Shown here: one piece after another, positions 1-64,000 of the stretch | How the letters are laid out: every line of letters starts with the position of its first letter | How positions within the stretch are numbered: position 1 is the stretch's first letter | Assembly (NCBI GenBank): GCA_963702005.1 | Contig: OY969696.1 | Location: 3,488,001-3,552,000, forward strand | DNA from: Candidatus Aminicenantes bacterium | Lineage (GTDB): Bacteria; Acidobacteriota; Aminicenantia; Aminicenantales; JAFGBC01 | DNA length: 64,000 bases | Direction of reading: 5' to 3' | The notes under the pieces: generated by a model | Told to the model about the DNA's origin: nothing | The model's database searches: none | What the model saw: only the letters and a program-made list of their open reading frames with translations | Program-made: the position numbers and the translations under genes

Positions 1-178
1 CGACCTTTTCATTGACGCACCAGGCCGCCCGGAAGCTTTGATCCCGCTCGGCGAGCTTGAGAAGATACTCCATGATCTCCGTGGCCGGGGTTCCCGGGTA
101 GGAATAGCCGACGCTCAAGCCCGCCTGGACGGCCCCCAGCGCGATCGCCTCATCGGCCAGAAGGATTTCTCGATCCAT
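1..178 (-). CDS. iorA: Indolepyruvate ferredoxin oxidoreductase alpha subunit, N-terminus (runs off window)
   Basis: Manual translation from ATG 178: MDREILLADEAIALGAVQAGLSVGYSYPGTPATEIMEYL...AWCVNEKV; the YPGTP.TEI and NEKV motifs are typical of IorA. Confidence 0.85.
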   Translation of the reverse strand, partial: MDREILLADEAIALGAVQAGLSVGYSYPGTPATEIMEYLLKLAERDQSFRAAWCVNEKV

Positions 179-390
179 GGCTTAATCCTTTAGGGGGGAA
201 TTGAGACGGCGTTGTCCCGGACGAGAGACGGGCGAAATCAGGGTCCTGATCGCGGAACATGAGATGTCGAGGAACAAGGATACACGGCCGCCGTCCGGGC
301 TGTCAACCCCTTGACCCCTCAATGCCTGGGCATTTAGGCGGGGAGCAGTCCAGGGGTAGTCCTGAGCCTTGCGAAGGGCAACCCCTTCCA

Positions 391-490
391 CACTCATACT
401 AAGCCGTTTTCAGCTTAGTATGAGTGCTGCAAGGCTGCTCTCCGGCCATCAGGCGGCACTCATGGGCCGTTAGCACGCCTCCATGAGTAC
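391..490. repeat. Palindromic intergenic repeat family A, copy 1 (two hairpins)
   Basis: CACTCATACTAAGC..GCTTAGTATGAGTG hairpin followed by CTGCAAGGCTGCTC, then a second hairpin GCACTCATGG..CCATGAGTAC; near-identical sequence at 4009-4131 and related sequence at 26398-26477. Confidence 0.85.
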
Positions 491-615
491 AGGCGAAGCG
501 CCGGGGTTTGTATAGGGGTGACCCAGAGCCTCGGCGAACGGGTCAAACCAAAGGGCGGCCTCCAATCGGCTTATCCACTCGATCCAATCGAATTTATAAA
601 ACCTATAAATTTAAG

Positions 616-644
616 TTGAAAAGCGCCCCGGAGGCGGATAAGAT
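616..644 (+). promoter_or_regulatory. Putative sigma70 promoter of the Rrf2-resBC operon
   Basis: TTGAAA-N17-TAAGAT about 45 nt upstream of ATG 690. Confidence 0.45.
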
Positions 645-689
645 AAGAAATAGCACGGATGGCTTGGAGGTCCGGGGAAGGAGTGCGCC

Positions 690-1130
690 ATGATCAGGAT
701 GTCGACGAAGGGCCGTTACGGAACCCGGCTCATGCTCCAGTTGGCCCATCATTACGGAGACAAAGAACCGGCCGTCATTTTACGCAGGGTCGCCGAGAAC
801 GAGGATATCTCAATCCGCTATCTGGAACAGATCATCATCCCCCTTAAAGTCAGCAAGCTGGTCAAGAGCATTCGGGGCGCCGGCGGCGGCTACACCTTGG
901 CCCGTCATCCCGCCCAGATCAGGATCAGCGAGATCCTCCACGCCCTGGAGGGCAGTTGCTGTCTGGTCGAGTGCATCGAAGACCCCGATTTTTGCCCCCG
1001 GATCCCCTATTGCGCGACCTTCGAGATCTGGAACAAGGCCTCCCAACTGCTCAAAGGCTACTTCGACAACCTGACCCTTCAGGACGTCGTCGAAATCGAC
1101 CGCAAGAAGAGAAAGGCCAAGTCGAAATAA
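690..1130 (+). CDS. Rrf2 family transcriptional regulator (IscR/CymR-like, Cys-ligand type)
   Basis: MSTKGRYG, YLEQI and LVKSIRGAGGGY motifs; C-terminal Cys cluster (CCLVEC..FC..YC). Confidence 0.92.
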   Translation: MIRMSTKGRYGTRLMLQLAHHYGDKEPAVILRRVAENEDISIRYLEQIIIPLKVSKLVKSIRGAGGGYTLARHPAQIRISEILHALEGSCCLVECIEDPDFCPRIPYCATFEIWNKASQLLKGYFDNLTLQDVVEIDRKKRKAKSK

Positions 1131-1146
1131 AAATCCGGTTCGGCCC

Positions 1147-2433
1147 TTGAGAAGCCTGTTCCGTCTCCTGAGTTCGGTCCGATTCGCCATCCTCCTCTTC
1201 ATCCTGGTCACGGCCTCGTCGATCCTGGGCACTTTTTTCCCCGGACTGAACTTGTACCGGACACCTTGGTACTTGTCGCTCCTCCTTGTGTTCGCCCTCA
1301 ACATCCTGGTCTGTACCCTAACCCGGCTACGCCCGCGCTTGAGGCGAGCCCTTAAGCCGGCCTGGGATTGGACGGCGGCCGGCTTAGCCGGCGAGCCCGA
1401 GAGCCGGACGTTCAGGTCGGAAGCCGGGCTCGAGGGCCAGGTCCGGTATCTTTGCGACGCGCTCGCGGCGCGCCGCTACCGAACCCGCGAATCCGGCAGG
1501 GACGGCGCCGTCCTCCTCCTCGCCCGGAAAAGGACGCTCGGCGGATTCGGAGCGGATATAGTCCACATCGGCCTCCTCGTCATCCTGGCCGGGGGCATCC
1601 TGAGCGGCCTTTTTAGCCGCAGGGCGGACCTCTTCCTGTCCCGGGGGCAGACCGTTGATGTTCCGTTCGCCGGCTTCCAGGTCCGGCTCGAGGACTTCCA
1701 GACCGAATACTACCCGAACGGAGAGGTCAAAGACTGGAAGAGCCGGCTGACCGTCCTCGAGGAGAGAAGCCCGATCCTGACTCAAACGATCGAGGTCAAC
1801 CATCCCCTCAAATACCGGGGAGTCAATCTCTTCCAGTCGAGCTACGGCTGGAACTGGGACGAGGCGTCCGCTGTCCTCCGCGTCCGGAAGAACGGCGATC
1901 CGGCCTTCGAGCGGGAGATCAAGGTCCGCGTCGGGGGGGAAACGGATCTCCCGGGCACGGACCTGCGGATCGCCGTGGTCCGCTTCGTCCCCGATTTCGT
2001 CATCGGCTCTCAAAACGAAATCCAGACCCGGTCTTACGAGCCGAACAACCCGGCCGTTTTAATCGAAGGCCGGCGCTCGGGACGAACGGTCCTTTCGGGA
2101 TGGCTGTTTAATAAATACCCCGAATTCAGCCGCGTCCGGGACGCGGAGGCGGCCGGACTCGCCTTCGAGCTCAGGGACATCAAGGCCGACCAGTTCTCAG
2201 TCCTCCAGGCGGCCTCCGACCCCGGCCTGGTCCCGATCTGGCTCGGCTGCGTTGCCGTCATGGCCGGATTGTTCCTGGCCTTTTATTGGACGCCGCGGGA
2301 GATCCGCGCCGTCCTCGAGGTCAATAAGGGCAAGGTCGAGACCGTTTTAGCCGGACATGCGGCCAAGGCCGCGGAGGCCTTCCAGGCCGAGATCGAGGCC
2401 GTGGTATCGGCCGCGAGGAGGGAGCGATCATGA
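1147..2433 (+). CDS. resB: Cytochrome c biogenesis protein ResB/CcsB (system II)
   Basis: LSSVRFAI..SILGT, conserved VHIGLLVIL His, IEVNHPL and FQSSY motifs, DPG before the last TM; TTG start. Confidence 0.9.
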   Translation: MRSLFRLLSSVRFAILLFILVTASSILGTFFPGLNLYRTPWYLSLLLVFALNILVCTLTRLRPRLRRALKPAWDWTAAGLAGEPESRTFRSEAGLEGQVRYLCDALAARRYRTRESGRDGAVLLLARKRTLGGFGADIVHIGLLVILAGGILSGLFSRRADLFLSRGQTVDVPFAGFQVRLEDFQTEYYPNGEVKDWKSRLTVLEERSPILTQTIEVNHPLKYRGVNLFQSSYGWNWDEASAVLRVRKNGDPAFEREIKVRVGGETDLPGTDLRIAVVRFVPDFVIGSQNEIQTRSYEPNNPAVLIEGRRSGRTVLSGWLFNKYPEFSRVRDAEAAGLAFELRDIKADQFSVLQAASDPGLVPIWLGCVAVMAGLFLAFYWTPREIRAVLEVNKGKVETVLAGHAAKAAEAFQAEIEAVVSAARRERS

Positions 2434-3248
2434 CCGAATCCAAGCTTTTTCTGGCGGCTTTCATCCTCTACATCCTGGCGGCCGTCCTCTACCTTTTTTT
2501 TCTGTTGATGAAAAAGGAGGGGGCGGCCCGGAAAGGCTTTGTCCTGGCGGCGGCCGGCGCCGGCCTCCATACTCTGGCCCTCATCCTGCGCATCTTCGTG
2601 AGCGGCCACGCTCCCTTCACGAACATGTACGAATCGCTGTCTTTCCTGGCCTGGGCCTCGATCACGGCCTACCTCATCCTGGAGCGGACCTTCTCGATCA
2701 GGAAGGCCGGGCCGTTTTTCCTGCTCTTGGTCACGGCCTTGATGGCCTTCGCGTCCTCGCCCCTGATGCCCAAGGAAGCGGCCCCCCTCGTCCCCGCCCT
2801 TCAGAGCTACTGGCTCTGGCTCCACGTTTCGGTCACGCTCATCGGCGAGGCGTTTTTCGCCGTCGGGACTCTGACCAGCCTCCTCTATCTCGCGGCCGAG
2901 CGGAGGGAGAGGAAGGGGCTGGCCGGAAAGAAGGACAAGGATGCGGCCCACTACGACGCCGTCTCCTACCGTATCATCGCCATCGGCTTTCCCCTCTTCA
3001 CCCTGGGCGGGCTGGTCTTCGGGATGATCTGGGCCTACAAGGCTTGGGGGTCCTACTGGAGTTGGGATCCCAAGGAGGTCTGGTCCCTGGTCACCTGGCT
3101 TATCTACGGGCTGTACCTTCACACTCGGATCGTCATGGGCTGGAAGGGGCGGCGTTCGGCCGTCATCGCCATCATCGCCTTTCTGGCAGCTCTGTTCACC
3201 TTTTTCGGCGTCAATTACCTCTTGTCCGGCCTCCACAGCTACGCCTAA
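2430..3248 (+). CDS. resC: Cytochrome c biogenesis protein ResC/CcsA
   Basis: WWD domain WAYKAWGSYWSWDPKE, PALQSYWLWLHV, C-terminal GLHSYA. Confidence 0.95.
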   Translation: MTESKLFLAAFILYILAAVLYLFFLLMKKEGAARKGFVLAAAGAGLHTLALILRIFVSGHAPFTNMYESLSFLAWASITAYLILERTFSIRKAGPFFLLLVTALMAFASSPLMPKEAAPLVPALQSYWLWLHVSVTLIGEAFFAVGTLTSLLYLAAERRERKGLAGKKDKDAAHYDAVSYRIIAIGFPLFTLGGLVFGMIWAYKAWGSYWSWDPKEVWSLVTWLIYGLYLHTRIVMGWKGRRSAVIAIIAFLAALFTFFGVNYLLSGLHSYA

Positions 3249-3252
3249 AACC

Positions 3253-3278
3253 GGGGTCAAACCTACACTTTTACACTT
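3253..3278. repeat. Palindromic repeat family B, single arm
   Basis: GGGGTCAAACCTACACTTTTACACTT is the exact reverse complement of 30874-30899. Confidence 0.8.
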
Positions 3279-3385
3279 TGCGTACTTTCCAGGGGGAAAA
3301 AATTCCCCCTTTCTCGTCTCTTGACCGGAGCGGAGAAAGGAGAACGTTCTCGAACGCTGGGGACTCGGCTCTTTAGGCCGGCCTG

Positions 3386-3916
3386 TTATTCATAATAAAT
3401 GACGGCACCGTGGAACTTGAGCAGGTCGGTGCCCAGCCCGAATTTGACGTTCAGGGTGTATGAGAAGCCGAGGTTGTCGACCTTGCCGTTGACGATTTTG
3501 GTCGCGTCGACGGATTTCCGGACCGTGGAAGCGGGCAGGGCGGCCGTAGTAGCCGTCGCAATCGAGCCCAGGGAGCCTGTCGCCAGTTTCTGGCGATTGA
3601 CGCTGAAGTCGATCTTGCCGTTGGAAGCGGGATCGTTATCCGTGAAATAGAAGGTCACCTTCTTGACGACCGCGCCCTGGGGGAGATAGATCGGGGCATT
3701 CGCTTCGAGCGGATAGGTCACGCTCGTGTCGAAGTTGAAAACCGTTTGGGACGAGGTCCACATACGGTTGTCCGCATCCCAATTGGCTGATTTGAGCGCG
3801 TTGGCCGGGATCGCGTAGTACTTAGTTGTCGCTTGGGCCGCGAGATTCAGCGAGCCGCCGACGATGACCAGGGCCAGCAGGGCTATAAGGCCGCCGATCC
3901 GAAGATAATTTCTCAT
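3386..3916 (-). CDS. Hypothetical secreted beta-rich protein
   Basis: Signal peptide, AGGAGG RBS, upstream promoter TTGACA-N17-TATATT (4000-3972). Confidence 0.8.
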   Translation of the reverse strand: MRNYLRIGGLIALLALVIVGGSLNLAAQATTKYYAIPANALKSANWDADNRMWTSSQTVFNFDTSVTYPLEANAPIYLPQGAVVKKVTFYFTDNDPASNGKIDFSVNRQKLATGSLGSIATATTAALPASTVRKSVDATKIVNGKVDNLGFSYTLNVKFGLGTDLLKFHGAVIYYE

Positions 3917-4008
3917 GAAAAACCTCCTTTTTTACCCATTTCCGGATTCAGATCGAATTTAATTCCTACTAAATATATATAATCTATAGGTACATGTCAA
4001 TCCCTCGA

Positions 4009-4131
4009 CACCCATACTAAGCCGTTTTCGGCTTAGTATGAGTACTGCAAGGCTGCTCCCCGGCCGAAGCTCCACGGACTAATGCTCATTGGAGCACCAG
4101 TACTCATGAACCGTTTCCGGTTCATGAGTGC
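4009..4131. repeat. Palindromic intergenic repeat family A, copy 2
   Basis: CATACTAAGCCG-TTTT-CGGCTTAGTATG plus CTGCAAGGCTGCTC; second hairpin GTACTCATGAACCG..CGGTTCATGAGTGC. Confidence 0.85.
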
Positions 4132-4150
4132 AAGAATGCCGGCACTAAGG

Positions 4151-5554
4151 CTATTCGTTTCCGATCCCCAGCGCCTTCATTTTATTAAAGAGCGTCTTCC
4201 GGCTGATCCTAAGCGCTTTCGCGGCCAGGGTCCGGTTCCCGCCGGCCTCGCGGAGCGCCTTTTCGATCAGGACTTTTTCCGCCCGCTCCGCGGCCGCCTG
4301 CGCGGCGCCCCGCAGCGATTCGCCGGAAGAGCGGCCCTCCGCTCGCGGACCCGGACGCTTCTCTGCCTCGGCCGCGGCGAACCCGCCCCGGATCCTCGCC
4401 GGCAGCCTCCTCTCATCCAAGATAAGATCGTCGCTGAGGACCATCGATTCGTAGATCACGTTCTCCAACTCGCGGACATTGCCCGGCCAGGCATAGCCCA
4501 GGAGGGCTTCCAGCGCGTCCGGCGCAACGCCGCGGATCTCCTTCTTCAGCTCGGTCGCGTACTTGTTGAAAAAATGCTCGCAGAGAAGGGGGATGTCCTC
4601 CCGGCGGTCGCGCAGCGGCGGGAGATGGAGGGAGAGGACCGCCAGCCTGAAATAGAGGTCCTCCCGGAAGGCGCCTTTCCGGACCTCTTCGTCCAGGACC
4701 TTGTTGGTGGCGGCGATCACCCGGACGTCGATCGGGATGGTCTTCGTCCCGCCGACCTTGACGATCTCCCGTTCGCCCAGGACGCGCAGGAGCTTGACCT
4801 GGGCGTCCTGAGACAGGTCGCCGATTTCGTCGAGGAAGACCGTCCCTCTCTGGGCGAGCTCAAACTTGCCCGTCGTTTCCGTCCTGGCATCCGTAAACGC
4901 GCCCTTGCTGTGGCCGAAGAATTCGGACTCGATCAGGTCGCGCGGGATAGCGCCGCAATTGACCACGACGAAGGGGCCGTCTTTCCGCGGCCCGGCGAAG
5001 TGGATGGCGCGCGCGGCAAGCTCTTTACCCGTGCCGCTCTCCCCCGTGATCAGGACGGTCCCGTCGACGCGGGCGATCCGGTCCATCATCTGGAAGATCG
5101 AGTTCATCCTGGCGCTGGTGCCGACGATGCTGGAGAAGCGGTAGCGGGAAAGGAGCTCGCTTTTGAGGACGGCGACCTCGGCCTCCAACTTCCGGACCTC
5201 GAGTGCCCGGGAGATGAGGAGGAGCAGCTCCTCGTTGTTGACGGGCTTTTCCAGGTAGGCGTAGGCGCCCAGCTTGGTCGCCTCGACGGCATTTTTGATC
5301 GTCCCGAAGGCGGTGATGATGATGATCCGGCAGGCCGGAGAGACCCGCTGCACGCCGGCCAGGACGTCCAATCCCGACATGTCGGGCAGGTTCATGTCCA
5401 GCAGCAAGAGGTCGGGGGCGAAGGTCCCGACCTTTCTAAGCCCCTCGGCTCCGTCCGCCGCGCTCTCGGTAAGATAGCCCTTCTCCTCGAGCAGAAGGCT
5501 GAAGATGTCGCGGATGTTCTTTTCGTCGTCGATGATCAGGATCTTGAATCGCAT
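4151..5554 (-). CDS. Sigma54-dependent response regulator (NtrC/AtoC family enhancer-binding protein)
   Basis: Receiver domain (IIDDE, LLDMNLP), Walker A GESGTGKE, GAFTDA loop, FLDEIG, WPGNVREL, Fis-type HTH. Confidence 0.95.
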   Translation of the reverse strand: MRFKILIIDDEKNIRDIFSLLLEEKGYLTESAADGAEGLRKVGTFAPDLLLLDMNLPDMSGLDVLAGVQRVSPACRIIIITAFGTIKNAVEATKLGAYAYLEKPVNNEELLLLISRALEVRKLEAEVAVLKSELLSRYRFSSIVGTSARMNSIFQMMDRIARVDGTVLITGESGTGKELAARAIHFAGPRKDGPFVVVNCGAIPRDLIESEFFGHSKGAFTDARTETTGKFELAQRGTVFLDEIGDLSQDAQVKLLRVLGEREIVKVGGTKTIPIDVRVIAATNKVLDEEVRKGAFREDLYFRLAVLSLHLPPLRDRREDIPLLCEHFFNKYATELKKEIRGVAPDALEALLGYAWPGNVRELENVIYESMVLSDDLILDERRLPARIRGGFAAAEAEKRPGPRAEGRSSGESLRGAAQAAAERAEKVLIEKALREAGGNRTLAAKALRISRKTLFNKMKALGIGNE

Positions 5555-5569
5555 GGCTCACCTCCGGCT

Positions 5570-6814
5570 TCAGCCCAGGGGAAGGCTGACCAAAATCGTC
5601 GTCCCCTGACCGGTCTTGCTCTTAACCTCGATATCGCCGCGGTGGGATTTGATGATGTTGTAGCAGATTGAAAGCCCCAGCCCGGTTCCGCTTTTTTTCG
5701 TCGTATAAAAGGGGTCGAAGATTCGATCCAGGTTCTCCTCGGGAATCCCATCGCCCGTATCGGTCACGGCGACGACGGCCTTCGGGCCGTCCTTCCGCAG
5801 CGCCTCCACTTTGAGCTCGCCCCCGCCCGGCATGGCCTGGATCGCGTTGAGGAAGACGTTAAGGAAGAGCTGCTTGAGCTGGGAACGATCCCCCCGGACG
5901 GTCAGCGCCTCGTCCGGGAACTCCCGCCGCAGCACGACCTGCTGCTTGCGGGCCTGGAACGAGACCAGGTCCAGACCTTCCTCCAGGGTCTCGACGAGGT
6001 TGTACCGCTCCTGGACGGTCTCGGAGGGACGGGAGAACGACAGCAGGGCCGAGACGATCTCGTTGATCCGGGCCGTCTCCTGGAGGGCCGCGCTGATCAG
6101 CTTGAGGGAGGCCTCGTCGGCGCTCTTCGCTTCCAGGTACTGAAGGGACGACCGGATGGCCGTCAGCGGGTTGCGGATCTCGTGAGCGGCGCCCGCGGCC
6201 AGCTCCCCGATAGTCGCCAGCCGGTCGGCCCGCGACATGCGCCGGAAGCGCTCCCGCTGTTCCTTGAACAGGAGGGCATTCTCCAGGGCGATCCCCGCCT
6301 GGGGCAGGATCGAGGAGATGAAGGAGATCTCGAGCTTGGCGAACCGCGCCCCGCCCGTCTTGGCGCCGACCAGAAGCACTCCGATCAGCCGGTTCATGGA
6401 CATCAGCGGGAAACAGATCTCGATGCCCAGGGCTTCGAGCATTTCGTTTTCCTTCCCGGTCAGGTATTCGAGGACGCCGGGGCGCTGGCGGACCTCCAGG
6501 TAGGTCTCGTTGACCTTGAGCCATTTGACCAGGCGCGAGTTCCGCGGGAAGAAGACCCGACGAGCCTCGTCCTCGGACAGCCCGGCGGAGGCGGAGGACG
6601 CGAATCGCCCCGTGTCCGCGTCGTAGATGAGGAGGATCAGCGTCCGGACCGGACAGACCTCCTTGATCTTGCCCAGGAAATTGCCGGCGATGTTGTCGAA
6701 ATCCTCGATCAGGTTGAGGCTGTCCTCGAATTCCCGGAAGACGAGGAGGGGAAAAGATTCGTCCCCCGTCTTCCCGGTCAAACGGCGGAGGAAGGCTCGG
6801 ATCGCTTTCTTCAT
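5570..6814 (-). CDS. Sensor histidine kinase with N-terminal GAF domain and no obvious TM segment
   Basis: H-box AHEIRNPL, N-box NAIQAM, DTGDGI, FDPFYTTK, GTGLGL; probable start MKKAIR at 6814. Confidence 0.92.
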   Translation of the reverse strand: MKKAIRAFLRRLTGKTGDESFPLLVFREFEDSLNLIEDFDNIAGNFLGKIKEVCPVRTLILLIYDADTGRFASSASAGLSEDEARRVFFPRNSRLVKWLKVNETYLEVRQRPGVLEYLTGKENEMLEALGIEICFPLMSMNRLIGVLLVGAKTGGARFAKLEISFISSILPQAGIALENALLFKEQRERFRRMSRADRLATIGELAAGAAHEIRNPLTAIRSSLQYLEAKSADEASLKLISAALQETARINEIVSALLSFSRPSETVQERYNLVETLEEGLDLVSFQARKQQVVLRREFPDEALTVRGDRSQLKQLFLNVFLNAIQAMPGGGELKVEALRKDGPKAVVAVTDTGDGIPEENLDRIFDPFYTTKKSGTGLGLSICYNIIKSHRGDIEVKSKTGQGTTILVSLPLG

Positions 6815-6916
6815 GGTTTCGATCCTTAGGACATTATACAAAGATTACGGGGAAATCAAAAAGCCCTGCTGCCACGAGCCGAAATGAAACAAGCAAAACC
6901 TTCAACGCCGGCTGAA

Positions 6917-7432
6917 TCAGGGCTTAGGACGACGTTGTCTTGATCCGGGTTTCCCGGTTGCCGCCGTCGACGCGCCCCTTATGCGTTTCAACTCCAAGAG
7001 GAGTTCAAGGTCGGCTTTATCCTGGAGCCGGGTTGACCGCTTTTTCAACCGTATCAGGTCGCCCAACCCGATGAAATAGACACGCGCTCGGCCGAAGAAG
7101 CCGCGATTCTTGTTTGCCCAGATTCGGCTGAAGGAGCAACCTTCGAGCCCGGTCAGCAGGTCGATTCTCAAGGGCTCGAACCCGAGCTGAATGATCCGCT
7201 TTTTCGCCTGAAAATCCCTCTCGGACAAGTTGAGACTGGCAAAACCAAACTCATTTAGAGCCCGCACGACCTTGCGGCTGTTGTCCCGGCTGGGCTCGAT
7301 TAGGATATCGATATCCTTTGTGTATCGCGGCCTGACATAAAAAGCCAAGGCATAAGATCCGACGATGCAACAGCGGATCTTATACTTGTTGAATAATTCG
7401 AACAACTCTTCGTAATCTTTTTCGACTTTCAT
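6917..7432 (-). CDS. Minimal nucleotidyltransferase-family protein (putative toxin-antitoxin component)
   Basis: IVGSYALAFY.PRYTKDIDI nucleotidyltransferase motif and C-terminal R.QDKADL; probable start MKVEKDY at 7432. Confidence 0.8.
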   Translation of the reverse strand: MKVEKDYEELFELFNKYKIRCCIVGSYALAFYVRPRYTKDIDILIEPSRDNSRKVVRALNEFGFASLNLSERDFQAKKRIIQLGFEPLRIDLLTGLEGCSFSRIWANKNRGFFGRARVYFIGLGDLIRLKKRSTRLQDKADLELLLELKRIRGASTAATGKPGSRQRRPKP

Positions 7433-7586
7433 GGCCCGGGCCTTTGTCAAGCCCATGCTTCTGTTCCCTTAAAACCTGAACCGTCTCGAGTCTCTCTTGA
7501 GGACTCATCGACAGATAATATGAATGGTCGAATCTCCGGGCTTCTCGGAAGGTTGAGAACGACTGGAGCCAAATCTTTTTTGCCAT
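7380..7586 (-). CDS. Small protein overlapping the nucleotidyltransferase (putative antitoxin partner)
   Basis: YYLSMSPQERLETVQVLR..RLRRVVRI pattern typical of small genes found upstream of such nucleotidyltransferases; 53-nt overlap. Confidence 0.65.
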   Translation of the reverse strand: MAKKIWLQSFSTFREARRFDHSYYLSMSPQERLETVQVLREQKHGLDKGPGHESRKRLRRVVRIIQQV

Positions 7587-7672
7587 TGAAGCTATTATAA
7601 ATCAACGCCGTTCATGGGGCAATTTTTATGAAATCCCTCCTCTCATATACTGGGAAAGGCTTTCCCTGATGA

Positions 7673-9070
7673 TCACCTGACGTCGTAGCGGATAAAGAGG
7701 ACGAAACTCAGCAGGAACGCGGCGCAGGCATAGACGACGTTGATGACCAGGTAAACCAGCGCGGGCTTGAGCCTTTCGGCGAACGACATGGATTTCTCGG
7801 TGAATTGGGGGACGGTGTCGAAGGCGACCGGCCTGCGGGTCGTCGAGACGTCTTCGCGGGGGTTAGACCAGTGCGGGCTCATGGGGTCTCGGGCATCAAA
7901 AGCCTTGAAGAAAGCCAGAAGCTGGGCTTGATAGACGTGGAAGTCGTCCCAGACCTTCCGGAAGCGCGGATATCCGCCGCCGACGACCGCCTCGGGCAGG
8001 AACTGAAATACCGTCACCGGCGAGACTGCGGTCAGGAATCGGGTCCGCTCGAATTGGCGGAATTGACTTTGAATATAGGCGTCTCGAATGTCCATCTCGG
8101 CGTCGAGGAGTTTCCTCTGCAGGTTGGCCCGGAGCTCGTGCTGGGGCAGGAAGGGATTGCCGTACTGCATCATCCAGCTCCCCGGCGGGGCATTATTGCT
8201 CAGATCGGCCTGGACGGCCTGAATCCTGTCCTCGACCGATTTCGAGGTCTCGATCCCGAAGGCACGTTTGGCAAGAAAGGCGGAGGAGTTGGGAATGACG
8301 ACGGCGAACAGCAGCCAGAAGGATAGGGCCAGCAGCAGGCTGACATTGGAACTGCGCGACACCACGGAACACAGCAGGCCGACCGCGGCCAGGACGGCGG
8401 CCATCAAGGCCGAGACGATGACGAATCCCAGCGTCTCCAGAAAAAGCGCCCAGGCCATCGCAACCCGGCCGGACAGCAGGACGACCAGAAGGCTCAGCAG
8501 GATGCCTGGGACAACGATCGCCAGGGAAGCGAGGAGGGCGCTCAGGTATTTGCCGACGAGGAGCGTCCCCCGCGAGCAGGAATTGGATAGGGTTAGGGCC
8601 AGCGTCTTCGACTCCTTCTCCCCCGAGACGGCGTCGAAGGTGAAGAGCAGCGTTACGAAGCTCAGGATCATGGCCACGATGAACGACCAGTTCAGCTCGT
8701 CGAAGGCGTTGAGAAAGGGGTTGCTGCTGCCGCTCTTGTTCTGGAAGGAAAAGACGCTATAGGCGTTAAAGACGACGGCGTTGGGCAGGTACTTCTCCTT
8801 GCCGTCGGAGATGAAAGCGTTGTCCCGCGGCCTCATCGGGTATGTCCATGGGGTCACGGCCAGAGCAGTGGCGTTGGCTTCGGCCTGGGCTTTCATCTCG
8901 GCTAAGAATTTCGACTGGGCCTCACGATAGCGGGTGAGCCCGGCCTCATGGCTATTGACGAACGAAAGCGACCCGGCGACGAACACGACCAGGATAAGGG
9001 CGAGCGAGATCTGGAAGCGCAAGCTGTAGAGGCTGTGCTGAACCTCCCGCTTCAGGACGGTCTTCAGCAT
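7673..9070 (-). CDS. ABC-2 type transporter permease, paralog 1 (ends RYDVR)
   Basis: KRE N-terminal motif, DAVSGEKESKTL..LSN, GKY, IPN, SP; multiple TMs with two large extracytoplasmic loops. Confidence 0.9.
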   Translation of the reverse strand: MLKTVLKREVQHSLYSLRFQISLALILVVFVAGSLSFVNSHEAGLTRYREAQSKFLAEMKAQAEANATALAVTPWTYPMRPRDNAFISDGKEKYLPNAVVFNAYSVFSFQNKSGSSNPFLNAFDELNWSFIVAMILSFVTLLFTFDAVSGEKESKTLALTLSNSCSRGTLLVGKYLSALLASLAIVVPGILLSLLVVLLSGRVAMAWALFLETLGFVIVSALMAAVLAAVGLLCSVVSRSSNVSLLLALSFWLLFAVVIPNSSAFLAKRAFGIETSKSVEDRIQAVQADLSNNAPPGSWMMQYGNPFLPQHELRANLQRKLLDAEMDIRDAYIQSQFRQFERTRFLTAVSPVTVFQFLPEAVVGGGYPRFRKVWDDFHVYQAQLLAFFKAFDARDPMSPHWSNPREDVSTTRRPVAFDTVPQFTEKSMSFAERLKPALVYLVINVVYACAAFLLSFVLFIRYDVR

Positions 9071-9073
9071 GGC

Positions 9074-10681
9074 TCACCTCACGTCGTAGCGGATGAAGGC
9101 GATATAGCCCAGATAAAAGAGCAGGATCGCCTCGACGAGCAGGATTCCGATCCGAGCGATGGAATTTTCCACGCCCTCTAATAAAGACACCGCGCGGTCC
9201 AAGAAGCGGGGCATATCTGAGATGTCGAGAAAGGGGAAATCGTCCGGCTGGTCGCCGCGGAGCTTGACCTTGTTGAGTCTTTGCCATTGGACCCAAAAAT
9301 CCTTCTCCCCGGTGGCCCAATCATCATAAGCCTTCATCGTCTTGAATTCGCCCCCGGTCCTGGCCGCGACGAGCCAGTCGGCCGTCTTCATGTCCTGGGG
9401 AGACGTCGGCGTAAAGTACCGAAATGAAGCAAAAATATTCTTCCCCTGCAAATAGCGGATGAACGTCTCCCGATATTGGCGCATCCGGTCCATGACCTTC
9501 TCATAGGAATGTCCATCCGTCGCGCAGATGGCCGAGGCGATCGTCCGGAAGACTCCCGCGGGCGAAATCAGGGCGATTCGCTCAGCAATCTGCGCCTGGC
9601 GGGTCAAGCTGTCCAGATAAGCTTTTTGGGAGGCCCATTTCTTTTCGGCGTAATCGAGCCGCAGGGGCTCCGAAATCAGCGACCGCTGACGCTCCCTTTC
9701 AAAAAACGAAGCTGTGCACCCATACATTTCCTTATGGCCGTCGTCCCCTCCGATGTTATACCAGCCCATGTCCCAATCGGTCGTCGGCAGAGTCTTTTCC
9801 CGGTCTCGGATCGTTCGGTTGAATTCCCTGTCCAGGTCGTCGATCACGCGAGCCAGGTTCTCGCGGGATTGGACCCGGACGAAGCTCTCGGCGAAATAGG
9901 CAGACAGGTTGGGGACGATGAAGACGAAGAAGACCCAGACGAACAGGCAGAGGACGAGGCTGGTGACGGATGTCTTGGACCGGGCCGAGATGAGGAGCCC
10001 GACGAAGATGAAAACGGCCAGGTAGAGCAGGCTGACGCCGGAGATGAGCGCGATCCGTCCCCAGTCGAGCGCCGAAAAGGACAGATCCTTCGACGCCAGG
10101 ACCAGGAGGGCGCTCAGCAAGAAGCAAAAGATGAGCACGGGCAGCATCGTGACCAGGATGCCTAGGACCTTGCCGGCCAGGAGTCGCGAGCGTCCGATGG
10201 AGTTGGCCATCTGCATCCGCAAGGTGCCGTCCTCCTTCTCGCGGGTGAAGACGTCATAGCTGAAGAGGAGGGCCAGCAGAGAGAAGACGATGGCCGCGAT
10301 ATCGACGAAATCGACCGAGAAGAAGGACGCTAGAAAGGGGTTGTCCCTGACGGCCGTCGTCCCTTCCGCCCACCACGGCTTTTCCCCGAGGAGGATCCTC
10401 ACCCGGTGGCCGACCTGCCCCCGGATGCCCCGGCAGAAGATGCCGAGCGGCTCGGGGGGAAGTACGATCTCGGGCCGCAGGGCCGAATAAACACGGACTT
10501 CCCTGGTCGCCTTTTCCGCCGCGTCCCTCTCGGTCTGGTAGATGGCGGCCTGGTCGCGGTAGTCGTCGATGTTGATCAGGATGCTGAAGGGGATCAGGAC
10601 GAGGCAGAGGAGGAAGCCGATGACGAAGCGGGCGGAGAGGAGGTTGTTGAGGAACTCTTTCCTGACGATTTGAGAAACCAT
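9074..10681 (-). CDS. ABC-2 type transporter permease, paralog 2 (ends RYDVR)
   Basis: MVSQIVRKEF start with AAGGAG RBS; REKEDGTLR, VPN and ISP motifs. Confidence 0.9.
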   Translation of the reverse strand: MVSQIVRKEFLNNLLSARFVIGFLLCLVLIPFSILINIDDYRDQAAIYQTERDAAEKATREVRVYSALRPEIVLPPEPLGIFCRGIRGQVGHRVRILLGEKPWWAEGTTAVRDNPFLASFFSVDFVDIAAIVFSLLALLFSYDVFTREKEDGTLRMQMANSIGRSRLLAGKVLGILVTMLPVLIFCFLLSALLVLASKDLSFSALDWGRIALISGVSLLYLAVFIFVGLLISARSKTSVTSLVLCLFVWVFFVFIVPNLSAYFAESFVRVQSRENLARVIDDLDREFNRTIRDREKTLPTTDWDMGWYNIGGDDGHKEMYGCTASFFERERQRSLISEPLRLDYAEKKWASQKAYLDSLTRQAQIAERIALISPAGVFRTIASAICATDGHSYEKVMDRMRQYRETFIRYLQGKNIFASFRYFTPTSPQDMKTADWLVAARTGGEFKTMKAYDDWATGEKDFWVQWQRLNKVKLRGDQPDDFPFLDISDMPRFLDRAVSLLEGVENSIARIGILLVEAILLFYLGYIAFIRYDVR

Positions 10682-10735
10682 ATCCGCGTCTCCTTGCCTG
10701 TGCCGGCGGGATCGAAGTCCGCCGTATTTTTGAAT

Positions 10736-10753
10736 CTGCATTTTTTATGCCAA
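10736..10753 (-). promoter_or_regulatory. Sigma54 -24/-12 promoter, leftward (permeases 2 and 1)
   Basis: Minus strand TTGGCATAAAAAATGCAG = GG-N10-GC, about 55 nt upstream of ATG 10681. Confidence 0.75.
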
Positions 10754-10757
10754 GTCG

Positions 10758-10836
10758 AATTCTGGGGACACACGACTTATTTCATAATCTCTAAAAGAGA
10801 AATAAAGGGAGAAATAAGTCGTGTGTCCCCAGAATT
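10758..10836. repeat. Perfect 26-bp inverted repeat with 27-bp spacer (REPIN/MITE-like, family C)
   Basis: AATTCTGGGGACACACGACTTATTTC (10758-10783) and its exact reverse complement (10811-10836). Confidence 0.9.
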
Positions 10837-10904
10837 AGCGGCCTTTATGCCTGTGCCGGACAAGAAGACGCCCGGGAGAAGGTCCCGCGCATCTACGGCT
10901 GATT

Positions 10905-10942
10905 GGGTACGAACTTTCCCGTGTCCAGGTAATCCGTTGCCC
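10905..10942. promoter_or_regulatory. Candidate tandem enhancer (UAS) for the sigma54 activator
   Basis: GGGTACGAACTTTCCC and AGGTAATCCGTTGCCC: two 16-bp imperfect palindromes 22 bp apart, lying between the two sigma54 promoters. Confidence 0.5.
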
Positions 10943-11004
10943 AAAACGCGCTTCTAAAAAGCCACTTCCCCATCCTTCGCCCCCTGGACTCGCCGTTTTA
11001 TTCC

Positions 11005-11021
11005 TTGGCACGAAACGTGCA
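11005..11021 (+). promoter_or_regulatory. Sigma54 -24/-12 promoter, rightward (tolC operon)
   Basis: TTGGCACGAAACGTGCA, a near-consensus match to TGGCACG-N4-TTGCA, about 44 nt upstream of ATG 11065. Confidence 0.8.
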
Positions 11022-11064
11022 TTATTAGCGCGAGATGACATTCATCGACCGCGGAGAATCGACT

Positions 11065-12679
11065 ATGCGCAATAAAAAACCAATACTCGGCCGTTTGGCT
11101 CATATGATTCTATTCATCCCAATGCTACTCCCCTTCTCCGCGGCCGCGCAGGACAAGCCGGCCGCCCCGGCGGTCTCGCCGGAGAAATCTCCTCTCGCGC
11201 TCACCCTGGACGAGTGCATCGTCAGGGCGGTTAAAAAGAACCTGGGCGTGGCGGTTCAAATCACCACCTCCCGGATGGCCGACCTCGCCCTGACTCGGGC
11301 CGGAGAAAAATTCCTCCCTTCGCTCTTCTTCGACTTCAGCAGCCAGAAAACGAACTCGGCTTCTTACTCCTGGATCCAATCGGCCGACGTCCTGTCCCAA
11401 TCCGCGAAGAGCTACGGGGGGAGCCTCAGCCAGCTCATTCCCCTCGGCGGCAGGCTTGCCGTGTCCCTGGGGGCCGGCCGGAGCGAATCGAATACGCAGT
11501 TCCAGATTATCAACCCCAGCTACAGCGGCTCGCTGTCGTTCTCGCTGACCCAGCCCCTCCTCAGGGATTTCGGATGGGAGACGAGCCGGAGAGACATCCT
11601 GGTCGCCCGGAACAACAAGGACATCGCTCAAAACGACCTCAAGTCCACGCTTCTCGATACGGTTTACTCGGTCGAGCAGGCCTACTGGGAGCTGGTCTTC
11701 CGCATCGAGGCGCTCAAGGTCCGGCGCCAGTCCCTCAAGCTGGCCGAGGACCTCCTCGAAAAAAACCGGAAGGAGATCGAGATCGGGACGAAGGCGCCCA
11801 AGGAGATCCTGACCGCCCAGGCCGCCGTAGCCGCCCGCAAGGCCGATATCCTTCAGGCGGAGCAGATGGTCAAGGACTACGCCGACATGCTGCGCGGCCT
11901 TATCAACCTTCCCTTCGACAACGACGGCGGCGGAGATATCGCCCCCATCGACAGGCCCGGCTTCGCCAAGCGGGAGGTCGGTCTCGACGATGCCCTGGCC
12001 TTGGCCCTGAAGAACCGGCCCGACCTCCAGTCCTTCGCCCTCGAGATCAAGAACAGGGAGCTGGATTATTCCTACGCCAAGAACCAGACGCTTCCCGCCC
12101 TCGACCTCAAGGCCGACTATTGGAGCCCCGGCCTTTCGGGCGATCGGATCCTGTACCTCGACGATAACCCTTTGACCGGAGTCGTCCTGGGCAAGGTCCC
12201 GGGCGGCGCGTCCCTGGCCATGCGCGACGCCCTCAACTTCAAATACAGGAATTGGTCGGTCGCTCTGTCTCTGACCATCCCCCTGAGCTCCGTCCTCACC
12301 CGGGCGGCCCAGGCCGAGGCCAAAGCCGGCCTCGACCGGCAGATCGCCAGGATGAAAAGCCAGGAGCTAAGCGCCGTCTTGGAGATCCGGGCCGCCGTCC
12401 GGGCCGTCCAGACGGACTACGAGCGGGTCGGCGCCTACAAGGCCGCCCGCGAGCTGGCCGAGCAGAAGCTGGCCGCGGAAGAGGCCAAGCTCAAGGCCGG
12501 GCTGAGCAACAACTTCTTCGTCCTCCAGTACCAGCAGGACCTGGCCAGCGCCGGGACGGCCGAGCTGCGGGCCGTCATCGACTATACGCTCTCCCTCGAC
12601 CAGGCTGGACAAGGCCACGGGTGTCAGCCTGGACAAGCGGAACATCGCTTCGCTGACGCCACGGAGGTCGGATCGATGA
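11065..12679 (+). CDS. TolC family outer membrane efflux protein (one +1 indel near 12601)
   Basis: LTLDECIVRAVKKN, LTQPLL, VEQAYWEL, ALKNRPDL, AEEAKLKAGLS; removing one base gives the ending LDRLDKATGVSLDKRNI..RRSDR* overlapping the next ATG. Confidence 0.88.
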
Positions 12680-14172
12680 AAAAGATCGCATCGCATTCTC
12701 CTCGCCCTCGTTGTGATCGGAGCGGCCCTGGGCGGTCCGGCCGCCGCTCAGGAAGGCCAGTCCCAGACGATGAAGCTCCTGACGCCTGAAAAAGGCCCAG
12801 CTCCATGCTCGAAAAGACCAAGGGCGACTTCGACCGCTCGCTCAAGCTCAAGGAACAGGGCCTGACATCCGAGCAGGAGTTCGCCCTGGTCCGGACGGCC
12901 TACCTCCAGGCCCAGGTCGATTACCAGCAGGCCCTGATCAACTTCATGGGCAGCGAGGCCCGCATCTCGGTGGCCAGCGCGGTCAAGTTCCAGGACGCGG
13001 GCGGCAAGAAGTTCGTCCGGGTCACCCTCCGCTACTCCTCCAAGGAGCTCAAGGAGCTGGCCAAGCTGAACATCAAGCGCCGAGGACCTCTTCCCGCTCG
13101 ACTTCATGAAGGAGCTCAAGGACGTCTACGGTCTCGCTGAAGTCCGAGGGCAAGATCGTCTCCGACCCCTACGAGAAGACCATCGCCTCGCCTGCCGCTC
13201 GAATCGGAGCGGGACGTGACCTTCCAGCTTCTCAAGGACGTCGAGAACCTCGACGTCAACGTCTTCTATTCGGGAAAGAACGAGACGACCTCGGTCTACC
13301 TCCAGAAGGGCGTCAGCGCCAACATCGTGACCATCAACTCGGCCCAGTTCTCGCAGGAAGCCGACCTGGAGAGCCACGGCCACCTTCGACCTGTCGCTGG
13401 AGAAATTCTCGGGCGAGGCCAACGTCTTCAAGCTGGAGATCGCCAACCTGCCCCACCAGATCAATTACGAGTTCAGCGATCCCGACGACGGGCGCCCGGC
13501 TGTCCCAGATCAAGTTCACCGAGGGCGTCACCAGCATGAAGCTGTCCCTCAAGCTCTATCTCCCCAAGAACGCCGACGCCCAGGTCGTCATCGACAAGCC
13601 GATCACCTTCTACGCCCTGGCCCTCGACAACGAGCGGGCGGGCGCGCTCCAGGACCTGCTGGCCAAAAAGCCCGAAATCGGGCTCAAGGACATCGAAGCC
13701 CTCAAGGCCGGCAGCGTGCGGCTCGAGCTCATCCCGCGCGGCGTGGGCAAGATCGAGGTCCAGGCCGTCAACCTCTACCACGAGATCAAGGTCGGCGAGG
13801 CTGTCGCGATGGAAGTCAGGGTCAGCAACGCCGGGACCCGCAAGCTCAACAATATCCGGCGTCTTCGCCGACCTGCCGCTCAACTGGCGGTCCGAGATCG
13901 AGCCCGACCTGATCGCCTCGCTCGACCAGAACAAGGAGCAGGTCGTCACGATCAAGTTCCTGCCGCCGGCCGACGTCGCCGTCGGCGATTATGAGCCGAA
14001 GATCAAGACCGAGTGCAGCGCCGACAACCGGAAGGTCGAGTCCGAGGACAAGATCGTCCGCGTCCACGTCGCCTCGAAGACGAACGTCCTGGGCATCAGC
14101 CTGCTGGTGCTCCTGCTGGTCGGCCTGCTGGTCGGGATCGTCGTCTTCGGCATCAAGCTGACCCGGCGCTGA
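12676..14172 (+). CDS. Secreted, C-terminally anchored protein: alpha-hairpin + Ig-like/NEW3 domains + TM (about 495 aa after removing nine +1 indels)
   Basis: Manual reconstruction: MKKIASILLALVVIGAALGGPAAA|QEGQ..LEKTKGDFDRSLKLKEQGLTSEQEF..NAGTRKLNNI..LPLNWRSEIEP..PPADVAVGDYE..NVLGISLLVLLLVGLLVGIVVFGIKLTRR*; GGAGG RBS; pieces visible in ORFs 12805, 13216 and 13536. Confidence 0.8.
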
Positions 14173-14209
14173 ACCCGCCGCGTCGAACGTACGAAACAAG
14201 GAGGACATC

Positions 14210-14949
14210 ATGGCTCAAACGAATCCCATCCTTAAGGCCGACGACCTGTCCAAGCGCTACGAGGACGGCGTCCTGGCTCTCGACCACCTCAACCTGGACG
14301 TGCACGGGGGCGAGGTCTACTGCCTGCTCGGCGCCAACGGCGCGGGAAAGACGACGACGATCAACCTTTTCCTGAACTTCATCCCGCCCACGACGGGAAC
14401 CTGCTACATCACCGGCATCGACGTCACCAAGGACCCGCTCGAGGCGAAAAAGTACGTCGCCTTCGTCTCGGAGAACGTCATGCTCTACGGCAATTTCACG
14501 GCCCGCCAGAACCTGGACTTCTTCGCCAAGCTGGGCGGGAAGCCCGACCTGACCAAGGAGCATTATTATCAGGTCATGCGGCGCGTCTCGCTCCAGGAGA
14601 AAGCCTTCGAGCAGCGGGTCAAGACCTTTTCCAAAGGCATGCGGCAAAAGCTCGGAATCTCGATCGCCGTCATCAAGGACGCGCCGGCCATCCTGCTCGA
14701 CGAGCCGACCTCGGGCCTCGACCCCAAAGCGGCCGAGGAGTTCCTGGAGATCCTGGACGAGCTGAAGAAAGAAAACAAGGCGATCCTTATGTCCACCCAC
14801 GACATCTTCCGGGCCAAGGAGATCGGCGACCGGGTCGGGATCATGAAGGAAGGCCGGCTGGTCATGGAGCGGACCCGCGGGAGCTTCAGTACGAGGACCT
14901 GGTCAAGATCTACATCGACTACATGAAGTCCGAACCCCTGACGGCTTAG
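14210..14949 (+). CDS. ABC transporter ATP-binding protein (one -1 indel near 14879)
   Basis: GANGAGKTT, FSKGMRQK, LLDEPTSGLDP, STHD; natural ending ELQYEDLVKIYIDYMKSEPLTA* lies in the shifted frame. Confidence 0.93.
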
Positions 14950-14952
14950 TCC

Positions 14953-16395
14953 ATGCTGAAAACCATCGTTCGCAAAGAGCTTCTCGAGAACATCTTCAGC
15001 TACCGCTTTCCGCTGTTCGCCCTCATCTGCATCGTCCTCATTCCGTTGGGCATGTTCGTCAATAACGCCCAGTATTCCAAGCGGCTCAGGGATTACGGCG
15101 AGCAGGTGCGCCTGGCGGACGAAGGGGCCTCGGGGCTCACGATGCAGGACGTCATGGCCGGACGGGTGACCCTCAAGGGCTTCCGCCGGCCCGCGCCGCT
15201 GTCGATATTCGCCCAGGGCTTCGAGAACACCTTGCCCCGCTACTACCAATTCACGCAGGACGGCTTCGCTCAAGGCGAATCGGCCAGCGGCGACGAGTCC
15301 TTTCTTTCGACCCAGGGCAAGTTCGATTTCGTCTTCCTGGTCCAGATGGTCATCAGCCTGATCGGCCTGCTGTTTGCCTCGGATGTCATCGCGGGCGAGA
15401 AGGAGTCGGGCACGCTGCGGGCCATGCTCTCGAACCGCTTGCCGCGGGACGCCGTTCTGATCGGCAAGATCGCCGGCGGCTTCCTGGCCCTGGCGGCGTC
15501 CTTCCTGGTCGCCCTCCTGCTGGGCGTCCTGATCCTTCTGCCGGGAGGTTTTCCGCTCTTCAGCGGCGACGGCTTGGCCCGGATTCTCATCCTGGCTCTG
15601 GCCTCCCTGTTCTTCATGCTGATCTACTACACGATCGGGACGATGGTCTCGACCAGTTCCTCCAAAACGAGGACATCGCTGGTGGCCATTCTTCTCATCT
15701 GGTCGGGCTTCCAGCTGGTTATTCCCAAGTTGAGCGATATGGCCGCCGCGCTGATCTATCCGGTGCGTACGGAAACCGAAGTCTCGCTCGAAAAATCCCT
15801 CCTGATCAATTCGATCGAGACCGAAACGGCGAAAGAACTGGGCCGCCAGTACGACCTGATCTTCGGAAGCGCGGCCGCGGGCGTCGCGGACGACGTGAAC
15901 TCGCCCGAGAGGAAGAAATGGGATCCGCTCAGAGACGACATCCAGCTGCGCGCCCGGGAGAGGAAGGCCCAGCAGCTCCAGACGATCGACGAGACCTTCC
16001 AGATGCGGAAGCGGCGGCAGCAAAACCTGGCCGTGAATCTGTCCTTGATCTCGCCCAGCGCGGCTTTCGGCCGCTTCGCCGCCGACGTCTGCGCGACGGG
16101 CGAGCTGGCGCGCGCGAAATACCAGGAGGCCGTCCGCTCCCATCAAAAGGCCCTCGACAACGAGCTCTTCAGCAAAGTCAAGCGGACCCTGATGATGCAC
16201 GCGGATGGCCGCATGACGATGATGTTTTCCGCCCAGCCGGTGGACCCCAAAAATCTGCCGAAATTTACGATCGGCGTCGCTTCGCTGGGGGACACCTTCA
16301 AGGAAAACGGGCGCAGCCTTCTGGCGCTGGCTTTCTGGCTGATCGCTCCTTTCGCCTTCGCCTATATCCGATTCTTGAAATACGACGTCCGATAG
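14953..16395 (+). CDS. ABC-2 type transporter permease, paralog 3 (ends KYDVR)
   Basis: MLKTIVRKEL, AGEKESGTLR, IGKI, VIP, ISP. Confidence 0.9.
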   Translation: MLKTIVRKELLENIFSYRFPLFALICIVLIPLGMFVNNAQYSKRLRDYGEQVRLADEGASGLTMQDVMAGRVTLKGFRRPAPLSIFAQGFENTLPRYYQFTQDGFAQGESASGDESFLSTQGKFDFVFLVQMVISLIGLLFASDVIAGEKESGTLRAMLSNRLPRDAVLIGKIAGGFLALAASFLVALLLGVLILLPGGFPLFSGDGLARILILALASLFFMLIYYTIGTMVSTSSSKTRTSLVAILLIWSGFQLVIPKLSDMAAALIYPVRTETEVSLEKSLLINSIETETAKELGRQYDLIFGSAAAGVADDVNSPERKKWDPLRDDIQLRARERKAQQLQTIDETFQMRKRRQQNLAVNLSLISPSAAFGRFAADVCATGELARAKYQEAVRSHQKALDNELFSKVKRTLMMHADGRMTMMFSAQPVDPKNLPKFTIGVASLGDTFKENGRSLLALAFWLIAPFAFAYIRFLKYDVR

Positions 16396-16402
16396 TGATC
16401 CG

Positions 16403-17722
16403 ATGCTGAGAACGATCATCAGGCGGGAAATCCTCGAATACCTGAAATCCGCTAAGTTCCTCATCGGTCTGATGATCGCAGTCATCCTGACGGCGGCGAG
16501 CACATTCATCAACGTCCAGGATTACGCCATCCGCCACCAGGACTACCTCGATGCTAAGAACAATTTGAAATCAGACGGCTTCAGGATAAAAATCTTCCGC
16601 GAACCCCAGGTTCTGGGCACACTTGCCCGGGGCAAAGACCGGGAGATAGGCGACCAGATCGAGATGTCGGTCATAGATGCGCCGCGCAGGCTCACCGGAT
16701 ATATGGACGAAGGGCGGAAGAGGAATCCCACGTTCGCGGGCTTCTCGGCCGTCGACTTCGCCTTCCTCGTCCGGGTCGTGCTAAGCCTTCTCGTCGTTTT
16801 CCTGGCGTATAACAGCGTGTCGGAGGAGAAGGCCAACGGAACCCTGAAGCTCGCCTTGGCCAACGCCTTGCCTCGGGACAAGCTTCTTCTCGGAAAACTC
16901 ATCAGCGGCCTCCTCGTTGCCCTGGGCTCGCTCGTGATCGCAGCCCTCCTTGCATCCCTTATCCTGATCCTCCATCCCTCGGTCTCTCTGTCGGGCGGCG
17001 ATATGGTCAGGATCGCGGCGATGCTGGCCGTTTCGGCTCTCTATCTTTCCGCCTTTTATGCCCTAGGGCTTTATATCTCGGTCAAGACAGACCGTCCGGC
17101 GGTGTCCCTGATGATTCTCCTCCAGGCTTGGATCGTGCTGGTCATCATCTACCCCAATTTGAGCGTGGCCTTTGCGGAGCGCTTTTATCCCCTGCCGAGT
17201 GAAGAGTCGCTGGCTCGGCAAAAGGACGCTGTTTGGGATAAACACAGCGCCGAAATCAAAAAGGCGAACGAGGGCTTTCAAAAGGTTTCCCCAACGCTGG
17301 AAGACAGGCTGAGATTCGTCGAAGCCTGGTCCTCCACAGCGGCAGACTATGATAGCATCGCTGCGGAGCTCGACCGTCGCCAGACCTCGCAGATGAAATT
17401 AGCGGTATTTCTCTCCGGTCTCTCGCCCGCCGCCCTCTGCGACCAGGTCATGAATCGCCTTGCCCGGACCGACATTCGGGAATATGACCGGTTCGTCGAC
17501 GGCGCCCACCGGCTCTGGCTGAAGTTCGTCGAACGGTCCAAGCTCCGCTACAGGGACGAAGAGGCATTCAAAAGGAGCACGCTTCCGGATTTCAGCTATA
17601 TTTCAGACAGGCCGGGAGAAGCCGTTGTCGCCGTCTGGCCGCATTGGCTGATCTTGTTCCTTTTCAACTGCATTTTCTTCGCGCTTGCTTACACAGGCTT
17701 CCTGAGAAAAGACCTCCGGTGA
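16403..17722 (+). CDS. ABC-2 type transporter permease, paralog 4 (ends RKDLR)
   Basis: MLRTIIRREI, SEEKANGTLK, LGKL, YPN, LSP. Confidence 0.9.
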   Translation: MLRTIIRREILEYLKSAKFLIGLMIAVILTAASTFINVQDYAIRHQDYLDAKNNLKSDGFRIKIFREPQVLGTLARGKDREIGDQIEMSVIDAPRRLTGYMDEGRKRNPTFAGFSAVDFAFLVRVVLSLLVVFLAYNSVSEEKANGTLKLALANALPRDKLLLGKLISGLLVALGSLVIAALLASLILILHPSVSLSGGDMVRIAAMLAVSALYLSAFYALGLYISVKTDRPAVSLMILLQAWIVLVIIYPNLSVAFAERFYPLPSEESLARQKDAVWDKHSAEIKKANEGFQKVSPTLEDRLRFVEAWSSTAADYDSIAAELDRRQTSQMKLAVFLSGLSPAALCDQVMNRLARTDIREYDRFVDGAHRLWLKFVERSKLRYRDEEAFKRSTLPDFSYISDRPGEAVVAVWPHWLILFLFNCIFFALAYTGFLRKDLR

Positions 17723-17726
17723 TGCC

Positions 17727-19133
17727 ATGAAGACGATCCTCCGCCGCGAATTTCTGGACCATATCCAAAGCCTGCAATTCATGGCCCTTCTAGCCTTGGC
17801 CGTTATTCTGTTCGCAGGCAACGGCCTTATCTTCGTTAAGTCCTATTCGCAGCGGATCGACGCCTACCAAAAGAATCTGGCTTTCATGCAGGAGCAGGAA
17901 TGGAAGAGCACCGTGCGCCTCCAGCTCTACAGGCGTCCCAGCTCGCTGCTTTTTATCGCAGAAGGTGGGGATATCATAAGGCCTTCCGAATACTATCTCC
18001 TTCCTAAAGGAGCCCTCTCGGCCGGAGAGCAGAATCTTAGGACGTTCAAGATGCCGACCGTGCCGACGCTGGACTGGTCCTTCATCATCGGCACCTTGTT
18101 CAGCCTCTATACCATACTCTTAGGCTACAGCACCGTGTCATGGGAGAGGGAACAGGGGACACTTCGGTTGGTTCTCGCCAATTCACTCGGCCGGGTCCAC
18201 TTGCTCACGGCCAAATACTTGTCCGTCCTTTCGGTCATCGCGGTTCCGCTCCTGGCCGGCACCCTCGTTAGCCTGATCATCATCGGGACGCTCGTCCCGC
18301 AGGCCATGACGCTGGCCAACGTTTCCAGGATCGTCCTGGTTCTTCTCCTGGCCCTGGCGTACGTTTCCCTTTTCGCGTTCTTGAGCCTCCTCTTTTCGTC
18401 GATCATCTCCCGATCATCGCTTGTCCTGCTGACACTCCTCGCCATATGGGTGCTTTTTGCCATCGTCATCCCCAGCTCTTCCCTAGTTCTGGTCGACAAG
18501 CTTTCGTCGGCCCCCCGCGAGATCCAGGCAGCCCGGATGTTCGAGCCCATGGTTCAGAAAGAAGTGTGGGAAAAAATCGATGCGATCGTTGCCGGGGCCG
18601 GGCGGGGCGAATACAAGACGGAGGAGGAGGTCAGGGCAGGCACGGACCACGCTTTCGAGGAGGGTCAGAACCGGGTCAAACAATTCTACGAAGATTTCGG
18701 AAAATCTGAGAAAGCCCGAGCCGCCCAGGCTAAAAACCTGTCGCGGCTCTCCCCCCTGGCCTTATTCCAATATGCCTCGGAGGATATCGTCCAGTCAGGG
18801 GACGGCGGAGAAGATGAGTTTTTGAGGCAGGTTCGGGAATATTCCCGCATTTATGACGCGTATATCCAGAAGAAACTCGGCAAGATCATAGTGACTTCGG
18901 ATTGGTCGTTTTCTAAGAATATTGGCTTTCATGGGAAAACCATCCGCATCGAATCGCCCGAAGCCCTGGAATACGAGGGGGATAAGTCCGACTTCCCGGT
19001 CTTCAGCGAGCGGCGGCCGTCCCTGAGCAAGGGACTCAAGAGCGCCCTGGGCGACCTGGCCGGGCTCATTCTCTGGAACATCGTCCTGGCCGGCTTGGCT
19101 TTTTCAGCCTTCATCAGGACAGACGTGAGATGA
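17727..19133 (+). CDS. ABC-2 type transporter permease, paralog 5 (ends RTDVR)
   Basis: MKTILRREF, SWEREQGTLR, AKY, IPS, LSP. Confidence 0.9.
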   Translation: MKTILRREFLDHIQSLQFMALLALAVILFAGNGLIFVKSYSQRIDAYQKNLAFMQEQEWKSTVRLQLYRRPSSLLFIAEGGDIIRPSEYYLLPKGALSAGEQNLRTFKMPTVPTLDWSFIIGTLFSLYTILLGYSTVSWEREQGTLRLVLANSLGRVHLLTAKYLSVLSVIAVPLLAGTLVSLIIIGTLVPQAMTLANVSRIVLVLLLALAYVSLFAFLSLLFSSIISRSSLVLLTLLAIWVLFAIVIPSSSLVLVDKLSSAPREIQAARMFEPMVQKEVWEKIDAIVAGAGRGEYKTEEEVRAGTDHAFEEGQNRVKQFYEDFGKSEKARAAQAKNLSRLSPLALFQYASEDIVQSGDGGEDEFLRQVREYSRIYDAYIQKKLGKIIVTSDWSFSKNIGFHGKTIRIESPEALEYEGDKSDFPVFSERRPSLSKGLKSALGDLAGLILWNIVLAGLAFSAFIRTDVR

Positions 19134-19236
19134 TTCGCAAAGACATGAAGGAAGCGCTTTTTTACTATCTCCGGAGACCGCCCGTCGCTCCCGGGCTGCA
19201 ACCCGGGTTGAACGGTTCCGGGAAAGAGGTGCGGGC

Positions 19237-20472
19237 ATGATCGGAACCATCGTTCGCAAGGAGATCGCCGCCAACCTCCTCAGCTACAAGTTCTTTATCG
19301 TCATGCTACTGGCTTCCCTGCTCGTCTTCACCAGCCTGTTCGTCATGGTCAGGGATTTCAAGGGACGGCAGGCCGACTATCAACTCAACAAAGCCAAGCC
19401 CGGAGAGCCGATCGCCATCATCCCGCCCAATCCCCTGTCCATCTTCGCCAAGGGCCTGGACGACGCCATGACCCGCTCCTTCGGAGTCGGCATCACCGGT
19501 ATCTACGTCCAGGCCGGCCAGCAGTCCGGCAACATCATCTTTTCCTTTTTCCCTTCGCCCGATTTCGTCTACGTCGTCAAGGTCGTGCTGTCGCTGGTGG
19601 CCCTTCTGTTCGGCTTCGACCAAATCAGCCGGGAGAAGGAAGCGGGCACCCTGAAACTGGTGTTCGCCAATTCGCTCTCCCGGGCCTCCGTCCTGGCCGG
19701 CAAGTGGCTCGGCAACTTCCTGAGCCTGGCCGTCCCCTTCCTGCTGGTGACCATACTGGGGATCGCCCTGATGAGCCTCGATCCCGCTGTGCGCCTCTCC
19801 GGATCGGGGCTCGGGCGGCTGGCGTTGTTGCTCGCAACAAGCCTCATCTACGTCGCCCTGTTCTTAAGCCTCGGCATTTTCATCTCCACGGTCACCCGGC
19901 GGTCCGCTTCATCTCTGGTTGTTCTCCTCTTCATCTGGTCGCTGCTAGTCTTCATCCTGCCCAACCTGGGCACGCTGCTGGCCCGCCAATTCGTCGACGT
20001 TCCGTCCGTCCGCGCCCTGAGCGAGAAGCGGGAGCAGATCTGGACGCGGGAAGTCCTCATGCGCTATACCGATAAAACCGACAACTGGGACGCCCGGATC
20101 AAAAACATGAACGCCGAATTCGACAAGATGGAGGAAGACTACCGCAACAAGTTCGACCGCCTGATCCGATTGTCTAAGAACATCAACCGGATCTCGCCGG
20201 CGGCCAGCTTCGTCTACGCCGCCACCGAGATCGCCGGCACCGGGATCGGCGAGGAAGGCTTGCTTAAAAGCGAAGTCATCCGCTATAAAAACCGGTTCTT
20301 GGAGGACATCCGGTCCGGGATCAAGGGACACGCCGCGTTCAGCTACCGTTACCGTTCCGTCGGACGCGTATTGGCCGAGGGGAGCCTGTTCGATATCGCC
20401 TGGCTCCTGGTCTTCAATATCGTCTTTTTCGCCGCGGGCTACGCCGCGGTCGTGCGCTACGACGTCAGATAA
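19237..20472 (+). CDS. ABC-2 type transporter permease, paralog 6 (ends RYDVR)
   Basis: MIGTIVRKEI, SREKEAGTLK, GKW, LPN, ISP. Confidence 0.9.
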   Translation: MIGTIVRKEIAANLLSYKFFIVMLLASLLVFTSLFVMVRDFKGRQADYQLNKAKPGEPIAIIPPNPLSIFAKGLDDAMTRSFGVGITGIYVQAGQQSGNIIFSFFPSPDFVYVVKVVLSLVALLFGFDQISREKEAGTLKLVFANSLSRASVLAGKWLGNFLSLAVPFLLVTILGIALMSLDPAVRLSGSGLGRLALLLATSLIYVALFLSLGIFISTVTRRSASSLVVLLFIWSLLVFILPNLGTLLARQFVDVPSVRALSEKREQIWTREVLMRYTDKTDNWDARIKNMNAEFDKMEEDYRNKFDRLIRLSKNINRISPAASFVYAATEIAGTGIGEEGLLKSEVIRYKNRFLEDIRSGIKGHAAFSYRYRSVGRVLAEGSLFDIAWLLVFNIVFFAAGYAAVVRYDVR

Positions 20473-20474
20473 GG

Positions 20475-21917
20475 ATGACAGCTATGATCCCTATCCTCGT
20501 CATGAAAGAAATCCGCAACCACCTCCTGTCGTTCCGGTTCCTGGTGACATTCGTCCTTCTCCTGGTCATCGTCCCAGTCACAACCTTGATCCTGACCAAC
20601 GATTACATACGGAAACAGGACGATTATTCCCGGCGCCAGGCCGAGATTCAGAATTACCTAAGCCGCTACGCCCATTTCAACCGGATCGGAAACGTGATCG
20701 AGCCTTCCCAGCCGCCCGTTCCGTTCTATGCGCTCGTCCGGGGGCTGTCGGCCGACGTCAATATCAACGCCTTCTACAACGACCCTCTGCCTGTCATGTT
20801 TCCGCTGCTGGACTTGACGTTCATCGTCGCCATTCTCCTCAGCCTGGCCGCCCTGGTCTTCGCCTACGACTCCCTATCCGGCGAAAAGGAAGACGGGACC
20901 CTGAAGCTCATGCTGGCCAACGGCCTGGCCCGGTCCAAGATCATCGCCGCCAAGGTTTTGGGAGGAACGGCGACCTTGCTCATCCCCTTCCTGGTTTCGC
21001 TGGCCGTCGGCCTGATCATCATCCTGCTCAACCCGAGGGTGGGCTGGAAAGGGTCGGATTGGGGCGCGCTGGGGATGATCGCGATCGGGGCCGTCGTTTA
21101 TTTTACCCTCTTCACCTGCCTGGGGATCTTCATCTCCTCGCGCCACCAGTCGAGCTCCTCGTCGATCATGACCTCGCTCTTTGTCTGGGTTCTCGCCGTC
21201 CTGGTCGTCCCCAACCTCAGCCCTTACCTGGCCTCGCTCCTCCGTCCGACGCCCTCCCGGATCATGATCAACCGGGAGGTCCAGCGCATCACCCAGGATG
21301 AACGCGACGAGCTCGGCCGGATAATCCAGAAGGAAAGAACGGCGGAGGTTCTCAAGGAATATCCCGTCCTGGCTCCCGTTTTCAGGATGTCCGAACAGGA
21401 AATCCTGGACGCCATCAAGAAGGACCCCGCCTTCGCTCGCGCCTATGAAGCTTTGCGAAAGACGATCGAGGCGGTTTGGCGCGAAGCTAACAGGATCCAG
21501 GGCGAAAAAGCCAAGGTCTTGACAGAAGACTTGGACCGAAAGGAAAAGGCGCAGACTCGGCTCTCCGTCCTCCTGTCCCTGAGCTCCCCCATGGCCGCCT
21601 TCTCTTATTTGACCACGGACCTCTCCAACACCGGGATGAGGAATGAAATTCATTTTAGCGAGCTGGCAAGGGGATGGGGTCAGGCCTACGAAGACTTCGC
21701 GACCCAAAAAATGGAGGAGCTCAGGAAAAAGGATCCGACCATGGATGTCTGGAACTCGCCGGTCGACGTCCGCGATATGCCGCGCTTCCAATACAAGGAA
21801 GAAGCGCTGACGGGACGGATCAAGGCCGTTCTGGCGCCGTTAGCCGTCCTGGCCGTCCTCTCCATCGTTCTGTTCGGCGCGGCCTACGCTTCCTTCATCC
21901 GCTACGACGTCCGCTGA
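20475..21917 (+). CDS. ABC-2 type transporter permease, paralog 7 (ends RYDVR)
   Basis: LVMKEI, SGEKEDGTLK, AKV, VPN, SSP. Confidence 0.9.
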   Translation: MTAMIPILVMKEIRNHLLSFRFLVTFVLLLVIVPVTTLILTNDYIRKQDDYSRRQAEIQNYLSRYAHFNRIGNVIEPSQPPVPFYALVRGLSADVNINAFYNDPLPVMFPLLDLTFIVAILLSLAALVFAYDSLSGEKEDGTLKLMLANGLARSKIIAAKVLGGTATLLIPFLVSLAVGLIIILLNPRVGWKGSDWGALGMIAIGAVVYFTLFTCLGIFISSRHQSSSSSIMTSLFVWVLAVLVVPNLSPYLASLLRPTPSRIMINREVQRITQDERDELGRIIQKERTAEVLKEYPVLAPVFRMSEQEILDAIKKDPAFARAYEALRKTIEAVWREANRIQGEKAKVLTEDLDRKEKAQTRLSVLLSLSSPMAAFSYLTTDLSNTGMRNEIHFSELARGWGQAYEDFATQKMEELRKKDPTMDVWNSPVDVRDMPRFQYKEEALTGRIKAVLAPLAVLAVLSIVLFGAAYASFIRYDVR

Positions 21918-21985
21918 AATCCGACGCTGACCTTTCGTCTAATTTCCCGATTTCAAAAATTCCCGCAAAAAGACACGGCGCAGAG

Positions 21986-22014
21986 TTGACATTAATTCGA
22001 ATGGCGCGTAGAGT
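21986..22014 (+). promoter_or_regulatory. Putative sigma70 promoter
   Basis: TTGACA-N17-TAGAGT upstream of a strong AAGGAGG RBS. Confidence 0.6.
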
Positions 22015-22074
22015 CAAAATAACGGGGTTCCTAAAGCTGTGGAGAGGGATCTGTCTTTAAGATAAGGAGGTCTT

Positions 22075-22138
22075 ATGGAAAAGCGGCGGCGTCCTGCTGG
22101 CCATCATCGGCGCCATCAAGAAAGCCGTCAGCAAGTAG
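22075..22138 (+). pseudogene. Internally deleted small Gly-rich membrane protein gene
   Basis: AAGGAGG-N4-ATG GAA followed, one base out of frame, by SGGVLLAIIGAIKKAVSK*. Confidence 0.5.
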
Positions 22139-22208
22139 GCCGCCATCCTCTTTGCGCGGCTCAAGAACCATTCGTCCAGACTGAGTCCGTCATTCTCGAA
22201 GGAGGATC

Positions 22209-22400
22209 GTGATGCCGATAAAGCGAACAACCCATCGCAGCTCCAAGGGCACCAAGCTCTACGCCGTGCGCGACAGCAAAGGGCGCTTCAAGGACATCCA
22301 GACCTATAAGCGCGCCCAGGCCGCGGACATGAGGCGCAAGAGCAAGGCGGAAAGTGCCGCGAAGTTGAAAAAAGGGAAGAAAACCAAGAGGGGCAAATAG
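22209..22400 (+). CDS. Small basic conserved hypothetical protein
   Basis: GGAGG RBS; KLYAVRDSKGRFKDIQTYKRA core with a Lys-rich tail. Confidence 0.75.
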   Translation: MMPIKRTTHRSSKGTKLYAVRDSKGRFKDIQTYKRAQAADMRRKSKAESAAKLKKGKKTKRGK

Positions 22401-22472
22401 CCTTTTTTTGGGGGCCGGCCGGAAAATGGGGATCCCCCAAACGAAGACGAGTTTATCGGCCGGCCTTTCCGA

Positions 22473-23585
22473 TCAGGATCGGGCGTCATCAAGGGCGGTT
22501 GCAATGAGACCGCCCCCCAAGACGGTCTCGCCATCGTAGAAGACGGCTGACTGTCCGGGCGTTATGGCCCGCTGGGGCCGCTTGAACTCGACGATGACCT
22601 CGCCCGGCTTCACCGGCTTGAGGACGGCTTTGGCCCCCGGGTGCCGGTAGCGGATTTTAACGGCCGCTTCCCTCTCGTCCTTCAGGTTCTCGACGGCGAT
22701 CCAGTTGACATCGGCGACGCGGAGGCGTCTCTTCATCAGCTCCTCGCCGCGGCCCACGACGACCGTGTTCGTAGCCGGGTTGAGCGACAAGACGTAATAA
22801 GGATGGGGCCCCGCCACCCCCATCCCCTTCCGCTGCCCGATCGTGTAGTGGATGATGCCCCGGTGCTCGCCGAGGATCCGGCCCTCCCGGTCCACGATCG
22901 GGCCGGGACGAAAGGCGGCCGGAATCCGCTCGCGGAGGAAACGAGCGTAGTCGCGGTCGGGGATGAAACAGATCTCTTGGCTCTCGGGTTTGGCGGCGAC
23001 CGCGAGTCCGAGGCGGGCCGCCGTCCGCCTGACTTCCGCTTTGGTCATCCCGCCGACCGGGAACAAGCTCCGGCCCAGCTGATCCTGGGTCAGGGCGTGG
23101 AGAAAATAGGACTGATCCTTGGCCCGGTCGAATCCTTTTTTGAGCAGGAAGCGTTTCCGGGACGGATCGTATTCGACTCGGGCGTGATGCCCCGTGGCCA
23201 ATCGATCGGCGCCGAGCCGGCGGGCCCTCTTCCATAAACAACCGAATTTAACGAGCGCGTTGCATCGGACGCAGGGGTTGGGCGTTCGCCCTCTCCGGTA
23301 TTCCCCGCAGAAATCGGCGATGACCGCGCGCTCGAAATCCTTCCTGAAATCGGCCGTGTAATGGGGAATGCCGAGGGCCGCGGCGACGCCGGCCGCGTCC
23401 CTGCGCGCCTTGGCTCCGCAACAGCTCTGGAGCCCCTCGTCGCGACAGGCTTCGGAGGAGAGGGAAAAGAGGTCCATGGTCAGGCCGATGACCTCGTGCC
23501 CCCGCTCGAGAAGGAGGGCCGCGGCGACCGAGGAATCGACCCCCCCGCTCATGGCCGCGGCTATGACCGGACTTTTCTTACTCAC
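22473..23585 (-). CDS. mnmA: tRNA 2-thiouridine(34) synthase
   Basis: AMSGGVDSSV, TPNPCVRCN, ATGH, KDQSYFL, ESQEICF, YTIGQRKG, TPGQSAVFY. Confidence 0.97.
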   Translation of the reverse strand: MSKKSPVIAAAMSGGVDSSVAAALLLERGHEVIGLTMDLFSLSSEACRDEGLQSCCGAKARRDAAGVAAALGIPHYTADFRKDFERAVIADFCGEYRRGRTPNPCVRCNALVKFGCLWKRARRLGADRLATGHHARVEYDPSRKRFLLKKGFDRAKDQSYFLHALTQDQLGRSLFPVGGMTKAEVRRTAARLGLAVAAKPESQEICFIPDRDYARFLRERIPAAFRPGPIVDREGRILGEHRGIIHYTIGQRKGMGVAGPHPYYVLSLNPATNTVVVGRGEELMKRRLRVADVNWIAVENLKDEREAAVKIRYRHPGAKAVLKPVKPGEVIVEFKRPQRAITPGQSAVFYDGETVLGGGLIATALDDARS

Positions 23586-23701
23586 GGCTTTGACCAGGTC
23601 AGGATATCAGAAAATCGGCCCGGACGACACACCCCTTCCCGGCTCTCCGCCGGATTGAGTCGTCCGGGGATTTGAGATATAAAGGGGGCGAGGAGTCGAA
23701 A

Positions 23702-24580
23702 ATGAAAAAACAGCTCGCTCTCCGCTTGTTGGCCGTCGGGTTTGTCATGGTCCTAACTCTGGGCTCGGCTTGGGCCTCGAAGCAGATCCTCCTTTTCAAA
23801 TTCGAGCTTTCGGCCTCTTACGCTTGGGAAAATCCCCGGCTGAACTCGACCTATCTCCATTCCTATTCCCCTCCCTTCTCGCCCGGCGCCTTTCAAAGCT
23901 CGGCTTCCCAAACCCTGAGCTTTAAGGGCCAGAAGGCCCACGGCTACACGGCCGCCTTCCGCTTCTTTCCTTTCCGTTACGCCGGGCTCGAAGTCCTCTT
24001 GGATGCCTTTAAGGCGAACCTGTCCGGAGCGAATTCGAACTACAAGCTTTCTCTAAAATACACGGCGCGCTTGCCTCCCAATTATATTCCGGTTGAGTAC
24101 AGCTACCACCGGGAAGATTCCTGGCCGGCGACCGACGGCGAGTTCAAGGAGACCGTCATCAGCCTCAACGCGGCCGTCCGCGTCCCCCTGGTCAGCGTCC
24201 TGACCCTCAAGGCCTCGGCCGGCGCCAGCCTGTGCAATTTCGAGGCCCAGTCTTCGAGCATCGCCTTCACCAAGTATTGGCTCGGCGGCCACTCGGTCCT
24301 GTTCATGCAGGATTACAGCCTGGCCCTGGACTGGGGGCCGGCCCGGATCACGGGATTTAACGTCGGCGGCGAACTGGTCGTCGACCTCTTCTCGAATATC
24401 GGCCTCGCCGTCGATGTCCGCTATTTTTCCTTCCCCGAGACCTCCGTCAAATGGCATGTCCTGACCGGCCAGGGCATCACGGAAACGGCCGAAGAGCTTG
24501 GGCGCCTGATGAACCTCGGCTCGGTCAAGGTCAATCCATCCCTGTTCCGGGTCAACCTGGGCCTGCGGTTTCTGTTCTAA
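23702..24580 (+). CDS. Outer membrane beta-barrel protein
   Basis: Signal peptide, alternating amphipathic strands, C-terminal VNLGLRFLF. Confidence 0.75.
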   Translation: MKKQLALRLLAVGFVMVLTLGSAWASKQILLFKFELSASYAWENPRLNSTYLHSYSPPFSPGAFQSSASQTLSFKGQKAHGYTAAFRFFPFRYAGLEVLLDAFKANLSGANSNYKLSLKYTARLPPNYIPVEYSYHREDSWPATDGEFKETVISLNAAVRVPLVSVLTLKASAGASLCNFEAQSSSIAFTKYWLGGHSVLFMQDYSLALDWGPARITGFNVGGELVVDLFSNIGLAVDVRYFSFPETSVKWHVLTGQGITETAEELGRLMNLGSVKVNPSLFRVNLGLRFLF

Positions 24581-24586
24581 GCGTCC

Positions 24587-25534
24587 TTAGAAACTTGTAT
24601 TGAAGACCGGAAGGACTTTGAGTCCCCGCGGATTGTCCCGTACGATGTTGACCAGTCCAACCTGCACCCCTTTAACGCTCCAGGCATAGTTGACGATGCC
24701 GACGGATATTCCTATCTGAGCGCCCCTGACGTAGTTGAAGGAACTGGCCGCGAACCCGGTCAGCCGTCCACCCGGGGCGATCTTGATGAAGCCGCCCGCA
24801 ATCTGAATCCCCATGAGGTCTTTGCCGCCGACGGCCAATCCGCCGACCGTAACCCCGCGGACTTCGGGAGCGCCGGCGGCGATCCCGCTCAAGGTGAGGC
24901 CGGTCAGCCGTTCTCCAGCGCCGACGCCGATTCCTCCGATATTGATCCCGGCCACGACTTGGCCGGCGCCGACGCCGACGCCGCCGATATTGATGCCCAC
25001 CAAGTCCTTGCCCGCGCCGACGCCGATCCCGCCGATGTTGATGCCCACCATCGAACCGCCCGCCCCGGCTCCCAGCCCGCCGATCGTGATGCCCTTGATG
25101 TCCTCGCCGGCGCCGATGCCCAAGCCGCCCAGGTTCAGGCCGACGACATTTCCCCCGCAGCCCGCGCCCAAGCCGCCCAGGGTTATTCCCTTAAGATCCT
25201 TCTCCGCGGCGATCCCGAGAATTCCGACCTGAATCCCGCGCAGATAGCCCCCGCCCGGGATGGTTCCGAGCGAGAGACCATGAATGACGGCATCCGCGTC
25301 GTCTTTCCTGGGCTGCCAGAGCGTCACATTGACGCCGTTGATGCGCTTGACTTGGCTGTCCCGGTAATTGAAACGGAGTCCCGAGAAGTGTTTGGAGTTG
25401 CCGAAGCTGATGCCCCAGGTATTCGAAGGAATATCCAGGCTTTGGCCGGCCGAAGCCAAGCCGGCCGTCGCCATGAGAACGGCCGTCGCCAGCAAGCGGA
25501 CGGAGTTCCGCTCGAAACATCCTTGTGTTTTCAT
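24587..25534 (-). CDS. Secreted glycine-rich repeat surface protein (LA_2272-like)
   Basis: About 8 repeats of a 15-aa unit (GINIGGxGxGAGxxL); ends GVQVGLVN..LPVFNTSF; RBS before ATG 25534. Confidence 0.75.
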   Translation of the reverse strand: MKTQGCFERNSVRLLATAVLMATAGLASAGQSLDIPSNTWGISFGNSKHFSGLRFNYRDSQVKRINGVNVTLWQPRKDDADAVIHGLSLGTIPGGGYLRGIQVGILGIAAEKDLKGITLGGLGAGCGGNVVGLNLGGLGIGAGEDIKGITIGGLGAGAGGSMVGINIGGIGVGAGKDLVGINIGGVGVGAGQVVAGINIGGIGVGAGERLTGLTLSGIAAGAPEVRGVTVGGLAVGGKDLMGIQIAGGFIKIAPGGRLTGFAASSFNYVRGAQIGISVGIVNYAWSVKGVQVGLVNIVRDNPRGLKVLPVFNTSF

Positions 25535-25620
25535 GGAGACTCTCCTCGGGATAGAGATCATCATCGGGAAACGCTCATTGACTAATACGAAACCGCGGGT
25601 TGGAATGTTTCTCTAAAACG

Positions 25621-25657
25621 AAAAAAAACCCTCCCGCCCCAGCCTGGGGCGGGAGGG
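25621..25657 (-). terminator. Rho-independent terminator after the YHS-domain gene
   Basis: CCCTCCCGCCCC-N5-GGGGCGGGAGGG stem followed by T8 on the minus strand. Confidence 0.85.
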
Positions 25658-25686
25658 CTGTAGAAGTAGGGCTCAGCCGAAAAAAT

Positions 25687-26328
25687 TTACTTCTTGGGCT
25701 CTTCCTTCTTGGCCGCCTCCAAGCATTTGGCGCGGCATTCCTTCATCTTGGCGGCCTGGTCCTGGAGGGCCTTGACGAGCTCGGGCGTTTTGGCCGTCAA
25801 GGTGACGACAACGCCGTCCTTGACGTTCTCGACCTTAACCTCGACGTCGGGAGAGCAAAGGGGGCAGGCGCAACCCGCCGCGCCCTGAGCCTTCATCATG
25901 CCGCAGCCCTTGCCCATCTCTTTGCCGGCAGCCTGTTTATGGCCTCCGCAACAGGGCTTGGCTTCCATCAGCTTCGCGGCTTCCTGCGGCTCGGTCTTCT
26001 TGACAAGGTCCATGCCGCACTTGGGGCACTTGCCGGGCTTGTCCGACTCGACGCCCTTGCACATCGGGCATACGTATTTCACGCCCGGCTCGGGCTTGGC
26101 CTGGGTGTACTGAGCGGGATCCTTGAGGAATTTCGCCTTGCACCCTTCGCAGCAGAAATAATACGTCTTGCCCTGGTACTCGACGCTGGCGGGAGCTTCC
26201 GCCTTCTTCATGACCTTCCCGGAAACGGGGCAAGTCACGGTCTCGTCGTTTTGCTGGGCGATCCCGGCCATGACGGCAATGACCGCCAGGGCCAGCACGA
26301 TTGAGAGCCACCGGGTCTTTCTATTCAA
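25687..26328 (-). CDS. Secreted YHS/TRASH plus heavy-metal-binding domain protein (putative Cu chaperone)
   Basis: CPVSG..YQGKTYYFCCEGCKAKF; YVCPMC..DKPGKCPKCGMDL; further Cys pairs; signal peptide. Confidence 0.85.
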   Translation of the reverse strand: MNRKTRWLSIVLALAVIAVMAGIAQQNDETVTCPVSGKVMKKAEAPASVEYQGKTYYFCCEGCKAKFLKDPAQYTQAKPEPGVKYVCPMCKGVESDKPGKCPKCGMDLVKKTEPQEAAKLMEAKPCCGGHKQAAGKEMGKGCGMMKAQGAAGCACPLCSPDVEVKVENVKDGVVVTLTAKTPELVKALQDQAAKMKECRAKCLEAAKKEEPKK

Positions 26329-26397
26329 TAGGTTACCTCCTGGGTACCGTTTTGAATTTCTATTTTATCCTTTCTCTCGGAATTGTCAAATCCTCGA

Positions 26398-26477
26398 CAC
26401 TCATGGAAGCCACGATTGCAGGCATTTCGCAGTACTTATGGCCCGTTTCTGGGTCATGAGTGCTGCAAGGCTGCTCC
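26398..26477. repeat. Palindromic intergenic repeat family A, copy 3 (diverged)
   Basis: CACTCATGG..GTACTTATGGCCCGTTTCTGGGTCATGAGTG-CTGCAAGGCTGCTCC. Confidence 0.75.
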
Positions 26478-26507
26478 CGCCGCGATCAGAAGCCTGGCCG
26501 GAAAGGA

Positions 26508-29255
26508 TTATTCCGTCTTGATGGTGAAGGTCCCGTCGCTCACGTCCGAGGGGACATGGTCCGCCGCCTCCCAGATCCGCACCTTGCACTTCGTCGAGGG
26601 CTTGGCGGGTATTTTCCAGCTGTAACTCCCCGTGTTCGGCGCCGAGGCGTCGATCGTCGTCCAGTTCGTCCCGCCGTCGACCGAGTAGCTGATCTTCACG
26701 TCTCCAACCTCTCCCGTCGTCGTCCATTTGATCGTTTGGGTCGTTCCCGCCTTCCAGCTCTCGCCTCCGTTCGGAGAGACGACCGTGAGCGTCGGCTTGG
26801 GGATGATCCAGAATACCTTATCGCTCCGGTCGTAGCCGGGCCCTTCTCGCTCGGCCACCCGGACCCAGACCGTATGAGAGAGGTCGTTCGGCACGGTCCA
26901 GAGATAGGTCTCGTCATCGCGCGTCGCGAAGACGATCGTCTTCCAAGTCTCGCCCTTATCCGTGGAGTAAACAAGCTTGTCGTCGCCGAGCTTATCCCCG
27001 GTCAGCCAGGTGATGGGGTGTTGAGAGCCGACCTCCCATTTCTCGCCGCCGTTGGGGGAGGTGACCCTGATCCAGCCGGCGCAGATCTCGGCCACAAAGG
27101 CATCGGAGATTCCCCCGTTATACGTCAGGTCCGGCCCATACGCCACCGGGAAGCTGGATTCCGAGGAAGAAGACCGCCCCGTCAGAAACTCGTCCCCTGC
27201 CCAGTCCAACGCGATCCCGTTGCCATAATCGCCGCCGCTCCCTCCGATATAGCTGCAGTTGACGAGATCGCGGCCCGTCGCATTGACCTCGGCCACGTAG
27301 GCATCGGAGCCCCCCCCGTTAAATGTGAGGTCCGGCCCACCCTTGACCGGAAAGGAAGCCTCCGTGGACGAGGCGGATCCCGTCACATGGGCGTTCCCCG
27401 CCCCGTCGACCGCAATCCCGTTGCCCGAATCCGTATCGCTCCCTCCGATATAGCCGCAGTAGGCGAGCGCGTCCCCGGCTGAATCGACCTCGGCCACGAA
27501 GGCGTCGGAAGATCCTCCGTTATAGGTTAGGTCCGGCCCGAACGTCACCGGAAAGCTCGTTTCGTCTGACAAGGTATCGCCCGTCAGGTAGGCGTTCCCC
27601 GACCTGTCCACGGCGATCGCCCTGCCCGTGTCCATGCTGATCCCGCCGATGTAGCCGCAATAGATAAGCCCTGTACCGGCCGCGTTGACCTTGGCGACGT
27701 AAGCATCGGTGAGCCCTCCGTTAAAGGTCAGGTCCGGCCCGACCGCCACCGGAAAGCTGGATTCCGAAGACACCGTGGTTCCCGTCACATAAGCGTTCCC
27801 CGACCAATCCAACGCGATGCCGTTGCCATTTTCGGCGTTGTTCCCCCCGATGTAGCCGCAGTAGACAAGCGCCGTCCCGTCCGCATTCACCTTGGCCACG
27901 AAGGCGTCGGTGAGCCCCCCGTTATACGTCAAGTCCGGCCCGACCGCCGCCGGAAAAGTGGCTTGCGTTGACAAGGTGGAGCCCGTCACATAGGCGTTTC
28001 CCGACCCGTCCACCGCGATCCCATTGCCGACATCGGCGCTGCTCCCCCCGATATAGCCGCAGTAGACGAGCGCCGTCCCGGCCGCATTCACCTTGGCCAC
28101 GAAGGCATCGGAGATTCCCCCGTTATACGTCAAGTCCGGCCCGACCGTCACCGGAAAGCTGGTTGGACCGGACAGCGTCGATCCGGTCACATAGGCGTTT
28201 CCTCCCCCGTCCACAGCGATCCCATTGCCGATATCGGCGTTGCTCCCCCCGATATAGCCGCAGTAGACGAGCGCCGTCCCGGCCGCATTCACCTTGGCCA
28301 CGAAGGCATCGGAAAGTCCCCCGTTGTATGTCAGGTCCGGCCCGACCGTCACCGGAAAGCTGGTTGGACCGGACAACGTCGATCCGGTCACATAAGCGTT
28401 TCCTCCCCAGTCCACCGCAATCCCGTTGCCGACATCATTGCTGCTCCCCCCGATGTATCCGCAGTAGATAAAGATAGACGGGTCGAGTACGAGAGGGAGG
28501 GCCGGGTCGTATGTCCCCAGCTCGAACCCGTAAGCGAACCGTTCCCCCCCGCCCGTCGCGGTCTTCGGTTCCGCGGGCTCGTACCGAGCCTTCACCTCGC
28601 GCCGGACCCCGTTCGCTTCCTGCCAGGCCACTGGAACGTCATCCTGGAACGAGGAAACCGGCGTCCGGACTTCGAGCCGGCCCTCCCCGTTCATGGATAC
28701 GCTCTCCGCACCGCGGAGGGCCAGCCGGATCTGCGCCGGATTCGCGCCCTGCTTTACCACGAACTCCGACTTGAGATGGTTCGACGTCCCGCTGTAAATC
28801 AAGTCGATTCCCGGCCACAGCTCCCGATAGACGATTTGCGAATAAGTCTGAAGACCCGTTTTCCACTCCTCGGGCCCGCCCTTGAAATAGGAGATGACCG
28901 CCCCGGTCTCGGCTTCCCCGACGGGGCGGACGTCCGGGTTCGCGCCCAGGAAGTCCAACTTGACGACCCAGCGGACGTTGTCGACGGCCTTCGTCAGGAC
29001 GAACGTCACCCCGTCCGTCTCGAAGTATAAAGTCTTATCCTTCCCCTGAACATAGTACCCAACCCGCGAGTCCAGCTGTCCCCGGTTCTCGATGAAATAG
29101 AGGGGCATCTGCCCGAAATCCATCTGGATCCGGGGAGCCGCTTGGACGGGAGCGACTCCCGCCGGCGGCGTGCTCGCCCCTCTCCCAGCGCCGACCGCTC
29201 CCAGCGCGATGATCAATGCAAAAAAACAGACCGCAAGAACAAAGACCTTTTTCAT
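26508..29255 (-). CDS. Secreted SBBP-repeat beta-propeller protein with two C-terminal Ig-like (SPNGGE) domains
   Basis: FIENRGQ and YRELWPGID N-domain; seven 67-aa YCGYIGG..IAVD..GNAYVTG..GPDLTYNGG..DAFVAKV repeats; RBS before ATG 29255. Confidence 0.9.
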   Translation of the reverse strand: MKKVFVLAVCFFALIIALGAVGAGRGASTPPAGVAPVQAAPRIQMDFGQMPLYFIENRGQLDSRVGYYVQGKDKTLYFETDGVTFVLTKAVDNVRWVVKLDFLGANPDVRPVGEAETGAVISYFKGGPEEWKTGLQTYSQIVYRELWPGIDLIYSGTSNHLKSEFVVKQGANPAQIRLALRGAESVSMNGEGRLEVRTPVSSFQDDVPVAWQEANGVRREVKARYEPAEPKTATGGGERFAYGFELGTYDPALPLVLDPSIFIYCGYIGGSSNDVGNGIAVDWGGNAYVTGSTLSGPTSFPVTVGPDLTYNGGLSDAFVAKVNAAGTALVYCGYIGGSNADIGNGIAVDGGGNAYVTGSTLSGPTSFPVTVGPDLTYNGGISDAFVAKVNAAGTALVYCGYIGGSSADVGNGIAVDGSGNAYVTGSTLSTQATFPAAVGPDLTYNGGLTDAFVAKVNADGTALVYCGYIGGNNAENGNGIALDWSGNAYVTGTTVSSESSFPVAVGPDLTFNGGLTDAYVAKVNAAGTGLIYCGYIGGISMDTGRAIAVDRSGNAYLTGDTLSDETSFPVTFGPDLTYNGGSSDAFVAEVDSAGDALAYCGYIGGSDTDSGNGIAVDGAGNAHVTGSASSTEASFPVKGGPDLTFNGGGSDAYVAEVNATGRDLVNCSYIGGSGGDYGNGIALDWAGDEFLTGRSSSSESSFPVAYGPDLTYNGGISDAFVAEICAGWIRVTSPNGGEKWEVGSQHPITWLTGDKLGDDKLVYSTDKGETWKTIVFATRDDETYLWTVPNDLSHTVWVRVAEREGPGYDRSDKVFWIIPKPTLTVVSPNGGESWKAGTTQTIKWTTTGEVGDVKISYSVDGGTNWTTIDASAPNTGSYSWKIPAKPSTKCKVRIWEAADHVPSDVSDGTFTIKTE
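27083..28470 (-). repeat. Seven tandem 201-bp coding repeats
   Basis: Identical segments begin at 28062 and 28263 (period 201); the first three units are nearly identical in DNA. Confidence 0.85.
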
Positions 29256-29427
29256 GATGCACCGCCTCCTTATCTCAATAGCAATAGGCAAATTTATACA
29301 AAACCCGGTTGCATCTGTCAAGAGCTTATCATGACTCGCTGTCAAGCCGAAGTTGTCGAGCACAAGCCGGAATGAGCTTGGGAAAACGAATGTCCAGCGC
29401 GCTCAGGAACGGAATCAGGAAAAAGAT

Positions 29428-30765
29428 TCAGCCGAGCCGGCGCGCTTCCAGATAGAATCGCTTCTCCCAGGCTTCGCCCATTGAAAAGGTCTTGCGGGGC
29501 AGGGCGCCGTCGAGGATGACGGTCTTGAATAGATCCTCTTTGCGCATGGCCGGGAGATAAACGCCCAGGTTTCCGGGCTTGGCGCCGAGCTGGGCGACCG
29601 TGTTCGCGCCGTGGACATAATCGATTTCGCCGGCCCCCTTGTCCTTCAGATAAGCGTCCAGGAACGCCTGGATGGTGCCGGCCGGAAGGTTCGATCCGGC
29701 GGCGTCGATCTCCAAAACGCTCGACCCGGACTCCCCGATGAGCCCGATCTTGTGGGGCCGGCCCAACTGCGTATCGATCGTTTCCATCATCGACCGAAGG
29801 CAGCAGGACTTGGCGCTCCGGACTCGCCCTTGAAAGAAGGTCCCGGCCTCGGCGGCGACATCCCGGCCGGGCGCCAGCCCGAACAGGACGCGGTGGATGG
29901 GCTCGAAGACGAGCGCCGGATCGTGGAGGTTGACGAGTTCGACCAGAGCGTAGCGGAGCGGCGAAGCCATGACGGCCTTCCGGTCGGCTGCCGCTTCCTT
30001 GGTCTTTTCCCAGATCGTCTTGGCCGTGGCCAGCGAATGGTTCCCATCCCCCATCGCGTAGAGGAGAACGGGCGTCCCGGCCGGTAGTCCGTAGCGGAGG
30101 GCGAACAAGGCCGGATCGGCCAGCCGGCTTAGCGCCGCGACGACGCCCGCCTCGAGCTTCCCCCCCGGAACGCGGTATCCCGCGAGATGCCCCGATTCCA
30201 TCATGAGGTCGAAGTCGTAGAGCTTCTCGAGACGATCCTTGGCTTTCATGAGGGGGCCGACGACGCCGTCGTCCGGGTCATCGATAAGGACCATGATGTG
30301 GGGAAGCTCGATCGGCGCCCCTTCCCGGATCCGGACCCGGGGCGGAATCCGGTCCATGATTGTGCCCTCGGTCGCCCGGATCGGGCTCGTCGCGCTCCTG
30401 CGAAAATCGTAAGCTTCGAGGTCGAGGAGAACGACGATCCCGCGCCGCGTCCGGCCTCGGGTCGTGCGCTCGACGTAGACGAGGCCCTCGACCGACCGGA
30501 ACAGGCCGCAGCCCAGGTAATCGTTCATGGCGGCTCGGATCCGCCCGATCCGGGCGGCCGGGTCGGGCTCATGGAGATAGACCTCGGGGTAAATAAGGTT
30601 CAGGGTCGAAGGGGCGTCCCCGACGAACGCGGCCGCTTTGTCCCAATATTCGGGCTCGGAGGTGAACTGGTCGCAGGCGATGACGGACCACTTGGCCATA
30701 TCGACGCCGGGCTTGGGCAGGAGAATCTTGGGGATCCCGAGGCGGATCGACTCGAAGCTGCGCAT
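29428..30765 (-). CDS. DUF1015 family protein
   Basis: WSVIACDQFTS, IRATEGT..RIPPR, GDGNHSLATAK, LPRKTFSMG. Confidence 0.9.
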   Translation of the reverse strand: MRSFESIRLGIPKILLPKPGVDMAKWSVIACDQFTSEPEYWDKAAAFVGDAPSTLNLIYPEVYLHEPDPAARIGRIRAAMNDYLGCGLFRSVEGLVYVERTTRGRTRRGIVVLLDLEAYDFRRSATSPIRATEGTIMDRIPPRVRIREGAPIELPHIMVLIDDPDDGVVGPLMKAKDRLEKLYDFDLMMESGHLAGYRVPGGKLEAGVVAALSRLADPALFALRYGLPAGTPVLLYAMGDGNHSLATAKTIWEKTKEAAADRKAVMASPLRYALVELVNLHDPALVFEPIHRVLFGLAPGRDVAAEAGTFFQGRVRSAKSCCLRSMMETIDTQLGRPHKIGLIGESGSSVLEIDAAGSNLPAGTIQAFLDAYLKDKGAGEIDYVHGANTVAQLGAKPGNLGVYLPAMRKEDLFKTVILDGALPRKTFSMGEAWEKRFYLEARRLG

Positions 30766-30831
30766 GGCTTATTCCTTTCTCCGCGAGACCGGGATTATAC
30801 ACCAAAAGGAAAACGGGCGAAAAGCAGCCTT

Positions 30832-30899
30832 GGGGTCAAACCTACACTTTTGCAGTTAGTCTAGATGTTCACTAAGTGTAAAAGTGTAGGTTTGACCCC
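30832..30899. repeat. Palindromic repeat family B, full inverted pair (REPIN-like), 14 bp after the copA stop
   Basis: GGGGTCAAACCTACACTTTT...AAAAGTGTAGGTTTGACCCC. Confidence 0.9.
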
Positions 30900-30913
30900 G
30901 ATCTTTATTCAGA

Positions 30914-33577
30914 TCAGTCCGGGAACCGGAAACGGCGCAAGCGGAGGGAATTCGACACGACCGAGACCGAGCTGGCGGCCATGGCGGCCGAAGCGATCAT
31001 CGGGTTGAGGACAATCCCGAAGAACGGATAGAGAAGGCCGGCCGCGACCGGAATCCCGGCCGTGTTGTAGATGAAAGCCCAGAATAAATTCTGCTTGATG
31101 GTCCGGATTGTTCGCCGGCTGAGCTCGATGGCCGAGGCGACTCCCCCAAGATCGCCCCGAATCAGCGTGATGTCCGAAGCCTCGAGGGCCACGTCCGTGC
31201 CCGTTCCGATGGCGATTCCGATATCGGCCTGGGCCAAGGCCGGAGCGTCGTTGATGCCGTCGCCGACCATGGCCACTTTCTTCCCGGCCGCCTGAAGGCG
31301 CTTGACCTCGGCGACCTTATCCTGGGGCAGAACCTCGGCGAGCACGGCCTCGATCCCGGCTTGCCGAGCCACGGCTCGGGCGGTCAGGCGGTTGTCGCCG
31401 GTGAGGAGCACGACCTCAAGTCCCATCGCTTTCAACTTCGCTACGGCGAGCGGCGCGCTTTCCTTGAGCGTATCGGCCACGGCGATGCAGCCGGCCGGCC
31501 GGCCGTCCACGGCCACGAGCATGACGGTTTTCCCTTCCGCCTCGAGCTCGGCCGGTTTCGAGGCGCAGTCACGGAAATCGACCCCGCGCTCCCCCATCAG
31601 CCCGGCGTTTCCGATGAGGATGTTCCGGCCGCCGATGCGGGCTTCGATCCCCCGCCCTTCCAGGGCTTGAAAAAGCTCGGGCGCGCCGAGCTCGATCCCC
31701 CGCTCCCGGGCTCTGCTCACGACGGCGGCTCCGAGCGGATGCTCGGAGCTTTTTTCGGCGCTGGCCGCCCAGCGGAGAAGGTCCGTCTCGGAGTACTCCC
31801 CGACCACGAAAAGATCGGTCACGGCCGGTTCGCCCTTGGTCAGAGTCCCCGTCTTGTCGAAGACGATCGTCGTCAGCCGGTGGGCCGTCTCCAGGCTCTC
31901 TCCGCCCTTGATCAGGATGCCGTGCTCGGCGCCGCGGCCCGTCCCGACCATGACCGCCGTCGGCGTCGCCAGGCCTAGGGCGCAGGGGCAGGCGATAATC
32001 ATGACGGCCACGAAGTTGAGGAGGGCTCGCGTCAAGGACGGCGCGGGCCCGAAGGCGTACCAAACGACGAAGGTCACGACGGCGATCGAAATCACGACCG
32101 GAACGAAATAGCTCGCGATGACATCGGCCAGTCGCTGGATGGGCGCCTTGGACCCCTGGGCTTCCTGGACGAGCCGGATGATCTGGGCCAGAACCGTATC
32201 CTTCCCGATCTTGGTCGCCTCGAACTTGAAGCTCCCCGTTTTATTGATGGTCGCGCCGATGACCTCGTCGCCCAGCTTTTTCTCGGCCGGGATGCTCTCC
32301 CCGCTGATCATGGATTCGTCGACCGCGGAGCGGCCCTCCCGGACGACCCCGTCCACGGGGATCCGTTCGCCCGGCCGGACGACGACCAGGTCGCCGGCAA
32401 CGACCTCGGCGATCGGGATGTCCCGCTCGACGCCCTCCCGGATGACGCGGGCCGTCTTGGGCTGAAGGCCGGCGAGTTTCCTGACGGCTTCGGACGTGCG
32501 GGCCTTGGCCCGGGCCTCGAGCCAGCGGCCGAACAGGATGAGGACGATGATGACGGCAGCCGTGTCGAAGTAGACGTCGGGCGCGACGCCGGCCGCGCGG
32601 AAAAAGGACGGGAAGAGGGTCGCGGCGGCGCTGTAGAGGTAGGCCGCCAGGGTCCCGACCGAGATGAGGGTGTTCATGTCGGCCGTTCGGTGGCGGAGGG
32701 ACTTCCAGGCTCCGCGGTGGAATTGCCAGCCGATCAGGAATTCGACGGGCGTCGTCAGAATCCAGAGGACGAAAGCGTTGGCGAGGAAAGGCGGAATCCA
32801 GGGAAATACATGATGCATGTTTCCGAAGAAGATGGGGACGGCAAGGACGGCGCCCGCGACGAGCTTTCTGGTCAGGACTTTATATTCTTTTTCCCTGACC
32901 AGGCGCTCGACGTCCTCCGCTTCGGCCGCCTCCCCCGTGTCAAGGACCTTATAGCCCGCGGACTCGACGGCGGCCTTGAGGTCGGCGGCGGTCAGGCGGG
33001 ACGGCAGGTATTCGACCCTCGCTTTCCCGGTAGCCAGGTTGACCGAAGCCTTGAGGACTCCGTCTCTGGCCCGAAGGGCCTTCTCGACCCGGGCGACGCA
33101 GGAGGCGCATTCCATTCCGGCGACGGACAGGTCGATCTTGGCCGTGGCCACATCATAGCCCTTGTCGCGGACGGCACCGATGAGGTCGTTGAGCTTGACG
33201 AGCCGGGGATTGAAAAGAACGGTCGCCCGATTCGAGGCCGCGTTGACGCTGGCCTTATCGACTCCCTCGAGGCGGCTCAATCCCTCTTCGATATTGATCG
33301 CGCAGCTGGCGCAGTGCATCCCGACGACGGGGAGGTCGATTCGCTCGCTCCCGGCGGCTTTCTCCGGTTCCTTGGCCGTCGGCGGCTCGGTCACAGGGAT
33401 TAAGGGGCCGGGCATTCCTCCGGGCGCGTATCCCGACGCCAGATATTTATCCGGATCTTTCTCAAAGGCCGATTTGCAGCCCTGGGAACAGAAATAATAG
33501 GTCCGTCCTTTATAAACCGACGAACCGGCGGCTTTTCGTTCATCGATTTCCATTCCGCAGACCGGATCGCGCGCCAT
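30914..33577 (-). CDS. copA: Cu(I)-translocating P1B-type ATPase with a YHS domain and two HMA domains
   Basis: DPVCGM..YFCS, two GMx[26 protein letters not shown] and MAASS. Confidence 0.95.
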
Positions 33578-33729
33578 GGCGAACTCCTCTCAGCTTCCCT
33601 CAGAACAAACGTCGGCCCCCCCCCACGGACACCGTCTTGCGTGAATCGGTTCCTCGAAACGAAGGCTCCGATCCGGGCTCGGTCGCCCCTGTGCCGGAAC
33701 CGTCCGCTGTGAAACCGCGCAGGCGGATG

Positions 33730-33948
33730 TCACTCGGCCTTGGGTGCCGCCTTTTTCAAAGTCGAAATTTTAAGGGGGATATAGAGCGGACAGAAGCCGA
33801 TCGCCGCCGTGAGGACGAAGATGACCGCAAACACTCCGATAATTATGGCCAGGGTTCCCTCGACCATGTGGGAATAGATCATGCCAGCCGCGGCGATAGC
33901 CAGAATGAGACGGATGATTCGGTCCAACGCTCCCATGTTCTTTTTCAT
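33730..33948 (-). CDS. DUF2892 (YgaP-like) inner membrane protein
   Basis: MKKNMGALDRIIR..GFCPLY..KIST. Confidence 0.9.
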   Translation of the reverse strand: MKKNMGALDRIIRLILAIAAAGMIYSHMVEGTLAIIIGVFAVIFVLTAAIGFCPLYIPLKISTLKKAAPKAE

Positions 33949-33978
33949 GTCTCGACACCTCCTTTAGGATTGGATTTT

Positions 33979-34007
33979 AGTATATCGGAATAGCCATATT
34001 CCGGCAA
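33979..34007 (-). promoter_or_regulatory. Sigma70 promoter with a palindromic operator in the spacer
   Basis: TTGCCG-N17-TATACT; CGGAATA-GCCA-TATTCCG inverted repeat at 33986-34003. Confidence 0.6.
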
Positions 34008-34170
34008 CCCGCCTCGGGCCGGCGCATTTGGCGTCTCCGATTTCTCCCACGACATCGGATTCAATAATGAGTTTGATCTGACCTTGGGGGCCGAGAGCCT
34101 CCCTTTCGCGATAGTCCGTGGAGAGATCAAGCGGCCATTCTCATGCTATAATTGAGGGGCGGGCGGCTCG

Positions 34171-35778
34171 ATGAAACACTCCAGGAGAGTCCGGCGAAGC
34201 GGATCCTTGCTTGACCTGAGCTTGGGGACCGCCCTGTCGCTCGGCATCTCCTTGGCGCTCCCGGCGCTCGCCTCCCAAGATCAACTCCATCACGAAACTA
34301 TCGTCACGGCGGTTGAGGTGCCGGTGCGGGTCCTGCGAAGCGGCGAAGCCGTAAAGGGCCTGACCAGGGACGATTTCGAAGTCTACGAGAACGGCGTCAA
34401 GCAGCAGATCTCCGGGTTTGAAATCATCTCGCGGAAGATCGCCGGGACGGCGAAAGAGGCTGCGCTCCCGACGGCCTCTTTGCCACCCAAACCACGCCTG
34501 TTCGTCCTGATTTTCGATATCTTCGACTACAACGACGCCATCGGAGAAGCCATCGATTATTTCTTCCAGACCGTCTTCCAGCCCACGGACCAGATCCTGG
34601 TGATGACCGAAAACCGCTTCCTGATTGTCGAAATGGGCAAGAATCCCGATGATCTCAAGGCCGAGATCAAAGAAACGCTCAAGCAATACAAGAAGGTCTC
34701 CATCAATAACCTTCAGAAGGCCTACATGGACGTGGACGAGGAATGCCAGCGATTGCTGGATGAGATCTCGGACCCAGCAACTGGTTATCAGGGAACTGGG
34801 GGGGGTGGAGACTGGTATCAGTCGATCAGCCGCTTCTACGAACATTATTCGAGAATCTGGACCACTTACCGGGATCGATTCCTCGTGCCCGATTTGGCCA
34901 TGTTCCAGGCGCTTCTCAAGAGGATCAAACCGGTCCAAGCCGATAAATGGGCCATCTGTTTCCAGCAGCGGGAGCTTTTTCCCGAACTCAAGAGCCAGGG
35001 GCGGCTGGAGCGGCGAATCAACGAGATGCTCGATTTCAATATCGATCCGGTGGGGCAGGCCTTGGCCGAACTCGTGAGGAGGCAGCAACGAAGGCTCCAC
35101 GAATTATTAGCGGTCTCGAAAACATTCCCCGCCGAGCAGTTGAAGAACCTCTTTCTCGAGGCCGGGGTCACCTTTCATCTCATCCTGATGAAAGTCACCA
35201 AGATCACCCAATCGCAGGATCTGGACTTACAAGAGGTCGCCGAGGACTATGAGGATTGTTTCAGAAACATCAGCCGCTCGACGGGAGGGTATTTGACGTT
35301 TTCCAACAAGGTGCTGGATGCGCTCAAAAACGCGGCCGAGACGGAGGACTATCACTATCTCCTGGCCTATCAATCCCGGGCGCCGCTCGACGAGCGCGGA
35401 AAGAACATCGAAGTCAAGGTCCGGCCGGCCGGAGTCCAGGTCTACAGCCTCAAGCATTTTCAGAAATTGGGAGAACGCGCCATAACGATCGCCGCGGTTC
35501 AAACGGAGAGGATGACGCTCAAATTCGAGCTCAAGGACTACACGATCATGGCGACCGACAAAGGATCGCAGGGGATCGCCGAGGTCAAGGTCACGCTGTA
35601 CGACGACCGGTCGGAGCAGGCGTTCTCGGAGGCCAAGGTCTTGAATCTGCGAGAGGAAAAGACGTCCATCGTCCTCCGGCTGGATCAGCTCAGGCCAGGG
35701 ACCTATTTCCTGATCATCGAAGCCTGGGACCGGATCACGAACGAAAAAGACGTTCAGTCCCGGATCGTCGAATTTTAA
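34171..35778 (+). CDS. Secreted VWFA-related protein (acidobacterial type) with a C-terminal Ig-like domain
   Basis: VEVPVRV..VKGLTRDDFEVYENG, RLFVLIFD, ISRSTGG, HYLLAY. Confidence 0.75.
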   Translation: MKHSRRVRRSGSLLDLSLGTALSLGISLALPALASQDQLHHETIVTAVEVPVRVLRSGEAVKGLTRDDFEVYENGVKQQISGFEIISRKIAGTAKEAALPTASLPPKPRLFVLIFDIFDYNDAIGEAIDYFFQTVFQPTDQILVMTENRFLIVEMGKNPDDLKAEIKETLKQYKKVSINNLQKAYMDVDEECQRLLDEISDPATGYQGTGGGGDWYQSISRFYEHYSRIWTTYRDRFLVPDLAMFQALLKRIKPVQADKWAICFQQRELFPELKSQGRLERRINEMLDFNIDPVGQALAELVRRQQRRLHELLAVSKTFPAEQLKNLFLEAGVTFHLILMKVTKITQSQDLDLQEVAEDYEDCFRNISRSTGGYLTFSNKVLDALKNAAETEDYHYLLAYQSRAPLDERGKNIEVKVRPAGVQVYSLKHFQKLGERAITIAAVQTERMTLKFELKDYTIMATDKGSQGIAEVKVTLYDDRSEQAFSEAKVLNLREEKTSIVLRLDQLRPGTYFLIIEAWDRITNEKDVQSRIVEF

Positions 35779-35958
35779 ACGCGCCGGGGCTAAGCCGAAG
35801 GGTATGGACGGACATCCCCGCGGACCGGCTTTTGTCGGCCTACATACCGCAGATAGGATCTATCGCCACGCCGAATTCACTTGGCCTTGGGCGCGGCGTC
35901 CTTCGGCGTCGAGGTTTTTAGGAGGAGGCAGTTTGCGATTTCAGCTTGAAAGCGCAGA

Positions 35959-37218
35959 TTACCTAATATAGGGTTCCCCGGGCCGCAATCCGGATGAGGT
36001 CAGCGGCACGCCCCGGACCCGCTGGCCGTAGATATCGAGGGAATTCGGGTAACCTTCGAGATAGCTCCAGATCAACATGAATTCCTTCGGCAATGGGCTG
36101 TAGCCCAGAAAGACAGCGCTGCGATGGATCCTTCCATCCTGGGAACTGCCTGAAAAAGGAAAACCGATGTGCTGGAAACGACTGTCGATCCGCCGGAGTA
36201 ATAACCCTGTCCCTCCGCCTTTATAAACAAGATATCCGATAAGAAATGTCCCTGTGAGGGGGTTGGCCGCTGCGGAGAATGTATAATCCTCCAAATTTAG
36301 ATTTCCCAAAGAAACAACGCTGGTTTTGGGGGTTCCGTCCGGAGCTATGCCCCTGGCCTTCACTTCGCCCTTATTATTCCACAGAATCACGAATCGCGCT
36401 TTATTTTGGTCATAAAGCACAACCGGACTTGGGTGCACAGATGTTGTATCTTCGACTTTATAAACCGGACCCAGTGTTTTGAGATCAGCTGTTACAGTAC
36501 GGTAACTCACCAAACTCGGCTCCAGGCCAAGGAATCCCCAAGCCACCAGATACCGGTTGTTTTGAGGATCGTAAGCGATATCCGTGGCGCTCGTTGAGTT
36601 CGTTGCGGGTGAATTCAACCGCCGCTCCTTGCCTAAGATCTGTCCCTGGGCATCAAGCCGCTGCAAAAAAAGAACAGGCGGTTTTTGAGGATCCGGATAA
36701 TACGAATAGAATAGAACGTACTGATTGTCTTTACTGTTGTAAAGGAGATTCCGAAAATAAATGCCTTTGTTTAAAATCACCCAACTAGTGCCGATCTCCC
36801 GGCCGGTCGAGGATACAAACTGGCCGCGCACCTCAAAGGCAACAGGATTGTATTTCGGATTACCGAAAACCGAGGACCAGACGACGAGATACCGTTGATC
36901 GACGGAGTTGAAAACGACCCGAGAAACCCTGTCTTCACGCGGCTGCCCGGGAATGCTCCCGCCTTGGAAGCTCAGCAGCGGACCCTTTTTGCCGCCGTGC
37001 GGGCCGAAGAGCCGGCCGTAGACTCTATTGTTCGATTTGGTCCAGGGCAGGAAGTAGTTTCCTTCGACCGTATCCACGGCAAAGCTATAAATGAACTGAC
37101 CTTGCGGTTCAACAACAAAAGGAATCCGGATGCCGATGAGCTGCGTCATATCCAAGCCGGTGTCCGCAATTGAGAGGAAATTTAGGCTCAACGTCATGGC
37201 TATGATTAGGTAATTCAT
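35959..37218 (-). CDS. Secreted protein with beta-propeller-like repeats
   Basis: Repeats VVFNSVDQRYLVVW, IAYDPQNNRYLVAW, LYDQNKARFVILW; low GC. Confidence 0.7.
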   Translation of the reverse strand: MNYLIIAMTLSLNFLSIADTGLDMTQLIGIRIPFVVEPQGQFIYSFAVDTVEGNYFLPWTKSNNRVYGRLFGPHGGKKGPLLSFQGGSIPGQPREDRVSRVVFNSVDQRYLVVWSSVFGNPKYNPVAFEVRGQFVSSTGREIGTSWVILNKGIYFRNLLYNSKDNQYVLFYSYYPDPQKPPVLFLQRLDAQGQILGKERRLNSPATNSTSATDIAYDPQNNRYLVAWGFLGLEPSLVSYRTVTADLKTLGPVYKVEDTTSVHPSPVVLYDQNKARFVILWNNKGEVKARGIAPDGTPKTSVVSLGNLNLEDYTFSAAANPLTGTFLIGYLVYKGGGTGLLLRRIDSRFQHIGFPFSGSSQDGRIHRSAVFLGYSPLPKEFMLIWSYLEGYPNSLDIYGQRVRGVPLTSSGLRPGEPYIR

Positions 37219-37237
37219 GGCCTCTCCCAAGAAAAAT

Positions 37238-38485
37238 CTAATTATTAAGAATAAGAAAAGCTATTCTAGGGGTCCACAAGGTGCTGTCTCCAACCGTGTT
37301 CCGAGTCACATTGAGATAAATGTTGGAACCCGTAGGATATTGAGTCGTTCCCAGATAGCCGATGTACTGATAACCGCAATCCGGAGGATTAGGGGGATTG
37401 CTACAGGAGGATGGCGGCTGCCTCACATAAACGTTGGACCACCCATTCTGATTAGTAATCGCCGGCTCGATCTGGGTTCCTTCGTTCCATTCGTTGAAAG
37501 AAATGACGTTGATGAAATGGGGTTGCGCCGACCTGGCATTAGTAAGCTCTTCATTAAAACTCCCGGTCCCATTGGGCGTGCGCACTCGGCAATAATCATT
37601 TTTTGAACGTCTCGCATTATATCCCGGAGCGACGCCTGCGGAATACATCCAGTTATCCTGCGTCGCCCAGGCATCGTTTGATCTGTCGTTATAATAAGCA
37701 GCCGAATGTAAAACTGTTGGAGAGTATGTATAGCTGCCGTCGAATCCGTTGTCCGTTACGCTCGAGAATGAAGTGGCACCATGCCCTAATACGATAAATG
37801 GCTCAGGCTGCCAGCTTCTTTTATCAGCACGAAAGATACAACCCCAATCCCCCCATATCCCTTCACCACATCCCCCTGGTTGAGTATCCGGGGCAAAAAG
37901 ATAAAAAACGGGTCTATAGGCATTAGAATTATCAACATAAGTATTATATTTGACCCTGTACTGCTTCCCCTGCGTCCTGGTAAGCAGTTCTCGAATGTCC
38001 GTTTGAACTTTACTATAACTCCGACCAGAATAGTTCCTAATGCCTAGAGCGATTCGGATCGACGAACCCGTATAAAGTTGGGTCGCGATCTGTTGGATGA
38101 GGTCGAGGTTCGGCTGCCCTACCTGTCCATATGAAAGGATGGCCGCTTTTACGCCCGCCGTCGAAATATTGCTTCGATGAGCGCTCAATACCGAATTATT
38201 AGCACTCGAATATCGGCCTTGGACCGGCCAATAAACAGCTGCAATATCGTTCGGCGTTGACGCAGAGTGAGAATGCGTGCCCGACGTGCTGCCACATTGG
38301 CTTCCGGGGCTAATTTGCGGTAGCCCTCTTCCGCCATCTTGGTAATCCCAATTGCCCGGGAACCATCCGTAATAGTGGATTAGAGTGTATGGGTTGGGAG
38401 CCGACGCATACAATAATGCCACCATTACGATCACAAGGACCGCCACAAACGCTAAGGCCAATCTAATTATAGTCTTATTGTTCAT
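37238..38485 (-). CDS. GH99-like glycoside hydrolase (endo-alpha-mannanase-like), secreted
   Basis: HYYGWF, P..GRYSS, GFDGSYTY, VAPGYN, and ISFNEWNEGTQIEPA matching the GH99 catalytic motif; low GC. Confidence 0.75.
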   Translation of the reverse strand: MNNKTIIRLALAFVAVLVIVMVALLYASAPNPYTLIHYYGWFPGNWDYQDGGRGLPQISPGSQCGSTSGTHSHSASTPNDIAAVYWPVQGRYSSANNSVLSAHRSNISTAGVKAAILSYGQVGQPNLDLIQQIATQLYTGSSIRIALGIRNYSGRSYSKVQTDIRELLTRTQGKQYRVKYNTYVDNSNAYRPVFYLFAPDTQPGGCGEGIWGDWGCIFRADKRSWQPEPFIVLGHGATSFSSVTDNGFDGSYTYSPTVLHSAAYYNDRSNDAWATQDNWMYSAGVAPGYNARRSKNDYCRVRTPNGTGSFNEELTNARSAQPHFINVISFNEWNEGTQIEPAITNQNGWSNVYVRQPPSSCSNPPNPPDCGYQYIGYLGTTQYPTGSNIYLNVTRNTVGDSTLWTPRIAFLILNN

Positions 38486-38496
38486 CGAGTTTACTC

Positions 38497-39837
38497 CTAT
38501 CTCACGACATCGATAGCCGCGGAGCAGGCGCTCGAGTTGCCGCTCGCATCGGTCGCCACATAAGTGACGACATAAGTCCTCTTCGCCTTCCCTTGAGAGA
38601 TCTCGGCCCGCAGCTTGAAATCGGTGTCGGCCGAGCGGTAGTCTTCTTCCTGAACATCTATAGGGATGTCGTCAATATCCATATTGCTTTGCGGCTGATC
38701 CGATCCGATAGAGGAAAGAAGAATGAGTGGAGCTACTCCAGAATTGTCCGTAGCGCTCAAGCTGGCATGAATGGGAACCATGCGGCGATCGGCAGGACCT
38801 ATTGTTTGTGGAGATATTTCAACCTTTAATACCGGCGGCTCGGTATCGCCGTCGCCGATATCGACTCGGGAGCTCGCATCGCTGTTGACGAACCTGCGAG
38901 TTCCGAAGACGTTATTGAGGGCCGATATGCGTCCTCCCTTGGAGTCGTTGTAAATGTCATAAACCTGATTTTCGCCGATCTCATTTTTCCCGCCGCTCCA
39001 GCCCCCGCCCCCCAGGTCGACCATCGTCCTGAGGTCTGGAGTCCCCTGATCGAACCACAGCCCCGTGACGAGGTTGTTCTCGATCTTATTCCCCTCTAGT
39101 ATGATCCTGGTGTCTTTGTCGTTCTTGTATCTGGTCCCGACATGAACTCCGTGCCGATTATTGACGACGGTACAACTAAACAGGTGGAGATCCGCCTCGG
39201 ACGTGAACACCCCGGTGAAATTATCGGTGATCTGCGAATTCGCGCAATAAACCGTTCCTGTCGTGAGGACGGCGCCGATCCCATAATGATTCCGGATAAG
39301 CGTTGTCCCATTGATCATCACAGAGGCATCGCAGACGGCCGTCTCTACCCCGACCGAGCAAGAGTCTATCGTGCAGAAATTCACCTCGACCGTCTTGGCG
39401 CCCTTCCGGATGGCAATGCCAATGGGCATCTCGACGTCCGCATTTCCCGCCTGAGACTTGTCCGGGATCAAAGTTACGTTGTCGACGGATCCCGACGCTT
39501 CAAAACGGATGATCGAAGCTTCCGACAGGCTCCCGATGATAACCGTTGTCCCGCTTGACGCACCGTGCAAATTGACCGGCCGTTTTATTCTAAGGTTTTC
39601 ATGATAGGATCCCGCCGCCACATGGATATGGGCATTCTTGGCGGCAACCGCTATGGCCTTAGAAATTGAATCGAAAGGATGCAATGATGAGCCGTCCTGT
39701 TTTCCTATTGAGCCGCTGCGGCTTACGTAGATCGTTGGCATCCCGGATCTGAGAAAGGCCCGCGTCAAGTCAGTTGACGTGAAAAAGACCAAAGCAAGAA
39801 CAAGAAAAAAGAAAAGAAGAATAAGACGCCTCATCAC
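38497..39837 (-). CDS. Secreted DUF1565/right-handed beta-helix protein with a C-terminal Ig-like domain
   Basis: IYVS..DGS..PFDSISKAI..VAAGSYHE; Asn-ladder repeats; LRAE..RTYVVTYVATDASGN. Confidence 0.75.
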   Translation of the reverse strand: MMRRLILLFFFLVLALVFFTSTDLTRAFLRSGMPTIYVSRSGSIGKQDGSSLHPFDSISKAIAVAAKNAHIHVAAGSYHENLRIKRPVNLHGASSGTTVIIGSLSEASIIRFEASGSVDNVTLIPDKSQAGNADVEMPIGIAIRKGAKTVEVNFCTIDSCSVGVETAVCDASVMINGTTLIRNHYGIGAVLTTGTVYCANSQITDNFTGVFTSEADLHLFSCTVVNNRHGVHVGTRYKNDKDTRIILEGNKIENNLVTGLWFDQGTPDLRTMVDLGGGGWSGGKNEIGENQVYDIYNDSKGGRISALNNVFGTRRFVNSDASSRVDIGDGDTEPPVLKVEISPQTIGPADRRMVPIHASLSATDNSGVAPLILLSSIGSDQPQSNMDIDDIPIDVQEEDYRSADTDFKLRAEISQGKAKRTYVVTYVATDASGNSSACSAAIDVVR

Positions 39838-39978
39838 CTAACCCCCTTTCAGAAGTAAAAAAAATTCTCTAAAACCTTACCCCTCTTTCTCGTCAATTAC
39901 ACAATATAAACACAAACGAACCCTTGTCAAGTGATAAAAATAAGGTGGATTCACGATGCCGATGCCGAGCCGTGGGAT

Positions 39979-41293
39979 TCAATGCCGGAGGAGCAGAATC
40001 TCGAAATCCGGCCCGTGTTCCCTGGCGAAATGGACGGCGTTGTAATACCATTGGCCCGGCCCCCGCTCGGCGGCGTCTGCGCGGGCCCCGCGTTCAAGGA
40101 GCAGCCTGGCCGCCTCGAATTGATTCGCTTCGGCGGCGGCGATGATCGGGGTGAGCCCGTCTCGGCAGTGCGTATCCAGGGCGGCCCTGCATCGATTAAA
40201 ACCCCCATCATCTCCAGGTCGCCGGCGAACGAGGCCTTGATCGGCGGCCCACCGCATGGCCGTGATGTCATGCGAGCCCGATCTTTCGATATCCCCGGCA
40301 GGCGCTGGGCAGACACTCGTCATCGATCACAGCGCCCTTGTCCAGAAGCAGACGGACGATGCCGGGATGGAGCCCCAAACAGGCCATGTCGAGCGGCGTC
40401 CGATTCAGTCGATCGGCGGCGTTGACGTCCGCGCCGTGATCCAGCAGGAGTCCGACCGCCTCCTCCGAACCGCTCAGGCAGGCTCCAAGGAGCGCCCTTC
40501 GCCCCTGCGGATCCATCGCGTTGACATTTATCCGGCGGGCTAGCATGAGCCTCACTTGGGCCGCGTCCCCCTGGGAGGCGAAGCGGACCAGCCTTCGGGT
40601 GTCGAGGTTGGCCAGCGTCAACGACCGGAGCACGATCAGTATGATCACCAGCGCCGAGACGGAAAGCGCGGACACGCGCAGGAACGGGCTCAGGCTCGAG
40701 CCGGCCGCGACGTGCCGGACGGGCGCCCGTTCGATCCAGTCTCCCGGCGCGGCCCGATTGACGGCTCGGGAGACCCAAGCGACGATGACCAGAAAGACGA
40801 CGACTTGGACGAGGCTCAGAGAAAAAACCCAGTCGATCGACCGGGGATCCCAAGGAAAATAAGGCCGGTAGAGGTCCGGAATCCAGTGAAGGAGGAACAG
40901 GCCGGCATTCATGGCCAGGCTGAGGAGCAGGCCGCCGAGGATGGCCTCCTTCCCCAGCACCCGCTTCCGGCGTCGACCGATATAAGGAGCGTTGTAGGCC
41001 GTGAGGGCCGCGGCGGCCGCCCCGGGAAGGCTGCCGAGCCAGAGAAAGACGATTTCGATAAGGTCGCCGATGCCTTCCGGCCCCCTGGGTCTTATATGGA
41101 ACTTCTCCTGGAAACCGGCGACCCAGGGGGTGAAGATCTGTCCGAGGTTCGCGGGAAGTTCGCCTTTGCCGATGTCCCTGGCAATGTCGAACAGCCGCAG
41201 GACCATCGGCGCCAGGATGATGATCAGCGCGATCAGGACGAAATTCCCCCAATCGCGCTTGGCTTTTAGGAAGGCCTCGCTCGTTTCCTCCAT
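39979..41293 (-). pseudogene. Membrane protein with ankyrin repeats, frameshifted
   Basis: Ankyrin repeats (LLLDHGADVNA, TPLDMAC) stop at 40268 and resume in other frames (GLTPIIAAA..LLLERGA). Confidence 0.7.
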
Positions 41294-41322
41294 CTTGTCC
41301 TCACTATTTAATACGGATCGAG

Positions 41323-41479
41323 CGGCCGGCGCGTCGGCCTCCATCAGGAGCTCCTGAAAAGCGGCCTGAGGCGGCGCTCGGCCACAAAGGCGAGCTTCAG
41401 GTGGGCGATGAACTCCAAGTAGTCCATCACCTCCTGCCGGCCGCTGTCATCACCCTGCCGGTAGGTGATCTTGCCCTCG
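41323..41479 (-). mobile_element. IS91-like (Y2/HUH) transposase C-terminal remnant, internally deleted
   Basis: EGKITYRQGDD..MDYLEFIA joined directly to HLKLAFVAER..QAAFQELLMEA; recognised from memory of IS91-like transposase C-termini. Confidence 0.65.
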
Positions 41480-41555
41480 AGCAAGACCGGTGTAAATTTG
41501 AAAAGAAGGACACACTGTCTTAGAGAAAAAGTATTAGCCAAAATAAATCCCGACC

Positions 41556-43118
41556 CTATTTTTCTTTACGATAATACTGGATACAGTCGCGCAACACGGA
41601 ATAGGCCTGCATGAGGTCTTCCTCGGCGATGACGAACATGAAGGTCGCCCGCGTGGAAATGAAGTCCATGATATTGATCTTCATATTGGAAAGTTGATTG
41701 ATAAAAAAGGCAAAAAGTCCGGGCACGTCTATGCCCGGCACGCCGTCCCACGCCCTGGGCTCCCGGATTCTAATCACGGCCACCTTCTCCCGAATTTCGA
41801 CGGCCTGGGTCATGATGCTCTGAAAAGAGGCTCGTGTTTCTCTATCAAGAATGAGGGTAATCTCCCCCCCAGCCTGGTTGACGAATAGCACTCGATCCGG
41901 GTCCAAGGGGATCTTTTGGGTGATATCATTGATCGCCGACAGGATCCTGTCGGTGCGGCTGAATGTCATGTGCAGGATATCGTCCCTCATTGACACTTGG
42001 CAATAAGCGATGATTTTCGCCAGGTTCTTTTCAACGTCCGCTTGGTCGAGGTCCAAGCGATTCCCTGTCGTCTCCCTTGTGTTCTTGGCCACGGGGGATC
42101 CCGGGCCCATGGGGGATTTTTGTCCTCCCTGAAGGATTTCCGCCAAAATAACATCAAGTTCGGAGCCGAGCTTCAGCGCGGACTCAAAACGCCGTTCCGG
42201 TTTCTTCTCCAGGCATCTCAGGATCAATTGGCTGACCGCTTCCGGAATCTGGGGATTGAAATCCCTGGGGTCCTTGGGCCTTTCGACCTTGTGCTTCAGG
42301 GCGATGGACAGCGCCGTATCCCCCTCAAACGGCACACGTCCGGCCAGCATTTCATAGAGGATCACTCCCAGCGAATAAATATCAGACCGCCGGTCCGCCT
42401 CCCTTGCCTCGGCTTGCTCGGGCGACATGTATTCGGCGGTGCCTATGATGACTCTCGTGCCGGTCATCCCCTTGGCCTGAACGGAGCGGGCGATTCCAAA
42501 ATCCATGATCCGGGCGTTTCCCTCCTTGTCAATCAGGATATTGCTCGGCTTCAAGTCCCGATGGACGACTCCCAGTCGATGGGCTTCCGCCAGTCCCTGG
42601 CAGATCTGTTTGGCTAGGGACAGGGCGGTTCCAACCTCCAACCGCTTGGACATTCGGATCAGGCTCTTCAGGTCCTCTCCAGGCACATATTCCATGGTGA
42701 TGAAGGCCGTTCCCTTGTCCTCGCCCAAATCGAACATTCTGCAAACGTTGGGGTGGGAGATCATCCGGGTCATCTTCAGCTCGTTGCGAAAACGCTCGAT
42801 TGTCTTCTTGTCCAGGGCGATATCGGGCCTGATGAGCTTGAGCGCGATTTCGGCGTTGACCTTTTTGTCTTCAACCCGATAGACTTTGCCCATTCCCCCT
42901 TGACCGAGCTCTTCGATCACCTCGTAGCGACCGGCGAACAAGGTCCCCCGTTTGAGTTCGCCGATGTTCGTTTCCAGGGTTTTAGTGAAAGTAGGTTGTC
43001 CGTCCAGAGCCGAGGGATTTCCCGGAGCGGAGGAGTCCAGCTTCGTTCCGCATTCCCCGCAGAATTTCAACGTCTCGGGATTCTCCAAATGACATTTCGG
43101 ACACTTGATAGCCACCAT
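41556..43118 (-). CDS. Hanks-type Ser/Thr kinase with an N-terminal double zinc ribbon and a C-terminal ACT-like domain
   Basis: CPKC..CGECG; LGQGGMG, HRDLKPSN, DFG, YMSPEQ; C-terminus DVPGLFAFFINQLSNMKINIMDFIST..FVIAEED. Confidence 0.9.
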   Translation of the reverse strand: MVAIKCPKCHLENPETLKFCGECGTKLDSSAPGNPSALDGQPTFTKTLETNIGELKRGTLFAGRYEVIEELGQGGMGKVYRVEDKKVNAEIALKLIRPDIALDKKTIERFRNELKMTRMISHPNVCRMFDLGEDKGTAFITMEYVPGEDLKSLIRMSKRLEVGTALSLAKQICQGLAEAHRLGVVHRDLKPSNILIDKEGNARIMDFGIARSVQAKGMTGTRVIIGTAEYMSPEQAEAREADRRSDIYSLGVILYEMLAGRVPFEGDTALSIALKHKVERPKDPRDFNPQIPEAVSQLILRCLEKKPERRFESALKLGSELDVILAEILQGGQKSPMGPGSPVAKNTRETTGNRLDLDQADVEKNLAKIIAYCQVSMRDDILHMTFSRTDRILSAINDITQKIPLDPDRVLFVNQAGGEITLILDRETRASFQSIMTQAVEIREKVAVIRIREPRAWDGVPGIDVPGLFAFFINQLSNMKINIMDFISTRATFMFVIAEEDLMQAYSVLRDCIQYYRKEK

Positions 43119-43363
43119 TGGGCCTCTATATCTTTCAATTTATAGAATAACAAGGAATCGTGTCCTAGTCAAAGAAAGACAAATCTCGCCATTTGCCGCG
43201 GCTAGATCCAGAGATCCAACAGCCTTGGATTGTGACCAAATTGTGACCCTCTTGGGTATGCTTCGGCATATTTCCGCATACCTGCAGATACCTTCGTTAA
43301 ATTGTAAGTCTCTGATAAATCGAACTATTACTTTATTTTATGGAGGTTGAGAGAATCGTCGGT

Positions 43364-43406
43364 CTGCATCCGGAGTCAGTCGCTCTATCCACTGAGCTGC
43401 AGGCGC
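43364..43406 (-). pseudogene. tRNA-Arg(CCG) 5' half remnant
   Basis: GCGCCTG-CA-GCTCAGTGGATAGAGC-G-ACTGA-CTCCGGA-T: acceptor 5' strand, D arm and anticodon CCG; no T arm or 3' acceptor strand. Confidence 0.7.
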
Positions 43407-43410
43407 AGGG

Positions 43411-43474
43411 TCAGAAGCTCCTGAAAAGCGGCCTGAGGCGGCGGGGGACGCTCGGCCACAAAGGCGAGATTCAG
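43411..43474 (-). mobile_element. Second IS91-like transposase C-terminal remnant
   Basis: Direct repeat of 41344-41400 (2 substitutions and a 7-bp indel); encodes LNLAFVAERPPPPQAAFQELL. Confidence 0.7.
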
Positions 43475-43480
43475 ACGCGG

Positions 43481-45073
43481 CTACACCGCCTTGGCGAAGT
43501 TTGCGGTGACCGTCTTATTGCCGTTCATCGTGATCGTCTTGGGATTCGTGGCGCCGGATGCGTCGCCGCTCCAATGCCCGAATCTGTACCCCGGCTTGGC
43601 CTTGGCCGTGATGCTGACCGATGTCCCTTCATCATACGTATGGGTCCCCGGCACGGGATTGGTTGTCCCTCCGGGTCCAGCGGCGATTTTCAGCATATAC
43701 CTTCGAGGAGCACCGGCGTTTCCCGTGTTGACGTTGTTCCGCCTGAATTTCGGCCAGGGCGAATCCGCCAGGCCGCGGCTGCCGGTGTTCAGGGCGATGA
43801 GGCCGAGGATGCTATGGGTTGCCACGTACAACGTTCCGTCGCCCGCCAGGGCCGGCCCCTGGTCGTGGAGGGACCAGATGTCATTGTCCATCCACACCAC
43901 TTTGCCGCGCGGCGACATGGCGTAGAGCAATCCGACCTCGTTCCCGAAATAAAGGACCCCGTTCGAATCGATCGCGGGAGAATTGTAGATGTCGGGGGGA
44001 TTGATCTTGGCGGGCGGCAGGTCTTTCACATCGTCATACGTGTCGTACTTCCATTTGATTCGACCGCTGGGTGAAATCGCATAGAACCAGGCTGGGACGT
44101 TCAACGGATGGTGGGTGGTTCCGGCGTACAAGGTCCCGTCGGGCCCGATCGAAGGCGAGGCTTCGATCCACAGGCGGGTCACTACGGACCACTTGAGCGT
44201 CCCGTCCCTCGGATTAATCGCCAGGATCTTCGCCTCTTTGGATGCCCTTAGCTTATCGTCGGGATCTGCGGAATCCGCGTAACGGCCGACCGCCGAGTAG
44301 ATGGTGCCGTCCGCGCCGATGATCGGAGCCGCCGTGCCTCCAACGTCGTGAGTTCGCCACTTCAGGGTCCCGTTCGGGCGAAAGGCGAAGACGCCGCCTT
44401 CAACGGTTTCTTGTCCGTGTCCGCCGGCTTGCGTGTTCACATAGATCGTACCGTCCGCCCCGACGGTCGGGCCGCTATGGTGGCTTCCCGTCGTGACTAT
44501 CCCGGATTCCATATAGTTGTCCCTCAGCGGGAAATCGAAACGCCATTTCCTCGTTCCGTTCCTGTAAAAAGCATAAAGGCTGTAGAGTCCGCAGGCATAG
44601 ACGGTCCCGTTGGATGCAATCGCCGGCGTGAATCCGGTGTTGGGAACGGGTGCCTGCCAGCCAATGGCTTCGGACGTCCACCGGCGATGCCCGGAGGAAT
44701 CTAGTGAAATCAGCACCGCGTCCATGCGGTCGGGGTTGTTGGCGTTGCCGGCGATAAAGTACAGATTGTCTTGTCTGTCCAGTGCGACGCTTGAATGGAC
44801 GGCCCGGCCCAGTTTCCGTTTCCACTTGAGAGTGCCGTCGGATCGTATCGCATACATGACGTCGGAGGAAGGGCCGGCGAAGGTTAAGCCAGTACCGATG
44901 TAGATGGTGCCGTCTGAACCGACCGCGGGGGATTGAACCACTGTGACCTCCATCGGAAACGTCCAGAGGCGGTGGCTGGCGGTCGGCCGGGCGGACAGCA
45001 AATCACAAAGCAGAATGAGGATAACGGATGCAGGACGGCCCGGCGATTCGCGTTTTCGGAACCGATGAGGCAT
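43481..45073 (-). CDS. PQQ-like beta-propeller repeat protein with a C-terminal InlB B-repeat-like domain
   Basis: SPAVGSDGTIY and DGTLKW repeats, SPWPKFR, AKPGYRFGHWSGD..ITMNGNKTVTANF; start position uncertain. Confidence 0.8.
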   Translation of the reverse strand: MPHRFRKRESPGRPASVILILLCDLLSARPTASHRLWTFPMEVTVVQSPAVGSDGTIYIGTGLTFAGPSSDVMYAIRSDGTLKWKRKLGRAVHSSVALDRQDNLYFIAGNANNPDRMDAVLISLDSSGHRRWTSEAIGWQAPVPNTGFTPAIASNGTVYACGLYSLYAFYRNGTRKWRFDFPLRDNYMESGIVTTGSHHSGPTVGADGTIYVNTQAGGHGQETVEGGVFAFRPNGTLKWRTHDVGGTAAPIIGADGTIYSAVGRYADSADPDDKLRASKEAKILAINPRDGTLKWSVVTRLWIEASPSIGPDGTLYAGTTHHPLNVPAWFYAISPSGRIKWKYDTYDDVKDLPPAKINPPDIYNSPAIDSNGVLYFGNEVGLLYAMSPRGKVVWMDNDIWSLHDQGPALAGDGTLYVATHSILGLIALNTGSRGLADSPWPKFRRNNVNTGNAGAPRRYMLKIAAGPGGTTNPVPGTHTYDEGTSVSITAKAKPGYRFGHWSGDASGATNPKTITMNGNKTVTANFAKAV

Positions 45074-45269
45074 TGATGTATTTATTACTTTTATACCGGT
45101 TTTATAGCAGGTTGTCAACGGAAGATGGATTTCGGCAACCGAAAAATTCGGGGTCCTCAGGGCCGATTCGAACCGCGAATGCGATTGATCGTTGTTATCA
45201 AGTATATCGAGATCCCCCGCGCTCGACAGTTAATTTCCTCGAAAAAACGGGAGCTCGCGTCGGCGCGAG

Positions 45270-45298
45270 TTGCGCCCGCTCCCCTTTTTTGTTAAAAT
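45270..45298 (+). promoter_or_regulatory. Putative sigma70 promoter of yebC-ruvCAB
   Basis: TTGCGC-N17-TAAAAT with an extended TG. Confidence 0.55.
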
Positions 45299-45326
45299 TG
45301 AATCCCAATCCCAAGAGGAGAATCAT

Positions 45327-46082
45327 ATGTCCGGACATTCCAAGTGGGCTTCTATCAAGCATAAAAAGGCGGCGGCCGACTCGAAACGGGGCAAGGTCTT
45401 CACCAAGATCATCCGCGAGATCGCGGTGGCGGCCAAGGTGGGCGGCGGAGACCCCGATAAAAACCCCCGGCTTCGCAAGGCCGTCAACGACGCCCGGGCC
45501 TGCAACATGCCCGCCGACAACATCAAGCGGGCGATCATGAAGGGGACGGGCCAGCTCGAGGGGACGAGCTACGAAGAGGTCATCTATGAGGGCTACGGGC
45601 CGGGCGGAGTCGCCATCTTCGTCACCACCCTGACCGACAACAAGAACCGGACCGTATCCGAGATCCGCCACATCTTCGCCAAGAACGGCGGCCAGATCGG
45701 GACCCAGGGCTGCGTCGCCTTCCGCTTCAAGCGCCAGGGCTACGTCGTCGTCGCCAAGGACAAGGCCGACGAGGACAAGCTCATGGAGATCGCCCTCAAC
45801 GCCGGCGCCGAGGACATCAGGGATGAAGGCGACACCTGGGAGATTATCATGACGCCCGATAAATACGAGACCGTCCTCGAGGCCGTCAAGACGGCCGGGA
45901 TCGAAATCGCGGACTCGAACGTCGGGCACCTCCCCCAGGACTACACCAAGCTCGAGGGAAAGCCCGCCCAGCAGGTCGTCAAACTCGTCGAGGAGCTCGA
46001 AGACCACGATGACGTCCAGACCGTCGCCGCCAATTTCGACATCGCCGAGGACGAGCTCGCCCGGATCGCGGCCGAAGCCTGA
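45327..46082 (+). CDS. yebC: YebC/PmpR family protein
   Basis: MSGHSKW..IKHKK, YEGYGPGG, TDNKNRT, LEDHDDVQ. Confidence 0.97.
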   Translation: MSGHSKWASIKHKKAAADSKRGKVFTKIIREIAVAAKVGGGDPDKNPRLRKAVNDARACNMPADNIKRAIMKGTGQLEGTSYEEVIYEGYGPGGVAIFVTTLTDNKNRTVSEIRHIFAKNGGQIGTQGCVAFRFKRQGYVVVAKDKADEDKLMEIALNAGAEDIRDEGDTWEIIMTPDKYETVLEAVKTAGIEIADSNVGHLPQDYTKLEGKPAQQVVKLVEELEDHDDVQTVAANFDIAEDELARIAAEA

Positions 46083-46093
46083 GGCGCCGCCCG

Positions 46094-46597
46094 ATGAGGG
46101 TCCTCGGCATCGATCCCAGCAGCCAGGCCACCGGCTTCGGGATCATCGAGGACCAGGGCGCCCGCTTCGCCCCCCTCTGTTACGGGACGATCAAGCCGAC
46201 CCGGACTCTTCCCTTCCACCTCAAGCTCAATGAGATCCGCGCCGACCTCGAGCGGATCATCGCCGAATACGAGCCCGGCGAGGTCGCCCTCGAAAGCGCC
46301 TTCTACGCCCAGAACGTCAAGACGGCCCTGGCCCTCGGCCAGGTCCGGGGCGCCTGCCTGGTCGCCGTCGCCTCCCGCGCCTGCGGCCTGTTCGAGTACT
46401 CGGCCCTCGAGATCAAGAAGGCCGTCACCGGCTACGGCCAGGCCGACAAGGCCCAGGTCCTGAGCATGGTCAAGGCCCTTCTGGGGATCGACGACCCGGG
46501 CCTCGACGCCGACGCCGCCGACGCCCTGGCGGCCGCCATCTGCCATCTCAACTCCCGGAGCTTCCAGGCGCGTCTCAAGGAATCCGGAGTGAAGTAA
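46094..46597 (+). CDS. ruvC: Holliday junction resolvase
   Basis: VLGIDP..TGFGI, LGQVRG, IKKAVTGYGQADK, DAADALA.AICH. Confidence 0.97.
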   Translation: MRVLGIDPSSQATGFGIIEDQGARFAPLCYGTIKPTRTLPFHLKLNEIRADLERIIAEYEPGEVALESAFYAQNVKTALALGQVRGACLVAVASRACGLFEYSALEIKKAVTGYGQADKAQVLSMVKALLGIDDPGLDADAADALAAAICHLNSRSFQARLKESGVK

Positions 46598-46609
46598 AGG
46601 ACGCCCGCC

Positions 46610-47197
46610 ATGATCGCCCATCTCAAAGGAACCCTCGCTCAGAAGACAACCGGCCTGGTCGTCATCGACACGGGCGGCGTCGGCTACGCCGCGGCCATCC
46701 CGCTTTCGACCTTCATCCGGATCGGCGATGTCGGCCAGCCCGTCGAGCTCCACATCTACACCCATCTGACGGATAACGCCCTGTCCCTGTTCGGGTTCGC
46801 GACGCGCGAGGAGAAGGAGATTTTCCTCAAGCTCATCGCCGTTTCGGGGATCGGGCCCAAGCTGGCCATGAACATCCTGTCCGGCATCGAGCCGGCCGAC
46901 CTCGCGGCGGCCGTCCGGGACGGCGACGTCGTCCGCCTGACCATGATCCCGGGCATCGGGAAGAAAACCGCCCTCCGCATCGCCATGGAGCTCCAGGACA
47001 AGCTCGAGAAAAAGGAAAAGGTCCTCGCCGGCCAGGATTCCCGGGAGCGGGAGGATCTCGTCTCGGCCCTCCTTAACATGGGATTCCGGCGCAATGAGGT
47101 GGACCGCGTCGCGGACGACGTCCTCCGCTCGCTCACGGCCAAGGCGGGGTTCGAGAAGCTCCTCCGCGAAAGCCTCAAACGCCTGGCCAAGCTTTAA
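46610..47197 (+). CDS. ruvA: Holliday junction branch migration protein
   Basis: MIAHLKG, GGVGY, VSGIGPKLA, IPGIGKKTA. Confidence 0.97.
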   Translation: MIAHLKGTLAQKTTGLVVIDTGGVGYAAAIPLSTFIRIGDVGQPVELHIYTHLTDNALSLFGFATREEKEIFLKLIAVSGIGPKLAMNILSGIEPADLAAAVRDGDVVRLTMIPGIGKKTALRIAMELQDKLEKKEKVLAGQDSREREDLVSALLNMGFRRNEVDRVADDVLRSLTAKAGFEKLLRESLKRLAKL

Positions 47198-47273
47198 TCT
47201 CGGCCGACGCCGTGTCGGCTCTGGACTTTGGCATAGAAATGCAATAACCTGTGGAACTGAGGACTGACGCGTC

Positions 47274-48305
47274 ATGCCCGCCATCTTGACCCCTGTTCGG
47301 ACCAAGGAGGACATCCTCTTCGAGGACAGCCTCCGGCCCCGCAGCTTCGACGAGTTCGTCGGCCAGGACACGATCAAGGCCAACCTCAAGGTCTTCATCC
47401 AGGCCGCTCGCAAGCGCTCCGAGCACCTCGACCACGTCCTCCTTTACGGGCCGCCCGGCCTGGGCAAGACCAGCCTCGCCTACATCATCGCCAAGGAGCT
47501 GGGCGTCGGGATCAAGCCGACCGCCGGGCCGGTCATCGAGCGGACGGGCGACCTGTCGGCCATCCTCTCCAACCTCCAGGACAAGGAGGTCCTGTTCATC
47601 GACGAGATCCACCGCCTCCACCCCTCGGTCGAGGAGATCCTCTACTCGGCCATGGAGGACTACTGCCTGGACATCGTCATCGGCCAGGGGCCGAGCGCGC
47701 GTAGCCACAAGCTCCGGCTCAAGAAGTTCACCCTGATCGGGGCGACGACCCGCGCCGGCCGCATCACGGCCCCGCTCCGGGGCCGCTTCGGGATCATCCA
47801 CCGGCTCGACTACTACCGCGACGAGGACCTCAAGCAAGTCATCCGCCGCTCGGCCGAAATCCTCAAGATCAAAGTCGACGACGGAGGGGCCGCCGAGATC
47901 GCGCTCAGGTCGCGGGGGACGCCGCGCGTGGCCAACCGTTTGCTGCGGCGGGTCCGCGACTTCGCGGACGTCAAGGGCAAGGGTGCCATCGCGGCCAAGG
48001 ACGCCACCGAGGCCATGAATAAAATGGAAGTGGACTCGATCGGCCTCGACGACGTCGACCGCAAGATCCTGATCACGATCATCGAAAACTTCGGCGGCGG
48101 CCCGGTCGGGATCGCAACGATCGCCGCGGCCATCGACGAGGAGAAGGACACCATCGAATCCATCTACGAGCCCTTCCTGATGCGGATCGGGTACCTCGAC
48201 CGGAGCATCCGGGGACGGAAGGTCACGGACAAAGCCTACGGGCATCTCGGATACACCCTGCCGGGACGCGGCGTCTCTCCCCAGAAGAAACTGTTCAAGG
48301 ATTGA
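47274..48305 (+). CDS. ruvB: Holliday junction branch migration helicase
   Basis: [39 protein letters not shown]. Confidence 0.98.
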
Positions 48306-49387
48306 TGCGGGTCTCGGATTTCGACTACGAGCTTCCGGCCGAGCTCATCGCCCAGCGGCCCCTCCCCCGCCGCGACGACTCGCGGATGATGGTCGTCGAC
48401 AGGAGGGCCGGTCGCATCGTCCACTCCGAGTTTAAACGCTTTCCCGAGCACCTGGCGGCGGGAGACCTCCTTGTCCTCAACGACACCAAGGTCATCCCGG
48501 CCAAGGCCTGGGGGACGGTCCGCGGGAATGACATCGAGTTCCTCTTTATCAAAGAGACGGCGCCGGCGAGTTGGGAGGTTCTCTGCAAACCGGCCAAACG
48601 GGTCGGAAGCGGCGACCGAGTCCGATTCGCGGACGGCTTCGAGGCCGAAGTCTCGGGACGAGGAGAATCGGGACGCCGGACGCTGCGCTTCTCGAGTCCG
48701 GGTGTTCTGTCCCGACTCAGGGAGATCGGATTCGCTCCGCTGCCGCCCTATATCAAGAGAAGGAAAAAGCGATTCGAGGAGCGTCCCGACGACCTCGAAC
48801 GCTACCAAACCGTGTTTGCGGCCAAGGAAGGGGCCATCGCGGCGCCCACGGCCGGACTCCATTTCACGCCCGAAGTCTTGGCCCGGATTGAAGACAGAGG
48901 TGTCGAGACCATCCGGATCACTCTCGAAGTCGGGCTGGCAACTTTCCAGCCCGTCCGGGTTGTTCGTGTCGAAGATCACAAGATGCTCGAGGAAGCCTAC
49001 GAAATCGAGGAGGCTGCGGCGGCCGCGATCAAATCGGCGAAGCGGGAGAAGCGGTCCGTCACGGCCGCGGGGACGACGGTCGTCCGCGCCCTGGAGAGCG
49101 CGGCTCTGGCCGCACGAAGCGAGGAAACCGCAGGCGGGCCGAACCCAGATCCCGGGGTTCGCCGCATCGTCCGTCCCGGACCCGCGACATCCTCCCTGTT
49201 CATAACCCCCGGCTTCGAATTCCGGATCGTCGACCGCCTCCTTACGAACTTCCATCTTCCCAAGTCCACGCTCCTCATGCTCGTCTCGGCCTTCGCCGGC
49301 CGCGAGCTTATACTGAAAGCTTATCGGGAAGCCGTCCGCGAGCGCTACCGCTTCTTCTCCTACGGCGACTGCATGCTGATCCGCTGA
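48305..49387 (+). CDS. queA: S-adenosylmethionine:tRNA ribosyltransferase-isomerase
   Basis: FDYELP.ELIAQ.P, PLPPYI, AAPTAGLHF, TNFHLPKST, YRFFSYGDCM. Confidence 0.97.
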   Translation: MRVSDFDYELPAELIAQRPLPRRDDSRMMVVDRRAGRIVHSEFKRFPEHLAAGDLLVLNDTKVIPAKAWGTVRGNDIEFLFIKETAPASWEVLCKPAKRVGSGDRVRFADGFEAEVSGRGESGRRTLRFSSPGVLSRLREIGFAPLPPYIKRRKKRFEERPDDLERYQTVFAAKEGAIAAPTAGLHFTPEVLARIEDRGVETIRITLEVGLATFQPVRVVRVEDHKMLEEAYEIEEAAAAAIKSAKREKRSVTAAGTTVVRALESAALAARSEETAGGPNPDPGVRRIVRPGPATSSLFITPGFEFRIVDRLLTNFHLPKSTLLMLVSAFAGRELILKAYREAVRERYRFFSYGDCMLIR

Positions 49388-49470
49388 ATCTTTTTTATTT
49401 ACAATAAGTTATAGCTAGTCAAAGGGCGGCCGGCGCTTCCCTAAAAGGCGCTCTTGGACAAAAATTTTTA

Positions 49471-49499
49471 TTGACCGGCCGAAAAACAGTGAGTAAAAT
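49471..49499 (+). promoter_or_regulatory. Putative sigma70 promoter
   Basis: TTGACC-N17-TAAAAT followed by an AGGAGG RBS. Confidence 0.65.
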
Positions 49500-49537
49500 A
49501 CAGACATAATAACTGCCAGTGGTCAGGAGGCAATACC

Positions 49538-49867
49538 ATGGCCAAACGCGCTGGTAAGGGGAAAACCAAGGCTAAACCCAAGGCCAAAACCCCGAAAAAA
49601 GCCCCAAAAATCAAGAAAAAAAAGGTCCCCAGGAAGGTCGTCAAGGCCAAAGCCAAGGCCAAACCCAAGCTGAAAGCCAAGACGAAGCACAGGAAGAAAG
49701 TCGCGATCGTCAAGCCGGCCCTTCCCGTTCCAATTCTTCCGCCGCCGACTCCTCCTCCGCCCACGCCTCCCGTGCCGACTCCCCCCCCGGCTCCGGCACC
49801 GGAGGTCAAGGTCGGCGAGCCCGTTCCCCCGATTCCCGCAGGAACTAAAGAACCCGAAAAGGCTTAG
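49538..49867 (+). CDS. Lys/Ala-rich basic protein with a Pro-rich tail (histone H1-like)
   Basis: KAK/PK repeats then PPPTP repeats; own promoter and RBS. Confidence 0.7.
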   Translation: MAKRAGKGKTKAKPKAKTPKKAPKIKKKKVPRKVVKAKAKAKPKLKAKTKHRKKVAIVKPALPVPILPPPTPPPPTPPVPTPPPAPAPEVKVGEPVPPIPAGTKEPEKA

Positions 49868-49972
49868 CGGAGAGGTCCGCCCACCCGCATCGGTGCGAGA
49901 GATTGTAGAAGCCTACGCCCTGGGCGGGGATCTCGGGATTGAAGCCGGATAATCCCTATTCGAGGAGGGCCG

Positions 49973-51508
49973 ATGAAAAGAGCGAATCCATTCTTATACA
50001 GGGTTCTTTCCGGAACCGTCGCGGCCTTTATCTTCCTCGGCGCGGCGGCAGGAGCAACGGCGTCCTTCGCGGACCAAGCCGTGCCGCAGCCCCAAGCCAT
50101 CAAGGTCGGCCTGTTCGGGATCGGCCTCGACACCTACTGGGGGCAGTTCGCGGGGCTCAAGGATAGGCTGGAGGGCTATCAGAGACTCATTCAAGATAAG
50201 CTCGCCGCGGCCGGTGCCGAAGTCGTCTCGGCCGGTTTGGTCGATTCCGTCGACAAGGCGCGGGAGGCCGCCGCCCTGTTCAAGACGCGCGGCGTCCGGA
50301 TCCTTTTCCTCTACGTCTCGACCTATGCCCTGTCCTCGACGGTCCTTCCCGTCGTCCAGGAGACGGGCCTTCCGGTCGTCGTCCTCAACCTCCAGCCCGC
50401 TAATGCCATCGACTACGCCCGGTTCAATGCCCTGGGAGACCGAGGGAAGATGACGGGCGAATGGCTGGCCTTCTGCCAGGCCTGCTCGATCCCGGAGATC
50501 GCCTGCGTCTTCAATCGGGCCGCCGTCCCCTTCCGGCAGGTCACCGGAACCTTAGACGATCCCCAAGCCTGGACCGAGATCCGCGACTGGGTCGAAGCCG
50601 CTGGCACGGCCGAAGTCCTGGCCGGATTGCGGCTCGGGATCCTCGGCCACTACTACAACGGGATGCTCGACGTCTATACCGACCCGACCCAGGTATCCGC
50701 CTCGTTCGGCGCGACGATCGAGCACCTGGAAATCGGCGACCTGAAGGTCCGACGCGACAAGGCGACCAAGGCCGAGGTCGAGGCGAAGATCGGCGAGATC
50801 CGGACCGCCTTCGACGTCCTTCCCGAATGCGCCCCGGCCGAAGTCGAGCGGGCGGCCCGGACGGCCTGCGCCCTGGATCGCCTGGTTGCCGATAAGCGCC
50901 TCGGCGCCCTGGCCTACTATTACGAGGGAACGCCCGGGAGCGAAGAAGAGGACCTCGTGACCTCGGTCATCGCCGGCAACTCGCTCTTGACCGCCCGCCA
51001 CGTCCCCGTCGCGGGCGAGTGCGAGGTCAAGAACGCCGTGGCCATGAAGATCATGGACACTTTTGGCGCGGGCGGCTCCTTCAGCGAATTCTACGCCATG
51101 GACTTCGACCAGGACGTCATCCTGATGGGCCACGACGGGCCCGGCCACATCGCCATCGCCCAGGGCAAGCCCCTCCTCAAGCCCCTGGGCGTCTTCCACG
51201 GGAAGCCCGGGAAAGGGCTGTCGGTCGAGATGAAGGTCAAGACCGGGCCGGTCACGCTCCTGGCCGTGGTTCCCACCCGGGACGGCCGGTTCAAGCTCTT
51301 GGCGGCCGAGGGAGAGTCCGTCCCCGGCCCCATCCTCGAGATCGGCAACACCAACAGCCGTTATAAGTTCCCGCTCGGCGTCAAGGGCTTCATCGAGGCC
51401 TGGAGCCGTCAGGGACCGGCCCACCACTGCGCGATCGGGATCGGGCACATCGCGGCGAAGCTCGAGAAGCTGGCCTCGCTTCTAGGGCTGGAGTTCAGCC
51501 GGGTTTGA
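49973..51508 (+). CDS. L-fucose/L-arabinose isomerase family protein with an N-terminal signal-like extension
   Basis: GLFGIGLDTYW, GHYYNGMLDVY, GECEVKN, GHDGPGH, FHGKPG, IGNTNSRY, GPAHHCA. Confidence 0.88.
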   Translation: MKRANPFLYRVLSGTVAAFIFLGAAAGATASFADQAVPQPQAIKVGLFGIGLDTYWGQFAGLKDRLEGYQRLIQDKLAAAGAEVVSAGLVDSVDKAREAAALFKTRGVRILFLYVSTYALSSTVLPVVQETGLPVVVLNLQPANAIDYARFNALGDRGKMTGEWLAFCQACSIPEIACVFNRAAVPFRQVTGTLDDPQAWTEIRDWVEAAGTAEVLAGLRLGILGHYYNGMLDVYTDPTQVSASFGATIEHLEIGDLKVRRDKATKAEVEAKIGEIRTAFDVLPECAPAEVERAARTACALDRLVADKRLGALAYYYEGTPGSEEEDLVTSVIAGNSLLTARHVPVAGECEVKNAVAMKIMDTFGAGGSFSEFYAMDFDQDVILMGHDGPGHIAIAQGKPLLKPLGVFHGKPGKGLSVEMKVKTGPVTLLAVVPTRDGRFKLLAAEGESVPGPILEIGNTNSRYKFPLGVKGFIEAWSRQGPAHHCAIGIGHIAAKLEKLASLLGLEFSRV

Positions 51509-51525
51509 GCGCCCGGCCGGGGCCG

Positions 51526-52122
51526 TCAAAGAAGCGCCAGGCCGAAGGGCATTGCGATCGCGAAGTCCGTCCTAGCCTTGAACTCCTCGATCCGCCGGAC
51601 GGATGTCTCACCCTGGACATGAACCCTGGCGTGGAGCTCATCGTAATCCCGGAATGCATGCAGGGCCGTGGCCGAGGCGAAGCGGCGCTGATGGAAGTGC
51701 TGGACGGCCTGCCAGGATGCGCGGACCTTGTCTTCCTCGGAGCAGAGGAAGCTCCAAAACGAGCTGGGCAGGTGGTCGATGACGACGACGTCCGGGGCCA
51801 GCGTCTTGGCCCGGGCCAGGGCGGCCGCGGGGTCCGTCATCTCGTGCAGCGCGAACCCGAAAAGGACGACGTCGCCCGTCCGCTCGAACCGCATGAAATC
51901 GCCCACGATCGTCTCGAACCTGTCCTCCAGCCCGAGAGCTTTAAGCCGCGCGGTCAAGGCGGAGATCGCCGCCGGATCGCTATCCACGGCCAGGACGCGT
52001 TCGGCCGCCCGTCCGTACTCGGCCATCTGGCCGCCTCCGGCGCCGACGTCGATGACGGTCTTTCCGGAGAAATCGTAGAACGTCAGCAGATTCCGGATGA
52101 TCAGGCCGAAGTCCGTGGCCAT
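51526..52122 (-). CDS. Class I SAM-dependent methyltransferase
   Basis: VIDVGAGGG, LAVD, GDF, LHEM. Confidence 0.85.
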   Translation of the reverse strand: MATDFGLIIRNLLTFYDFSGKTVIDVGAGGGQMAEYGRAAERVLAVDSDPAAISALTARLKALGLEDRFETIVGDFMRFERTGDVVLFGFALHEMTDPAAALARAKTLAPDVVVIDHLPSSFWSFLCSEEDKVRASWQAVQHFHQRRFASATALHAFRDYDELHARVHVQGETSVRRIEEFKARTDFAIAMPFGLALL

Positions 52123-52138
52123 GGGCTGGGGCCGTCCG

Positions 52139-53506
52139 TCAAGCTGGAGCGATGATGCCCAGGGGAGGGTTGATCTTCCACTTGCCCCGCGTGAAGTCGG
52201 GGAAGTCCTGCGGCTTGCCGCGGCCGGCGACCGAGCGGCAGCTCAGCCCGACGACGGCGCTCCATGCCGCCGCGTCATAGACATCGAGGTCGAGCGGCTC
52301 TCCCTTGCGCAGGCATTCGACGAGCCGGTAGTCCTCGATATAGTCCATGCCGCCGTGGCCGCGCCCCTCGCCCTTGGCGGCGATCGCCTTCCAGAGGGGA
52401 TGCTCCCAGTCGGCGGCGAATTTCTCGAAATCGTCCCATTCGTGGGGTTTGTCCGCCTTCCCCTCGATATAGATCCGGTCCGGCCATTTCATGGCGATCC
52501 CCTTCGTCCCCTGGACCAGGTTGATCCGCGTATAGGGCCTCGGCAGGTTCGTGTCGTGGATGAGGATGACTGTCTTCCCCAGCTTCGTTTTGATCAGGCT
52601 GGTGTTGACGTCGCCCAGGACGAAACGCTCCCGGGCCTGGGGGGAATCGGCCCCGAAGGTCGCGACCGCGTACTCGTGGAGGCCGCGCATCGGGCTGCTC
52701 AGGCTCGTCAGGATATCGAACTGGTCGCCCCGGTTGATGTTCAGGCATTGGGCGACCGGACCCAGCCCATGCGTCGGATAGAGGTTCCCGTTGAGCTTCA
52801 TCGACCAGGCCCGGCGCCAGAGCCCCTCCCCTTCCTGGGAGAATTTGACCCCGCGCAGGTCGTGAAGATACCCGGCCTCGGCGTGGAGGACCTCGCCCAG
52901 GGCTCCGTTCCGGACCAGGTTCAGGGTCATGAGCTCGATTCGGTCGTAGCAGCAGTTCTCCATCATGAGACAGTGCCGGCCCGTCCTCTCGGCCGTCTCG
53001 ACGAGCTCCCAACAGTCGTCGACGGACATCGCGGCCGGGACTTCGGTCGCGGCGTGCTTGCCGTTCCTCATGGCCGCAAGCAGAACCGGGACGTGCCATT
53101 CCCAGGGCGTCGCTGTGAAGACGAGGTCGATGTCCTCGGTCTCGCACATCCGCTTGAAGTCCCAGGGCCCACCGGAATAGCCGGCCGGCTTGGGCTGGCC
53201 CGCCTCCTCGACCCATTTTTGGGCGCGGGCGACCTTGGCCTCGACGATGTCGCAGATGGCCTTGACCCGGACGCCGTCGATCGTCAGGAAGTTCTGGACA
53301 TGGACCGAGCCCATCCCGCCGACGCCGACAAACCCGACTCGGACCGGGTCGACCGGCGGGACCTTGAACCGGCTTCGCGACTCGCCGCCGGCCGTCGGCC
53401 CGGCCGTCCCGGCGAGTTTCAGCCCGGCCAGGGCCGTTCCGATCCCGGCCGCCGTCCCGATCTTGAGGAATTCCCTCCGGCCCGGATTCTTGGGATCATC
53501 ACTCAT
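52139..53506 (-). CDS. GH109 (Gfo/Idh/MocA) alpha-N-acetylgalactosaminidase-like protein, Tat-exported
   Basis: GRREFLK Tat motif, TPWEWH, EVP, MMENCCY, LYPTHGLGP, GHGGMD, PDFTRG. Confidence 0.9.
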   Translation of the reverse strand: MSDDPKNPGRREFLKIGTAAGIGTALAGLKLAGTAGPTAGGESRSRFKVPPVDPVRVGFVGVGGMGSVHVQNFLTIDGVRVKAICDIVEAKVARAQKWVEEAGQPKPAGYSGGPWDFKRMCETEDIDLVFTATPWEWHVPVLLAAMRNGKHAATEVPAAMSVDDCWELVETAERTGRHCLMMENCCYDRIELMTLNLVRNGALGEVLHAEAGYLHDLRGVKFSQEGEGLWRRAWSMKLNGNLYPTHGLGPVAQCLNINRGDQFDILTSLSSPMRGLHEYAVATFGADSPQARERFVLGDVNTSLIKTKLGKTVILIHDTNLPRPYTRINLVQGTKGIAMKWPDRIYIEGKADKPHEWDDFEKFAADWEHPLWKAIAAKGEGRGHGGMDYIEDYRLVECLRKGEPLDLDVYDAAAWSAVVGLSCRSVAGRGKPQDFPDFTRGKWKINPPLGIIAPA

Positions 53507-54134
53507 GGCTCCTCCTTCTCGGCTCGCCGACTCTGACGGCGATAGCGGTCGCGAACGAATAGGACACTCCGATCTGCAGGCTCGTCCCGCCCAGGTTGAC
53601 GATCTTGCCCAGTGGGGACGTGGCGTTCGTCGACAGGGTCATGTAGCGGACCCGCGCCAGCGCCGCGAACCTCGATGAGAATGGGACCTCGACGGTCAAC
53701 AGGGCCAGGGTGCCGACGCGCCGGGATGAGGAGCTCAGGTTTTCCAGGCCCGCCGCCTCCCATGTCTCCCGGTAGGAATTAAGGCTAAAGCCGAGTCCGG
53801 CCGCATAACGTATCCAACCCCGGTCGTATCCATAGCTGATCGTGACCGGGACGGTCCACATCCGGAAGCGGAGGGGAAGCGTCTCATCTCCGCTGCCGAG
53901 GGTTCGGCCGCTTTTATCGATGTATTCGATCCCGAGGCTGAAACCCAGGCCGGATGTCTTCGTCCAGCTTACGGCGAAGGCCAGCGGTATCGGCGCCCCA
54001 TAGATATCCCTGAATTCCTTCATGCTGGGGAGGAAGAGCCCCGAGGCCAAGGATACGCCGACGCGGTCCGCCCGCGCCGGAAGAGCGGGGATCAGAAGCA
54101 GGGCGAGACCGAGGGCTAGAAATGGGCTTCTCAC
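53499..54134 (-). CDS. Outer membrane beta-barrel protein
   Basis: Signal peptide, amphipathic strands, NLGG..IGVSYSF. Confidence 0.7.
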   Translation of the reverse strand: MRSPFLALGLALLLIPALPARADRVGVSLASGLFLPSMKEFRDIYGAPIPLAFAVSWTKTSGLGFSLGIEYIDKSGRTLGSGDETLPLRFRMWTVPVTISYGYDRGWIRYAAGLGFSLNSYRETWEAAGLENLSSSSRRVGTLALLTVEVPFSSRFAALARVRYMTLSTNATSPLGKIVNLGGTSLQIGVSYSFATAIAVRVGEPRRRSHE

Positions 54135-55813
54135 GGCCGGCCTCCGTTGCGGATGAGTGCGAAGCGGGGGACGCCCGAACCGTTCCCGAGGCCGCTCTCG
54201 GGCTTGACCTCGAACTCGCGCGAAGGATTGCTCTCCCGTCCATCGGCCCCGACGGCCGTGACGACGTAGTAGTAATAGGCTTCCGTGCCCAGGTAGGCGT
54301 CCATATAGGTCGTGGCCGCGATCGGAGAGCCGGTGATCTTCACATAGTCCAGGTGAGAACGGCCGCTCCGATAGACGTTATAGCCCGCCGCGCCCGCCAC
54401 GGCGTTCCAGCTCAGGTTAACCTTCTTGGCCGCCTTGAACAGCGAATAGAAGACCACGGTCCGGCCGGCGAATCCGGCCGGCGTCGCCGGAACGCCGGCC
54501 CGGACCGGCTGGGCCAGCTCGGACAGGACCGCCAGAGCCGCCCGCGTCGTCTGGGTAAAGAAGTCGAAATCGAGCGTGTCAATCGTGTCCGTGACGCTGT
54601 GGTAGTAGGGATTGTCGCCGGCCTCGATCTCGAGGAGCGCCGGATAGCCCGCGTCCCAGAACGAGGCGTGATCCGAATAGACGAAGGAGGCGTTGACTGT
54701 CTTGCGCGGAACGAGAGTCGTGTAGGCCGACGTCGCCCGGACCGCTTTGTCGCCGAGCCAGGACGACGCCTCATTGACGATGATATCGACCAGCGTGTCG
54801 GGTTTCTTGACATAGGCGATCATGTCGAGGTTGACGACCCCGACGATCCGCTCGTTTCGGCCGCGGGCCCGGGCGGCGTAGGCTGCGCTTCCATAAAGGC
54901 CCCACTCCTCGGCCGAAAAGGCGATGAAGCGGACCGTGAAGTCCAGAGGGTGGCGGGCTAGAATGCGGGCGGCCTCGACGGCGGCGGCCGTGCCGCTGGC
55001 GTTGTCGTCGGCGCCGGGCGCCGAGGTCTCCGGCGAAGTCTGAGAGTAAGAGTCGTAGTGGCCGCCGATGATCAGGATATCGTCGGGGTAGCTGACGCCC
55101 CGGACCTCGGCTATGATGTTCCGGGACGAATAGCTGCTCTGGAAGTTGAAGGCTTGGTATTCCGTCGGAAGGCCGAAGCCGTGGAGCTTTCCATAAAGAT
55201 AGGTCCCGGCCGTTTCGCAGGCGGCCGTCGAGGCGTAGCGGGTCTTGAAATCCTGGAGGCTCTGAACCGCGGCCCGGAGGTTCTGGGGGGAGACCTCGTC
55301 AAGGATGCCCTCGATGACCGGATCCCGCTCGGCCGCCGGGACGAGTCCGGACGGGCCTACGGCAGGCGGCCTAAGATAGGGCAGGACGGACCAGCCCGGA
55401 AGCGATTTGCGGGAGAGTCCGCGGGGCAGGGCCGGGGCCGAAGGGCCCGTGACGGTCCAGAACAGGATGAGATCGCTTTCCAGGACGGCCACCCGCCCCC
55501 GCCGCTCGAGAAGGGCGCGCGCGGCCGGGCCGGGATCCCTGACGAGGAGATAGTCCTTATTCCCGATGTTCCAATCGAGGACGGCGAAGGAAATTCCCTG
55601 CCCGCGCAGGGCCCGGATTTCGTCCCCGGTCGCACGGGCCACGAAGCAGGTCCGGAGCTCCTGGGCGATGTCGAGCTGGAGACGTTCGATGAGCGCCCAA
55701 GCCGCCGGGCCGGTTTTGTCGATCTTGACCAGGTGCCGAGGCCGCGGGACCGAGACGAGAAGGATGACGGCGGACACCAGAAGCGCCGCCCCCCGGAACG
55801 TTGCGCTTTTCAT
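54131..55813 (-). CDS. M28 family metallopeptidase with a C-terminal Fn3-like domain
   Basis: GGHYDS, PGADDNASG, AEEWGLYGS, NLDMI, SDHASF, YHS..DT; LSW..GYNVYRS..YYYVVTAV. Confidence 0.9.
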   Translation of the reverse strand: MKSATFRGAALLVSAVILLVSVPRPRHLVKIDKTGPAAWALIERLQLDIAQELRTCFVARATGDEIRALRGQGISFAVLDWNIGNKDYLLVRDPGPAARALLERRGRVAVLESDLILFWTVTGPSAPALPRGLSRKSLPGWSVLPYLRPPAVGPSGLVPAAERDPVIEGILDEVSPQNLRAAVQSLQDFKTRYASTAACETAGTYLYGKLHGFGLPTEYQAFNFQSSYSSRNIIAEVRGVSYPDDILIIGGHYDSYSQTSPETSAPGADDNASGTAAAVEAARILARHPLDFTVRFIAFSAEEWGLYGSAAYAARARGRNERIVGVVNLDMIAYVKKPDTLVDIIVNEASSWLGDKAVRATSAYTTLVPRKTVNASFVYSDHASFWDAGYPALLEIEAGDNPYYHSVTDTIDTLDFDFFTQTTRAALAVLSELAQPVRAGVPATPAGFAGRTVVFYSLFKAAKKVNLSWNAVAGAAGYNVYRSGRSHLDYVKITGSPIAATTYMDAYLGTEAYYYYVVTAVGADGRESNPSREFEVKPESGLGNGSGVPRFALIRNGGRP

Positions 55814-55942
55814 ACCGGTTATTTAATCAGAACTCCCGGGACGATTCAAGCCGGAGTCCCGCGAAGAGGATTGACGGGCCTTCTTCTCGGACGTATGATT
55901 CCGGACGGAGCGGCTTCCTTAACAAACATGTCGGAATCCCCG

Positions 55943-56902
55943 ATGAGAAAAAGGCCGGCCGTCACCTTCCTTATGAGAAGGGCCGGACGGATTGTCTCCG
56001 GCATCCTCGTTGTCCTGTCGGCCGGGGTCGGATGGTGCGGACAGGCCGTGCGCCCCGTTCCCGATTTTTCCCATGTCTTCGTGATCGCCGCTGAAAACAA
56101 GGAATTCGAGGAGGTTATCGGGAATACGATCATGCCCAACTTCAACGGCTGGGCCAAACAGTACGCCCTGCTGACTCGCTACTTCGCCGTCACCCACCCC
56201 AGCCTGCCGAATTACCTCGCCCTGGTCAGCGGCGATTTCTTCGGCATCCAAAGCGATTGCACGGATTGTTATATCCAGGCCCAATGCCTTCCCGACCTGC
56301 TGGAGGCCGGCGGCCGTTCCTGGAAAACCTACCAGGAAGGGCTCCCCAAACCGGGCTTCACGGGACCGCGCTCGGGCCGGTATGCCCAAAAACACAATCC
56401 CTTCGTCTATTTCGACGCCGTCCGGCTCGATTCGGACCGTTGCCGGCGCAGTGTCGTGCCGCTGGACCGGCTGGCCGCCGACCTGGCTCAGGGCCGGCTT
56501 CCCGATTATTCTTTCATCATGCCCGACCTGTGCAACTCCGCCCACGACTGCGGGCTTGAGGTTACGGACGCCTGGCTGGGGCGCGTCGTGAATTCCATCC
56601 TAAATTCGCCGGGCTTTGACCGGACCAGTCTGATCGTGCTGACGTTCGACGAAGGGACGACCGACCGGAGCTGCTGCGGCTCCCCTCCCCTGGCTTCGGG
56701 CGGAAGGATCGCAACCGTCCTCATCTCGCCCCTAGTCAAACCGGGCTTCCAAGACGAGACGCCCTATTCGCACTATTCCCTCCTCAAGACGATCGCGGCG
56801 GCCTGGGGTCTGAAGGAATTAGGACATACGGCTGATCCCTCCGTCAACCTGATTTCGCTTCCTTTTCAAGCCCTCGCATCGAGCCCTCAGCGGGGAAAGT
56901 AG
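55943..56902 (+). CDS. Phosphoesterase family acid phosphatase (SapM-like)
   Basis: HVFVIAAEN, THPSLPNYLAL, WKTYQE, KHNPF, HDC, TFDE, YSHYSLLKTI; the true start lies well inside the 55058 ORF. Confidence 0.88.
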   Translation: MRKRPAVTFLMRRAGRIVSGILVVLSAGVGWCGQAVRPVPDFSHVFVIAAENKEFEEVIGNTIMPNFNGWAKQYALLTRYFAVTHPSLPNYLALVSGDFFGIQSDCTDCYIQAQCLPDLLEAGGRSWKTYQEGLPKPGFTGPRSGRYAQKHNPFVYFDAVRLDSDRCRRSVVPLDRLAADLAQGRLPDYSFIMPDLCNSAHDCGLEVTDAWLGRVVNSILNSPGFDRTSLIVLTFDEGTTDRSCCGSPPLASGGRIATVLISPLVKPGFQDETPYSHYSLLKTIAAAWGLKELGHTADPSVNLISLPFQALASSPQRGK

Positions 56903-56938
56903 ACAAACGTCCTCCTCTTTCCCGGAGGCGGGGGGAGA

Positions 56939-56973
56939 GGGGGGCGCCCCCGCTCATAGCGGGAGCGCCCCCC
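56939..56973. terminator. GC-rich hairpin between convergent genes
   Basis: GGGGGGCGCCCCCGCT-CAT-AGCGGGAGCGCCCCCC; no clear U tract. Confidence 0.4.
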
Positions 56974-57042
56974 AAGAGGCTCCGCACGAACCTGTCGTGC
57001 CACCCCGAGACGGCGCAGGCTCGGGCGGCCCGGGTTTGGGGA

Positions 57043-60000
57043 TCAGAAGGTAAAGCGCGCCGATAGCTTGAAGGTTCTGAGGCCGGATACGCTGGTTATC
57101 TTTTTGTAATAATAGTCAGTCTCGGCATATCCGAGGGAGGTATCCTGGGGATGCGCGGCATCCGGATACCAGACGCCCCACGGATTCAAGCCGGTGCGGA
57201 CGTACTTGTTGCCGAGCAGGTTGAAGACATCGGCGAAGACGGAGAAGGCCCCGAACTTGAACTTGAACTCCTTCTCAAACCGCAAGTCGGCGTTGTCCCA
57301 GGAGGCCTGGCGGTGCGCGCCGTTGGGATCCAGCATGACGCCGATCCAGTTCCACCAGGATACGCAATTGTGCTCGGAGAGCCACGCGTCCGGAACGTAG
57401 ATGGTGACGTCGAAGGCCTTATCCCAGAAATTGCCGCCGTAATTCAACGGGCCGCCCTCAAGGTGGCGGTAAATGAAGGAGCCGACGAACCCGAGGGGCA
57501 TCTTGAACGAACCGTAGAGCTTGATGGCCAGTGGAACGTCATTGATGTCGGCGCCCCAGCCGTTGATGGCGTAGTTCGGATCGTAGGGGGTGATGCTCTT
57601 CGAATTCGCGTAGGTGATGGAGCCGCCCAGAGCCCAACCATTGGCGTAGCGTTTGTCGAAGGTCAGCTCGAGGCCGTTGTAGCGGCGCTTGGAATAGGGG
57701 TTACTGGCTTGCCGATAGACCATGTTATTCCACATGGGACCATCCTTGGGCAGGTAGATGGTGACCGTCTTTTCCGGCCAGCCGCCTTTCGCGGGCACGG
57801 TGGTAGTGAAAGGCACCCAGAAGCCGGCGGGAGCGTCCTGCAATGAGCCATAGTACGTTTTGGTTAGCGGGTTGTAATACGTATCCCAATGGTCCCTGCG
57901 GCCCAGCTTGTTGACATACTGCAGCTTGACCGAGAAGTTCGTGGCCAGCTCGTGGGAGAGGGAGACGATGAGCTCATTGTTCCACGGGGCCTTCAGTTGG
58001 TATTGCTCGCCCTTGCCGGCGACATTCCAGCGCAGGGCCTCTACATCGTTGCGGACGAATTGCCACGTGTTTTGCGGGGCATAGGTGTCGATGCCCGGGT
58101 CGTCGCAGACGCCGTTGCCATTATTGTCCCACCAGTAGAAGCCGTAGTTCCCCTGGATGTTGGCCTGCGCATAGCAGAACCACATGACCGGCATGGCTTC
58201 GTAGTAGCGGCCCCAGGAGGCCTTGATCGCGGTTTTACCGTTGCCGAAGAGGTCATAGCTGACGCCGATGCGCGGGGAGAGGGTCTGGTTTTGAAAAGTT
58301 TTGGCGATGGGGTCCACCGTGAGCGCCGCGTAGGGATTCCAGCCGATGGTCCCGGCTACGACTTCGCCCACCTTGTAGGCCAGGCCGTTGGAGTCGGTGC
58401 CGGTGGACTTGCCGCCTCCGAAGCCGCCCCAGTAATAGTCATAACGGAGACCGAAGTTGATGGTCAGGCGGTTTTTAATGGTGAAGGAGTCTTGCAGGTA
58501 GGCGCCCAAGCGGTTGCCGGGCAGGTCCTTGGTGGAGTCGCCCTCTTTGGGGCCCTCGACGCCCAGGTAGATGCTGCCGTCACCGAAGGTGTCGCGGGGC
58601 CTGCCCTGGGCGGCATTAGTATAGGGATTGCCCTTGTAGTAGTGCATGGTCAGCGGGTTGCCGCGCGCGACGGTGAGGCGGTCGAATGAGTAGATGTATT
58701 CGACGCCAGCGCCGATTTCGTGGTTGCCGCCCAGCACGTCGTCCATGAAGTGGGTCAGGCGGGCGCTTACGGTTTCGGTCCGGCGGATCGTGTATTGCTC
58801 TTCGGCATCGTGGTTGCCCCAGACGTAGCCGGTGTAATCGTCAACTTTGGCGATATTGGCCCGCGCTTCCGGCTGGGAGGTGAGCGCCCAGTCGAGGTTG
58901 TTGTAGCCGCCGCGGAAGGCGACGATGGTGTTAGGACCGAACATCCAGTTCAGTTCGGCGGTCACCGCCTCTCTCTTCGAGTTGGAATCGACGGTGGAAT
59001 CCCAGACTTGATAATAGCTCGGAGAATAGAGGTTATGGGTGAAGTTGCCGTTGAACATTACGAAGAGGCGCATGTCCTTGCTGAGCTGGGTGGTCAGTTT
59101 GAGGAAGGGGGACCAGGTCTTGGTGGGATTGGTGAAGACACCGTAAGTTTTGCTTTCCAGGGTGACCGGGACGTTGTTCAGCGTATACTCGTTCTGGAGA
59201 TAGTCTATCGTACCGAAGAACCAGAGCTTGTCCTTGAAGATCGGGCCGCCGAGAGAGGCCGAAGCATCCGTGTCGTACTTGGCAAAGGCCGGCTTGGATC
59301 TCCCCATGGAAGTAAGCTCTTCGTCGGTGAAGAGCATCTGGTTGAGGCCCTTGGCGGTGTAATAGGTCTGGGCTTGGCCGTGAAAGGAGTTGCCGCCCGA
59401 TTTGGTGACGACGGAAATGAACGAGCCGCCCGAGGCGCCGACCTGGGCCGGCAGACCGCCGGTGGCGATCTCGATCTCCTCCACGCTATCATACTGCGGG
59501 GCGATCTGCATGCCGCCGGTGGTGGGGCTCTCGCCGTTGACGCCGTCGATCTCGTAGGCGGTGGAGCCGGAGTTGGCGCCGTGGATGCTGCCGGAGTAGG
59601 CGGCAATGGTACCCGCGCTGCCGGCGGTGATGTTGAAGAGACCGTTGATGTTGCGGTTGAGGGGCAAGTTCTGCAGCAATTCAGTGGTTATGACGTTGGT
59701 TATCTTGTTCGACTCCACGTCAACCACCGGGGCTGCCGCAATCACCGTTACTTCTTCGGCCAAGGTGCTGGTCTCAGTTTGCAGGTTAACGGTGTAAATC
59801 TGGCCGACCTGGACGACAATTCCGGGCTCCTTGACGGTTTTAAAGCCTTGAAGGCTTGCCGTGAGCGTGTATGTTCCCGGAGGCAAATTGACAAGCCTGT
59901 AGGCGCCATTGACATCCGAGATGGACGCGACCGAGCCCATCAGGGCCGGACTTTCGGCAGTTATGGTCATGCCGGGGATTGGAGCACCAGTGTTGTCGAT

Positions 60001-60105
60001 GACGACACCCTTGATGACGCCGGTCTGCCGGGCGACCTGGGCTCCAAGAAACGGCACGAGTACGAGGCCGGCCAAGACAAAAATCAGGAACCGATGCGTT
60101 TTCAA
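57043..60105 (-). CDS. TonB-dependent receptor with a carboxypeptidase regulatory-like N-domain (Oar-like)
   Basis: LPPGTY, VVTKSGGN.FHG, GGPIFKDKLWFF, YLQDSF, SPRIGVSYDL.GNGKT, C-terminal ARFTF; TTG start with RBS. Confidence 0.92.
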   Translation of the reverse strand: MKTHRFLIFVLAGLVLVPFLGAQVARQTGVIKGVVIDNTGAPIPGMTITAESPALMGSVASISDVNGAYRLVNLPPGTYTLTASLQGFKTVKEPGIVVQVGQIYTVNLQTETSTLAEEVTVIAAAPVVDVESNKITNVITTELLQNLPLNRNINGLFNITAGSAGTIAAYSGSIHGANSGSTAYEIDGVNGESPTTGGMQIAPQYDSVEEIEIATGGLPAQVGASGGSFISVVTKSGGNSFHGQAQTYYTAKGLNQMLFTDEELTSMGRSKPAFAKYDTDASASLGGPIFKDKLWFFGTIDYLQNEYTLNNVPVTLESKTYGVFTNPTKTWSPFLKLTTQLSKDMRLFVMFNGNFTHNLYSPSYYQVWDSTVDSNSKREAVTAELNWMFGPNTIVAFRGGYNNLDWALTSQPEARANIAKVDDYTGYVWGNHDAEEQYTIRRTETVSARLTHFMDDVLGGNHEIGAGVEYIYSFDRLTVARGNPLTMHYYKGNPYTNAAQGRPRDTFGDGSIYLGVEGPKEGDSTKDLPGNRLGAYLQDSFTIKNRLTINFGLRYDYYWGGFGGGKSTGTDSNGLAYKVGEVVAGTIGWNPYAALTVDPIAKTFQNQTLSPRIGVSYDLFGNGKTAIKASWGRYYEAMPVMWFCYAQANIQGNYGFYWWDNNGNGVCDDPGIDTYAPQNTWQFVRNDVEALRWNVAGKGEQYQLKAPWNNELIVSLSHELATNFSVKLQYVNKLGRRDHWDTYYNPLTKTYYGSLQDAPAGFWVPFTTTVPAKGGWPEKTVTIYLPKDGPMWNNMVYRQASNPYSKRRYNGLELTFDKRYANGWALGGSITYANSKSITPYDPNYAINGWGADINDVPLAIKLYGSFKMPLGFVGSFIYRHLEGGPLNYGGNFWDKAFDVTIYVPDAWLSEHNCVSWWNWIGVMLDPNGAHRQASWDNADLRFEKEFKFKFGAFSVFADVFNLLGNKYVRTGLNPWGVWYPDAAHPQDTSLGYAETDYYYKKITSVSGLRTFKLSARFTF

Positions 60106-60347
60106 TGTTTCCTCCTTTTCATGCCGATATTTGGCTCCTTTCCTTTGCCGTCAGCCGAAGCGACAGGATTCAAGCTTTTCCATTCTCACCTCCTTGAAGG
60201 GTTTTTCCTGGCGGTGGATGAAGAGTTTCCGCCCGGCGGAGATTCGGAACGGCCGGGGATTTGTTGTTGTAAGCGTGGAAAGGGTCTGCTATAATCTTAA
60301 AGACGAGAATTTTATTGATTTCTCGTGCATTAAACATGGTTGATGCC

Positions 60348-60361
60348 GTGCGTTAACGTAC
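60348..60361. promoter_or_regulatory. Candidate LacI operator 1 (at the TonB receptor promoter)
   Basis: GTGCGTTAACGTAC near-palindrome, just downstream of a leftward TTGACA..TATTTT promoter-like sequence. Confidence 0.55.
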
Positions 60362-60501
60362 ACATAAAATATCAGATTTTATGGCGCTGTTGTCAAGTAT
60401 TATTTTTTCTTCCGGACCCAGAAATAATCTTATATAACCTATAAAATCTATATTATTACGAGTCAGAGCTCGCCGGGATGAGCTGAAAAGCGGCGAGGCT
60501 A

Positions 60502-60552
60502 TTGACACAAAACCCCATTTTTTTTAAATTAGAATAAGAATCGTTAACGCAA
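60502..60552 (+). promoter_or_regulatory. LacI gene promoter and candidate operator 2
   Basis: TTGACA-N17-TAAATT followed by ATCGTTAACGCAA, which shares the CGTTAACG core with operator 1. Confidence 0.55.
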
Positions 60553-60566
60553 ACAAGGAGAGCCCC

Positions 60567-61601
60567 ATTTCCACCATAAAAGAAATCGCCAAGAGGGCCC
60601 GGGTTTCGATCGGGACCGTGGACCGGGTCCTTCACAGCCGGGGACGCGTCTCGAAGGAAACGGAGGAGAGGGTCCGCCGGATCATCGAAGAGATCGACTA
60701 CCGGCCGAACGTTTTCGCCAAGCATCTCCGCCTCTCCAAGGTATTCACGTTCGGCATCCTGATGCCGAAGCCTTCCCAGGACAGCCACTACTGGATGCTT
60801 CCCATCCAGGGCATCAGCCGGGCCCAACGTGAGCTGGCCACCCAAAAAGTCCGCGTCCGCTATTTTTTTTATGACAAGTTCCTGGCCGGCTCCTTCAATA
60901 AAATAAGCGCGGAGCTTCTGCAAACACCCTTGGACGGAATCCTGATGGCGCCCGTCCTGTCCAAAACGTTCGAATCTTTCATTAAAGATATTCCGGACGA
61001 CCTTCCCTTCGTCTTTTTCGATTCTTTCATCTCCAACGCCCGGCCTCTTGCCTATATCGGCCAAGATTCATTTCAGAGCGGCGTCCTGTCCGCCCGCTTA
61101 ATGCAAATGCTGATCCCCGCCAAGGGGGGCATCGCGGCCTTCCGCGTCCTTCCCGAAGACTATCATATCGACGAGCGGCTCAACGGGTTCGTGTCCTATT
61201 GCCGCCAGCAGAGCGGCATGGAGATCCATGTCTTCGAGATCGACGGCAACCGGAGCGGCGAGACCCGGCGCCGGACCTTCGACAAGGCCTTCGACGAAAT
61301 CCCCGACCTGCGGGGCGTCTTCGTCACCAACGCCACGACCAATCAGGTCGCCGCCTATATCAAATCGCGCGGCCTGCAGGGAAAGGTCCACATCATCGGC
61401 TATGACCTGATCGAGGAGAACGTGCGCCTGATGCGGGAGGGCGTGATCGATTTTCTCATCAGCCAGCAGTCGGAGCGGCAAGGCTATGAGGGCATTTACG
61501 CCCTCTACAGACACGTCGTGCTCAAGATGCCCGTTGAAAGCAAGATCATGATGCAGCTCGACATCGTGACGCGGGAAAACGTGGATTACTACAAATCATG
61601 A
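60567..61601 (+). CDS. LacI family transcriptional regulator (apparent ATT start)
   Basis: (I)STIKEIAKRARVSIGTVDRVLHSRG HTH begins 17 codons upstream of the track's GTG; AAGGAG RBS; sugar-binding domain. Confidence 0.9.
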   Translation: MSTIKEIAKRARVSIGTVDRVLHSRGRVSKETEERVRRIIEEIDYRPNVFAKHLRLSKVFTFGILMPKPSQDSHYWMLPIQGISRAQRELATQKVRVRYFFYDKFLAGSFNKISAELLQTPLDGILMAPVLSKTFESFIKDIPDDLPFVFFDSFISNARPLAYIGQDSFQSGVLSARLMQMLIPAKGGIAAFRVLPEDYHIDERLNGFVSYCRQQSGMEIHVFEIDGNRSGETRRRTFDKAFDEIPDLRGVFVTNATTNQVAAYIKSRGLQGKVHIIGYDLIEENVRLMREGVIDFLISQQSERQGYEGIYALYRHVVLKMPVESKIMMQLDIVTRENVDYYKS

Positions 61602-63664
61602 GTCGGCGGAATCTTCGGCCCGCTTTATTCGCCTTGATCGCCTGCCTGAGCGCGGGCTCCCTCTCTCCGGCCGCGAAGACTCCCCTTCCCGAGCGCTACC
61701 GGAAATGGCTCGAGGAAGAGGTCGTCTACATCATCACCCCCCGGGAGCGGGATGTTTTCGGGAAGCTCCAGACCGACCGGGAGCGCGACATCTTCATCGA
61801 GGCCTTCTGGAAACACCGGGACTCGAAGCCGGATACGCCGGAGAACGAGTTCAAGACCGAGCACTACCGGCGGATCGCCTATGCCAACCATCGCTTCGGC
61901 CGGACGGCCCCCAAGCCGGGCTGGAAGACGGACCGGGGCCGCATCTATATCATCCTCGGCGATCCCAACGACATCCAACGTTACGAGGGCAAACAGGAGG
62001 TTGTTCCCTCCGAGGTCTGGTTCTACCAGGACAAGGCCGAGCTGGGCCTGCCTCCCGGTTTTAACCTGGTCTTTTTCCAGGAAGGAGGGATGGGCGATTT
62101 CCGTCTCTACAGCCCGGTCCGGGACGGACCTCAGGCTTTGCTCACGGATTATCGGGGCGCCGTAAACGACTACCAAAAGGCCTATGAGACCCTCAGGGAC
62201 TATGAGCCCAACCTGGCCGCCGTCTCGCTCTCCCTGATCCCCGGCGAGGCGAACGCCCTGGCCGACCGTCCCTCGCTAGCCTCCGATATTTTCGTCCAGA
62301 GGATTGAAACCGCGGCCCAGACCCAAGTCAAGGACGACTATGCCCGGAAATTCCTCGAATACAAGGATATCGTGGATGTGGAATACAGCGCCAACTACCT
62401 GGATAGCGACGCCCTGGTCGCGGTGGCCAGGGATGAGGCCGGCGTCTCTATCGTTCACTATGCCGTGGAGCCGAAGCGGCTTTCGGTCAGCGGCGGCGGC
62501 GGAGCCTATACGACAACCCTCGGCGTCAACGGCATCGTGACCGATCCGGCCGGCTCCGTCATTTATCAATTCGAGAAGGCCTTTGCCGTTAAGATAGAGG
62601 AAGGCCGGATGGAGGAGCTAAGCCGTCAACCCTTCGACCTTCATGACCTTTTCCCCCTCATTCCCGGAACCTATAAAATGTCCGTCCTGGTCAAAAACGA
62701 AGCATCGAAAGAGTTCACCTCCTTTGAGCAGGCCCTGCTGATTCCCGGTGGCGGCCCGGGCCCGCAGCTCAGCCGACCCCTCCTCGGCTACAAATGGTCG
62801 CGGTCCTCCCCGGAAGGGCAAAACCTCAGGCCTTTTCAGTTCGGCCCCTACCGGGTCTATGCCCAGCCGGGCCGGATTTTCACCCGGGCGGACACGCTGG
62901 TCGTCGCCTTCCAAGTCTCCGGCCTGACCGAGGACGAGCGCAGGACCGGCCTTCTCCGCATCCAGATCCTGAAGGACGGTGAAGCCCTCGCCGATAGGTC
63001 GAAGAGGCTGGACGCCTGCGCCGACCTGCCGAACGTCCTGGAAGAATTTGCCCTGAAGGACCTCCTCCCCGCCCACTACGGACTCAAGATCTCCCTTCTC
63101 ATCGGCGAGCGGGAGATCCTGTCCGCGCAAGATGAATTCAACCTGACGCATCAGGAGGCCGTTCCCAGGCCCTGGATCTATTCCAAGCTCATGCCCGGGG
63201 CCGGGGAAGCGGCCTATGAGCAAATCCTGGGCGCCGAGCTCTTCAACGCGGGCCGGGTCGTCGAGGCTAAGATCAGGCTGGAAAAGGCCTACCGGAAAAA
63301 CCCCGAATCTCCGGAATCCGCCCTCCTCCTGGCGAGGGCCTGGATGGCCATGGGAGAGGTCGAGGATACGATCTCCGTATTGAAGCCTTTTCTGGATCCT
63401 TCCCGGCCTCCCAACTACGATATCTTCGTCCTGGCCGGGCGCGCCCTCCAGAGCAAGGCCGACTGGGCCGGCGCCCTCGAGCTCACCAACAGGACCATAT
63501 CTCATTTCGGCGCCAACGCCGTCCTTCTCAACGCCGTCGGCGACTGCAGCTTCGGCTTGGGCAAGATCAAAGAGGCCTTGGCCGCCTGGGAAAAATCCCT
63601 CGAGTTCAACCCGGATCAGCCCGAGATCAGGAAGAAGGTCGCCGGACTGAAGGGCGGGCGATGA
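61598..63664 (+). CDS. GWxTD domain protein with C-terminal TPR repeats
   Basis: WLEEEVVYII..FW..RD..ENEF..PGWKTDRGRIYIILG.P; TPR-like C-terminus. Confidence 0.93.
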   Translation: MSRRNLRPALFALIACLSAGSLSPAAKTPLPERYRKWLEEEVVYIITPRERDVFGKLQTDRERDIFIEAFWKHRDSKPDTPENEFKTEHYRRIAYANHRFGRTAPKPGWKTDRGRIYIILGDPNDIQRYEGKQEVVPSEVWFYQDKAELGLPPGFNLVFFQEGGMGDFRLYSPVRDGPQALLTDYRGAVNDYQKAYETLRDYEPNLAAVSLSLIPGEANALADRPSLASDIFVQRIETAAQTQVKDDYARKFLEYKDIVDVEYSANYLDSDALVAVARDEAGVSIVHYAVEPKRLSVSGGGGAYTTTLGVNGIVTDPAGSVIYQFEKAFAVKIEEGRMEELSRQPFDLHDLFPLIPGTYKMSVLVKNEASKEFTSFEQALLIPGGGPGPQLSRPLLGYKWSRSSPEGQNLRPFQFGPYRVYAQPGRIFTRADTLVVAFQVSGLTEDERRTGLLRIQILKDGEALADRSKRLDACADLPNVLEEFALKDLLPAHYGLKISLLIGEREILSAQDEFNLTHQEAVPRPWIYSKLMPGAGEAAYEQILGAELFNAGRVVEAKIRLEKAYRKNPESPESALLLARAWMAMGEVEDTISVLKPFLDPSRPPNYDIFVLAGRALQSKADWAGALELTNRTISHFGANAVLLNAVGDCSFGLGKIKEALAAWEKSLEFNPDQPEIRKKVAGLKGGR

Positions 63665-63715
63665 CGGAATGGCCCGCATCCTTAAGGAAGGCGGCGCCCA
63701 AAAAGCGAGGCTTTC

Positions 63716-64000
63716 ATGAAGAACAGGACAAGGAAAAGGTTTGCCGGGGGGATCGGCTGCGCCGTCCTTCTCCTCTGGTGTTCGGCGGAACTCCTGTCCG
63801 GCCAGGAAAACCTGGGGCGCGGCCGGGTCAGCGGCACGGTCGTCGATGAAGCGGGCGCTCCGATCGCGAATGCTCAGGTCCTCGCCGAAAGCCTTCAATC
63901 CGCGACGGCTAAGCTCACCGGGACGACCGACAAGAAAGGACATTTCGCCATAGCCGGATTCGGCACCGGGCCCTGGAAGATTACGGCGTCCAAGGCCGAG
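63716..64000 (+). CDS. Secreted carboxypeptidase regulatory-like domain protein, N-terminus (runs off window)
   Basis: MKNRTRKRFAGGIGCAVLLLW..GRGRVSGTVVDEAGAPIANAQV..TDKKGHFAIAGFGTGPWKITASK. Confidence 0.8.
   Translation, partial: MKNRTRKRFAGGIGCAVLLLWCSAELLSGQENLGRGRVSGTVVDEAGAPIANAQVLAESLQSATAKLTGTTDKKGHFAIAGFGTGPWKITASKAE

Follow-up and report, generated by a model that had tools for sequence, protein, structure and literature searches.

How a single ABC ATPase and a single TolC-family channel might serve seven permeases, and what kind of adaptor would join them, is the question raised by positions 4151 to 21917 of the 64-kb stretch of DNA from an uncultured Aminicenantes bacterium analysed here (the window). 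This region contains an NtrC-type enhancer-binding protein (EBP), a histidine kinase, seven ABC-2 permeases, a TolC-like protein, an ABC ATPase and a NEW3-domain adaptor. The transport genes form two divergent operons, TolC-adaptor-ATPase-P3 to P7 on the plus strand and P2-P1 on the minus strand, the latter without an ATPase gene and with its own sigma-54 element.

Gene content and promoters of the locus

4151..5554, minus: NtrC-type sigma-54 enhancer-binding response regulator, 467 aa (Response_reg 6e-28, Sigma54_activat 6.4e-67, AAA_lid_14, HTH_8)
5570..6841, minus: soluble histidine kinase, 423 aa, weak GAF-like N-terminal domain (HisKA 1.5e-13, HATPase_c 1.1e-27)
7673..9070, minus: permease P1, 465 aa, second gene of the P2-P1 pair (PF12679 1.6e-34; orthogroup of 28)
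9074..10681, minus: permease P2, 535 aa from the ATG at 10681 (ORF to 10741, 555 aa; PF12679 1.9e-31, DUF3526 1.7e-7)
10738..10752, minus: sigma-54 -24/-12 element TGGCAT-N5-ATGC of the P2-P1 operon, mirror image of the plus-strand element
11006..11021, plus: sigma-54 -24/-12 element TGGCAC-N5-GTGCA, one mismatch to the consensus, 14 nt before the TolC ATG
11035..12680, plus: TolC-family outer-membrane factor, 3' end approximate (PF02321 6e-36, two stretches)
12676..14172, plus: atypical periplasmic adaptor (ADP), split in the window (NEW3 PF10633 1.3e-6 on the last fragment)
14210..14949, plus: ABC ATPase, the only one found in the window (ABC_tran 1.2e-25; stop 14947-14949)
14953..16395, plus: permease P3, 480 aa, unpaired type (PF12679 5.6e-30; orthogroup of 25)
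16403..17722, plus: permease P4, 439 aa, first gene of the P4-P5 pair (PF12679 6e-30)
17727..19133, plus: permease P5, 468 aa, second gene of the P4-P5 pair (PF12679 3.4e-27)
19237..20472, plus: permease P6, 411 aa, first gene of the core P6-P7 pair (PF12679 2e-24; orthogroup of 39)
20475..21917, plus: permease P7, 480 aa, second gene of the core P6-P7 pair (PF12679 8.7e-31)

The initial annotation had counted seven divergent permeases, one ATPase and one TolC, and had reported no standard HlyD/MFP gene, all of which was borne out. A permease profile run against all six frames of the window found exactly seven permeases, each matching PF12679 (ABC2_membrane_2) above its cut-off (E values 2e-24 to 1.6e-34) and sharing 21 to 31% pairwise identity, and the ATPase, used as a phmmer query against the window, retrieved only itself (14210-14926). 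Its best NCBIfam match is the DrrA-type TIGR01188 (5.2e-56); the TolC homologue, which has a signal-like segment at residues 16 to 35 by hydropathy, matches TIGR01844 at 5.4e-29, under the cut-off. The HlyD/MFP families had no match among the 47 ORFs scanned across the window, PF02687 (FtsX/MacB type) had none in the Pfam scan of the window ORFs, and the ORFs scanned gave no match to NosD, other Nos genes or the GldG family. Near the cluster there is no conserved substrate gene, in line with the earlier statement that none is evident in the locus, and a full-text literature search found no published account of such a cluster, which had been called undescribed.

A cluster of the window type (type-1) recurs in 70 of the 80 related Aminicenantes loci fetched, with a TolC homologue in 48 of the 52 type-1 loci having at least 3 kb upstream and the EBP-kinase pair in 23 of the 43 having at least 6 kb. 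Sigma-54 control, also claimed earlier, is supported: the intergenic region between the divergent operons of the window holds both mirrored -24/-12 elements, and in a strict scan of the related loci plus the window (2.52 Mb), 52 of 62 matches immediately preceded TolC, the operon of the adaptor or that of P2-P1. By target, the strict pattern precedes TolC and the adaptor gene in 22 related loci each, and an element is similarly placed upstream of P2 in 5. Because the minus-strand element overlaps the upstream ATG of the 555-aa P2 ORF, which has a 20-aa N-terminal overhang relative to the paralogues, P2 probably starts at 10681. The regulatory pair had been described as a GAF kinase and an EBP; both genes are present, with their HisKA/HATPase_c and Sigma54_activat domains, but the GAF assignment is weak, as the three GAF models matched are all under their curated cut-offs. 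Hydropathy gave no convincing transmembrane segment in the kinase.

The atypical adaptor and the frameshifts

The claim of an atypical adaptor held for the protein family, which has an RLS hairpin and no lipoyl, beta-barrel or membrane-proximal domain, but not for an uninterrupted gene, since the window contains no open frame for it. Thirteen single-base indels affect the adaptor gene and the 3' ends of the TolC and ATPase genes: 11 insertions and one deletion fall between 12599 and 13861, and a further shift lies near 14879. Nine insertions break the adaptor into pieces spread over three frames, three indels affect TolC (at 12599, after 12646 and at 12671), and the frameshift near 14879 changes the C-terminal frame of the ATPase. 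The frameshifts in these three genes were absent from the initial annotation.

Since intact orthologues of about 494 aa exist, the indels are probably an assembly error. It is improbable that they are real and that the locus is a decaying pseudogene cluster, with a dead TolC-adaptor-ATPase core and permeases as remnants, although the indel series itself, together with the shift near 14879 and the position of the indels outside long homopolymers, favors such decay. Several lines of evidence speak against it: (i) the adaptor fragments are still 74 to 94% identical to the intact 494-aa orthologue P0001, with no in-frame stops between indels; (ii) the regulator, the kinase and the seven permeases are all intact, as are further long window ORFs of 887, 951 and 1020 aa; (iii) the same genes are fragmented in a like manner in long-read MAG loci (L007, L046, L054, L057 and L071); and (iv) the indels are concentrated in the genes for the ATPase and the adaptor, which rank among those most like their counterparts in relatives (87.6% identity to locus L006 for the ATPase, 57 to 85% for adaptor segments and 57% for TolC), a pattern that would fit consensus error from mixed strains.

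The adaptor consists, in order, of a signal or transmembrane helix, the RLS hairpin, three Ig-like domains, the last of which is NEW3, and a C-terminal transmembrane anchor. Its AF2 model (pLDDT 93.6) places the hairpin at residues 21-58/64-90, followed by three beta-sandwich domains and a transmembrane helix at 467-493. A Foldseek search with the adaptor returned only generic tandem-Ig matches, with TM-scores of at most 0.32, and no solved adaptor matched outside the hairpin. The hairpin itself is weakly matched by the family profile in solved adaptors (TriABC 3.6e-4, 4L8J 0.0068, MexJ 0.015, ZneB 0.076), and the N-terminal window fragment matches CzcB (TIGR00999, 3.2e-5). Its tip bears R52-x3-L56-x6-S63, with spacing equal to that of R119, L123 and S130 of MexA (PMC4446572), the RLS motif that classical adaptors use for docking TolC. 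Among 72 family representatives, R is found in 52, L in 64 and S in 51, and all three occur together in only 38; by locus, 63 of 70 type-1 loci carry the motif. Ten further related loci consist of a solo permease (P8), an ATPase and the adaptor, with TolC absent within fetched flanks of up to 10 kb, so a TolC gene need not be linked for the adaptor to work; the RLS motif is present in nine of these ten. Natural permease-adaptor fusions accounted for four of the six matches in one search.

Permease conservation and pairing

The three permease motifs named in the initial annotation proved invariant or nearly so: E9 in the N-terminal R/K-E motif, the E151..T156-L157 loop (E-K/R-x-x-G/K-T-L) and the terminal D-V/L-R. 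All paralogues have a common hydropathy layout of TM1, a loop, TM2 to TM5, a large loop and TM6, and five of the seven match PF12040/DUF3526, only two of them above its cut-off. The AF2 model of P7 (pLDDT 94.1) has six transmembrane helices and a long periplasmic helical domain at residues 257-444; its best solved match is NosY (Foldseek TMt 0.64-0.72), the only clear solved permease relative (profile E 1e-11). GldF is the best NCBIfam match for six of the seven permeases, at 22 to 31 bits against a 288.5-bit cut-off. Over nine orthogroups, the consensus was common to a mean of 6.18 of the nine groups in the EKExGTL loop, 8.5 in the C-terminal residues and 2.76 in the periplasmic domain. Conservation thus appears to be concentrated on the predicted cytoplasmic face, with topology read from the AF2 helices and by analogy.

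In relatives, the cluster proper has a single ATPase and a single adaptor beside two permeases (L024, L041, L065 and L067) up to at least nine (L005). The permeases are gained and lost by fixed adjacent pairs: P2 precedes P1 in 26 of 27 cases, P4 precedes P5 in 8 of 9, P6 precedes P7 in 30 of 38 and P3c precedes P3d in 3 of 4, and in L062 and L079 an inserted P2-P1 pair separates P6 from P7. In the permease tree, P1 is sister to P5 (support 0.994) and P2 to P4 (support only 0.69), as expected from duplication of one pair. The two alternating subclasses suggested for a phylogeny were therefore recovered for P2/P4 versus P1/P5 but not for the other permeases, P6 and P7 falling outside these classes. 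The P3 orthogroup lies in a superclade that also contains P8.

A candidate exporter and its relation to known systems

We propose, giving it an even chance, that the locus encodes an inducible TolC-coupled type V (ABC-2, NosY-like) exporter, in which a single ATPase would be common to alternative permease dimers. The soluble kinase would activate the NtrC-type regulator, which would fire the mirrored sigma-54 promoters before TolC-adaptor-ATPase-P3 to P7 and before P2-P1. The ATPase would form the nucleotide-binding dimer for alternative membrane dimers, namely, the heterodimers P2/P1, P4/P5 and P6/P7 and probably a P3 homodimer, although ATPases encoded elsewhere in the genome may also serve them. 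All would dock on the cytoplasmic side through an N-terminal K/R-E helix, an E-K-E-x-G-T-L coupling loop and a D-V-R at the C terminus. The long, divergent periplasmic helical domains would confer substrate or partner specificity. The NEW3 adaptor, which would contact the permeases, may use its C-terminal helix as an inner-membrane anchor, with the three Ig-like domains as a stalk and the RLS hairpin docking TolC tip-to-tip. Transport would be outward; the exporter is expected to draw amphipathic or hydrophobic molecules, or peptides, out of the membrane or the periplasm.

Two other readings of the same components have to be weighed. The locus could encode a periplasmic mechanotransduction or assembly machine in which, as in NosDFY, GldAFG and LolCDE, ATP hydrolysis would move the permease periplasmic helical domains and the Ig-like protein so that some envelope component is processed, inserted or released, with TolC linked only loosely or for some other reason. 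That NosY, the sole clear solved relative, comes from a machine without TolC, that the permeases have weak GldF-like matches, that ten adaptor loci have no TolC in the fetched flanks, that tandem Ig-like bodies occur in many surface or scaffold proteins and that no substrate gene is conserved nearby all favor this reading. We nevertheless regard it as unlikely, given TolC in the great majority of informative type-1 loci, its own sigma-54 element in 22 related loci, the retention of the RLS hairpin even in nine of the ten loci where TolC is missing, the absence of NosD and GldG families from the ORFs scanned and GldF scores far under the cut-off. The initial annotation had itself offered two alternatives, a core shared by interchangeable permease pairs or a larger hetero-oligomer. 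The latter, in which all seven permeases would surround the ATPase in one large membrane complex, is consistent with the common promoter type and with the cytoplasmic motifs kept in all seven, but it fits poorly with the variable permease number beside one ATPase and one adaptor and with pairwise gain and loss, even by insertion into another pair; moreover, the solved homologue NosFY has a TMD dimer, according to PDB titles. We consider it highly improbable. The shared core is the alternative that gene order and number in the relatives point to, and it is the one built into the proposed exporter.

Among known systems, MacAB-TolC (type VII) resembles the proposed exporter in its ATP-driven inner-membrane ABC transporter with large periplasmic parts, its genes in one cluster and an adaptor whose helical hairpin and RLS motif face a TolC-family channel. 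It differs in having 4-TM FtsX/MacB permeases rather than 6-TM NosY-like ABC-2 permeases and an adaptor body of lipoyl, beta-barrel and membrane-proximal domains rather than three Ig-like domains and a C-terminal anchor; the separate ATPase gene and the seven permeases per ATPase are also unlike MacAB-TolC. Tripartite assemblies are known only for type IV and type VII ABC transporters, as stated in the relevant part of PMC8277102. NosDFY(L), the ABC-2 machine of nitrous oxide reductase maturation, provides the closest solved permease and likewise has a separate ATPase and a periplasmic partner. It has, however, no outer-membrane channel, a single permease acting as a homodimer and NosD rather than an Ig/hairpin protein as partner, and NosY lacks the periplasmic helical insertion of about 190 aa between TM5 and TM6 seen in the P7 model. 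GldAFG likewise combines an ABC-2 permease and an ATPase with a large accessory envelope protein; its GldF equivalog cut-off is not approached by the permeases, the GldG family was not found among the ORFs scanned here and neither TolC nor sigma-54 control is known to be part of this gliding-motility system. The E. coli YbhGFSR cluster encodes an ABC-2 permease pair, an ATPase, an HlyD-type adaptor and an outer-membrane factor. An ABC-2 tripartite cluster of this make-up, with a canonical HlyD-type adaptor, is reported for H. pylori (PMC9570263). Such clusters have a standard HlyD/MFP adaptor and two permeases, whereas the present locus has an adaptor of another family and an expanded, variable permease set. 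One ATPase, one TolC and an unusual adaptor that appear to serve seven permeases make up a layout that is apparently new among envelope-spanning pumps.

Gene content and transcriptional control

Open reading frame (ORF) listing and Pfam scans gave the following map of the locus, with its predicted promoters.

4151-5554, minus strand: response regulator of NtrC type, including a sigma-54 interaction domain (Pfam, Sigma54_activat, 6.4e-67)
5570-6841, minus strand: histidine kinase (Pfam)
6917-7456, minus strand: small nucleotidyltransferase-like ORF of 179 aa (Pfam, sub-cut-off)
7673-9070, minus strand: ABC-2 permease P1 (PF12679)
9074-10741, minus strand: ABC-2 permease P2, extent of the ORF (PF12679)
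10752-10738, minus strand: sigma-54 element TGGCAT-N5-ATGC, overlapping the first ATG of the P2 ORF
11006-11020, plus strand: sigma-54 element TGGCAC-N5-GTGC, 14 nt ahead of the TolC ATG
from 11035, plus strand: TolC-family gene (PF02321)
about 12680-14170, plus strand: stretch without a long open frame (adaptor region)
14210-14926, plus strand: ABC ATPase, extent of the ORF (Pfam)
14953-21917, plus strand: five ABC-2 permeases, P3 to P7 (PF12679)

The initial annotation had proposed that seven permeases are accompanied by a single ATPase, and profile and query scans of all window frames bear this out: all seven permeases score above the PF12679 cut-off (86.8-119.9 bits against 27.2), a profile built from the seven finds no eighth permease in any frame of the 64-kb window, and the ATPase used as a query matches only itself there, giving a permease-to-ATPase ratio of 7:1. 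In ABC-2 (type V) exporters, an ATPase gene usually comes with only one or two permease genes. DUF3526 is matched by five of the seven, with two scores exceeding its cut-off. Pairwise identity among the paralogues is 21-31%, and they share the three motifs ascribed to them beforehand, namely, an invariant E9 preceded by K/R, an E-K/R-x-x-G/K-T-L loop, and a terminal D-V/L-R; hydropathy gives all seven an identical six-segment topology, with a loop of 60-85 residues past TM1 and another of 130-240 residues ahead of the last TM. None of the 47 window ORFs scanned matched the HlyD/MFP families, in line with the absence of a standard HlyD/MFP gene that had been noted, and this result, together with the gene map and the shared motifs, confirms the original observation. 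The TolC-family gene matches PF02321 (6e-36) in two stretches, corresponding to the two OEP repeats, and scores 101 bits against TIGR01844, under the 225-bit subfamily cut-off. The kinase, which looks soluble, stands as such, whereas the GAF domain claimed for it is weak, all matching models falling below their cut-offs. An Rfam scan of the window gave zero matches.

The ORF lying between the kinase and P1 has weak sub-cut-off matches to DUF6036, NTP_transf_5, and AbiEii, and, since no homologue is labeled in any of the 80 related loci, it seems to have been inserted among the cluster genes. Elsewhere in the window, G+C content is 0.50-0.52 at 36001-40000 compared with about 0.60 in the remainder; this segment, in which a GH99-like gene and a DUF1565 gene occur along with ORFs lacking a Pfam match, may be acquired glycan-related DNA.

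Upstream of both operons lie -24/-12 (GG-N10-GC) elements, and an AAA+ activator is encoded next to them. Both elements are borne by the 293-nt divergent intergenic region, in which they form a mirror pair. Since the minus-strand element lies over the upstream ATG and the alignment shows a 20-residue overhang, P2 likely starts at 10681. Loose sigma-54 matches are not enriched across the window (32 found against 42 expected), so the argument for these elements is their position. The strict pattern TGGCA[CT]-N5-N-TGC[AT] occurs 62 times in 2.52 Mb (loci plus window), and 52 of these occurrences, spread over 35 loci and the window, immediately precede TolC (23), the adaptor gene (22), P2 (6), or a permease fragment (1). 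The pair of enhancer-binding protein and kinase adjoins 23 of the 43 type 1 loci (those of the window's kind) that have at least 6 kb upstream; no rpoN was found among the window ORFs scanned. Both operons are putatively sigma-54 controlled, from predicted promoters whose placement is kept in relatives. Between the two elements lies a perfect 26-nt inverted repeat (10758-10783 / 10811-10836, 27-nt spacer) that is unique in the window and missing from the equivalent regions of two related loci, L003 and L004; candidate explanations are an activator site, a hairpin element, and a small insertion.

Reconstruction and predicted folds of the adaptor and permeases

Three-frame translation of 12560-14200 yielded a single adaptor protein spread over all three frames. 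A 126-residue fragment of it matched 773 proteins at E values up to 1e-3, the best 120 of which are mostly 492-500 aa and carry PF10633 (NEW3), some being named as from Aminicenantes MAGs. The top match, the intact 494-aa orthologue P0001, aligns with the window end to end through segments in frames 2, 1, 2, 3, and 1, with 74-94% identity inside the in-frame segments and zero internal stops. DNA alignment of the window with seven orthologous loci mapped 11 window-specific single-base insertions (12599, 12671, 12694, 12786, 12806, 13075, 13128, 13190, 13377, 13480, and 13861) and one window-specific deletion after 12646, three of these indels falling in or just past the TolC 3' end; a further shift near 14879 affects the ATPase, whose true stop is 14947-14949, which brings the total to 13 indels within 2.3 kb.

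We read these indels as local consensus error rather than decay, since other window ORFs are intact and similar fragmentation occurs in several long-read MAG loci. All seven permeases and the regulators are undamaged, as are ORFs of 887, 951, and 1020 aa elsewhere in the window. Permease, kinase, regulator, or TolC genes lie in many fragments in six of the long-read MAG loci (L007, L012, L046, L054, L057, and L071), which shows that frameshift errors are common in the collection's assemblies of this phylum. A dead locus, that is, a pseudogene copy with real indels in this genome, is distinctly unlikely.

The adaptor was modeled with AF2 from P0001 and 72 family representatives (pLDDT 93.6, pTM 0.76). 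The model has an N-terminal hydrophobic helix (residues 2-17), which by our reading is signal-peptide-like with an A-A-A/Q site, a hairpin of helices 21-58 and 64-90, three beta-sandwich domains (about 94-205, 215-313, and 342-462, the third being NEW3), and a C-terminal TM helix (467-493) with an R-R end. Foldseek against the PDB returned generic tandem-Ig proteins only, at TM-scores of at most 0.32 and with no adaptor among the matches listed, and Pfam detected none of the HlyD, biotin-lipoyl, or adaptor barrel families in four intact orthologues at E values up to 1. The family profile matched the hairpins of solved adaptors, namely, TriABC (6VEJ, 3.6e-4), 4L8J (0.0068), and MexJ (0.015) and, more weakly, ZneB (0.076), a MacA/MexA chimera (0.12), and AcrA (0.21); the window's own N-terminal adaptor fragment matched the CzcB model at 3.2e-5. 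The hairpin tip reads R52-x3-L56-x3-G60-L-x-S63, which gives an R-x3-L-x6-S spacing, identical to that of the RLS motif of MexA (R119, L123, and S130). According to a review (PMC4446572), an adaptor mutated in this motif no longer binds the outer-membrane factor. Of the 72 representatives, 52 have the R, 64 the L, 47 the G, and 51 the S, with R, L, and S together in 38, and the RLS pattern is found in the adaptors of 63 of the 70 type 1 and 9 of the 10 type 2 (P8-ATPase-adaptor) loci, as well as in the window fragment. Judged by its sequence, the hairpin is adaptor-like, and the atypical adaptor that had been suspected takes shape as an Ig-like body bearing a hairpin with RLS spacing, with no classical body domains found.

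Four of the six proteins found with P0233 are natural permease-adaptor fusions (PF12679 plus PF10633; P0233, P0271, P0272, and P0273; 854-928 aa), whose topology is consistent with a cytoplasmic permease C terminus leading into the first helix of the adaptor; the closest relative without the fusion carries the name of a Holophagales MAG. A complex prediction for P7 and adaptor residues 342-494, run without controls, reached a best score of 0.21 against a mark of 0.32 and is weighed neither for nor against a contact.

The AF2 model of P7 (142 sequences; pLDDT 94.1, pTM 0.89) is all-helical, with a helix on the surface at the N terminus, TM1 extending as far as residue 64, TM2-5 at 114-256, a long-helix bundle at 262-419, and TM6 at 445-476. 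Its closest solved structures are NosY chains (Foldseek TMt 0.64-0.72; profile E value 1e-11), and the six-TM fold of the solved member is seen in P7 by model and in all seven permeases by hydropathy. We compared consensus residues among nine permease orthogroups, taking the topology from the model: residues of the C-terminal D-V-R are shared by a mean of 8.5 of the 9 groups and those of the EKExGTL loop by 6.18 (9 of 22 columns common to at least 8 groups), against means of 3.0 for the first periplasmic loop and 2.76 for the periplasmic helical domain (6 of 188 columns common to at least 8 groups). On this modeled topology, conservation between orthogroups is concentrated on the cytoplasmic side.

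Related loci and their permease sets

The adaptor family comprises 571 clusters at 50% identity (E values up to 1e-3), 199 of them below 1e-30. Searching species-representative genomes with an alignment of seven adaptor sequences gave 108 relatives, from which 80 loci were kept, all of them close relatives from Aminicenantes-type MAGs; their titles name mostly Aminicenantes, along with some Acidobacteriota, 'uncultured Eubacteriales', and 'uncultured bacterium', and for distant adaptor representatives the Atlas hint is Aminicenantota and Zixiibacteriota. Annotation of stop-to-stop ORFs against profiles of the window genes showed TolC, the NEW3 gene, the ATPase, and permeases recurring: the window's type accounts for 70 of these 80 Aminicenantes-type loci, the ATPase and permeases adjoin the adaptor gene in most, and TolC is found in 58 of the 70 (48 of the 52 whose upstream flank is 3 kb or longer). 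The cluster proper always contains a single ATPase, and the number of permeases ranges from 2 to at least 9.

Permease number in related loci
2 permeases: L024, L041, L065, L067
3 permeases: L011, L039, L051, L074
4 permeases: L056, L060, L062, L075, L077, L079
6-8 permeases: L004, L016, L021, L034, L038, L059
at least 9 permeases: L005

The permease tree was built from 210 full-length sequences, with 89 ORFs covering less than 85% of the profile excluded and tagged 'pf'. The orthogroups, including further groups found in relatives (P3a, P3c, P3d, and P8), contain 28 (P1), 28 (P2), 25 (P3), 14 (P3a), 4 (P3c), 3 (P3d), 10 (P4), 13 (P5), 39 (P6), 34 (P7), and 11 (P8) members. Adjacent pairs recur, P2 being followed by P1 in 26 of 27 cases, P4 by P5 in 8 of 9, P6 by P7 in 30 of 38 (with P2 next in three of the exceptions and fragments in five), and P3c by P3d in 3 of 4. 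The P2-P1 pair lies inside the P6/P7 core pair in L062 and L079 (about 12.3-18.1 kb in each locus). P1 and P5 are sisters in the tree (support 0.994), as are P2 and P4 (0.69), which would be expected if a permease pair was duplicated. The suggestion that permeases form two alternating subclasses therefore survives for the P2/P1 and P4/P5 pairs but fails for P6/P7, since, under midpoint rooting, P7 falls in with the P3 superclade (0.87) and P6 lies by itself; alternation as a rule for all permeases was rejected, with P6 and P7 outside the two classes.

P2-P1 forms its own divergent operon without an ATPase in the window and in at least six relatives (L003, L004, L005, L006, L014, and L048). Ten loci are of the minimal type 2, each with one permease (P8), an ATPase, and an adaptor paralogue (L018, L019, L020, L029, L030, L032, L033, L035, L036, and L073), with TolC and the enhancer-binding protein absent from their fetched flanks of up to 10 kb, and a P8-ATPase module is convergent to the main cluster in L007, L012, L014, and L063. 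A search of the flanks of the 80 loci found no conserved substrate or biosynthetic gene; most recurrent flank 'families' lack a Pfam match, and spurious frames may account for them. In 12 loci, the gene for a canonical HlyD-type adaptor (HlyD_D23, 1.2e-28; e.g., L079:19571-21025) lies downstream of the cluster, some 8.7 kb from the NEW3 adaptor gene; it is absent from the window and probably belongs to a neighboring pump.

Proposed mechanism and comparison with known systems

The gene set, its promoters, the one-to-many ratio of ATPase to permeases in the cluster proper across relatives, pair modularity, the folds, and the RLS hairpin are what the analysis shows. The picture that we propose, and whose chances as a whole we regard as evenly balanced, is that of an inducible TolC-coupled type V ABC exporter, in which (i) one ATPase dimer would serve alternative permease dimers, as suggested by the ATPase-less P2-P1 operon, the single ATPase, and conservation confined to the cytoplasmic face; (ii) the adaptor would bridge the permease dimer to TolC, as suggested by the RLS motif, gene linkage, and the fusions, its binding to TolC being predicted from the hairpin and linkage; and (iii) the substrate would be chosen by the divergent periplasmic helical domains. 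By analogy with type V exporters, amphipathic or hydrophobic molecules or peptides would be the expected substrates. A periplasmic mechanotransducer resembling NosDFY or Gld, for which TolC coupling would not be obligatory, is unlikely; the permease fold is closest to NosY, and Nos or Gld identity as such was rejected. The best scores of the permeases against the GldF equivalog TIGR03518 (GldAFG) are 22.8-31.1 bits, with a cut-off of 288.5 bits. An assembly of all seven permeases into one large hetero-oligomer is highly improbable; the window encodes all seven, and clusters with two permeases occur among its relatives.

It is possible, and we put it forward tentatively, that the exporter with a shared motor represents, alongside type I secretion and MacAB, a third class of ABC machine with an envelope-spanning structure, combining a type V (NosY-like) transporter, TolC, and a new adaptor family. 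If so, the adaptors would carry an RLS hairpin on an Ig-like stalk with a C-terminal anchor, and the common ATPase motor would drive a plug-in set of permease modules, 2 to at least 9 in number, evolving as pairs are duplicated and lost. The tripartite pumps would then include type V ABC transporters, and a TolC-docking hairpin would work on a completely different scaffold, which bears on adaptor evolution and on the minimal needs for opening TolC. The system would also offer a natural case of one nucleotide-binding subunit for many membrane modules, and, since the conserved cytoplasmic motifs are already mapped, ABC motor-partner recognition is directly testable. The adaptor family is a large, conserved feature of Aminicenantes, an abundant uncultured phylum.

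We conclude that the system is real, conserved, and, as first suggested, undescribed: full-text literature searches, along with the titles and abstract openings of papers on PF12679/PF10633, yielded no description of such a system. It operates most like MacAB-TolC yet is no member of that group, as the FtsX-type 4-TM permease of MacAB (PF02687) is found in none of the seven permeases. Like the PAP/MFP adaptors (AcrA, MexA, MacA, and HlyD), the adaptor has an RLS-tipped alpha-helical hairpin and is genetically linked to a transporter of the inner membrane and to an outer-membrane factor, but it is without the lipoyl, beta-barrel, and membrane-proximal domains, three of the four classical domains. 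The permeases are members of the ABC-2/NosY-like family, although they exceed its usual one or two per ATPase. E. coli has an ABC-2 cluster that includes both an outer-membrane factor and an adaptor of the standard HlyD kind (YbhGFSR). Another such cluster is reported for H. pylori (PMC9570263). Since such clusters were already known, the general idea of an ABC-2 tripartite pump is not new. According to a 2021 review (PMC8277102), type IV and type VII are the only ABC transporters known in tripartite assemblies. The novelty lies in the adaptor family and in a permease set that can expand around one motor.

Follow-up and report, generated by a model that had tools for sequence, protein, structure and literature searches.

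To our knowledge, the tripartite pumps that have been studied well all draw their adaptor from a single family with one fixed domain core, that of the membrane fusion proteins (MFPs), and it is on this core that the present models of assembly, with a hexameric tube and tip-to-tip docking, are built. In E. coli, the permeases YbhS and YbhR belong to the ABC-2 family. The exporter YbhGFSR, an ABC-2-type system with the MFP YbhG, is thought to use TolC. The motif at the hairpin tip is defined in PMC3391258 as RxxxLxxxxxxS, and the same paper reports an RLT variant of this motif, which binds the TolC tip, in HlyD of type I secretion.

We analysed a 64-kb window from a Candidatus Aminicenantes bacterium (the whole stretch of DNA under study, 64,000 nucleotides), in which a frame-broken gene follows a TolC-family gene (Table 1). 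Its product resembles MacA (MacAB-TolC) and MexA/AcrA in having an equally long alpha-hairpin (profile stretch 26-88 pairs with MexA 70-132), in the RxxxLxxxxxxS tip motif and in being encoded together with an ABC exporter and a channel of the TolC family. In contrast to those adaptors, it lacks the lipoyl, beta-barrel and membrane-proximal domains, its hairpin stands at the extreme mature N-terminus rather than inserted in a lipoyl domain, its anchor is a C-terminal transmembrane helix rather than an N-terminal helix or lipid, and its body is a chain of Ig-like domains. With YbhGFSR the locus shares a tripartite design with a separate ATPase and an operon-encoded adaptor (PMC7190983), built around ABC-2-type permeases; however, YbhG is a canonical MFP, whereas a NEW3-hairpin protein holds the adaptor position here, and the permeases are of the ABC2_membrane_2/DUF3526 type, with seven paralogues. 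HlyD is similar in its tip-motif variant and its ABC transporter partner, but has an N-terminal transmembrane anchor and the MFP core domains, and our searches gave no match to the sequence of HlyD itself. Our overall reading, to which we assign a probability of roughly 0.55, is that a real, conserved gene, broken by errors in this record, encodes an Ig/NEW3 stalk with an MFP-type hairpin that acts as an adaptor between an ABC-2 exporter and a TolC-like channel.

Table 1. Features of the locus (window coordinates; residue numbers follow P0001, an intact public relative)
Feature	Position	Strand	Remarks
Sigma-54-dependent response regulator (4151-5554) and histidine kinase (5570-6841)	4151..6841	-	
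Two further ABC-2 permease paralogues	7673..10741	-	divergent from tolC
Sigma-54 promoter-like site	11006..11020	+	TGGCAC-N5-GTGC, one mismatch, just upstream of tolC
TolC-family outer-membrane factor gene	11035..12679	+	one extra base at 12603; stop overlaps next ATG
Frame-broken hairpin-Ig-NEW3 gene	12676..14172	+	495 codons via nine +1 shifts
In-frame pieces, first five	12676-12687, 12689-12784, 12786-12803, 12805-13077, 13079-13129	+	
In-frame pieces, last five	13131-13190, 13192-13371, 13373-13489, 13491-13856, 13858-14169	+	
Signal-peptide-like N-terminus	12676..12750	+	hydrophobic stretch ending AAA/QE, no lipobox Cys; holds first frame change
Alpha-helical hairpin	12764..12951	+	residues 29-90; AF2 helices, NCBIfam and PDB profile matches
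RLS-type tip motif R-x3-L-x6-S, G at +8	12835..12870	+	R 12835-12837, L 12847-12849, G 12859-12861, S 12868-12870
Beta-rich periplasmic stalk	12961..14070	+	residues 94-462; tandem Ig-like sandwiches, short helical insert 315-339 (model)
NEW3 / NPCBM_assoc domain (PF10633)	13788..14001	+	split by extra base ~13857-13860
C-terminal transmembrane helix, then KLTRR	14083..14169	+	helix 467-493 in P0001 model; sequence
ABC transporter ATPase (DrrA-like)	14210..14949	+	one base missing near 14879
Five tandem ABC-2 permease paralogues	14953..21917	+	ABC2_membrane_2, four with DUF3526

We traced the reading frame as a Viterbi path scored by codon log-odds, for which 12 intact ORFs of the window served as the training set. 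The path ran from the ATG at 12676 to the TGA at 14170-14172 and covered 495 codons; it changed frame exactly nine times, always by +1, after the codons at 12685, 12782, 12801, 13075, 13127, 13188, 13369, 13487 and 13854. When the window was aligned by MAFFT with its eight closest DNA relatives, eight single bases present only in the window (12784, 12806, 13078, 13128, 13190, 13374, 13480 and 13860) were gapped in 8/8 relatives; the first shift lies within the variable signal-peptide region, where the alignment gave a two-base gap after 12693, so that +1 or -2 is possible. These results bear out the stop-free protein of about 495 aa that the sequence-only reading obtained by removing nine single-base insertions, and every element it listed was present: the AAA/QE N-terminus, the helical stretch with R-x3-L-x3-G-x2-S, the beta-rich domains, NEW3 and the C-terminal helix. 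One residue of that reading was wrong, since the "M" in LKKAQL-M-LEK is a product of the inserted T at 12806 and the relatives have CAG (Q). The hidden gene is confirmed: 456 of 482 residues of the read-through product are identical to the intact 494-aa public protein P0001, an agreement far beyond chance. The product also retained 106 of the 107 invariant columns of alignment A3, the exception being the unmapped M1, and 30 of the 32 columns conserved at ≥90% in alignment A1; the two exceptions there were M1, again unmapped, and G229E, a change also present in P0001.

The earlier claim of a single-base fault held for this gene, but the fault is not restricted to it: ten extra bases and one missing base fall between 12603 and ~14879, across tolC, the hairpin-Ig-NEW3 gene and the ATPase gene. 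Without base 12603, the tolC frame runs to TGA 12677-12679 and its C-terminus is family-like; as this removal alone restored the family consensus to the stop, a one-base gap considered after 12646 was rejected as not a real event. For the ATPase, the -1 frame holds both the family-like end and the stop (14947-14949). Programmed recoding or +1 ribosomal frameshifting, by which the gene would be read as it stands, could account for the single direction of all nine changes; however, the sequence context varied from site to site with nothing in common, the extra bases were absent in 8/8 relatives, and the neighbouring genes were also affected, one of them by a deletion, so that this explanation is effectively refuted and its likelihood negligible. 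A true pseudogene in a decaying operon, with the indels as real mutations of this organism, would fit the damage to three consecutive genes and the occurrence of the truncated ORF 13536-13991 in a public protein library, where P0217 is identical to it at 152/152 residues including the out-of-frame tail, so that the breaks predate this analysis. We nevertheless consider decay improbable. Eleven indels in 2.3 kb left all mapped invariant residues in place, and differences from four relatives numbered 113-134 at third codon positions compared with 31-45 each at the first and second. Insertions made up 10 of the 11 indels, and at least five of the extra bases are not homopolymer extensions, lacking a slippage-type character. 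The rest of the window held no comparably fragmented stretch, its other long ORFs abutting one another, and frame-broken pieces of other family members (e.g., P0210) are in the library too. From the sequence we infer a local burst of single-base errors, that is, an assembly fault rather than decay, and this burst made the gene invisible to ORF callers in this record. A practical lesson is that fragments of an error-broken gene entered public protein libraries as separate "proteins".

The encoded protein comprises a putative signal peptide, then a hairpin of 30 + 27 residues that bears R-x3-L-x6-S, a run of Ig-like domains followed by NEW3, and finally a C-terminal anchor, and the structure of intact P0001 was predicted by AF2 with a pLDDT of 92.6 and a pTM of 0.74. 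In this model residues 2-16 form an N-terminal helix, and the putative AAA/QE cleavage site is read from the sequence. A Foldseek search of the PDB with the whole model returned tandem Ig-like proteins as all of the best 50 matches listed. PF10633 scored 28.5 bits on the last in-frame piece (13858-14169) against a gathering cut-off of 24.4, 42.6 bits on intact P0001 and 41.1-47.5 bits on P0105, P0110 and P0036, and the PDB profile search matched a sialidase NEW3-like domain at 6.4e-4. The KLTRR after the C-terminal helix can be read as a positive-inside anchor, which would place the protein at the inner membrane. A lipoyl (barrel-sandwich hybrid) domain had no Pfam or NCBIfam match at E ≤ 1, and an N-terminal lipoyl half-domain is absent because, in the model, helix 1 begins at residue 29, directly after the signal peptide. 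Residues 94-365 gave no family matches to beta-barrel or membrane-proximal domains in Pfam, NCBIfam or the PDB profile search. No N-terminal anchor, either transmembrane or by a lipidated Cys, was present; the N-terminus looks like a cleavable signal peptide and has no Cys, and the only other hydrophobic helix is 467-493. Since the lipoyl, barrel and membrane-proximal domains are absent, the protein is not an MFP, and the proposal of an MFP turned round, with reversed topology, was rejected on the same grounds. Of the non-canonical adaptor proposed earlier, the MFP-like hairpin and the domain order thus stand and the inverted MFP does not; an ABC-2 accessory protein bearing an MFP-type hairpin is the better description.

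The N-terminal region is a confident alpha-hairpin (helices 29-58 and 64-90, block pLDDT 87-97), as had been anticipated, and two extra bases, near 12784 and 12806, lie inside its coding region. The expected conservation of the tip was also found. Over 80 diverse members, R was kept in 58, L in 72, G in 54 and S in 58 (plus 7 with T), which places these residues among the best conserved of hairpin region 30-99, where only A77 and L34 were comparable. RLGLS was kept in 77/80 Aminicenantes loci, and all 80 gene contexts, obtained with a 10-sequence alignment as query, come from this one phylum. The motif Arg was absent in 22 of the 80 diverse members; in MexA the Arg is dispensable for complex formation, according to PMC6447562. 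The hairpin matched the NCBIfam models TIGR00999 (9.9e-6) and TIGR00998 (5.7e-5), with scores far below the curated whole-protein cut-offs because the match covers the hairpin only. A phmmer search of PDB sequences with P0001 gave no matches, and the similarity to adaptors emerged in the PDB profile search with alignment A1, where adaptors made up 12 of the 15 matches to the hairpin region (best, a TriA-TriB fusion, 6e-5). The hairpin also weakly matched TolC's own helices (OEP: 0.0031 for P0105, 0.0012 for P0140 and 0.00057 for P0141), so part of the similarity may reflect coiled-coil character. The hairpin is homologous to those of MFP/periplasmic adaptors and, apart from the weak OEP matches, it matched adaptor families specifically.

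The product of the upstream gene matched the OEP Pfam family at 2.1e-36 (125.9 bits, in two stretches) and TIGR01844 at 101.7 bits, below its cut-off of 225. A model of the L006 TolC orthologue matched E. coli TolC (1ek9) in Foldseek at 1e-18 with a TMt of 0.74. Conserved glycines occupied both helix-turn-helix tips, G242 (≥90%) in the H3/H4 turn at 242-245 and the invariant G479 in the H7/H8 turn at 478-482. With its pair of OEP repeats, its TolC fold and its tip glycines, the gene carries the traits of a TolC/outer-membrane factor; the equivalent glycines of OprM are essential for MexA binding, as stated in PMC6447562. The ATGA stop/start overlap at 12676-12679, noted earlier as translational coupling, is real once base 12603 is discounted, and a 4-bp overlap with tolC occurred in 12/20 co-directional related loci. 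A complex prediction with one L006 TolC protomer (36-537; alignment A4) and two hairpins (24-93; alignment A5) scored 0.02 against a mark of 0.32; as a monomer without trimer context the job is unlike the tool's calibration, and the score counts neither for nor against binding.

We surveyed 42 well-flanked loci, defined by at least 5 kb on both sides. The claimed link to TolC was apparent in 34 of them, and the remaining 8/42 had no TolC-like gene within 8 kb and kept the tip motif. An ATPase lay within 5 kb in 37/42 loci and a permease in 39/42. A paralogue group in the order permease-ATPase-NEW3 had no TolC within 8 kb. No canonical MFP was detected among 52 unlabelled neighbour proteins in 22 loci or among the 34 other ORFs scanned in the window, nor among the cluster genes. 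A sigma-54 regulator adjoined the cluster in 11/22 related loci scanned; the sigma-54-like site is suggestive by position only, because matches in the window are no more than chance (32 vs 42 expected).

The family comprised 824 proteins at E ≤ 1e-3 and 571 cluster representatives at 50% clustering, and intact lengths were 485-507 aa among the best 120 of the 824 relatives. It is found in Aminicenantota and probably in Zixiibacteriota and Bacteroidota too, the latter two being a lead from an ESM Atlas feature search, the gene contexts being from Aminicenantes only. Public names of members are "NEW3 domain-containing", "COG1470 family" and "hypothetical", and P0110 is a "COG1470 family protein" in one source. 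The COG1470-type traits (NEW3/Ig domains, a C-terminal transmembrane helix and a neighbouring gene for an ABC ATPase or ABC-2 permease) were all found, although this NEW3 group has no formal definition and the assignment rests on architecture. The C-terminal two-thirds are common to hairpin-less NEW3/COG1470 proteins, which also adjoin ABC ATPase genes. One such cousin, WP_341353674.1 from a Neorhizobium plasmid, aligned with columns 222-478 at an hhalign probability of 97.9% and shares NEW3, the preceding Ig-like domains, the C-terminal hydrophobic helix and an ABC ATPase gene immediately downstream. It is about 390 aa long, its N-terminal 146 residues align with neither the hairpin nor the first beta domain, and no TolC gene is annotated within 7 kb, in what is a single example with an incomplete gene table. 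P0233 is an ABC-2 permease, missing its first helix, fused end to end with a family member; it was the one fusion among 150 representatives listed, of which 11 were scanned for fusions. Relatives of P0001 made longer by fusion were also looked for and none was found, which is weak evidence. Our searches of the openly accessible literature turned up no account of an adaptor of this kind.

A putative adaptor role linking the ABC exporter to the outer-membrane channel is the best reading of these results, which establish gene, fold, motif, hairpin homology and gene linkage, and from which we infer contacts, stoichiometry and substrate. The ~495-aa protein would leave the cytoplasm via its signal peptide and be anchored to the inner membrane through its C-terminal helix, with a periplasmic stalk of Ig-like domains, the last being NEW3, and the alpha-hairpin on top. 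The membrane-proximal NEW3 and transmembrane part may associate with the ABC-2 permease and ATPase encoded next to it, as the hairpin-less COG1470 cousins presumably do, and the hairpin tips would contact the co-transcribed TolC-like channel at its two helix-turn-helix tips, both of which contain Gly. The protein would thus take the place of an HlyD-family adaptor in a tripartite exporter, possibly under sigma-54 regulation. Canonical adaptors seal the conduit with rings of lipoyl and beta-barrel domains. We know of no way in which an Ig-like stalk could seal one, so transport through such a stalk is unexplained.

On another account the protein is a periplasmic accessory subunit that serves the ABC-2 transporter alone, for instance by capturing substrate, helping the permease to assemble or regulating the system; the hairpin would then be an oligomerisation or permease-binding coiled coil, and TolC would be engaged otherwise or not at all. 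The sharing of the C-terminal two-thirds with hairpin-less proteins beside ABC ATPase genes, with no TolC annotated nearby, fits this account, as do the tighter linkage of the ABC genes than of TolC, the permease-ATPase-NEW3 paralogues and the fusion of P0233 to a permease rather than to TolC. However, a hairpin that specifically matches adaptor families with the exact RLS spacing, whose motif positions are among the best conserved in its region, argues against this account, and so do the translational coupling with tolC in 12/20 co-directional loci and clusters that encode no other adaptor candidate. We therefore regard a role confined to the transporter as unlikely, while still a serious competitor. 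A NEW3/CARDB-type cell-surface or adhesion protein, unrelated to transport, would explain the resemblance of the tandem Ig-like domains to adhesin stalks, yet the C-terminal anchor with positive-inside residues points to the inner membrane, the gene lies consistently among ABC-2, ATPase and TolC genes, and the hairpin is of the MFP type; we hold an adhesin to be very improbable.

The adaptor reading extends, tentatively and at somewhat less than an even chance, to a new periplasmic adaptor class, in which an MFP-type TolC-docking hairpin is grafted on a COG1470-like, C-terminally anchored Ig/NEW3 stalk and stands in for HlyD-family adaptors in ABC-2 exporters that depend on TolC, and this in several diderm phyla, namely Aminicenantota and, by feature search, Zixiibacteriota and Bacteroidota. 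This probable linkage of an ABC exporter to its channel would be a mode not yet described. A hairpin and RLS tip alone, on an unrelated and oppositely anchored stalk, would provide a natural experiment on what suffices to engage a TolC channel. If the reading is true, the hairpin is a docking module that can be moved between proteins, and a tripartite pump can do without the lipoyl, barrel and membrane-proximal core. Naming the likely role of this large family would improve the annotation of many genomes from uncultured lineages.

The open reading frame downstream of tolC was analyzed by three-frame translation of 12560-14200, in which protein-like text jumped between frames, always in the same direction. 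A Viterbi path built on codon log-odds trained on 12 intact ORFs of the window led from ATG 12676 to TGA 14170-14172 and yielded 495 codons; along it the frame changes exactly nine times, each time by +1. We aligned the region with its eight closest DNA relatives. The results revealed window-only single bases at 12784, 12806, 13078, 13128, 13190, 13374, 13480 and 13860, each gapped in 8/8 relatives; the first frame change falls within the poorly conserved signal-peptide region, where exact placement is impossible. Because the nine-shift path and these extra bases agree with it, the sequence-only reading was right in its count of nine insertions and in its reconstruction, apart from the Met of 'LKKAQL-M-LEK', an artefact of the inserted T at 12806 (CAG in the relatives). 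Five or more of the inserted bases do not extend an adjoining identical base, and the frame-change sites share no common sequence context. Programmed frameshifting was excluded.

The neighbouring genes were also damaged. tolC carries one extra base at 12603, without which the TolC tail agrees with the consensus drawn from 48 related sequences; its stop then becomes TGA 12677-12679, so the ATGA overlap previously proposed between the two genes is indeed present. The ABC ATPase gene showed a one-base deletion near 14879 compared to 7/8 relatives, with the family-like C-terminus and stop (14947-14949) in the -1 frame. The 238-aa ORF therefore ends in out-of-frame residues, and the true product would be approximately 246 aa. 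In total, eleven indels were found in 2.3 kb across the three genes, and no comparable fragmented stretch was found elsewhere in the 64 kb, the remainder of which is tiled by long ORFs.

We then compared the read-through product with its relatives. It was identical to P0001, an intact 494-aa public homologue, at 456/482 positions, and retained 106/107 columns invariant among ten family members. Of the 32 columns with 90% or higher conservation across 80 members it kept 30, the exceptions being the initiator Met (unmapped) and one position at which P0001 likewise has Glu. Differences from four relatives numbered 113-134 at third codon positions, compared with 31-45 each at first and second positions. 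The frame-truncated ORF 13536-13991 matched P0217 of the public representative library at 152/152 residues, including a 45-residue out-of-frame tail, indicating that the deposited sequence itself contains the breaks. From these sequence comparisons we conclude that the breaks probably represent assembly or consensus errors clustered locally in this region; alternatively, they may reflect a very recent real inactivation of the gene. Frame-truncated family fragments (P0217, P0210, P0206, P0221, P0195) stand in the public library as separate 'proteins', even as cluster representatives. P0210 is an out-of-frame-tailed fragment of another family member, and the status of P0206, P0221 and P0195 was judged solely from lengths and matched stretches.

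A search with the longest in-frame piece found 824 relatives. The best 120 of these were mostly intact (485-507 aa; a few shorter, 343-464 aa), all carried PF10633, and their source names were 'NEW3 domain-containing', 'COG1470 family' or 'hypothetical'. When P0001 was used as query in an exhaustive search, 571 cluster representatives were returned at E <= 1e-3, 199 of them at E <= 1e-30, with full-length matches down to 27% identity. The ESM Atlas feature search returned clusters of the same type (about 500 aa) in Zixiibacteriota and Bacteroidota, a lead that the family might be present there. The AlphaFold2 model based on the 80-sequence alignment (mean pLDDT 92.6, pTM 0.74; Table) confidently predicted the N-terminal alpha-hairpin proposed earlier. 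In a Foldseek comparison of the whole model with the PDB, the matches listed (ranks 1-50) were exclusively Ig-like domain chains (integrin alpha legs, ciliary ASH-domain proteins, bacterial alpha-2-macroglobulin). We infer the topology from the signal peptide together with the positive-inside rule: the C-terminal helix would lie in the inner membrane, with the body periplasmic and the hairpin at the far end.

The hairpin was related to those of periplasmic adaptors. In NCBIfam, residues 35-85 matched the CzcB model over its hairpin (9.9e-6), and the library protein P0105 additionally matched the EmrA model (5.7e-5). A profile of the 80-sequence alignment gave 21 matches among all PDB sequences, 15 on positions 21-96 and the other 6, from sialidases and a GH20 enzyme, over NEW3. 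Twelve of the 15 were periplasmic adaptors, namely a TriA-TriB fusion (the best, at 6e-5), the putative efflux transporter 4l8j, MexJ, a MacA/MexA chimera, five MexA entries, ZneB and two AcrA entries; the remaining three were unrelated (E >= 0.34). The tip motif is R52-x3-L56-x6-S63, with G60, and the same spacing defines the RLS motif at the hairpin tip of MacA, AcrA and MexA, as described in PMC3391258. Among 80 diverse members, R was conserved in 58, L in 72, G in 54 and S in 58 (plus T in 7), which bears out the RLS tip assigned by the sequence-only reading; within residues 30-99, comparable conservation was seen only at A77 (70) and L34 (67). R-L-G-L-S was retained in 77/80 Aminicenantes loci, and entirely in the window copy. 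On the partner side, the TolC orthologue model matched E. coli TolC (1ek9; 1e-18, TMt 0.74), and its conserved G242 and invariant G479 fall in the H3/H4 and H7/H8 turns. Glycines at the equivalent OprM positions are required for MexA binding (PMC6447562).

Pfam and NCBIfam detected no lipoyl, beta-barrel or membrane-proximal families in the family proteins, the model left no space for an N-terminal half-lipoyl domain ahead of helix 1, and the C-terminal membrane anchor is at the opposite end from that of membrane-fusion proteins (MFPs). Identity as an MFP was rejected on these grounds. The earlier suggestion of a non-canonical adaptor with reversed topology thus holds for the MFP-type hairpin and the C-terminal anchor, and fails in so far as it implied an MFP, the core domains being absent. 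Columns 222-478 (the C-terminal two-thirds) aligned to a 391-aa NEW3 protein of a Neorhizobium plasmid (97.9% probability), which has no hairpin and is directly followed by an ABC ATPase gene. By this alignment, a more general ABC-associated NEW3 protein seems to have gained the hairpin and first beta domain.

Features of the window (nucleotide positions) and of the AlphaFold2 model (residues)
Feature	Position	Strand	Remark
Sigma-54-dependent response regulator and histidine kinase	4151-6841	-	
Two ABC-2 permeases	7673-10741	-	
Perfect 26-nt inverted repeat	10758-10783 / 10811-10836		27-nt spacer; between minus-strand permease genes and tolC
Sigma-54 promoter-like site	10738-10752	-	two mismatches
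Sigma-54 promoter-like site	11006-11020	+	one mismatch
tolC		+	
Hairpin-Ig-NEW3 gene	12676-14172	+	follows tolC
DrrA-like ATPase		+	follows hairpin-Ig-NEW3 gene
Five more ABC-2 permeases	14953-21917	+	follow ATPase
Small YHS/HMBD protein	25687-26328	-	near P-type ATPase; 951-aa DUF7948/SBBP beta-propeller and DUF1015 proteins between the two
Copper/heavy-metal P-type ATPase	30914-33577	-	YHS and HMA domains
GH99-like glycosidase, DUF1565 protein, ORF without Pfam match	35959-39837		G+C 0.50-0.52 vs about 0.60
Signal-peptide helix	residues 2-16		
Two long helices	residues 29-58 and 64-90		five-residue tip between
Beta structure	about 370 residues		short helical insert at 315-339
Terminal helix	residues 467-493		then basic residues

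Seven paralogous ABC-2 permease genes (ABC2_membrane_2, five with DUF3526) surround the single ATPase gene in the window, with C-termini such as RYDVR, RTDVR and RKDLR; related loci have three to six copies. The two sigma-54-like sites (consensus TGGCAC-N5-TTGC) face the divergent operons. Across the whole window such matches were fewer than in shuffles (32 vs 42), which leaves the placement of the two sites as the one suggestive point. Should these sites be real, tolC and the 9074-10741 gene probably start at internal ATGs. The inverted repeat could be a sigma-54 activator binding site or an RNA hairpin. The low-G+C stretch may have been acquired separately.

We fetched 80 related loci, all from Aminicenantes (69-86% identity), and counted gene context in the 42 that extend 5 kb or more to each side. 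An ATPase (37/42) and a permease (39/42) were found within 5 kb, and a TolC-like gene in 34/42 (immediately upstream in the same orientation in 9, divergently oriented within 600 bp in 11, and in the others mostly about 3.1-3.4 kb upstream, past two-component genes). The 4-bp overlap of tolC stop and downstream start occurred in 12/20 co-directional loci. Among 22 loci scanned, a sigma-54 regulator was present in 11, and its pair with a GAF-domain kinase adjoined the cluster in 10-11. No adaptor was found among 52 unlabelled neighbour proteins of 22 loci, nor any adaptor family match among 34 other window ORFs or the cluster genes.

In the main rival explanation, the protein would serve the transporter alone, with another partner for the hairpin. 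Homologues commonly lacking TolC had been named as grounds for refutation; TolC was linked in 34/42 loci, and eight loci lacked it. Those eight mostly have a paralogous permease-ATPase-NEW3 arrangement and still keep the tip motif. In this arrangement (L020, L021, L028, L030, L031, L034-L036, L073), a permease, a 240-aa ATPase and the NEW3-hairpin gene are followed by unrelated genes, with no TolC within 8 kb; Met replaces Arg in the tip motif of L073. The library protein P0233 (892 aa) is an end-to-end fusion of an ABC-2 permease with a family member. Its first permease helix is absent, the former signal peptide is an extra membrane helix, and its motif keeps L, G and S with Arg displaced by three residues. 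Given the absent helix and a possible lost stop codon, this permease link is a lead only.

No description of such a protein was found in the literature searched; the closest known systems, MacAB-TolC and YbhGFSR (the latter in PMC7190983), use a canonical adaptor. Alongside the observed fold, motif, hairpin homology and gene linkage, the best-supported role, judged from sequence and model, would be that of an ABC-2 exporter accessory subunit that is also its outer-membrane-factor adaptor. In that role, the C-terminal helix would be located with the NEW3 domain at the transporter, the stalk of Ig-like domains would bridge the periplasm, and the RLS hairpin would contact the TolC tips.
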